DNA of 26,527 bases from positions 1 through 26,527 of IMG/VR virus record IMGVR_UViG_3300026546_000017; one strand, given 5' to 3'. Positions within the stretch are counted from its first letter, which is position 1; the number at the start of each line of letters is the position of its first letter. Made by a program: the position numbers and the translations under genes. This stretch comes from a virus (lineage: Duplodnaviria > Caudoviricetes). Positions 1-26,527 of the stretch are shown here, in pieces. Under the pieces are notes generated by a model. It did not search any database. It worked only from the letters and a program-made list of their open reading frames with translations, and was not told where the DNA came from.

Positions 1-9
1 TAATCACCT

Positions 10-32
10 GAGAGCCCCATGTTGGGGTTCTC
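10..32 (+). terminator. Intergenic stem-loop GAGAGCCCC-ATGTT-GGGGTTCTC (terminator or processing-type hairpin)
   Basis: 9-bp stem with one G.U pair just after a TAA at the window start; near-identical hairpin at 1553-1574; no clear U-tract. Confidence 0.5.
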
Positions 33-56
33 TACATAATTAGCCAGAAAGGATAT

Positions 57-434
57 ATGATGGCATATTTTGATGGAGTTAAGAGACTACAAGTAGGCTC
101 TGATGGCGGACTGGACACCAATGGTGCCAAGGTAGCTGGAGAAGGATATGATATTAATGTGTACTACAATATCGAAACTGAACGTCTCGAAGAGAACAAA
201 GATGATTTTACAATGCCTGGTGCAACAGGAACAGGCAACAGTATTACTATCTTTGAGGATGGCGTAGAAGCACCTGGCGTACCAGATGAGCTAAAAAGCA
301 ATGATAATTATGTATTTACTGCACAAAACCCAGAATGGGAAGATGTAAAAACAGACACAACTGGCGATGGCGCTGCTGACACCCCAAATGACTTAATGTC
401 TAGCCTCAAAGCTAAACATATACCTGTAACATAA
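57..434 (+). CDS. Small acidic putative virion protein (paralog of next gene; possible capsid decoration protein)
   Basis: AAGGA RBS at 49-53 (start may be ATG at 60); shares MAYFD..QV.SDGG...NG.KV.G and QNP.W.DV with 445..840; lies upstream of the gp55-like gene, where N4 has the major capsid gene. Confidence 0.6.
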   Translation: MMAYFDGVKRLQVGSDGGLDTNGAKVAGEGYDINVYYNIETERLEENKDDFTMPGATGTGNSITIFEDGVEAPGVPDELKSNDNYVFTAQNPEWEDVKTDTTGDGAADTPNDLMSSLKAKHIPVT

Positions 435-444
435 AGGATAAGCA

Positions 445-840
445 ATGGCCTATTTTGATGCTTTAAGACAAGTGCAGGTAAGCTCAGATGGGGGAGTAAA
501 AGGAAATGGGGACAAAGTTATTGGAACTAGCGACACTTTGCAGTTCGCCCACAACATAGAGGCCGGAAGAATACCAGAATACAAAGATGATTTTTCGACC
601 CAAAAATTTCGTGTTCTAGATGTAGAAGAAAACTGGGACTACCATGTTAATAATGCATCCGTATTTCAAAATTGGGGGAATTACGATAGTTCCTTATTCT
701 TAGAGAACAACAACAACCATGTAAAGGTTCTTCAGAATCCAGACTGGAATGATGTAGCTTCGGAAGACAACAACGGGGATATATATACAGAGCGTCAAAT
801 GTCAAAAGTGGCAGCTGAGATATTTGGAGAATACTACTAA
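445..840 (+). CDS. Small acidic putative virion protein (paralog of 57..434)
   Basis: AAGGA RBS; same shared motifs as the previous ORF. Confidence 0.6.
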   Translation: MAYFDALRQVQVSSDGGVKGNGDKVIGTSDTLQFAHNIEAGRIPEYKDDFSTQKFRVLDVEENWDYHVNNASVFQNWGNYDSSLFLENNNNHVKVLQNPDWNDVASEDNNGDIYTERQMSKVAAEIFGEYY

Positions 841-850
841 ACCATAACAA

Positions 851-875
851 ATTGCAACCGCGTAGCGGTTGCAAT
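851..875. promoter_or_regulatory. Perfect 11-bp hairpin ATTGCAACCGC-GTA-GCGGTTGCAAT
   Basis: Perfect inverted repeat in an intergenic gap; GC-GTA-GC core. Confidence 0.55.
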
Positions 876-898
876 CCAATACAATAAAAAGGAACAGA

Positions 899-1546
899 AT
901 GACAAGAGATGAACTAAAAGAAAAGGCGACGAAACTGGATATTATGTTTCCAGAAAACATAAAAACAGAGAAGCTCAAAGGGCTTATTGCAGAAAAAGAA
1001 GCTGGACAAGAACCAGTAGAAACACCAGTAGAAGAAGACACTGAGTCTCTCAAAGAGCAAATGAGAGCTGAGATCAAGGCAGAGCTGGAAGCCGAGTTTA
1101 AGAATAAACTAAACAAGCGCATTGAAGACATCGAGATTAAGACAGTTGCATTTGGACGAAACAAAATAATCTCCCCAGCAGAAATAGCTAGACTTCAAAA
1201 AGAAGCAACGAGTCTCGTAAGAGTCAATGTGATTTGTAATGATCCCACGAAACAAGCGTGGGAAGGCGAAATCATTTCAGCAGGAAATGACGTGATTGGT
1301 GATGTTAAAAAGTATGTAAAGTTCAATACAACACAAGGATATTTCATACCAAGGATCATCTACAATGTCTTGAAAACAAAAAAAGTAACAATCTTTAAGC
1401 AGAAAAAGGGGAAAAATGGGCAGCAAACAACTACGCCAGTATTGATAAATGCGTTTAACACCGTAGAGCTTCCATTGCCAACTCCAGCGGAACTTAAAGA
1501 AATGGCAAGAGAACAAAGAGTAGCAGAACTGCAAGCAGACGCATAA
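899..1546 (+). CDS. N4 gp55-like protein with N-terminal HeH/LEM-like helix pair
   Basis: ATG 899 has an AAGGA RBS (ORF track starts at 869); EATSLVRVNVICNDPTKQAWEGEIISAGN..KKYVKFN..IPRIIYNVLK resembles N4-like gp55 as I recall it; synteny. Confidence 0.75.
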   Translation: MTRDELKEKATKLDIMFPENIKTEKLKGLIAEKEAGQEPVETPVEEDTESLKEQMRAEIKAELEAEFKNKLNKRIEDIEIKTVAFGRNKIISPAEIARLQKEATSLVRVNVICNDPTKQAWEGEIISAGNDVIGDVKKYVKFNTTQGYFIPRIIYNVLKTKKVTIFKQKKGKNGQQTTTPVLINAFNTVELPLPTPAELKEMAREQRVAELQADA

Positions 1547-1552
1547 AGATAC

Positions 1553-1574
1553 AGAGCCCCTCATGGGGGGTTCT
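1553..1574 (+). terminator. Intergenic stem-loop AGAGCCCC-TCATGG-GGGGTTCT
   Basis: Same stem as 10-32, directly after the stop at 1546. Confidence 0.5.
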
Positions 1575-1600
1575 ATTATCTTCATGTAGAGGTATAACAA

Positions 1601-2503
1601 ATGTATAATATTCCATATAACCACTTCCCACAACCAATCACAGTAGGTTCCCCTGAAGAAATAATTGGGGATTTTTATAGTACTCCAGAAAAATTTACTC
1701 CAGCAACAGACACATTAACCAATGATCATCTTCCGTATGAAGAAAAAGACCCAGATGAAATTAACCAGGAAGACCTAGAAAAAATACCTGTAGCGGCAAT
1801 AACAACCGAGTCAGTCAATGGGACAGGCATTTTCGACCATTTCATGAGAGCAATTAGGAACCAACTCCAACGGGAATGGGACGACGAAACAATAGACAAA
1901 ACACAATTTGTTGAAGCATATGTTTCGCAAATGCAGCCAACCTTGGAAAAGGCAATAGCCTACGCCAGGCTACAAATGGAAGCAAAAGTACAAGCAATGG
2001 CTTTACAGAAAATGGCACAAGAGATTGTAGAAATGAGAACAGGAGGAGCAGAAAGCAGACTCCAGTCAAGAGAAGGGACAAGGAAAACAGAAGCAGAAAC
2101 AAAATTGCTTATGGCACAAATGGCAGAGATGATGGAGAACGGAGCTTCAGAAAGAGAACTCAAAAAGTCTCAAATCCAAGTACAAGAGCAACAAGCTCAA
2201 CTGTATCACAGACAAACACTTGGCTTTGATGATAAGCGGAAAGCAGACATCCTAAAAGTTATGATGGATACCTATGCTGTAGTTGCCTCTGAAATTGATG
2301 GAAATCCAATGCCCCCACAAGTGTTTACAGGAACAGCAATTCATACCCTCGCTATGGATGTAATGAGCGACGTAGGAATCGCGGTAGGGGATAAAACAGA
2401 AAAAGCTCATTATTATAAAGGAGATGTAGGCTGGTTAACTGATGGCAATGGCCAATTTATAGCAGCAGACGAAAAACCAGTTGAATCAATCCCAACAGCA
2501 TAG
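1601..2503 (+). CDS. N4 gp54-like virion structural protein
   Basis: GAGG RBS; ITTESVNGTGIFDHFMRAI..QL..EW and QLYHRQTLGFD..K...DTY blocks with a coiled-coil middle; synteny. Confidence 0.72.
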   Translation: MYNIPYNHFPQPITVGSPEEIIGDFYSTPEKFTPATDTLTNDHLPYEEKDPDEINQEDLEKIPVAAITTESVNGTGIFDHFMRAIRNQLQREWDDETIDKTQFVEAYVSQMQPTLEKAIAYARLQMEAKVQAMALQKMAQEIVEMRTGGAESRLQSREGTRKTEAETKLLMAQMAEMMENGASERELKKSQIQVQEQQAQLYHRQTLGFDDKRKADILKVMMDTYAVVASEIDGNPMPPQVFTGTAIHTLAMDVMSDVGIAVGDKTEKAHYYKGDVGWLTDGNGQFIAADEKPVESIPTA

Positions 2504-2512
2504 ATATGACCA

Positions 2513-4765
2513 ATGTCAAGCGAATACGAATTTCACTCTTATTTGACGGCGAATCAGCTTCAAAAAGAAAGAGCGCAAAAAGACAAGAAGATAGTTGAGG
2601 TTATACTCGAAAAGAGCAGAACAGGGCTTACCATCTCAGATTATATGAGAGATGATATTTTGCATGGAGTAACTCATAGCATAAATAGATTCAATAAACT
2701 TGGGAAGAAGCATGGGTTCGCTGGATACTACATGTTTGCAGACCTAACGCATGAACAAGCAATCATAAAACACTACATGGTAGTTGATGGAGCGGTTAAC
2801 GCAGCAGACTTAAAAACAATCACAGAAATGAAATTAGGACTTATCAGCCAACTACTACAATCCCTCGCACAGCTGTCTCAAGACGGGCATAGACTACAAA
2901 AAAAAGAACATGTAGAACAAAACGAAACATTCTTTGGGTACATTCAATATGATGGGCATGAATGGCACATAAAAGAATATATTGTAGATGAAATTTCTGG
3001 CAACGTTATTATCTCAATGACAAGATGGGACGGAACAAACAAGATCGAAGAAGAATATGACACTGGCCTCCCAGGCAAATCAACGCAAGAAGGCGACAAA
3101 GAAGGAGTCGCCATTGAGTACAATACAAATACCGATGAGGATACAACACAATATTTCTTTTCAGAGGACAACAAATACGCCCTTATCGGGAACACTGCAT
3201 TTGAAGAAATGGAGATTATGCCATTTGTAGCACTCAAGGATGACTACAATAATGAAGTACCATATTACAGACTCTCAAAAACAAACGCAGAAAGGGTAAG
3301 AAGAGAAAAAGTTTTAAAAGCACTGAACATTGACCTTGTTGAAACATCAGAAGGAATATTTTCCTCACACAGTATCCCAGCAATAGGGACAGGAGAATGG
3401 AATATTCAATACGGGAAATGGTATAGACAAGACCAAGACCTAAAAGATCGGTTCAGCACAGAGGAAGAATACCACGATCACTTGGTCGCACAAAACCAAA
3501 ACCAAGCACAAAACACAAGGCAAATCTCTGATGTCCACATAGGATTTGCAGCTACCCCACTATTCATCAATGAAACAAGCGCATACGCTGCTTATCAAAC
3601 ACTACTACCACTTCTGCTCAAATATGAGGGGGCAGGACCAATTAAACTAAGAGTAGGATCACTTAAACAAGAATGGACATTCAGCGGTGTAAGAATAGTT
3701 CGCAAGCAGGGGGTTCCAAAGAATATTTATGACACACCAGGGGCTCTATCAAAAAAGAAAACCAAAGCAGGGTGGTACATAAAATCATTCTCAAAGAAAA
3801 AAAACAGTAATGGTGGTTATGTTAATGATGACACATATTTTACTGAAGAAGGGATAGGCGGAGATGATGATGACCCGATCTTGGAAAACATAATTGAAGT
3901 AGGGGATGTGAACCCCCCTGATGACACACCAAGAGAAAGAAAAACAGTATTTGAAATAAGAACGATTAGCGCTCCGCTTGAATACACAGAAATTAGAATT
4001 GTTGGATGGGTAGGTACAAGCGTAACAACACAAAGACACAATCCTGATTACCCAGATGGTGGGATCAGAGCAGTGTCTTCTGTAGATTTATGTGACATAG
4101 ATGACATAGCGACATACCTTAATGGGCTAGTAATCCCTCTAACATTTGACGCGTTCAAGACTCTCCCTATTTTTAAAAGAGATCGTCTTGCAAAAGAAAC
4201 ATTGATGTTGGTAGTTCAAGGGATAGCAGTAACAGAAACCCCTTGGTACGCAACAACTCTGTTCAAGATATTTATGATTATCCTTATTGTTGTCGCTACT
4301 ATTGTTTTCGCACCAGCAGGACAAGTAGGGTTTGCACTACTTGGGCTAGGTGTAGGGCTAGCAGTATCTTACGCATTGAGCTATATAGCGAAATTAGTCA
4401 AAAGCCCATTTCTTATGGCAATGATCACCTTTGCAGTGGGGTTCATGTTGATGGGAGGAATTGTCGGGCTTGTAGACATATTGTCTCTTGCGGTTGAAGC
4501 AACAGGGACATACATGAATCAAAAAATACTTTTAACTGAAATCGAAAACAATAAAAAGACAGAAGCAGCAAATATGCACAGAAATAAAATGGCAAGGGAG
4601 CTAAAGGAACTTGAAGACAAATTTGGGTTAAATAAAGAAAGCAATACCAAGTATCTACTATACCTAGCCTCGCTGCCTCCAGTAGAACATCCGAATGACT
4701 TCTTCGGCAGGGCATTAAACACAAATCTAAATGAAATAGATATGAAATCGCAATTTGAACTATAA
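2513..4765 (+). CDS. N4 gp53-like virion/ejection protein with C-terminal transmembrane cluster
   Basis: 750 aa; PWYATTLFKIFMIILIVVATIV followed by 2-3 more hydrophobic segments; position between gp54-like and gp52-like genes. Confidence 0.7.
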   Translation: MSSEYEFHSYLTANQLQKERAQKDKKIVEVILEKSRTGLTISDYMRDDILHGVTHSINRFNKLGKKHGFAGYYMFADLTHEQAIIKHYMVVDGAVNAADLKTITEMKLGLISQLLQSLAQLSQDGHRLQKKEHVEQNETFFGYIQYDGHEWHIKEYIVDEISGNVIISMTRWDGTNKIEEEYDTGLPGKSTQEGDKEGVAIEYNTNTDEDTTQYFFSEDNKYALIGNTAFEEMEIMPFVALKDDYNNEVPYYRLSKTNAERVRREKVLKALNIDLVETSEGIFSSHSIPAIGTGEWNIQYGKWYRQDQDLKDRFSTEEEYHDHLVAQNQNQAQNTRQISDVHIGFAATPLFINETSAYAAYQTLLPLLLKYEGAGPIKLRVGSLKQEWTFSGVRIVRKQGVPKNIYDTPGALSKKKTKAGWYIKSFSKKKNSNGGYVNDDTYFTEEGIGGDDDDPILENIIEVGDVNPPDDTPRERKTVFEIRTISAPLEYTEIRIVGWVGTSVTTQRHNPDYPDGGIRAVSSVDLCDIDDIATYLNGLVIPLTFDAFKTLPIFKRDRLAKETLMLVVQGIAVTETPWYATTLFKIFMIILIVVATIVFAPAGQVGFALLGLGVGLAVSYALSYIAKLVKSPFLMAMITFAVGFMLMGGIVGLVDILSLAVEATGTYMNQKILLTEIENNKKTEAANMHRNKMARELKELEDKFGLNKESNTKYLLYLASLPPVEHPNDFFGRALNTNLNEIDMKSQFEL

Positions 4766-4781
4766 CCACGAGGACAATAAA

Positions 4782-5612
4782 ATGAAATACAAAAACTCTC
4801 CATTTACAGCAGCAACTCAAAACAGCAGCTTCATAAAAGGGCAAACAAAATGTTGCCAGCCAAGGGTTAAAACAAGTGCAGAACTTGCTCTTACAGGGGA
4901 AACTCCAAAGGTAACATCAAAGCTCACATCAAAAACAAGTATTACCCCTAAAACAAAAACATCAAACAATATAACAAAAATTGCTACTGATAATTGGGCA
5001 CAAACAGCAGGACTAATTATCCAAGGGGTATCAACCCTTGCAAACGTGTATTTGGGGTTCAAGCAACTAGCCGTCGCAAACAAACAAGGAGCAGCAGCGT
5101 CCTCAAATGATAGGAACAATACATGGCTTGCAAAAGAGAAAATACGAAGCTATAAAAATAGACTTGCTGCACAAGCGCAGTACCAGATGCACAACCAGTC
5201 AATTGAAAGTGAAGCCCAGCTCAAGAGCCTATACAATTCCTCTGGTGGGCTGAATGCCCAAGGGCAAACCGTAGATTGGTCCCCAGACCTTACTTACTAT
5301 GATTGGAATAAGGGTGGGACGGCAGGTTTCAAGGAACAAGGAAGAAATGAAGCAGCATATAATGCATATCAAAATGAATTAAAGAAAGTTAACGGGGGGC
5401 AACAATCAGCCTTTGCCCCAACACAGACACCAAATAAAAAACTTGCAACCAGTACCCAAAGTGCAATGGGTACAAATGCAATTGGCGGCCCAGATACCCA
5501 ATCTCAAATTGTAACAAAACCTGGAGCAGTAGTAAGAAAAAAATCCTTGGGAGCTGAGCCTACAATAGAAAAAGAGATTAAAGACAAGAAAAGTCAATTG
5601 GCTATTGCCTAA
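4782..5612 (+). CDS. N4 gp52-like ejection protein
   Basis: ATG 4782 has a GAGGA RBS (ORF track starts at 4755); WAQTAGLIIQGVSTLANVYLGFKQLAVANKQ amphipathic motif; synteny. Confidence 0.65.
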   Translation: MKYKNSPFTAATQNSSFIKGQTKCCQPRVKTSAELALTGETPKVTSKLTSKTSITPKTKTSNNITKIATDNWAQTAGLIIQGVSTLANVYLGFKQLAVANKQGAAASSNDRNNTWLAKEKIRSYKNRLAAQAQYQMHNQSIESEAQLKSLYNSSGGLNAQGQTVDWSPDLTYYDWNKGGTAGFKEQGRNEAAYNAYQNELKKVNGGQQSAFAPTQTPNKKLATSTQSAMGTNAIGGPDTQSQIVTKPGAVVRKKSLGAEPTIEKEIKDKKSQLAIA

Positions 5613-5624
5613 AAAGGATCAGCT

Positions 5625-7190
5625 ATGGGATCAACATATAAAAGTAAATTAGAAAACGTAGGCTATATACCACAAACAAGTTATGAAGGGGTGAACGCAG
5701 CAACAAGAAATGCTGTAGCACTATTCAACAAAGCATCAGACAACGCCATGAGAATGGGACAAAACCTGGTTAAAATGGGGGAAGACAGAGCTGCTGACGC
5801 AAGGAGGATGGCACTACAAAAAGAAAGAGAGGCCGCAGCAAAAAGATTGCAAAAAGGCAGAGGAGGAGGAGGAGGCGGAGGCAAAAAGAAAGCAGAACCC
5901 GTTTCTGATGCAGACTTTATCGAAGCAATGGCGAAAAGGTTGGGCGCAGCAAAACCACCAGTTGTTATAATGAACCCAACAAAAAAAGAACTAGAGGTCC
6001 CTTTAAACAACCGTCTTACAGAAGAAATGTATGATAATGTCCCATATAACGAAAACAAAGACAAGACAACACAAGCGACAAGAGATGCAGAAGCAATAAT
6101 TGGGACAACTAAAAATGCAGAACCCCCAGTTACAGACAAGTTTACACCATTCTTACCAAAACAAGAAGAAGACACACAACAAGAACAAAAGCCTCAACTA
6201 GCCGACAAGTTTACTCCATCCCAAGAAAAGCAAGCTGCACCACAAAACACTTTTAATAATCAGCAGGAATATGATATTACCAAGGGAAGAGATACATCAC
6301 ACCCATTAAGCAACTATCTCAAAAAGCGTGAAGAAGAATTTAGAACTGAATTTGGTGACGGTAGCCCAGAAACTATAAAGAAAAAAATACAAGAAGAAGC
6401 CAATAAAAACGGGCAAGTTGTATTTTTCGTCAACAATGAAAAAGAAAGAAAAATAGTAACTGCAACAGCGAAGAAAGATTACTTTAGAAACAAAAAAGAT
6501 CAAGATATTCTTAGGGTCACGGCAGCATATAGAAAACTATTTGGAATAAAAAAATCTATTCCAAAATCAGTTCTTAATGCGTTAACATCAAAAACACAAG
6601 CACAATATGAAGCCGCGAAAGAAGAAGAAAAAAGAATACTATCGTGGGCAAAAAACGACGAAACAGAGACGAAAACTTTAGCAAGAACCAGAGCAGATGA
6701 AACACAAAAAGCAATAAGGTCGCTTAACGCTGCCGACGCAGCAAAAAAAGGTAAATGTGGGGAAATTACAGATCCAGTTACAAGACTAGAATGCGTCCAA
6801 AAAAGCGAAAAATTAGCGGAAAAAGAAAACAAAAAAGAAAACAAAAAAAGCTTCAAATCTAAACTAGTAACAAGCAAAATACTTCAAGACTATATAGGTC
6901 CATTGATGTATGATAGCGGACCAATGAAAGACTGGAGTGGTAAAACAAAAGACCTATATAACACTTTAGCGCCATTACTGATTGGGAAATCAACTACAAC
7001 AATGAGAAAAGCAATAGGCAAACTAAATTTCTCCAAGCCAGCAATTGCGGGGACATCAACTGTTAACGGGAACGCTTGGTGGTTCTCGAATGACGATTTA
7101 GACGAAATGAAAACAAAAGTAGGGAATTACATCAAAGACAGTAAAGCTGACTATAAAAATAAAATGGCAGCCAAAGCGAATAAAAAATAA
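5625..7190 (+). CDS. Putative gp51-position ejection/internal virion protein
   Basis: AAGGA RBS; 521 aa, helical, K/E/A-rich, poly-Gly linker; directly upstream of the vRNAP locus; assigned mostly by synteny. Confidence 0.5.
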   Translation: MGSTYKSKLENVGYIPQTSYEGVNAATRNAVALFNKASDNAMRMGQNLVKMGEDRAADARRMALQKEREAAAKRLQKGRGGGGGGGKKKAEPVSDADFIEAMAKRLGAAKPPVVIMNPTKKELEVPLNNRLTEEMYDNVPYNENKDKTTQATRDAEAIIGTTKNAEPPVTDKFTPFLPKQEEDTQQEQKPQLADKFTPSQEKQAAPQNTFNNQQEYDITKGRDTSHPLSNYLKKREEEFRTEFGDGSPETIKKKIQEEANKNGQVVFFVNNEKERKIVTATAKKDYFRNKKDQDILRVTAAYRKLFGIKKSIPKSVLNALTSKTQAQYEAAKEEEKRILSWAKNDETETKTLARTRADETQKAIRSLNAADAAKKGKCGEITDPVTRLECVQKSEKLAEKENKKENKKSFKSKLVTSKILQDYIGPLMYDSGPMKDWSGKTKDLYNTLAPLLIGKSTTTMRKAIGKLNFSKPAIAGTSTVNGNAWWFSNDDLDEMKTKVGNYIKDSKADYKNKMAAKANKK

Positions 7191-7200
7191 AAGGGATACG

Positions 7201-10200
7201 ATGCCATATTCTTCAGTAGAAATCGCAAGTAAAATTTTAGGGGCAGAAAACCCAGGATCAAGAATAGCATCGGAAGATTCAAATGACATTGGGACAACAA
7301 TGCAGAAAGAAGATGCTGTCATAGCAAGAGAAAAAGAGAAAGTACAAAAAATATATGGGAACCAACCTGTAACGTTCTCAACAGAAGAAGAAGTCGCAAA
7401 AGAAGAACAATCAGATCAAGGGTGGCAAACAGGAACAGTATATTCTATTATTGATGGAGACGGAATCTTCATCAAGGAAATGGAAGGGCAGGAACTACGA
7501 GCAGCAGGATATGATGCATCAGAAGTAGAACACCCAGGGGAAGACCACACTGAAAGAGAACAAAGAAATGCAAGAAGACTTGCAGAGTTGTGGGGGGTTC
7601 CAGAAGATTCTGTAACAACAGAAGATGTATATGAACAAGGGTGGAAAGACACAACAAAATTAGCATTTGAACTCACCAAGACAAATATAAATGAAAAACT
7701 TAAATTAGGGGACACATCCTACTACCGAACACATCCACCAGTGTACAATAATCTCAACATCCCAATACAATATAAAATCATAGACAAGGGGGTATACGGA
7801 CGACCAATCGTAATCATGAAGAACCCCGTCACTGGTGAAATTGTAAACCAGAGCTTTGACCTTCCTGGATACAGGATGGGGTTCAAGGATGCTGCAAAAA
7901 AAGCAGGGATGAAAACCTCAGACTATGTTGAGCCATTCCTCGCACCAAGTCCTGGTGCATACGGATCAGAAAAAAAATATGCGTATAAGCCTAAAAACTG
8001 GGACACAATGACCAATGTCCAAAGACGGGCATGGAACGAAAGATCTAAAAAATCACAGAACTATAATCAAGGGGCGTTTGAGCATGCCTTTAAATCATTT
8101 GCCGGAACAGCAGGGGCATTACTTGCTGGGGCAGGAGATGGCCTACTTGATTATGCCTCATCAATTTCTGATGAAGCTCTGGGAACTACATTTGGGAATA
8201 GTACGCTGTTTGAGGATTTTAAAAATGAAGATATATGGCAAAGAGCCATAGGCTATAATGACATAGAAGAAAAGAAAAATATAGCAGCAGTTGATCAATA
8301 CATAAAAAATGGGGACTATGGGAAAGCAGCGTTGCACTTCGTATCAAACGCAAAAGTCGTTGCTCCGCAAATGCTGGGATATTTAGTCCCAATTCTTGCG
8401 TCCATGCCTGTTGCCGCGACAGTATGGTCTTTCGACTTACTGTCAGACCAAAAAGATGCATACAAAAAAGCAACAAACAAAGATATGACCCTTGGGGAGC
8501 AAACAGGGGCCCTGTCTCTAAACTATGTGACATCATACCTTGAAGCAATAGTTGGAGGGAAAATCCTAGGCAAAGGGGGATGGGGCGTAGTAGGAAAACA
8601 AATGAAAAAACTCTTTAAGCCATTTACAAAAATGGTTGCTCCGCTCGAAAACAAAGCAGCATCAAAAGGGTTTGCAGAAGCAGCAAAATTAGCTGCTAAA
8701 AAAATCAATCCACAAACGCTAACTGGCCGAATAATAAAAAGAGTAGCGGACGCTCCTGTGGCAAAACTTAGTGCTGATGTAGTAATGGAGATTATTCAAG
8801 AAGAAACTGAAAACATTCACCAAGAATATTGGGCAAAAGGGGGAGACACAAAATATGACTCAATTGGTAAATATATTTCAGAAGTAGCAAAAGGTCATGT
8901 AATATCAAAAGACCAAGCAATAAGCACAGCAGTCCAAGCAGGAGTTGGGCACTTGATGATGAGACCCAAGGCTGTTGCAGTAGATGCAGCACGCATATCA
9001 GGGGTCCCATTCAAAATGGTAGGGAACCATTTTGATAGGAGGGAAGCAGCAAACCTTACAAGAGAAGATGCTGCTGCACTTCAAGTAGACAGAGCAGCGC
9101 AAGAAAAAGCAGCAAACGCAGGACACGCTGGAACAATGAAGACCCTTGAAGCACTAGATACTGCTCAAACAAAACAAGATCTCATCGATAGTGGTATCAG
9201 CTCTGATATATTGCAAAAGGTCAAAATAACAAACGGGGAAGAAATATACCAAAAACATACTGACTTGGCAGAAAATGCAGTAAAAACAACCATTGATCTT
9301 GTTAATAACTTTAGTGAAGACGGGAAAAGTGGGAGAGATAAAATTGCAACAGACAATCAAGTTAGAACAATCCTTGAAGCTTCTGGCGTTGAAACCAAAG
9401 GGAAAACAAAAGAAGAGCTCATAGATGATATTGGAGTAATGACTAATGAGCAAAAAGGCCGTTTGCTTGCAATAGTTGATTCTCAAGGTACAAACAAAGT
9501 CGGGGGTTCCTTAAATGGAATTGCAGCAGACATAAAGGTAGATACAGCACAGCAAGCAGCGCATATATCAAGAGCATACATAGCACAAGCAGCAGCCCTT
9601 AGAAAAAAATATGTACGCAACAAGAAAAAAACATCAAATGAGAATAGTTACTTTGTAAGACGAAGACAAAAAAAAGTTGATGCAGACAAGCTATTTCATA
9701 ACCTACCAAAACTAATCAACAAGGCAATATCAAAAGGGAAAACCAACTTTAGTTTTATGGACGACTTTTCAACTAAGTCTCTCATCAAAGCAAGACAAGA
9801 TTTTGCAGGGAACAAAGATGTTGTAGCAAGCATAGATACTGTGCTGAAATCAAGAAAAACAACTTTTAAAGAAAGAGCAGGCAAAGCAGATTCTCTCATC
9901 AACGAGGATGGGCTAGTCGGGATAACTGGGGAAAAAGCAAAAGACATTCGGACAATCAATGACGCTATTAACCAACACCCCACAGATGCCTTCACTATAG
10001 CAACGATTGGTGACAGTATTGACTCTCTTGCCGAAGCAAAAGTTATATCTAAAGCACAACAAAAAATACTTCATCAAAGACTTGAATCCGTTAGTGACAC
10101 TAGCTCATTGGTTTCAAAATTCAAAGAAGAACCCCCCACTTACTGGGTGGGGCAACTAAAGGCGCTTAAACAACAAGAAATTGATCTCAGAAAAAAACTG

Positions 10201-11031
10201 GAGGAACTTCCAGCAGAAGAGCAACAAGACTCACCAATAAAAAAAGAACTGGGACAAACCATAGAAGCAAAAACAGTGCTAAAAGACAAAATAAATGCTA
10301 TGGTAAAACAAAACCTAGGGGCAGTAAAAACAAGAAAAAATAAAGTAAGAGAAGCACAAAAGCACTGGAAGAAAACAGGGGAACAACAAAGCAAACAAAA
10401 AGAACAAAAAACAGAAGCAGAACTGGCAGAAGAAGCAGAACAGGCAGAGTTAGCAGAGCTGGCAGAAGAGGCGGAGAGAGCAGAGCGAGAAGCTGCACAG
10501 AAAGCCCAGCAAGAGCAGAAAACGCCTGGAAAGGATACCAAGGCACAAGAGCAAGAGAACAACGCTCAAAATGACGCTGAGCCCCCAAAGGAGCAGAATA
10601 CAAACGAAGAAACACAACAAAACACAAAACAAAACACAAAAAATACACCCGAAGGAGATATTACATCGGGGGCTCAGACAAAGCAACAAACAGAAACATC
10701 TCAAGAACAAGAAACAAATCAAGAAAATATCAAAGAAGATACAAAAAATGAAAAAGTAATCACATTTGGGGAAGAGCAAGACACAAAAATAGATGATAAA
10801 GACAATACAGATACAAGCACAAAAACAAAAAAAGAAACAGCCGAAGAAACAGAAACAAACGAAGATACAGAAAATGATACAATACAGACAGCAGATGAAG
10901 CTGCATTTGCTGATAAACAAGCAGTTACAGAAGAGGATATAAAAACAATGAGCGAAGAAGAGAAATCACTCTTTGACAAAAGAATAGAAGTAATAAAAAA
11001 ATTCATAGACAACCTCCCAGAGTGCTCATGA
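7201..11031 (+). CDS. Large internal virion protein, probable detached N-terminal part of the virion RNAP, with an N-terminal staphylococcal nuclease-like domain
   Basis: 1276 aa; IIDGDG / LRAAGYDASE / YGRP motifs; Gly/Ala-rich hydrophobic stretches; acidic low-complexity tail; single Cys at residue 1275. Confidence 0.68.
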   Translation: MPYSSVEIASKILGAENPGSRIASEDSNDIGTTMQKEDAVIAREKEKVQKIYGNQPVTFSTEEEVAKEEQSDQGWQTGTVYSIIDGDGIFIKEMEGQELRAAGYDASEVEHPGEDHTEREQRNARRLAELWGVPEDSVTTEDVYEQGWKDTTKLAFELTKTNINEKLKLGDTSYYRTHPPVYNNLNIPIQYKIIDKGVYGRPIVIMKNPVTGEIVNQSFDLPGYRMGFKDAAKKAGMKTSDYVEPFLAPSPGAYGSEKKYAYKPKNWDTMTNVQRRAWNERSKKSQNYNQGAFEHAFKSFAGTAGALLAGAGDGLLDYASSISDEALGTTFGNSTLFEDFKNEDIWQRAIGYNDIEEKKNIAAVDQYIKNGDYGKAALHFVSNAKVVAPQMLGYLVPILASMPVAATVWSFDLLSDQKDAYKKATNKDMTLGEQTGALSLNYVTSYLEAIVGGKILGKGGWGVVGKQMKKLFKPFTKMVAPLENKAASKGFAEAAKLAAKKINPQTLTGRIIKRVADAPVAKLSADVVMEIIQEETENIHQEYWAKGGDTKYDSIGKYISEVAKGHVISKDQAISTAVQAGVGHLMMRPKAVAVDAARISGVPFKMVGNHFDRREAANLTREDAAALQVDRAAQEKAANAGHAGTMKTLEALDTAQTKQDLIDSGISSDILQKVKITNGEEIYQKHTDLAENAVKTTIDLVNNFSEDGKSGRDKIATDNQVRTILEASGVETKGKTKEELIDDIGVMTNEQKGRLLAIVDSQGTNKVGGSLNGIAADIKVDTAQQAAHISRAYIAQAAALRKKYVRNKKKTSNENSYFVRRRQKKVDADKLFHNLPKLINKAISKGKTNFSFMDDFSTKSLIKARQDFAGNKDVVASIDTVLKSRKTTFKERAGKADSLINEDGLVGITGEKAKDIRTINDAINQHPTDAFTIATIGDSIDSLAEAKVISKAQQKILHQRLESVSDTSSLVSKFKEEPPTYWVGQLKALKQQEIDLRKKLEELPAEEQQDSPIKKELGQTIEAKTVLKDKINAMVKQNLGAVKTRKNKVREAQKHWKKTGEQQSKQKEQKTEAELAEEAEQAELAELAEEAERAEREAAQKAQQEQKTPGKDTKAQEQENNAQNDAEPPKEQNTNEETQQNTKQNTKNTPEGDITSGAQTKQQTETSQEQETNQENIKEDTKNEKVITFGEEQDTKIDDKDNTDTSTKTKKETAEETETNEDTENDTIQTADEAAFADKQAVTEEDIKTMSEEEKSLFDKRIEVIKKFIDNLPECS
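10414..10496 (+). repeat. Degenerate coding repeats (AELAEEAE units)
   Basis: EAELAEEAEQAELAELAEEAERAEREA; GCAGA(A/G) recurs. Confidence 0.6.
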
Positions 11032-11059
11032 TTAATTGCAAAACAAAGGATAGAAACAA

Positions 11060-14000
11060 ATGGCCTGCATAAACAAAAACCTAAAAAAGAAAATAAAACT
11101 TAAAGTCCTGCGTTTAGATAAGGATTCATTCAAGAAGACACTGGGGTTCGATTTCTATAAATTTCAAGACAACCTTATGGAGAAAATCCTCCATTGGTCA
11201 TCACCAGATGCATACGTCAAAGAACTAAAAGAAGTGGTCAAAAACGATGAAATGCGCCAGAAGCTCATTTCTAAACTGAAAAAATCCAATGATGCAAAAT
11301 GGCTATTTGAGGGAATTGAAGAAACAGACAAGCTGGGAATGATCTCAAGAGCAATAGCGTTCAAGCACATTGTGGCAAATGTAAAAATGCAACAAGATAT
11401 TATCAACAAAACACCAGGAGCAAGAGACATTGACCTTCATGATAAAAAAGGTGAAACAATACAAGTAGCAGCAAACTATACATACTTGGCTATTGGAAGA
11501 GACATTGCCATTGCAATGGGGGTTCGCCCAACAAAGGTATCACCAGCACTAGGAAATGCGTTCTATATGCAGCTTGGGAAAATGCAAGTTGAAGCTCTTG
11601 CAAAGCTCCAAAGACAAACAAGAAGCAAAAAAGGTAGTGGGCAAACCAATCTACTGTCTATTAAAAAACAAGGCAGAACAATCATTAATGGGGAATACAA
11701 CAAAGATCATACACCGATTAAAGGAGAAGGGCCTGTACGGCAGGCAGAAACTTATGCAATCAACCTAAACTTCTTCTCAAATGGTAATAAGCAAGAAATT
11801 GAAGAAGCCTTGGGGAAGGGGTCACTTGAAGGGATTAATAACACAAACAATAATCTAAGAAACACAATGTCATTTGTCTCTGGGGTAAGTAATCTTTTTG
11901 CCCCAAAATTTGAACACCTTCCTTTAAACAAAAGAGAAGATCAGGGAAAACAAACCGTAGAAACAGACGGAAGTGTGAGAATAAAACCAAACAAAAAAGA
12001 CACAGAGCATCTTTCGCCAGAAGGAGTAAAAGCTTCATTTAGATGGGAAAAAACACTAAGAAGCCTAGCAGAAGGGACGATGGTTGTAAACCAAACCGCG
12101 CTCAAAGCACTCGGAACATTGAGGGGGTTCCTTGGCCAATTGGATTATCAAGGCAAAGGGGTTAGGCTAAGAGATATTAAAAATATTGCAGGGTTGACAC
12201 CATATCAGATGCACCAAATATTCGGAACATTCTATCATGAATTTTCCTCAAAAGATTCGGAAGCATCAGACTGGGGGGTTTCATCATCCAAGACAAATCC
12301 AATCATAAATACCCTTGTAGGATTGGATAGCTTTATGAATAAAAATGGTGTAGCGAAGAAACTAATGAATGAAATAGTAGTCTACACAACTACACGTTTT
12401 GGGTTTAAAAACAATGTACTTAATGAGCAATCAGACAAGCCATTCGCAAGACAAGTCATTGAAGGTCTCCCTGTAAAATACAAAATTGGTGGAACCCAGT
12501 TTGGTATATTAGTAAACGGAATGTCAAAAAACTATGGCATACCAGAGGCAGATATAGTATCTGGGCGGAACAAAAATCTTGAAGCTGTTATAGCAAAATT
12601 TGACCAAATTGCACAAAAGGATGGGGACTCACTATTGCAGTTTATGGGAGAGCTTGCAAATGGAGAAGTAGAGCTAAATGGCAAAAAATACAAAGTGCCA
12701 TCAATTGATAACTCGGTCTGGGGACAACTTGTATTTATAGAAAACCTATCCAAGATAAGAGCAGCACAAAGAAGCGGACAAGACGTTGTGTCCTTGGCGA
12801 CAACAATAGAAGTGGATGCGGTAAGTTCGGGGCCTACAATTCAAGCAATGCAATCATTGGGGATCAACGAAGAACCTATACTTAGGTTATTCCAAATGCT
12901 AAGTATGACAGAAGAGAATATAGCTGAAATTGAACCAGAGAAACTAGCAAATGACTTCTATGGTGTTTTTGGGAACGCCCTTAAAAATACGGACATAGAA
13001 GGGAAAATACAAAAACTTGTTGATCTTAAACTGTTCAGCAATGAACGAACCATTCACAAAAAAGCAATGATGGTTGTTGGATACGAAGCAGGAAGCGCAA
13101 CAGCAAAACATGATGTCGCAAATGAGCTGACAAAAGAAGTCCTCAAACTTGGAATGGAAGAGAGGATGACGAAAGAAGGGCTTGAGTTCCTAAAAGAACA
13201 AATCTTAGCGATAAACCCAGACCTTGAAATAGAAAACGTAAAAAATGGAAAAGACTTAGTGCAAACAGCTGGTGTACAACAAGCAATCCATGAATATTTT
13301 TACGATAACTACACGACTGAACTAGACGAAAAAGTGCGGTTAGTTCTTGACGAGTTCCTCGCTAAGCGCAAGGGGAAGATAAAAGACTTTACAGACACAA
13401 TACAGAATAACCTACGAAAAGATAAAAACGTAGTCACAAAAATTATACCTTATGCAGCCAGAGTAATTTTAAATGACCCAGCCCACCCAGATCATAATCC
13501 ATATGACATGAAAACAGAATTTCAGAAGTGGGCAGCAAAAGAAAAAAGCAACCTGAAAAAATACGGAATAGAACTAACGTCAAGACGTATAGTTCTGAAA
13601 GACCAAGCAGGTGTAAAAAATGTTCCTGTGCAGGAAAAAATATTCAACATGCTTACTGCAATTGTTAATGCAGTTCACTCAATAGATGCAGGTCAATTTC
13701 TATTTTCACATGAAGCAACAATAGCAGAAATAGAAAGGCAAATAGCCAGCAAAGATACAGACAACTTCACAAAAGAACAATTAAAAATCTCACTTGAGAA
13801 CAAGAAAAAATTAATGCACGATGGAAATGGTGCAGATGCATACTACACAGAAGTGTATCAAGAAGAGTATCACAACCAAGCAATAGAAGCACACAAACAA
13901 TATTCAATCGAAGTAGAAATAGCAAAAACAGCACTATTGTCAACTGACATGGAACATCAGGGACAAATAGATCACGCAATAGGGTTGGTCATAGAAGCAG

Positions 14001-17000
14001 AGACAAGGCTCAATGAACAAAAAGAGTCATTAGAGTTAATCCAAAAAAATAAGAAATTCAAGAAAGGGAAGTTCGCTGATTATTTCACAGACAGCAAAAT
14101 AGATGCCACCCAGCTTCAAGAACATGACTTCGGTACTGAGCAGGCTGATACAGGCACTCCAGCACGGCTAAAAGAGCAATCTCCTGATGTGGAAATGTCC
14201 AAGCTGGAGGAAGCAGTCAGAAGCGGGAAAGACGCATATATAGACCTTGAATTTTCATTTGATGAGAACCCCGAGAATGGGCAGAAAGAAATATATCAAA
14301 TTGCAGCAATCAATAGTAAGGGAGAAGAGTTCGTCAGAAACTTCTACCCAACTGGGGAGATGGCTACAAAATACTCAAAGGCGGTAGAAGGAAAAGAATA
14401 CCTATCGTTGGAGGAACTAAAAAGTGCAGAAGGCGCAAAGCCATATTCACGGGAAGCAGTAAATCAGGCACTTGAGGAGCTTGATGGGCACCTTGGTGAA
14501 GACTCACTAACAGCCTATGCGGGGTTCTATGCAGACTTCAAGCATATAGACAATTACGAGAACGGGAGAAAACTCCTCTCGTCAAGAGAGCTGATTGATG
14601 CGCACAAAGCAGCACTACATAAGCTCGGGATGGTAGACAATCCAAAAGGATCTACTCAAGGAGAAATAGCCAATAAGCTTGGAGTAGAGCAAGGCACTGA
14701 TAGCAGAACACATGAAGCGATGTCTGACACAAAAACACTGAAAGAGCTATCAGGGAGATTAGCAAAAAATGACACAAGGGGATCAGTATCAGCAATACTA
14801 AATGAACTAGGAAAAACCAATGAATTTCTCGGCGACATAGTAAACGAGATTGATTATGATGCACAAGAAAATTCATTTGATCCAAGAACCAGAACACTAA
14901 GCTTCAAAAAAGGAGCAAATAGAGAAGCAGTAGGACATGAAATCACACACGCAATAACATTGGACTATATTGCTTCAAAAAAAGGACAACAATCAAAAGA
15001 ATATAAAAAGATAAAACAAGCATACAAATTTATAAAAAACAATATACAATTTTTAAAATCCAAATTTGCAAATAACCCAGAAATCTTATCAGCATTAGAA
15101 CATATAGCAAATGATAAAGAGAATGTGGGGATTGCAGAGTTTGTTGCCCTTGGGGCAACAAACACCACATTCAGACAAGGCTTAAAATCTGGGTCTATAA
15201 TTAAAACAATCAAAGACTTCCTCAAAGTCGCAATCAATAAACTGCTTGGAAGACAAAAAGATATGAGAGTTACCAATATGGTAGCAGAAAACATGGGGCA
15301 AGATCTCGTAAAAACTATAGATAAAATCATAAGAGATTCTGTTGACTTCCAAGACGAAATAAGCTCTGGATCACAAAAGAAAAAACAACAAACACGAGGC
15401 AGAACAGCAACAGAGTTTACCGAAAAACTAGGCATGCCAAAACAAAAGTCCAAGCCAAAGCAAACAACTAAGGAAGTTAGAACCATCCTTGAGGAGCTTG
15501 ACTGGAAACCATTTGATGATTCAGCTACTTCCGCCAATGGAATAGGCACCCCTGTACTTAAAAGCCTTGAAGGAATCAATGATTACACTAGAGCGATCCT
15601 AATCGAATCGATAATTGAGAACCCCTCTGTAATTAAAGCCGCCAAGAAACTTGGGGAAAAAATAGATGAGAAATTGTCCAAATATCCAATCTACGCTGAT
15701 AACAAAAACAGGGCTACTGACCTATGGGAACATGCACCATTATTACAGAAGATGAAAACCTATCTTGCCCCAGAGAGAAGCGGTGATGCCTACACGCTGA
15801 ACAAACTACAGACATCAATTGCCAACGCAGAAAAGCATGCAAGACAAATAGAATCAGCCCAGATCAAGCAGATCAATGACCTAACAAAGGGTCTCTCAAA
15901 AGAAGCACAAGAAGGAGTCTTCCACGCTACAACAACCGTACCATTCTTCCATTTATTGAATGATAAAGGTGGAATCGTAAACGAACTTTTACGTTCAAAC
16001 AATCTCAAGGCAGATATAGAAACGAAGATCGCTGAACTAATAAAAGAAAGCCAAATACCAAAAGCGCATCTTCAGCAGATTAGCGAATTGGCACAATTGC
16101 TTGCTCGTAAAAAGCAACCAAAGGTTGCACGAGGAAGTAAAACGATTCCAGTATACAACCTACACTCAATCGGCTTTAGCGAACACACACTCCCCTATGC
16201 CCAAAAGATATTAACACTGCAAACAATGCTCGCAGAACCAAAAGCTATTGAGGGGTTCAAAGAGCTACAAAAGAATCCAGAATTGTTTAAAACAATGGCA
16301 GCTGTTTCTGCTGCGCTAAAAACAGCACATGACAGGGTAATGGTCAATGACGCAAACAAAAGAATGTATAAAGAAAATCTTGTTAAAGAACTTCTAAATG
16401 AACCAGTAGAAATGCACGCAATCACTAAAGAAGATTTGGCGAATGGGCAATTTTCAGAATTGAATGGTTGGAGAATTGTCAGACAACCAACTACTGGGTA
16501 TGGTATCGCAGTTCGCAATGCAAAAGACATAACAAACCAACCAGGGCTTGGCACAACGTTATCATATAACTTCGCAGATATTACTGTACCAAAAGACAAG
16601 TTCATCAAAGCAGATAACTATGTAACTGTTTATGACAGAAAAGGGCAACCAAGGAGAAAGCTTATTTTGACGCAAGAAGAGATTGATAGCATAGGAGAAA
16701 TCAGAACCCCATCAGATGCAATTGTACGAACATACTCGCAAATCGCTGCACTAGAGGAAACTGAATCAGCCAGAAAAGCGTTAATGTCTGCACAATTCAA
16801 CAAAAGGCTATCAACAAGAAAAGAAGAACGTCAATTCGCCGAAGCGTTAAAAGACATGAGAATCGAAGAAGTTCCTTGGGCAGTATCATTCGATTCAAAA
16901 AAAGATGCAATTAAATGGCTTGCACAGAACAAAGAAGCAAGATACAAATACGCTCTTGTGGACAACATGACGCAGTTTAATAATGCAAATGAAAAGATAC

Positions 17001-18154
17001 ATTTAGTCAGGATCGACATGAAAGATCAACTCATGGGATTCGAGGATGTTGTTGCATTTAAGGATAGCGTATTCTTTAGAAACGCAATGTATACCCTAAG
17101 ACAAGTAGTGAAAATGACCAAGTTGCACATGACAGTAACCAACCCAGCAAAAATAGCAGGGGATACTACATCAAACGTAGCAATCCTGTTGGCGATGGGG
17201 GTACCCCCCACAGCTATCATAAGTGCGTTTAAACATGGTCCTGAGAGGCAACGAGAAATCGCTGCACTTCAAATAAAACAAATAGACCTACGAATGCAAA
17301 TAGACGCTACCAGTAGCAAGACAAGAAAAAAAGAACTCAATGCGCAAATGAGGAAAATCAAAAAGGAGATAGCAGAACATCCATACGGAATGCTACTTAT
17401 GGAGGGAATGATTCAGTCAATCTCAACAGAAATACTAGACAAAGACAAATCAGTCATTTCGGGGGTTCAGCATGACGTAGAAGGATTGCTCAACAAATAC
17501 CTAGCCCTTGAAGACAAGGAAGGAAAAACAGATTTGAATAATGCAATAGCAGCACTACTCTCTAAAGGGATTAATCTTGAGACAATACTTACCTTTATAG
17601 GCAAGGGGACAGAGAATAGAAAAGTAGTAGGAACCCTTGGTAAAACACTACACAACGCAGGTATAGGCCTTAAAGAAATCAAAGCAAATAAAGATGTAGC
17701 CAAATACATTACGGAATGGATGACAACACCAGAAAGCGGGGCAGTGAGGGTTGGATCGGCATTGGTAGAAAGTATTGACATTACATCTCGATATGCCCTA
17801 CTACAACATTTAATGAAAAACAAAAAAATGTCAAAAGAAGAAGCAGTCCCAAAAGTTCTTGAGCTCTTCATTGACTACAAAGTAAATATGCCAAAGGAAC
17901 TCAAATACGCAAGTGATACGGGGGTTCTGCTCTTCCCATCATTCTGGCTGAGAATACAGCGATCCGCATATAGACTTGCACGACAAAATCCAGCTACAGT
18001 CGCAACTGGAATGTCGCTTGAAGCACTTATGGATATACATATCCCTACAATTTATGACTCATTTATAGGGGCGAAAGAGCACTTCTTCTATACACCACAG
18101 ATAGATGAATCAACCTTCTTCCCGACCCATATCTTCGATTTCATCCCCAGATAA
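11060..18154 (+). CDS. Virion-encapsidated single-subunit (T7/N4-family) RNA polymerase with DEDDh exonuclease, zincin (HExxH) and C-terminal domains
   Basis: Own AAGGA RBS; motif A EVDAVSSG (D586), motif B RTIHKKAMMVVGY (R663/K667/Y675), NAVHSIDA, motif C MHDG (D921); IDLE..AD..HEAMSD; GHEITH; single Cys at residue 3. Confidence 0.9.
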   Translation: MACINKNLKKKIKLKVLRLDKDSFKKTLGFDFYKFQDNLMEKILHWSSPDAYVKELKEVVKNDEMRQKLISKLKKSNDAKWLFEGIEETDKLGMISRAIAFKHIVANVKMQQDIINKTPGARDIDLHDKKGETIQVAANYTYLAIGRDIAIAMGVRPTKVSPALGNAFYMQLGKMQVEALAKLQRQTRSKKGSGQTNLLSIKKQGRTIINGEYNKDHTPIKGEGPVRQAETYAINLNFFSNGNKQEIEEALGKGSLEGINNTNNNLRNTMSFVSGVSNLFAPKFEHLPLNKREDQGKQTVETDGSVRIKPNKKDTEHLSPEGVKASFRWEKTLRSLAEGTMVVNQTALKALGTLRGFLGQLDYQGKGVRLRDIKNIAGLTPYQMHQIFGTFYHEFSSKDSEASDWGVSSSKTNPIINTLVGLDSFMNKNGVAKKLMNEIVVYTTTRFGFKNNVLNEQSDKPFARQVIEGLPVKYKIGGTQFGILVNGMSKNYGIPEADIVSGRNKNLEAVIAKFDQIAQKDGDSLLQFMGELANGEVELNGKKYKVPSIDNSVWGQLVFIENLSKIRAAQRSGQDVVSLATTIEVDAVSSGPTIQAMQSLGINEEPILRLFQMLSMTEENIAEIEPEKLANDFYGVFGNALKNTDIEGKIQKLVDLKLFSNERTIHKKAMMVVGYEAGSATAKHDVANELTKEVLKLGMEERMTKEGLEFLKEQILAINPDLEIENVKNGKDLVQTAGVQQAIHEYFYDNYTTELDEKVRLVLDEFLAKRKGKIKDFTDTIQNNLRKDKNVVTKIIPYAARVILNDPAHPDHNPYDMKTEFQKWAAKEKSNLKKYGIELTSRRIVLKDQAGVKNVPVQEKIFNMLTAIVNAVHSIDAGQFLFSHEATIAEIERQIASKDTDNFTKEQLKISLENKKKLMHDGNGADAYYTEVYQEEYHNQAIEAHKQYSIEVEIAKTALLSTDMEHQGQIDHAIGLVIEAETRLNEQKESLELIQKNKKFKKGKFADYFTDSKIDATQLQEHDFGTEQADTGTPARLKEQSPDVEMSKLEEAVRSGKDAYIDLEFSFDENPENGQKEIYQIAAINSKGEEFVRNFYPTGEMATKYSKAVEGKEYLSLEELKSAEGAKPYSREAVNQALEELDGHLGEDSLTAYAGFYADFKHIDNYENGRKLLSSRELIDAHKAALHKLGMVDNPKGSTQGEIANKLGVEQGTDSRTHEAMSDTKTLKELSGRLAKNDTRGSVSAILNELGKTNEFLGDIVNEIDYDAQENSFDPRTRTLSFKKGANREAVGHEITHAITLDYIASKKGQQSKEYKKIKQAYKFIKNNIQFLKSKFANNPEILSALEHIANDKENVGIAEFVALGATNTTFRQGLKSGSIIKTIKDFLKVAINKLLGRQKDMRVTNMVAENMGQDLVKTIDKIIRDSVDFQDEISSGSQKKKQQTRGRTATEFTEKLGMPKQKSKPKQTTKEVRTILEELDWKPFDDSATSANGIGTPVLKSLEGINDYTRAILIESIIENPSVIKAAKKLGEKIDEKLSKYPIYADNKNRATDLWEHAPLLQKMKTYLAPERSGDAYTLNKLQTSIANAEKHARQIESAQIKQINDLTKGLSKEAQEGVFHATTTVPFFHLLNDKGGIVNELLRSNNLKADIETKIAELIKESQIPKAHLQQISELAQLLARKKQPKVARGSKTIPVYNLHSIGFSEHTLPYAQKILTLQTMLAEPKAIEGFKELQKNPELFKTMAAVSAALKTAHDRVMVNDANKRMYKENLVKELLNEPVEMHAITKEDLANGQFSELNGWRIVRQPTTGYGIAVRNAKDITNQPGLGTTLSYNFADITVPKDKFIKADNYVTVYDRKGQPRRKLILTQEEIDSIGEIRTPSDAIVRTYSQIAALEETESARKALMSAQFNKRLSTRKEERQFAEALKDMRIEEVPWAVSFDSKKDAIKWLAQNKEARYKYALVDNMTQFNNANEKIHLVRIDMKDQLMGFEDVVAFKDSVFFRNAMYTLRQVVKMTKLHMTVTNPAKIAGDTTSNVAILLAMGVPPTAIISAFKHGPERQREIAALQIKQIDLRMQIDATSSKTRKKELNAQMRKIKKEIAEHPYGMLLMEGMIQSISTEILDKDKSVISGVQHDVEGLLNKYLALEDKEGKTDLNNAIAALLSKGINLETILTFIGKGTENRKVVGTLGKTLHNAGIGLKEIKANKDVAKYITEWMTTPESGAVRVGSALVESIDITSRYALLQHLMKNKKMSKEEAVPKVLELFIDYKVNMPKELKYASDTGVLLFPSFWLRIQRSAYRLARQNPATVATGMSLEALMDIHIPTIYDSFIGAKEHFFYTPQIDESTFFPTHIFDFIPR

Positions 18155-18502
18155 AAACGGCGATACATTGAGAAGAGTATTTGATTTTTCAGGATCGAAT
18201 CTCGTCTCAACACTGCCATTATTTTTAAGAATGTACAGAAATTCAGCACCAACCTTGCTATTGTGATGGAGAACCCCCCATCCAGTTGTCTTGGACTTGT
18301 CCAAGCCGAACTTCTCACCATCCCTCTCTGAAGAGCGAAGCAACTGTGCAAACTCGTACTCTGGATCAATGCCTCGTGCCTCAAGAAATTTTCTATGAAA
18401 TTCAATCAGCCATGGTAGAGTAGCATCAGGATAGCCGTCCCAATGCTTATAGATCTTGGCGTATTCAACGCCTTCAACTTCAATTACACACCTTGTAGCC
18501 AT
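18110..18502 (-). CDS. Conserved phage hypothetical protein (M.TR..I / IY.HWDGYP family)
   Basis: AAGGA RBS; IYKHWDGYP motif common in small phage proteins; 3' end overlaps the vRNAP 3' end by 45 bp. Confidence 0.7.
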   Translation of the reverse strand: MATRCVIEVEGVEYAKIYKHWDGYPDATLPWLIEFHRKFLEARGIDPEYEFAQLLRSSERDGEKFGLDKSKTTGWGVLHHNSKVGAEFLYILKNNGSVETRFDPEKSNTLLNVSPFLSGDEIEDMGREEG

Positions 18503-18514
18503 TACAGTATCCTT

Positions 18515-18724
18515 TTATTGTTGAGCAATATATTGCTCCATTATGTCCTGAAGGTCAAAATGAGCGATCATAGGGTGTTTGTACCCTATGCACTTCTGCG
18601 GAGCAGATTCAACGCCATATACCTCCATAGCAACCATACATTCATCAACCTCCTCACAGAGGTACTCTGGAATGTAACCAGCATACAATATACCAATGAT
18701 CAATATAGTAAAAAAGATTTTCAT
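18515..18724 (-). CDS. Hypothetical protein with N-terminal hydrophobic/signal segment
   Basis: AAGGA RBS; MKIFFTILIIGILYAG; fits the operon. Confidence 0.6.
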   Translation of the reverse strand: MKIFFTILIIGILYAGYIPEYLCEEVDECMVAMEVYGVESAPQKCIGYKHPMIAHFDLQDIMEQYIAQQ

Positions 18725-18733
18725 GTTACATCC

Positions 18734-19060
18734 TTACATCTCTGCTGCAAATGTGCATACACCATTGTTCTCGATAAGAGCTGCCTTGATTTCCAGTCCA
18801 AGGCGAAGACTACCGCCATTGAAGCAGTAAATATCGTCCTCCTCCAATGCAGAATGAATATCCTCAGCTGTATCAGGGGTGGGAGTATCTGGCTTCCATT
18901 CTTGCCATAGTGCATCTAATTGACGAGAATCAAAATCATCAACATCAACATAATAATTGATGATATCAGATTCACGAGCTCCAAACTGATTGGCATCATC
19001 ACTGTTTTGATCAGCAACACAGAATTTTCCATCAATATCGCCGTAATAAAATCTTCCCAT
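18734..19060 (-). CDS. Acidic hypothetical phage protein
   Basis: Start moved to ATG 19060 (MGRFYYGDIDGKF) with an AAGGA RBS; ORF track gives 19159. Confidence 0.65.
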   Translation of the reverse strand: MGRFYYGDIDGKFCVADQNSDDANQFGARESDIINYYVDVDDFDSRQLDALWQEWKPDTPTPDTAEDIHSALEEDDIYCFNGGSLRLGLEIKAALIENNGVCTFAAEM

Positions 19061-19084
19061 TATTTTTCCTTTAAAATAATTCTG

Positions 19085-19120
19085 GAACCCCCATGCACAA
19101 TAACATTGTGGTAGGGGTTC
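19085..19120. promoter_or_regulatory. Intergenic long hairpin GAACCCC..CACAAT-AAC-ATTGTG..GGGGTTC
   Basis: Outer 7-bp and inner 6-bp perfect stems within a 64-bp intergenic gap. Confidence 0.5.
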
Positions 19121-19124
19121 TAAA

Positions 19125-19298
19125 TTACTTCCACTTGTCGTGCTTGTCAATTTCATCATGTGTAACAGAGAAATATATTACAAACAAAATAACGCCTATA
19201 ATTGGCAAGATATTAAAAGCTACAAACTTTAATATCGTGATAACGCCAATTACTCCAATAACCACAGTAGCCAATATGGCAGCTTCTTTAAAATCCAT
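19125..19298 (-). CDS. 57-aa membrane protein with two hydrophobic segments (absent from the ORF track)
   Basis: Hand translation MDFKEAAILATVVIGVIGVITILKFVAFNILPIIGVILFVIYFSVTHDEIDKHDKWK*; AGGA RBS; fills the operon gap. Confidence 0.7.
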   Translation of the reverse strand: MDFKEAAILATVVIGVIGVITILKFVAFNILPIIGVILFVIYFSVTHDEIDKHDKWK

Positions 19299-19309
19299 TG
19301 ATCGTCCTA

Positions 19310-19741
19310 TTATGCAAATGGCTCATCAGCGAAAGAAGCAATCACTTCGATCATTGTCTCAGCAATAGCTCTTTCACTATTAATAATTGCTGGGAGCAAT
19401 ATCACTACAACTTGATCATCGTCAACAAGGTATCCTTTTCTAACGAAGAGATCTTGGACCCATTTGTTTGTAAAGCCAAAAGCATCAGCATCAATCTTCC
19501 GCTTACTATCACGATGAATGCGATACGAAATTTGACCATACTTGTATGGGGGTTCTGTTGACTCGGCAATATGCCATGATTCTAGTGTCTCAATTAGCTC
19601 ATTTTTAATTGCAGTACGATTATACCTTAACCAGTATTGAACATTGTTCATTGTGGCGAGATGCCCCTTCCGTTTGCCAGAAGGGATCTTTGGTGGTGGG
19701 AAAATAAAGCTTATGGTTTCACCCCTGTGGGGGTTCTCCAT
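19310..19741 (-). CDS. RusA-like Holliday junction resolvase
   Basis: RKIDADAF...KWVQDLF..KGYLVDDDQV matches the RusA D.DN..K...D.L...G...DD pattern; start overlaps the upstream stop (TAATG). Confidence 0.7.
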   Translation of the reverse strand: MENPHRGETISFIFPPPKIPSGKRKGHLATMNNVQYWLRYNRTAIKNELIETLESWHIAESTEPPYKYGQISYRIHRDSKRKIDADAFGFTNKWVQDLFVRKGYLVDDDQVVVILLPAIINSERAIAETMIEVIASFADEPFA

Positions 19742-20352
19742 TACCAGCCTTTGGGTACTTCAGGAGCAGCGCCAGCAGCAGGGGCAGGAGCTTTGTTAGG
19801 CAAACGCTTAATAGGATTCCGTGCAAGGAAAGAGGCTACTTTATCAGAAATATCCTCTCCATTGTCACCCGCTCCGTCTGGTGTCATCCAGTGAGAAACC
19901 ATATTACGGATAGAGGTTGTACCATTGTAGAAGTTCTCATACTGGCGAATCCCAACAAGGACTTTTATCCCGATTGTTTCTTTCAGAATAAATGCGTCAA
20001 TGGTGTTATCCTTGAATTTGACCTTTCCCTCTTCACCGTTAATTGCTTCGTTACCGGTAGTGACACGCTCATAGCGAATCAACTCTTGAAGACCAGGGAG
20101 CAAAAATGCTTTACCATTTTTAGTGAAAGTAGCTGACCCTGTTCTGCTTTTTACAGCAGTTGAGTAGAACAATGAGCGATCTTCCTTTGGAAGGTAAAGC
20201 GCAACTTCCCACATGGAAGCACCATTTTCCGTCTTGCGGATAAAAGAGTTTTTGATCTCGGCAGCATAAACGCCAGAGTTGATTGGACCGTCAGAAATAT
20301 TCTGTGCGGTAACTTCTTTAGCCAGATTGGCATCTACATCAAATGTAGCCAT
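19741..20352 (-). CDS. N4 gp45-like single-stranded DNA-binding protein
   Basis: SGVYAAEIKNSFIRKTENGA and F.KNGKAFLLPG blocks; flexible Ala/Pro C-tail; N4-like position convergent on vRNAP. Confidence 0.7.
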   Translation of the reverse strand: MATFDVDANLAKEVTAQNISDGPINSGVYAAEIKNSFIRKTENGASMWEVALYLPKEDRSLFYSTAVKSRTGSATFTKNGKAFLLPGLQELIRYERVTTGNEAINGEEGKVKFKDNTIDAFILKETIGIKVLVGIRQYENFYNGTTSIRNMVSHWMTPDGAGDNGEDISDKVASFLARNPIKRLPNKAPAPAAGAAPEVPKGW

Positions 20353-20392
20353 ATAACATCCTTTGTTACTGCAATCATGCAGTAGAAAAATT

Positions 20393-20467
20393 TGGTTGGC
20401 AGGGAGGGAATTGAACCCCCATTGTATCGGTTATGAGCCGACTGCATTACCATTATGCTACCTGCCA
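20393..20467 (-). tRNA. tRNA with CAT anticodon (Met or Ile2), CCA encoded
   Basis: Acceptor stem TGGCAGG/CCTGCCA plus A-CCA; D arm GCAT/ATGC; anticodon arm GTCGG-CTCATAA-CCGAT; T loop GGTTCAATTCC. Confidence 0.93.
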
Positions 20468-20476
20468 ATAAAGGAA

Positions 20477-20504
20477 TAAAGCAATGGTTAGCACCATTGC
20501 TTTA
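20477..20504 (-). terminator. Stem-loop between dUTPase and tRNA (terminator or processing site)
   Basis: Perfect 12-bp stem TAAAGCAATGGT-TAGC-ACCATTGCTTTA; T-rich run follows on the minus strand. Confidence 0.65.
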
Positions 20505-20512
20505 CTATTCAT

Positions 20513-20953
20513 CTATCTTGTACCGGTGCTCCCTAGCCCCCCTGTACGTTTAGCGTTACTGCCATAATTGAATACGGCTGAATCATGCGTCATTAGAATA
20601 GCTTGCCCAATTCGATCTCCTTTCCGAATATGATATTTGTCTGGGCCGCTATTATTTGTAATTATCATTTTGATCTCATCTGGGTAGTCCATGTCAATAA
20701 TACCTACTCCATTGGCCAATATTAAACCAGAAACGGCCAAAGAACTACGAATCGAAAGTTGAATATATCGAGTATGCATAAATTGTTCTGAAGCTAAATC
20801 TTTAATAGCATAGTTGTCAATAACAATACCTAGGCCAACAATCTTAGTTTGCCCACGAGGAATATCAACATCTGCATTTGCGTACAGATCAACTGCCGCT
20901 GAATACTTTGTTCCTCGTGTTGGCATAATGCCTCCATAAACTGTTTTAAACAT
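20513..20953 (-). CDS. dut: Trimeric dUTPase
   Basis: All five motifs: AAVDL, RSSLA, GVGIIDMDYPDEI, GDRIGQ, RTGGLGSTG. Confidence 0.95.
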   Translation of the reverse strand: MFKTVYGGIMPTRGTKYSAAVDLYANADVDIPRGQTKIVGLGIVIDNYAIKDLASEQFMHTRYIQLSIRSSLAVSGLILANGVGIIDMDYPDEIKMIITNNSGPDKYHIRKGDRIGQAILMTHDSAVFNYGSNAKRTGGLGSTGTR

Positions 20954-21273
20954 TAATTTAACTCCTTACAAAGTTTAGTTGCTTGTTCCCATGTTAAATT
21001 TTCATGGGTTACATCAGACCACTCAAGACCATAGCTTTTATCCCTAACACAACGAGCACAATTTGTTCTGTCTTTTTCCCCATAATAGATGCTCCCATTA
21101 TAGAAAAACATATACCATGCATTCTGTTTATGGAAAGAATATGTCGTTGAACTCCAATAGAAATCAGCAGAGAACCCCCCTATCTTGGACTTGCCAAGTT
21201 CACGGTTAAAGTTACTGCTCATTTCATCAATTGTAGGCAACCTCCATTCATCTATCTTGATTAAACTCATCAT
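20953..21273 (-). CDS. DUF1566/Lcl-type (C-type lectin fold) protein, circularly permuted
   Basis: WRLPTIDEM, YWSSTT, NAWYMFFYNG, ARCVR, then GLEW..LTWEQATKLCKELN. Confidence 0.8.
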   Translation of the reverse strand: MMSLIKIDEWRLPTIDEMSSNFNRELGKSKIGGFSADFYWSSTTYSFHKQNAWYMFFYNGSIYYGEKDRTNCARCVRDKSYGLEWSDVTHENLTWEQATKLCKELN

Positions 21274-21643
21274 AGTACCTATTTATTTTGTCTAACAGCT
21301 TGTATCGATATACAACCCACGATTCATCAATTGCTGAGAAAATTATTGATGAGATTGAGTTTGCGTAGCTCCCACTAGAGCGATACACACCTTTGTCGAA
21401 CAAAAATTTACTGAAATCTAGCAGCTTGCCATTTCCTTTTAGTTCAAAATAAAGTTCTTGCGATTTTGATTTAAGATCCAAATACAAATCTAAAAACTTA
21501 CGATACCCGCTAATAAGATTCCCTTCTCCAAGCTCTACAATTTGGTCATAAATGTCTTCATTATAGTACTTTAGGGATGAGAAGTAATTCCTATGGAGTC
21601 CCAATGATGTTTCCGCTTCAATGTGCGATATATTCGGGCTCAT
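21248..21643 (-). CDS. Hypothetical protein
   Basis: GGAGG RBS; overlaps its neighbours in the operon. Confidence 0.65.
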   Translation of the reverse strand: MSPNISHIEAETSLGLHRNYFSSLKYYNEDIYDQIVELGEGNLISGYRKFLDLYLDLKSKSQELYFELKGNGKLLDFSKFLFDKGVYRSSGSYANSISSIIFSAIDESWVVYRYKLLDKINRYYDEFNQDR

Positions 21644-21843
21644 TGTTTGGCCTCCGTTTTCAACTCTAACGCATCACTTTCTACATAAATTGTCGCATAT
21701 CCATCAATCTTCTCAACTTTCGTGATAAAGAAAGTCGCACCTGGTGTCGTTGCTGATGTATCCCCACGCAAAAACGCGTCAATCACTTTCAGCTCATCAT
21801 CATATTCAAGCCGTTGCTTGTTTTGGTCGTAAGCAGCTACCAT
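21640..21843 (-). CDS. Hypothetical protein
   Basis: AAGGAGG RBS; ATGA overlap with the next gene. Confidence 0.65.
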   Translation of the reverse strand: MVAAYDQNKQRLEYDDELKVIDAFLRGDTSATTPGATFFITKVEKIDGYATIYVESDALELKTEAKQ

Positions 21844-21853
21844 ATTTGCCTCC

Positions 21854-22162
21854 TTAAACGTTTTTTAATATCGATAGAATCTTGGTATGCCACCCGATAA
21901 GTTCATCGGGGATTTCCTTGTTGAGATAGTCCCATGTCCATCCATTGGGGGTTCTTTTGTACCTAATTAACCTGCCTTTTGTTGCATCTGCATATACCAC
22001 ATCAGCAGTAACTTGTGCGAACCAGGGCTCAGGAGCAGCATCTTCAATCTTCGTTTTAATTTTAACAAACTCTAGCTCAAGCGCCGCTTGGCATTGCAGA
22101 TACTCATGCTCAATTTTTTCCTTTAAAAGCGAAAGCTTTTCAATTTGTGTTTGCTTCGTCAT
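21854..22162 (-). CDS. Hypothetical protein
   Basis: AAGGA RBS inside the upstream gene; fits the operon. Confidence 0.65.
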   Translation of the reverse strand: MTKQTQIEKLSLLKEKIEHEYLQCQAALELEFVKIKTKIEDAAPEPWFAQVTADVVYADATKGRLIRYKRTPNGWTWDYLNKEIPDELIGWHTKILSILKNV

Positions 22163-22802
22163 TCAATTCCTTACACCACTCGTTTGCTTCGTTCCAATTC
22201 ATCCCATTTTTAGAATATTTGTACCATTCCAACTCTCCATTATCCTGCGTTCTAACACAACGCACGGGAATGGGGTTGGACTTATTGTGGTAGTCCGTGT
22301 GCCCATCACTGAAATAGACGACCCACGCATTGTCCGTGAAGTAGGCATGCGTAGTAAAACTCCAATAGCGGTACGGGATAAATCCATCTACTTTTGGTTC
22401 CCCATTTTTGTAATCGAACACTTCATGGAGCTCATCGACTGTTGGCAAACGCCACTTTCTCTCATCATTCATCATTTTACAATATTTGTTTGCTTCATCC
22501 AATGTCATTTTTTTTTCAAGGGGCTTAGACCATTCTAGCGTTCCATTTTTATTTTCTCTCGCACAGCGCACGCAATAGGTACTGCGCTTATTGCCGTTGT
22601 ACGCGTAGCCACGATGAAAATGAACGATCCATACACCGTTCATATTGTGAGAATATGGGGTAGAACTCCAATAATAGTATGGAGTAAATCCATCTACTTT
22701 TGGTTTTCCATTCTTGTAGTCAAACACTTCGTGGAGTTCCTCTATGGTTGGCAATCTCCAATTCCCACTTTTGTCGCTTTTTAGGTTCGTATTCACTGCC
22801 AT
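22140..22802 (-). CDS. Tandem DUF1566/Lcl-type protein (two permuted ~102-aa repeats), putative DGR-diversified target
   Basis: Two WRLPT..YWS..W.V.F..G..VRC.R..LEW..EAN..CK units at 306-bp spacing; identical 21-mer at 22379-22399 and 22685-22705. Confidence 0.82.
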   Translation of the reverse strand: MAVNTNLKSDKSGNWRLPTIEELHEVFDYKNGKPKVDGFTPYYYWSSTPYSHNMNGVWIVHFHRGYAYNGNKRSTYCVRCARENKNGTLEWSKPLEKKMTLDEANKYCKMMNDERKWRLPTVDELHEVFDYKNGEPKVDGFIPYRYWSFTTHAYFTDNAWVVYFSDGHTDYHNKSNPIPVRCVRTQDNGELEWYKYSKNGMNWNEANEWCKELNDEANTN

Positions 22803-22816
22803 AATATATCCTTGTA

Positions 22817-23290
22817 TTATATTTCGTTTGCACCAAACATTGCCCCATCATGGGAGACAATAATTGCATCAGCAATAATACTCCCTTCTGGGATAACAAT
22901 ATCATTGGGGCTCAAATTGTGCAAAGGTAGGTACAAGTTGCCAATACTATTCAGCGGGATGGCAATGAACCCCCCTGCAACAGCGATTCCAAGCTCTCCA
23001 ATAGCGGGCTTAACAATAAACGTTAGAAAACGAGAACGGACAAAATCATTAACAAAATCATTTTTACGTTTGTTATAATGAAACGATTCATAATCATATT
23101 TGGTAACAACCAGGTCTATCAATTTGTCATAATTAATCTTGATACCAAGATCAACTTTAACAATCTCTTGTGACTCTATCGTATAGTTCTCTACCGCGAA
23201 CACATTAACCCCAGGAGAATAAGGGCTGCTTCGGAATGGAGTAAATTTACAATCAGCTGCCTGTAAAATCATCACGAACCCCCACTTCAT
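22817..23290 (-). CDS. Degenerate dUTPase-fold protein lacking the catalytic motifs
   Basis: Colinear with dut (P.RSSPYSPGVNVFA, VKVDLGIKIN, LHNLSP..IVIPEGSIIADAIIVSHDGAMF) but no RSS, IDxDY or RGGFGSTG; start could be 23272. Confidence 0.65.
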   Translation of the reverse strand: MKWGFVMILQAADCKFTPFRSSPYSPGVNVFAVENYTIESQEIVKVDLGIKINYDKLIDLVVTKYDYESFHYNKRKNDFVNDFVRSRFLTFIVKPAIGELGIAVAGGFIAIPLNSIGNLYLPLHNLSPNDIVIPEGSIIADAIIVSHDGAMFGANEI

Positions 23291-23756
23291 CTACATACAA
23301 ATCAAATGCTGCAATAATCTCCCTGTCGCATGATCCATGAATAAACTTTCGGAGATTCCTCTGAAGTTTTAAAACCTCGGTGTAATATGCTTCCATAGCC
23401 TGGTAATGCTCTGCCTCAGCAGACTCCTCTGGCCCAACTGTGCTCAGGTCATATATTTTATCAAACATGTTTTCTTTCTCCTTTTTAGACACATCTGCTT
23501 TCTCGATAATTAAGCGAATAAGCGCAGCAGCCTGGATAGCATACTGCTCCTTCGTTTCATTAGACGACTCAGGAGACGTAAAGAGATAATAACTTGATTT
23601 AAAATCATCTATTATAACAGTAGGGTCGTTATCAAACAGTATTCTATGGAACGAATCACTGGATGCCTCATAATTTTTCAAATTAAGATGAAGATCTCTC
23701 AGCGAAATAGTGTTAATTTCCTGGAACTGGCGAATGCACTTCTCTACTTCATTCAT
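23253..23756 (-). CDS. Hypothetical helical protein
   Basis: ATG 23756 has a GAGGAG RBS (ORF track starts at 23771). Confidence 0.65.
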   Translation of the reverse strand: MNEVEKCIRQFQEINTISLRDLHLNLKNYEASSDSFHRILFDNDPTVIIDDFKSSYYLFTSPESSNETKEQYAIQAAALIRLIIEKADVSKKEKENMFDKIYDLSTVGPEESAEAEHYQAMEAYYTEVLKLQRNLRKFIHGSCDREIIAAFDLYVDEVGVRDDFTGS

Positions 23757-24453
23757 TATCGTACTCCTCAATTAATTCAATAACACGCTTGATACCACCT
23801 TCTTCAAGAAACGGCTCAGGATAAAAATCCTCTGGTGTTTTCACACTAAGGTTTTTACTGTCCTTTGTCTTTGACAATTGAAGTCGATACTTTAAACCAG
23901 TAAGACTTTCTTCATCATCGTCGTTTGTAATATTGGTATAAATAACAAACTGGAAGAAGGACTCAACGCCAACATTCTTTGTAGACCCTTTTACAAATGC
24001 CTTGATGGGGATTTGATTATTTTCAAGATCACCTTCTACAGTATGAGAAAGAAAGATCCACGTCTTCTTTGATGTGCTGGTAGCAAAATCAAGCAACTCA
24101 AACAAGGCTTGTTGATAGACTTTACCCCAAGCTCCTCTGCTGTCATCAGAGTTGACAACATATTTTTGCTCAAGCTTACGAAGCCAATGAGATAGGGTAT
24201 CAACAACAATGTACTCACTAACAGGATCATCTTCGAGCAACTGGAGGTTATTGACCAAGGTCAAGGGATCAGTGGGAACAATCCAATCATGAATTTTGTT
24301 TTTTCCACGGAAAGGTAAAGCATTTTTACCATCAATGTCAATAAAGGTGATTTTATCACCTTCAGCCATTACCAGCTCTTTCAAAGAGAACGTTTTCCCA
24401 GTTCCACTTCCTCCAAGAACAAGTAGTGTTTTTTTGTTAGTCGTAACAGACAT
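23749..24453 (-). CDS. AAA/RecA-like ATPase (N4 gp44-like, AAA_24/Sak4-like)
   Basis: Walker A GGSGTGKT, Walker B YIVVDTLS, IFLSH; ATG 24453 has an AAGGA RBS. Confidence 0.82.
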   Translation of the reverse strand: MSVTTNKKTLLVLGGSGTGKTFSLKELVMAEGDKITFIDIDGKNALPFRGKNKIHDWIVPTDPLTLVNNLQLLEDDPVSEYIVVDTLSHWLRKLEQKYVVNSDDSRGAWGKVYQQALFELLDFATSTSKKTWIFLSHTVEGDLENNQIPIKAFVKGSTKNVGVESFFQFVIYTNITNDDDEESLTGLKYRLQLSKTKDSKNLSVKTPEDFYPEPFLEEGGIKRVIELIEEYDNE

Positions 24454-24665
24454 GTGAATCCTTTTTTTTGTTTTTACTGTCAGTGTGCATATTAACACAC
24501 ATTTGCAAAAATAGTAATAAATTTCATAAAAAAATATACTATTCTTGCAAATACATGATAAATACTAACAATCATAAAATAAACATATATAAAATATATT
24601 TTTATAGTTCTTTTGAATAAGTTTTAATATGATATTATGTGGAATTACTACAAAAAGCAGAACAC
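24454..24665. promoter_or_regulatory. AT-rich divergent control region with a 16-bp inverted repeat and a possible extended -10 (TGATATTAT, 24630-24638, +)
   Basis: Strand switch; ATTTGCAAAAATAGTA (24501-24516) versus TACTATTCTTGCAAAT (24537-24552), 15/16 match. Confidence 0.5.
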
Positions 24666-25139
24666 ATGATAAATATAATTGATAAAATACTATGTACGAT
24701 CAAAGGCTACGGAACAATGATGCTAGGGATGTTTGCGGGGGTTCTCACCTATGCGGACATAGACAAAGACGTTTTTAAACTATATACATTATTCTTATTC
24801 ATGGATGTTGGAACAGGCCTATATAAGGCATATAATTTAGATGTAAAAATAGAATCATCAAAAATGATCGAACGAGTTTCTGCAAAAATTATCACACTAT
24901 TTATCCCAGTTCTTATCGGAGTTGCTGTCAAGATGATGGAAGGAGATTGGCACTTCTTCTATACATACTCTATGAACCTACTGATAGTGGCCGAAGTCTA
25001 TAGTATCATCGGGAATGCATACTCTGGAGCAACCAAACAGGATATTCCTGAGTGGGATGCAGTAACAGATATAACCAAGTTCATAAGAAATTTAGTTTTT
25101 AAGAAACAGGGGGGATCAGGTGGAATGGATAACAAATAA
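24639..25139 (+). CDS. Holin (phage holin family 4-like)
   Basis: Several TM segments; MDVGTGLYKA..IESSKM...V..K and AEVYSIIGNA motifs; first gene of the lysis cassette; start may be ATG 24666. Confidence 0.8.
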   Translation: MELLQKAEHMINIIDKILCTIKGYGTMMLGMFAGVLTYADIDKDVFKLYTLFLFMDVGTGLYKAYNLDVKIESSKMIERVSAKIITLFIPVLIGVAVKMMEGDWHFFYTYSMNLLIVAEVYSIIGNAYSGATKQDIPEWDAVTDITKFIRNLVFKKQGGSGGMDNK

Positions 25140-25386
25140 AATTAAAGCTTACATCCAGTGGGGATGGATAGCCATCTCAACTATCATTGGGGGGTTCTTG
25201 TTTATAAGGAACGTCCAACTTAAACGCAGTAATAAAAATCTTCAAAAAGAAAATAACAACCTACATTTAAAAAACAAAACCACCAAAACACAAACTCATA
25301 TTGATGACAAATACACAGAGGCACAAGCCACATACAAATTAGAGCCTATGGAGAACCCCAATGAAATCGTTACTATTGACGCTTAG
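25120..25386 (+). CDS. Putative inner-membrane spanin (Rz-like)
   Basis: Single N-terminal TM helix followed by a coiled coil; within the lysis cassette. Confidence 0.6.
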   Translation: MEWITNKIKAYIQWGWIAISTIIGGFLFIRNVQLKRSNKNLQKENNNLHLKNKTTKTQTHIDDKYTEAQATYKLEPMENPNEIVTIDA

Positions 25387-25597
25387 TATATTATTTTTAG
25401 ATGGATGTGTCCCAAGACAGAGATATATTGGCATAAGGCAATATACTCTAGCGGTTCTACCAATTGAGAAGAATCTCAAAGTAGAAAAACGAGGTGCAAT
25501 ACTAATTAAAAATCTACGAAAACAAAATGAGTTTTATAGATACCAAGTATTGCAAAATAACGATTTTTTAAAGGAAACAAATGCCACACACTTCTAA
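25361..25597 (+). CDS. Putative outer-membrane lipoprotein spanin (Rz1-like)
   Basis: Lipoprotein signal MKSLLLTLSILFLDG-C; overlaps the end of the i-spanin candidate. Confidence 0.6.
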   Translation: MKSLLLTLSILFLDGCVPRQRYIGIRQYTLAVLPIEKNLKVEKRGAILIKNLRKQNEFYRYQVLQNNDFLKETNATHF

Positions 25598-26396
25598 GAC
25601 AAAACTCCCATTGATTTACTTGCAAAAAATTCTACAGGCAAAAGGACTATACTTAGGCAAAATTGATGGACAGTATGGCCCAATAACAAGAAAGGCAATT
25701 ATTTCTCTCCAAAAAATACTACATGGGTACAACGTATTTTGGTCAAAGTACACAGGAACATACGATGAAAGAACAATGGAGGCTGTTGCACGGTGGCAAC
25801 AGCTACATCCGCCTTTGGTGCCAGACGGCATTATAGGGCCAAAAACAATGGAAGCACTAATCCCTTCGCATATCGCAGACAGGGAAGACCCTAAAAAAAG
25901 CCGCAATACCTATCGATCACACGCAACAGGCAAGCACTACCCCCATGAATCAAGAGTGCGGGAATACTATGGTCCACCAGGGAGAAACCAAACAAAAATT
26001 TTACTACCATACGATGTAAAGATTGCATGGGATACTGATAGAAAAATTAACCGAATCACATGTCATAAACTCATTGCCGAAGATCTTCAAGGAATTTATG
26101 AAGCAACGCTGGAGGAATATAGCCTTGATGGCATTCAACAGCTAGGGCTAGACCTATGGGGCGGGGTTCTCAATGTAAGAAAAATACGAGGTGGAACACG
26201 CTACTCTATGCACGCATATGGGATAGCAGAAGATATTGACCCAGCACACAATCAGCTTAGATGGCATGCACCTAAAGCTAAATTATCTGGGCTTGAATAT
26301 CAACGATATTGGGAAATATGCGAATATCATGGAGCGTACTCTCTAGGCAGAAAAAGAAATTATGACTGGATGCACAAACAATGGGCGCATAGATAA
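25581..26396 (+). CDS. Modular endolysin: peptidoglycan-binding repeats plus M15-family (L-Ala-D-Glu-type) peptidase
   Basis: IDGQYGPITRKAI and PDGIIGPKT PG-binding motifs; SMHAYGIAEDID and DWMH zinc motifs. Confidence 0.88.
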   Translation: MPHTSKTKLPLIYLQKILQAKGLYLGKIDGQYGPITRKAIISLQKILHGYNVFWSKYTGTYDERTMEAVARWQQLHPPLVPDGIIGPKTMEALIPSHIADREDPKKSRNTYRSHATGKHYPHESRVREYYGPPGRNQTKILLPYDVKIAWDTDRKINRITCHKLIAEDLQGIYEATLEEYSLDGIQQLGLDLWGGVLNVRKIRGGTRYSMHAYGIAEDIDPAHNQLRWHAPKAKLSGLEYQRYWEICEYHGAYSLGRKRNYDWMHKQWAHR

Positions 26397-26527
26397 ATTA
26401 ACGATCCACATAAATTTCAGCACGAGGGAATTGTCTACATGCAGTAAGGTATGTAGACGCTACATCTAAAAGGTCATCAAAAGAACCCCAATTATTTTTA
26501 GGAGAATACTTGAGAAGCCCCTCTTTG

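Follow-up and report, generated by a model that had tools for sequence, protein, structure and literature searches.

The window, meaning the whole stretch of 26,527 nucleotides that was analysed, is a genome fragment from an N4-like phage, so called because it carries a 2364-aa vRNAP (virion RNA polymerase) gene (11060..18154, + strand; phrog_2206, E 1.7e-30). It also encodes an N4 gp55-like protein (869..1546, +), an N4 gp45-like SSB (19741..20352, -; phrog_743) and a Sak4-like gp44 (23749..24498, -; phrog_124). The gp43 gene lies outside the window, about 1.6 kb past the endolysin gene in the close relative G001. The Schitoviridae core genes given in PMC7650795 include vRNAP, gp42, gp43, gp44, gp54, capsid, portal and terminase, together with gp39 and gp15 (RNAP1). 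All but the last two are present across the window, G001, G004 and the complete sister genome G002, the terminase being seen in the sisters only. Neither the DNA polymerase gp39 nor RNAP1 gp15 was detected in G002 (the window and G001 are fragments), and therefore the phage is described as N4-like only and membership of Schitoviridae is not claimed. In a quick tree of sequences of at least 7 kb, G001 and its sisters meet at a node with a support of only 83. Three unknown genes lie near the exonuclease gene, and one of them gave no usable match in the Atlas.

Across the window the heptamer GGGGTTC/GAACCCC occurs 37 times (22 GGGGTTC and 15 GAACCCC; 1.39 per kb) versus 2.96 expected under an order-2 Markov model, making it the top heptamer. 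The original prediction had located every one of these copies exactly and missed none; the over-representation it described is borne out, with an expected number of about three rather than on the order of one. Six copies are non-coding, and five of these also have a local explanation. The copies at 24..30 (+), in an intergenic hairpin, and 1567..1573 (+), in a terminator-like hairpin, each form a 3' arm, and those at 19085..19091 (-) and 19114..19120 (+) pair as the left and right arms of a predicted long hairpin; all four are kept in the close relative. The copy at 20413..20419 (-) forms part of the T-arm of a tRNA-Met (20393-20467, -) and may be incidental. The sixth, at 26483..26489 (-), lies past the endolysin gene without a stable hairpin and is also kept.

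The remaining copies are inside genes. A 750-aa gene holds 3710..3716 (+) and 3910..3916 (-), both kept in the relative, and 4438..4444 (+), which is absent there; further coding copies are 5054..5060 (+), kept, and 6120..6126 (-), absent. In the 1276-aa gene, 7594..7600 (+), 7821..7827 (-) and 7878..7884 (+) are kept while 9503..9509 (+) and 10129..10135 (-) are absent from the relative. The vRNAP gene carries ten copies, of which 11143..11149 (+), 11519..11525 (+), 12124..12130 (+), 14266..14272 (-), 14521..14527 (+), 15619..15625 (-), 16252..16258 (+), 17462..17468 (+) and 17921..17927 (+) are kept and 16704..16710 (-) is absent. Downstream are 18271..18277 (-; coding, kept), two copies in the RusA-like gene (19549..19555, +, kept; 19730..19736, +, with a one-base slide in the relative), 21172..21178 (-) in the Lcl_C-domain gene, the coding copies 21948..21954 (+) and 22967..22973 (-; slid in the relative), and 23276..23282 (-), which lies in the overlap of two genes and is absent from the relative. 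The holin gene (24738..24744, +), the spanin-like gene (25191..25197, +; 25353..25359, -) and the endolysin gene (26163..26169, +) hold the last coding copies, all kept.

The word fills 32 of the 62 places that the protein sequences permit. Its 32 coding counts, which correspond to 31 distinct sites with one inside a gene overlap, compare with a mean of 3.5 (maximum 9) when synonymous codons are permuted and a mean of 4.0 (maximum 10) when the next base is also kept, in 1000 shuffles each. As predicted, copies occur in both orientations and several reading frames, all six strand/frame classes being used, and GGGGTTA, GGGGTTT and GGGGTTG are rare (2, 2 and 1). The 21 one-mismatch words occur 0-6 times each, near background. 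A G precedes 22 of the 37 copies and a T follows 21, and the extended form noted earlier, GGGGGTTCT, is found 11 times.

The same word is set into the genomes of close relatives. G001 has 58 copies in 39.9 kb, at the density of the window and also outside the window region, and G004 has 12 in 13.2 kb. Among 29 distinct coding sites compared with the close relative, 21 are identical, 1 has slid, 6 are lost and 1 is unaligned, and 9 sites are found in the relative only. Silent third positions inside the word are conserved in 59 of 64 cases versus 4345 of 5938 elsewhere (P 3e-4). The word could be without function, left behind by codon bias, by mutation biased towards G runs or by hairpins, as G runs are common in the window, GGG makes up 38% of its Gly codons versus 21% in G001 and 10% in G002, and five non-coding copies lie in hairpins or a tRNA. 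Nevertheless, this reading has next to no chance of being right: it is refuted by the codon-preserving shuffles, by the conserved silent sites and by G001, where enrichment is greater (50 versus 4) at lower GGG use, and the near-background one-mismatch words also speak against it. GGGGTTC is a selected, directional DNA word.

Spacing gives the word a further property. Mean same-strand gaps are 1245 and 1612 nt, and the per-strand coefficient of variation is 0.60 versus 0.92 for uniform placement (P 0.0016). The spacing also differs from a random choice among protein-permitted sites (P 0.015), and permutation of strand labels gives P 0.041 in the window and 0.006 in G001; with control hexamers, 2 of 62 and 1 of 120 cases fell at or below P 0.05. 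The evenness is greater on each strand separately than on both combined. It is not universal among relatives, with per-strand P values of 0.77 in G002, 0.71 in LIT1, 0.27 in RHEph16, 0.16 in G029 and 0.87-0.94 in AD45-P2. Together with the shuffles and the silent-site conservation, the even spacing in the window supports the earlier suggestion of a DNA-level signal overlaid on coding sequence.

Related words (TGGTTC, TTGGTT, TGGCTT) are enriched in most N4-like phages tested, whatever their host. Nine of ten cultured N4-like genomes carry one (N4 itself has TGGTTC 201 times versus 71), as additionally does EcP1, and so do 45 of 54 other sequences of at least 15 kb, counted with a word list chosen after seeing the data; the other 9 do not. 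Other lineages have TGGTAC, TGGATC, TGGCTC or CTAGTT. The N4 word and that of the window are alike in their 3' GGTTC(T) core, their presence on both strands and inside genes, and a mild bias to the late-gene strand (95:42 in G002, 130:90 in N4). The window word differs in having GGGG for (N)TGG on its 5' side, and is longer, stricter and sparser (1.4 versus 3.1 per kb). Strict GGGGTTC in place of TGGTTC was found only in the window lineage, in 2 of 98 sequences (sequences below 4 kb and two duplicate loci left out), and there TGGTTC is at background (14 versus 11). Neither GGGGTTC nor the TGGTTC/TTGGTT/TGGCTT word of N4-like phages was found in the published literature searched, theses and most subscription papers lying beyond its reach.

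Such a lineage-specific switch is what a host shift might cause, and the word may copy a host signal, namely an AddAB/RecBCD Chi site, an uptake sequence, or a methylation or phosphorothioate target or decoy. Chi sites (RecBCD/AddAB) and DNA uptake sequences are words of the host chromosome, and like the window word they are over-represented, asymmetric 7-8-mers set in coding DNA by silent changes. The true host of the window phage is hinted at only by the binning of a related contig with a Sulfurovaceae genome, which leaves room for this reading; the endolysin, Lcl_C protein, holin and cluster names were uninformative. However, the word family of N4-like phages is independent of host: a TGGTTC-type word is top in phages of seven genera, Escherichia, Pseudomonas, Salmonella, Acinetobacter, Rhizobium, Roseobacter and Vibrio. 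In 61 Campylobacterota genomes, a group to which the host is only hinted to belong, GGGGTTC is present at <=0.10 per kb versus 1.39 in the window, and in 59 of them it falls under its reversed control, so that the sampled candidate hosts show no enrichment. The E. coli Chi octamer occurs just 6 times in N4. The Dnd phosphorothioate target is GAAC/GTTC, yet GTTC outside the word is at expectation (NNGTTC words other than GGGTTC, 180 versus 174), which speaks against the proposed modification target. A copied host signal is accordingly very improbable.

Since related words persist without vRNAP, RNAPII, gp39, gp55 or Sak4, the possible readers among phage proteins are narrowed. Gene absences were judged by six-frame HMM searches, which found no vRNAP, RNAP1/2, gp39, gp46 or gp55 in G031-G033, three complete 45-kb genomes with terminal repeats in which TGGTTCT is strongly enriched (129 versus 22, 101 versus 22 and 54 versus 17). 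In AD45-P2, gp44 is lacking, and both gp43 and the word (CTAGTT, 158 versus 71) are divergent. Because genes are absent from word-bearing genomes, vRNAP promoters, RNAPII sites and Sak4 were rejected as readers, and a vRNAP-mediated route for the suggested role in injection is not supported. The binder originally named as an example, gp55, is not required for the word family either: it was undetected in 6 of 17 genomes checked, and all 6 have a related word. By contrast, none of gp42, gp45, gp54, the portal, the capsid and the terminase gp68/gp69 was missing from any genome with such a word in which it was looked for.

The constant presence of gp68 and gp69, along with the weak late-strand bias, would fit a packaging or virion signal, with the copies acting as pause or cut sites for gp68/gp69 or being bound by a virion protein that coats DNA, for instance gp55. 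Against this stand the six word-bearing genomes without detectable gp55 and the per-strand evenness, which a duplex binder would not need. In the 27 genomes with all core genes (G001 excluded), the partial correlations of terminase, portal and capsid distances with word distance are negative, and MW202426, which has distant N4-type capsid, portal and terminase but is without gp43, has no word. We consider a packaging signal very unlikely.

In the same Mantel-type comparison of 27 genomes, gp43 is the one of ten core gene parts whose distance follows word distance most closely, although weakly (rho 0.20; partial correlation 0.15 versus 0.11 for gp42). Three phages without full-length gp43 have no such word; Vibrio phage 1.026 also has none despite an intact-looking gp43. 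The gp43 protein was modelled as an N-terminal MCM-type ATPase helicase joined to an AEP domain, the best domain matches being S-2L PrimPol (E 3.6e-6) and RepB' (E 2.8e-5), and its catalytic acidic/His motifs are conserved. G001 gp43 belongs to phrog_2135, has the conserved residues D494/D496/H521/D567 and gives fold matches to 6zp9 and 3h20; a sequence comparison of gp43 with solved structures gave nothing useful. Helices were modelled at 603-693 in the C-terminal region, with no significant structural match specific to the bundle, and PF08708 is precomputed on 5 of 83 gp43 homologues. In the primase domain of the window lineage only 3 of 48 conserved columns differ, none of them in the predicted helix bundle, which counts against gp43 as the reader.

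Helix-bundle AEP primases read short template words, which according to PMC8718748 are 5'-GTG-3' for pRN1 ORF904 and 5'-TTTGGTTA-3' with 5'-GTG-3' for NrS-1 PrimPol. Like the window word, these are short, asymmetric and G/T-rich, and the candidate reader gp43 is modelled, as in those systems, with a helicase fused to an AEP domain, followed by C-terminal helices that may form a PriCT-type region. It differs in that its predicted helicase is N-terminal and MCM-like. Furthermore, TTTGGTTA occurs once in the NrS-1 genome, whereas copies of the window word, strict over 7 bases, are scattered over both strands at 1.4 per kb. The T7 primase is of the DnaG type, and its sites include the pentamers TGGTC and GTGTC. 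Their core is 5'-GTC-3' (PMC6136900). These sites resemble the window word in being dispersed and G/T-rich and in having a constant 3' core with C as its last base, and two of three pentamers are enriched over synonymous shuffles (TGGTC 71 versus 51 and GTGTC 33 versus 23, on one strand only; GGGTC 31 versus 28). The enrichment is about 1.4-fold and confined to one strand in T7 but 8-13-fold and on both strands in the window lineage. Such weaker enrichment at known primase sites is a point against the primase reading.

A phage-encoded Chi-like signal, the main alternative, would account for several of the same features. Here, the gp42 exonuclease, with the gp45 SSB (a remaining candidate reader) or a helicase, would pause or hand over at the word, shielding phage DNA and steering recombination-dependent replication. 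Every genome with such a word that was checked has both gp42 and gp45, word distance is followed by gp42 next best after gp43, and directionality, the mild late-strand bias and per-strand spacing also suit a resection stop. However, gp42 has only a weak PD-(D/E)XK/Cas4-like match, and no sequence-specific stop is known to us among enzymes of this kind, while for AEP primases there is direct precedent for reading such words (PMC8718748). A Chi-like signal is therefore possible but unlikely.

Given the above, GGGGTTC is probably recognised on single strands by the phage's own helicase-primase, gp43, which would start primers there, a reading based on sequence comparison and models. The phage primase was not among the candidates that the original prediction listed. 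The gp43 helicase would unwind the DNA and expose template, the AEP/PriCT half would bind 5'-GGGGTTC-3' on it, and a primer would be laid about once per Okazaki-sized interval, as the same-strand gaps of about 1.2 and 1.6 kb may reflect. Sites would be needed on either strand, as each would act as a lagging template. In the window lineage, a changed specificity of gp43 may have driven the loss of TGGTTC and the gain of GGGGTTC, the word being replaced by mostly silent changes. More broadly, N4-like phages may hard-wire their priming starts in coding DNA as an even per-strand grid read by an MCM-AEP helicase-primase, with the polymerase-less window lineage having switched primase specificity and rewritten its genome from TGGTTC to strict GGGGTTC, a case of enzyme-site co-evolution in which specificity is readable from sequence alone; this wider proposal is tentative, with somewhat less than an even chance of holding.

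No N4 primase site is given in the available text of PMC4889955, PMC4496689 or PMC7650795, though one may be in print in older N4 replication work. If gp43 primes at these words, genomes would allow the specificity of gp43 in N4 and of related enzymes, no site of which was found in print, to be predicted, and the prediction would be directly testable in the laboratory phage N4 with TGGTTC. If instead the Chi-like alternative were true, the phage would encode a Chi system of its own, likewise undescribed to our knowledge. Recoding of N4-like phages has to take account of the hidden constraint that the word places on silent sites. If gp43 is the reader, it would be a primase strict over 7 bases and as such of use as a tool enzyme, and the window lineage would offer a natural specificity switch for mapping how AEP primases read DNA.

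The heptamer GGGGTTC (reverse complement GAACCCC) is a real, selected, strand-wise DNA signal. All 37 copies listed in the original prediction, 22 on the plus strand and 15 on the minus strand, were found in place, and the word ranks first among the window's heptamers (37 seen vs 2.96 expected under an order-2 Markov model). Most copies (31 of 37) are gene-internal, and the claim of a signal overlaid on coding sequence held when synonymous codons were permuted, with 32 coding counts against a mean of 3.5 and a maximum of 9 in 1000 shuffles; a shuffle that also preserved the next base gave 4.0. The word occupies 32 of the 62 places the encoded proteins permit, and all six strand and frame classes hold it, in line with the predicted use of several reading frames and both orientations. 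Words one mismatch away occur close to shuffle expectation, with GGGGCTC in slight excess (4 vs 0.9); therefore, all seven positions matter. Five non-coding copies also belong to other structures, those at 24, 1567 and 19085/19114 as hairpin arms and that at 20413 as the T-arm of tRNA-Met. The long hairpin predicted at 19077-19127 (-20.7 kcal/mol), with two copies as its outer stem, lies 5' of a leftward gene, is kept in the relative, and may serve as a terminator, promoter or origin element.

Based on comparison of 21 orthologous genes between the window and its close relative, the word is kept by selection. Out of 29 distinct coding sites, 21 are identical in the relative; of the rest, 6 have been lost, 1 has slid and 1 has no aligned counterpart. 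A further 9 sites occur only in the relative's orthologs. Of the 64 silent third positions that fall within the word, 59 are conserved, compared with 73% of those elsewhere (P 3e-4). The copies are also evenly spaced along each strand, with mean gaps of 1245 and 1612 nt (CV 0.60 vs 0.92 for uniform placement, P 0.0016). Permuting strand labels gave P 0.041 for the window and 0.006 for the relative G001, two tests that are not independent as the sequences share homologous DNA, and random draws from protein-permitted sites gave P 0.015. Control hexamers crossed the P<=0.05 line twice in 62 cases and once in 120. This spacing points to a directional signal required on each strand at intervals of roughly 1-2 kb. 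Per-strand evenness is absent in the sister genome G002 and in LIT1 and AD45-P2.

The window is a piece of an N4-like phage genome, encoding gp55-like, gp54-like and Sak4-like proteins, a 2364-aa virion RNA polymerase (vRNAP), SSB, dUTPase, holin and endolysin. The close relative, represented by G001 and G004, is about 80-90% identical in nucleotide sequence over aligned blocks, and carries the word too (58 copies over 39.9 kb in G001, 12 over 13.2 kb in G004); since its copies extend to parts of the genome that are missing from the window, GGGGTTC is genome-wide. As gp39 and gp15 were undetected in the complete sister genome G002, we call the clade N4-like and do not claim membership in Schitoviridae, a family defined by core genes in the available text of PMC7650795.

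Several features of these genomes merit mention. The window has a 1276-aa gene (7201-11031) followed by the vRNAP gene (11060-18154) where one 3500-aa vRNAP would stand; no homology was detected between the 1276-aa protein and vRNAP, and the available text of PMC3821669 describes a two-gene arrangement of similar sizes in AltAD45 phages. Tandem-variable Lcl_C (DUF1566)-domain genes lie at 20953-21273 and 22140-22802, a region rearranged in the relative. G-runs have built up in window genes, where 38% of glycines are encoded by GGG, compared with 21% in G001 and 10% in G002, and orthologous codons differ as GGG-to-GGA in 65 cases vs 22 for the reverse. Palindromes wholly avoided in window coding DNA are CTGCAG (0/15), GAATTC (0/14), GATATC (0/11), CTTAAG (0/9) and TTCGAA (0/8), whereas CTGCAG is enriched in the sisters G002 and G003, a contrast that suggests differing host restriction systems. 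Three conserved genes of unknown function adjoin the exonuclease gene in G001 (L104:13731-17602; 399, 488 and 470 aa) and G002 (L108:7739-12250; 372, 530 and 603 aa); the first has weak ThiF-like matches and nothing better, and an Atlas search with the second found no match.

Related words appear across N4-like phages. By the same shuffle test, TGGTTC, TTGGTT, TGGCTT or TGGATA is the top word in 9 of 10 cultured genomes, whatever the host (N4, TGGTTC 201 vs 71), and EcP1 is one further phage with such a word. Within a set of 98 sequences, 45 of the other 54 that are at least 15 kb have a related word at p<1e-4, counted with a 16-word list compiled post hoc from data already seen. GGGGTTC enrichment was confined in this set to the window and G001, with a slight excess in two whole genomes tested later (G028, 9 vs 1.8; G026, 6 vs 0.8), and TGGTTC is at background in the window lineage (14 vs 11 and 20 vs 18). 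In a quick primase-domain tree G001 is nested among TGGTTC users, so GGGGTTC is likely a derived state. Other lineages switched to TGGTAC (G020, 190 vs 55), TGGATC (G029, G026), TGGCTC (L285) or CTAGTT (AD45-P2). Both strands are enriched, with a mild late-gene-strand bias (G002 95:42, N4 130:90); the window's 22:15 ratio is not significant.

That the word mimics a host Chi or uptake sequence is very improbable, as word type in cultured N4-like phages is independent of host taxon and GGGGTTC reaches at most 0.10 per kb across 61 Campylobacterota genomes, falling below its reversed control in 59; the window's own host is only hinted at, a Sulfurovaceae genome bin with one contig related to the window phage being a weak hint of the host group. 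The suggested modification target fared no better for GTTC, which by itself shows no enrichment (180 seen vs 174 expected).

Among phage proteins, vRNAP, RNAPII, gp39, gp46 and gp55 were rejected as readers because six-frame HMM searches found none of these proteins, including both RNAPII subunits, in G031-G033 (45 kb, terminal repeats), which bear TGGTTCT (129/22, 101/22 and 54/17). These complete phages, a reduced group related to N4, have N4-type capsid, portal, terminase and gp42-45, and also encode 1859-2964-aa proteins of unknown nature. Sak4 was rejected as it is missing from AD45-P2, which still has a word. Three phages without full-length gp43 have no such word; in one of them the capsid, portal and terminase are distant N4-type proteins. 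The remaining candidates are gp42, gp43, gp45, terminase and a few virion proteins. Among ten core gene parts, gp43 distance best tracks word distance, albeit weakly (rho 0.20, partial 0.15). Terminase, portal and capsid give negative partial correlations. A packaging or coating signal is improbable. A phage Chi-like signal read by gp42 (partial 0.11) or gp45 predicts nearly the same sequence pattern as priming sites, and we regard it as unlikely.

GGGGTTC is probably a priming site of the gp43 helicase-primase, which in the window lineage would prime there with an altered, stricter specificity. In G001 the N4 gp43-type "primase" gene (L104:7826-9907) encodes 694 aa, and its structural model (pLDDT 90) shows an MCM-like ATPase at the N terminus fused to an AEP domain in the C-terminal part, with helices after it; the isolated AEP domain matches S-2L PrimPol and RepB', and the catalytic motifs are conserved. 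In the available text of PMC8718748, AEP primases of this kind recognize short template words, e.g. GTG and TTTGGTTA, through a helix bundle, and that of PMC6136900 has T7 primase recognizing GTC with preferred G/T flanks. Of 48 conserved columns in the primase domain, the window lineage departs at just 3, positions 420, 457 and 580, none within the predicted helix bundle, and Vibrio phage 1.026 has gp43 and no word. T7 sites are far less enriched than GGGGTTC, and on one strand only (TGGTC 71/51, GTGTC 33/23, GGGTC 31/28), and the NrS-1 octamer occurs once in its genome, unlike the dispersed GGGGTTC. In its working GGGGTTC resembles a known kind of element, but neither the family-wide word nor the switch was found in print by a literature search that reached few subscription papers. 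As no N4 gp39-type DNA polymerase was found in a large N4-like clade (G002, complete at 78.7 kb, G001, G003 and G020-G039), these phages may replicate with the host polymerase or with gp43 acting as a PrimPol.

Follow-up and report, generated by a model that had tools for sequence, protein, structure and literature searches.

Organisation of the locus

The window, i.e. the whole stretch of 26,527 nucleotides analysed here, is all that the IMG/VR record IMGVR_UViG_3300026546_000017 holds of an uncultured phage (26.5 kb). It harbours an ejection operon in which the genes predicted to encode a virion RNA polymerase (vRNAP) lie 3' of gp53-, gp52- and gp51-type genes, as in N4-like phages, the 276- and 521-aa genes being placed by position only (Table 1). 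The gene order is anchored by the 750-aa protein, whose BLASTP matches included a 724-aa protein of BUCT194 (E 9e-6) and DEV gp74 (E 0.002), which is described as tail plug in the literature. The genes encoding proteins of 215, 300 and 750 aa match the neighbouring genes of BUCT194 and DEV, and family searches with the 521-aa protein returned no match.

The vRNAP is distributed over two open reading frames with products of 1276 aa and 2364 aa. The frames differ, do not overlap and are separated by 28 nt, with an AAGGA motif 9 nt 5' of the second ATG. Counting confirmed what the initial annotation had stated, namely a single cysteine in each protein and both flanking the break: Cys1275 (TGC, 11023-11025) and Cys3 (TGC, 11066-11068). 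The remaining 20 genes of the window encode 22 cysteines in 4490 aa, so that about 18 would be expected in the 3640 aa of the vRNAP pieces. A naive calculation gives a probability of 1.8e-5 for both cysteines to lie so close to the facing ends (at most 6 and 9 residues away) by chance. Since an independent contig (L001; 93% and 77% identical) retains the split and both cysteines, and its spacer of 27 nt contains two in-frame stops, the break in the window is not an assembly error.

Table 1. Predicted features of the ejection operon and the split vRNAP
Feature	Position	Strand	Basis
gp53/gp74-like tail plug, 750 aa, anchors N4-type gene order	2513..4765	+	phrog_2220, BLASTP
gp52/gp73-position ejection protein, 276 aa, Cys24-Cys25	4782..5612	+	position only (synteny with DEV, BUCT194)
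gp51/gp72-position ejection protein, putative periplasmic tunnel, 521 aa, Cys378 and Cys390	5625..7190	+	position only (synteny with DEV, BUCT194)
vRNAP N-terminal piece (NTD and tether), 1276 aa, sole Cys1275	7201..11031	+	HMM homology; gp50 position in N4 gene order
Hydrophobic segment, residues 391-409, candidate NTD membrane anchor	8371..8427	+	Kyte-Doolittle peak 1.6; function inferred
Acidic low-complexity tether, residues 1061-1250, equivalent of N4 linker 907-1006	10381..10950	+	composition
Terminal amphipathic helix ending at junction Cys1275 (codon 11023-11025)	10957..11025	+	sequence, shuffle test
28-nt spacer, AAGGA ribosome-binding-like site at 11046-11050	11032..11059	+	sequence; L001 spacer differs in length and frame
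vRNAP polymerase and C-terminal domain, 2364 aa, sole Cys3	11060..18154	+	phrog_2206, tblastn, HExxH
Single-subunit RNA polymerase domain, residues 1-1000	11060..14059	+	AlphaFold2 model, Foldseek, invariant columns

The two pieces of the vRNAP

Based on profile comparisons the 1276-aa protein is homologous to the N-terminal domain (NTD) of unsplit relatives. An HMM built from four other upstream pieces, with the window left out, matched it among 33 proteins (E 5.5e-8) and also matched the N-termini of the unsplit chains L022 (1.6e-20) and L178 (6.4e-18). A tblastn search against annotated phages gave no match for this piece, and no Pfam domain of any kind was detected in either piece. The candidate membrane anchor is the only Kyte-Doolittle peak above 1.3 in the protein; membrane helices have been predicted in the NTDs of N4 and DEV as well. 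The acidic tether of the initial annotation is real (53 D/E, 23 K/R, 18% hydrophobic residues), and the amphipathic character of the last helix was supported by a shuffle test (p=0.048). Profile matches of the tail to S100A9 were weak (best E 0.003) and were taken as chance.

The 2364-aa protein was assigned to the virion RNA polymerase family phrog_2206 (E 1.7e-30) and produced tblastn matches to the vRNAPs of Schitoviridae. Its C-terminal domain (CTD) comprises the HExxH subdomain (at 1293) and the conserved end. The AlphaFold2 model of residues 1-1000 reached a mean pLDDT of 76.7; the single-sequence model (36.5) was unusable. The best Foldseek match was the N4 mini-vRNAP (3c2p; E 1.5e-13, TM 0.43) and the ten best matches were all N4 vRNAP structures, while sequence searches of the PDB with the polymerase revealed no significant relative. 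According to the model, about 1000 aa of the second protein form a single-subunit polymerase domain of the T7-like type, with the N4 mini-vRNAP as its closest counterpart. The invariant columns of the alignment are D586, R663, K667, Y675, H873 and D876, which we take to be motifs A, B and C. The strongly basic start noted previously was also found, with 10 K/R and 2 D/E among the first 30 residues. By homology the enzyme is presumably packaged in the virion, injected and used to transcribe the early genes.

Terminal cysteines in split vRNAPs

The initial annotation had proposed to test whether both terminal cysteines are conserved together in split homologs and missing from unsplit relatives. 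All 29 genuine breaks in 27 genomes, which are related and do not represent 29 independent events, carry one cysteine at most 6 residues from the upstream end and one at most 9 residues from the downstream start (1-6 and 3-9 residues, respectively). In total, 58 of 58 cysteines in 86,694 residues of split vRNAPs are located at ends that face a break, and in the three-piece forms (L049, L059) the middle piece has a cysteine at both ends. In the 17 tails compared, no column other than that of the cysteine is invariant, and the residues flanking it are not conserved. The unsplit chains, in contrast, are nearly free of cysteine: 61 complete canonical chains contain 5 in 212,319 aa, and none at all is present in L022, L023, L178 and P0011, four unsplit chains that belong to the same wide clade. 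Extra cysteines occur in 2 of 18 N-terminally intact representatives and internal ones in two fragments. The ban on cysteine is not absolute, as the proteins in the gp51 and gp52 positions of the window have two each. The cultured Alteromonas phages AD45-P1, PT11-V19 and R22Y follow the terminal-cysteine rule, the facing residues being Cys2479 and Cys4 in AD45-P1 (pieces of about 430-445 kDa in sum) and Cys997 and Cys6 in PT11-V19 (about 340 kDa in sum).

The breaks are situated in three linkers that match N4 domain borders (NTD|RNAP, 19; RNAP|C1, 5; C1|C2, 5) and thereby mark the true domain borders of the vRNAP. AU tests rejected a single clade for all split forms (p 3.4e-5) and likewise for the forms broken at the second site (p 1.2e-6) and at the third (p 5.4e-11); for the first site a single clade was not rejected (p 0.49). 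Unsplit relatives are interleaved with split forms in the tree, and the splits probably arose four or more times.

Three apparent breaks were recognised as frameshifts. In pSb-1 single-base gaps relative to a 94% identical unsplit relative account for the split, without any cysteine. In L119 the break falls within a domain, the frames overlap, there is no start downstream and the only cysteine is in an out-of-frame tail. L052, which is almost a copy of L049, has an extra break at which the frames overlap. The frameshift breaks in pSb-1 and L119 lack the terminal cysteine pair.

A probable disulfide between the pieces and alternative explanations

Taken together, the window encodes an N4-type vRNAP in two proteins, the chain being divided in the NTD-polymerase linker, and the facing lone cysteines probably form an inter-chain disulfide which replaces the peptide bond inside the virion. 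This end-to-end joining is likely since the lone facing cysteines are common to all genuinely split relatives examined and cysteine is nearly absent from unsplit chains. An analogous bond is known from the cyanopodophage A4 (Anabaena phage A-4L), where cryo-EM of purified virions resolved a disulfide between Cys1715 of gp27 and Cys5 of gp26, with the terminal helix of gp27 in a cleft of gp26 (PMC12002296). These are the sole cysteines of gp27 (1717 aa) and of gp26, the product of the next gene.

The two genes are translated separately, as indicated by the gene structure here and by two polypeptides on gels for AD45. When the head is assembled, the terminal helix of the first piece may dock on the start of the second, by analogy with gp27 and gp26 of A4, and the cysteine pair would be oxidised after lysis or by host catalysts. 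Following the N4 model, the NTD would then follow the gp51-like tunnel protein and draw the polymerase behind it, in a single thread, through the narrow channel, while the absence of other cysteines would prevent mispairing in the periplasm. In the least supported step, the bond may be reduced in the cytoplasm, whereupon the pieces might separate. The N4 vRNAP is assumed to need its lack of cysteine in order to cross the periplasm; how the 380-kDa enzyme threads through a channel of 35 angstrom has so far been described by a model only. The splits represent natural experiments in this respect: the cysteine pair wherever the chain is cut suggests that ejection needs covalent continuity.

Virion assembly takes place in the reducing cytoplasm. 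The AD45 pieces form two separate gel bands, which would speak against a disulfide if the gel was non-reducing; gel conditions were not found in the text or supplement. Among 18 records, of which 15 represent split forms and several are partial, thioredoxin was detected in one and glutaredoxin in none above the cut-off; the search of these records for Erv, run without a positive control, was likewise negative. The tail is significantly amphipathic at only 7 of the 29 junctions. Electrostatic docking of the two ends did not hold as a general rule and is weakly supported: an acidic tail and a basic head face each other at only 15 of the 29 junctions, and the last 30 residues of the upstream piece in the window have a net charge of -1. 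Co-folding of the first 200 residues of the second piece with the last 60 of the first yielded scores of 0.31 and 0.21, the mark being 0.32, and speaks for neither side.

Redox release as the purpose of the disulfide, also part of the initial annotation, is weakly supported. Reduction in the cytoplasm, where the junction behind its tether would end up, would free the polymerase from the membrane module at the first site or from the inhibitory CTD at the second. The CTD of N4 inhibits the polymerase according to the literature, so that the enzyme could be activated by being released at the second site, and the repeated origins of splits suggest some advantage. On the other hand, the part that is liberated would differ between the three sites, one site lying inside the CTD, split and unsplit relatives are interleaved, the N4 model has the polymerase anchored at the membrane while it pulls the genome in, and non-covalent docking could persist after reduction. 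We therefore regard this switch as possible and rather doubtful. The same doubt applies to the wider idea that podophages may have repeatedly replaced peptide linkers in the injected thread by single terminal disulfides, the bond in split vRNAPs serving as a redox timer that host reductants cut on arrival, with early transcription following once the polymerase is detached from the membrane or CTD inhibition is lifted.

Alternatively, the junction might be bridged by a metal such as zinc, bound by the two thiols by themselves or together with those of a second copy, which would make oxidation unnecessary and suit a reducing cytoplasm during assembly. As N4 has about four vRNAP copies according to the literature, four thiols could meet at a metal. 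However, no conserved second ligand was found beside either cysteine and the same cysteine pattern is a plain disulfide in A4, which renders a metal bridge improbable. Inteins typically have cysteines at both sides of the junction, and the arrangement observed here could in principle mean that the pieces are ligated by way of a thioester, as happens in protein trans-splicing, and end up joined by an amide or thioester. Such a ligation seems very improbable given the absence of Pfam domains from both pieces, the variable cysteine positions and the two bands of AD45. A split intein was rejected, since neither piece matched the HINT halves in Pfam and the ends extend only a few residues past the cysteines. 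One chain would result from recoding, be it readthrough, a frameshift or hopping of the ribosome from one cysteine codon to a matching one, and sequence errors would make the breaks artificial; GenBank labels the AD45 region as a 'potential frameshift', one survey guessed a gene-calling error or readthrough, and the cysteine codons are identical at 17 of the 29 junctions. Yet the codons differ at the other 12, the spacing between the cysteines (11-43 nt) covers all three frames, the frame is not the same in the window as in L001, and in AD45 resequencing covered the stop and a pair of polypeptides was observed. Three junctions with 3.9-7.1 kb and other genes between the cysteines also argue against recoding, which is largely refuted and extremely improbable.

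Comparison with known systems

The split vRNAP of the window resembles N4 gp50 and DEV gp71 (PMC13434306, PMC11445570) in its polymerase fold, HExxH domain, conserved C-terminus, gene order, acidic linker and general lack of cysteine, which has a frequency of 0.00075% in 191 homologues. In the polymerase domain the structural identity is about 11%. In contrast to these single chains, and to the N4-type trait of a single cysteine-free chain of about 3500 aa, it consists of 1276 and 2364 aa from two open reading frames with one terminal cysteine each.

Genuinely split vRNAPs with lone cysteines at the facing ends are shared with the Alteromonas phages AD45-P1 to P4 (PMC3821669), PT11-V19 and R22Y. 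PT11-V19 and R22Y have the same break site as the window, whereas AD45 belongs to another part of the tree and is broken between polymerase and CTD. The initial annotation knew of no description of such an arrangement. The AD45 split was, however, published in 2013, its authors reading the cysteine as evidence against injection of the protein (PMC3821669), a view which the cysteine rule reverses. The rule itself was not found for vRNAPs in the literature, of which few subscription papers were covered. In the R22Y paper only the 2083-aa piece is listed as vRNAP (PMC11705849), and a survey excluding vRNAPs below 2500 aa would miss most of the split clade. The three cultured marine phages put a test of the disulfide within one gel.

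With A4 the window shares adjacent, co-oriented genes for large ejection proteins with a single cysteine each at the facing ends, the bond having been seen in A4 virions and being predicted for the window. Unlike in the split vRNAPs, the A4 case concerns a single contact and no rule tied to gene fission, and the paper mentions no RNA polymerase (PMC12002296). Since five vRNAP HMMs did not match gp26 or gp27, A4 is to be understood as an analogy.

Identity of the split virion RNA polymerase

The virion RNA polymerase (vRNAP) in the window is encoded by two genes (piece 1 and piece 2), which are read in different frames and separated by 28 nt, with the motif AAGGA located 9 nt ahead of the second start codon. 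Piece 2 matches the PHROG virion RNA polymerase family (E 1.7e-30) and, in tblastn, vRNAPs of Schitoviridae. The ten best structure matches of the predicted model of its residues 1-1000 (pLDDT 76.7, 18-row alignment) were N4 vRNAP structures. Family searches with piece 1 gave no match; a HMM built from four other upstream pieces, with the window left out, detects piece 1 (E 5.5e-8, 33 proteins) as well as the N-termini of two unsplit vRNAPs (L022 and L178). Furthermore, the upstream genes keep the N4 order. The membrane-binding N-terminal domain (NTD) of the N4 vRNAP is connected with the polymerase by a low-complexity linker (residues 907-1006; PMC13434306), and the break in the window corresponds to the end of this linker.

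Features of the window and of L001, a second contig
Feature	Location (nt)	Strand	Characteristics
Tandem ORFs	window 57-434, 445-840		125 and 131 aa; N-termini alike; upstream of gp55-like gene
gp52-position protein	window 4782-5612; L001 2564-3427		Cys-Cys pair (24, 25)
gp51-position protein	window 5625-7190; L001 3440-5200		two Cys (378, 390)
Piece 1	window 7201-11031	+	1276 aa; sole Cys = residue 1275
Piece 2	window 11060-18154	+	2364 aa; sole Cys = residue 3
Several ORFs with Lcl_C-like (PF07603) repeats	window 20953-22802; L001 20122-22112	- (window)	220-aa ORF matching PF07603; longer array in L001

The initial annotation had counted one cysteine per protein, which proved correct, and the elements that it described at the facing ends, an acidic tether and an amphipathic helix at the end of piece 1 and a basic head on piece 2, were all found in the window proteins. 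Judged from 20 other genes of the window, about 18 cysteines are expected for the combined length of both pieces. L001 keeps the split and both cysteines with a spacer of 27 nt containing two in-frame stops; the break is thus not due to an assembly error or a fixed frameshift.

The cysteines of the gp52- and gp51-position proteins are retained in L001 (61% and 40% identity, respectively), and 23 of the 25 gp51-position proteins listed contain none. They could close a loop within one protein, provide another link among the ejection proteins or make up a four-cysteine metal site. The tandem ORFs, for which family searches gave no match, possibly represent paralogous head proteins. A 220-aa ORF among the Lcl_C-like set matches PF07603 (E 6e-39), and similar ORFs form a longer array in L001 (20122-22112).

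Cysteines in split and unsplit polymerases

Genuine breaks were visible in 27 genomes, the window among them, when contigs from viral, metagenome and genome collections were scanned and the records of three cultured phages added. Duplicates of one contig, loci below 5 kb, near copies (L052 and L054 of L049; L064 and L065 of L063) and loci ending inside the last piece were left out; among those listed, the latter have no cysteine in that piece. At all 29 junctions one cysteine lies at most 6 residues from the upstream end and one at most 9 residues from the downstream start, and these 58 are every cysteine in 86,694 residues, with four first pieces incomplete at the contig end and the GTG start downstream in L059 picked by its ribosome-binding-like site. 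Identity to the window is mostly 20-35%. The middle piece of the two three-piece vRNAPs has a cysteine at both ends, and both cysteines are still present at three junctions where other genes separate the pieces by 3.9-7.1 kb. A representative library gave 24 matches, 18 of which start at the domain start and carry a cysteine at position 3-7 (18/18; extra cysteines in two); the other six are fragments, two with internal cysteines and one with a cysteine near the end.

A scan with canonical vRNAPs gave 80 loci (61 complete single chains, 18 incomplete and one frameshifted). The complete chains contain five cysteines in 212,319 aa, spread over four proteins, and the authors of the DEV study give a cysteine content of 0.00075% in 191 homologues (PMC11445570). 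In L119 a frameshift has left a chance cysteine on one side only. The vRNAP of Shigella phage pSb-1, annotated as three pieces, has no cysteine; it was rejected as a genuine split since its breaks are single-base gaps relative to a 94% identical unsplit relative. Cysteines are likewise absent from four unsplit vRNAPs of the wider clade to which the window belongs. The split with cysteines at the facing ends is a real and strongly conserved feature.

Break sites and origins

Of the 29 breaks, 19 separate the NTD from the polymerase, five separate the polymerase from the HExxH subdomain and five follow the latter or its position; these three sites correspond to the N4 borders NTD|RNAP, RNAP|C1 and C1|C2. 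Split polymerases without a visible HExxH subdomain occur in L021 (6815-12469) and L049 (4762-8532), and C1 appears to be dispensable in some lineages.

In two trees based on the last 800 residues (63 and 34 rows) the split forms are intermixed with unsplit ones. AU tests, with groups set by break site after the first tree was seen and a model without mixture, rejected monophyly of the forms broken at the second site, of those broken at the third and of all split forms taken together; for the forms broken at the first site monophyly was not rejected. Break position alone indicates at least three origins and the addition of the tree at least four, a count that re-fusion or recombination could reduce.

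In L017 (2059-8552), L045 (2407-9425) and L059 (5430-9344) 3.9-7 kb of other genes lie between the genes of the polymerase and the C-terminal domain (CTD). These blocks differ per genome, their first and last small ORFs being similar, and it seems that the split created a place where variable gene cassettes could settle. L075, a CTD fragment with 29% identity, is located within a Sulfurovaceae assembly and L076 within a Bipolaricaulota assembly; both are weak hints to the hosts and may be mis-binned.

Proposed link between the pieces

The simplest explanation for a single thiol on either side of all cuts, with none elsewhere, is a disulfide restoring one covalent thread, and such a bond between the vRNAP pieces is predicted with considerable confidence. 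According to the N4 model the NTD follows the tunnel protein gp51 through a channel about 35 angstroms wide, pulling polymerase and CTD like beads on a string (PMC13434306). A chain cut in two would need a link to thread through a channel of this type. Since a thioredoxin gene was detected in only one of 18 records (AD45) and no glutaredoxin above the cut-off in any of them, the disulfide would form after lysis or through the host. Docking by opposite charges, proposed in the initial annotation, does not apply generally, as the acid-base pattern occurs at 15 of the 29 junctions. A significantly amphipathic tail is present at seven of them.

Recoding instead of a true split is unlikely, given that the cysteine codons are unlike at 12 of the 29 junctions and that the junction spacings span all three frames. 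That the disulfide serves as a redox switch is possible, with a fairly low probability. Reduction would take place in the cytoplasm, and release of the pieces by this route is chemically plausible. However, the three break sites would release different parts, unsplit relatives manage without release and the N4 polymerase is thought to remain anchored (PMC13434306). Due to the inhibition of the polymerase by the CTD in N4 (PMC13434306), a regulatory gain from the split would be most plausible at the second site.

Comparison with known systems

The initial annotation knew of no description of such an arrangement. The split itself has been published for AD45, where the stop codon was confirmed by PCR, polypeptides of 270 and 175 kDa were observed, and two cysteines were mentioned, the protein being judged not injected (PMC3821669). 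Each AD45 piece contains one cysteine (2479 of 2481 and 4 of 1409); gel conditions were not found in the parts of text and supplement searched. According to a survey from 2023 such splits reflect gene-calling errors or readthrough, and proteins below 2500 aa were dropped (PMC10654107). A convergent rule of facing cysteines in vRNAPs was not found in the literature searched; split and bond type are each known. The rule is directly testable in three cultured Alteromonas phages (AD45-P1, PT11-V19 and R22Y).

The bond type is known from virions of cyanophage A4, in which Cys1715 of the ejection protein gp27 is bonded to Cys5 of gp26, whose cleft holds the terminal helix of gp27 (PMC12002296). No homology of gp26 or gp27 to vRNAP was detected. 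The neighbouring A4 gp28 (L180, 25321-28497) contains just two cysteines in a CxxC motif near its C-terminus (1036, 1039). Similar to the split vRNAPs, gp27 and gp26 are encoded by neighbouring genes, 5 nt apart, and carry their lone cysteines at the facing ends, three residues from the end of gp27 and at residue 5 of gp26.
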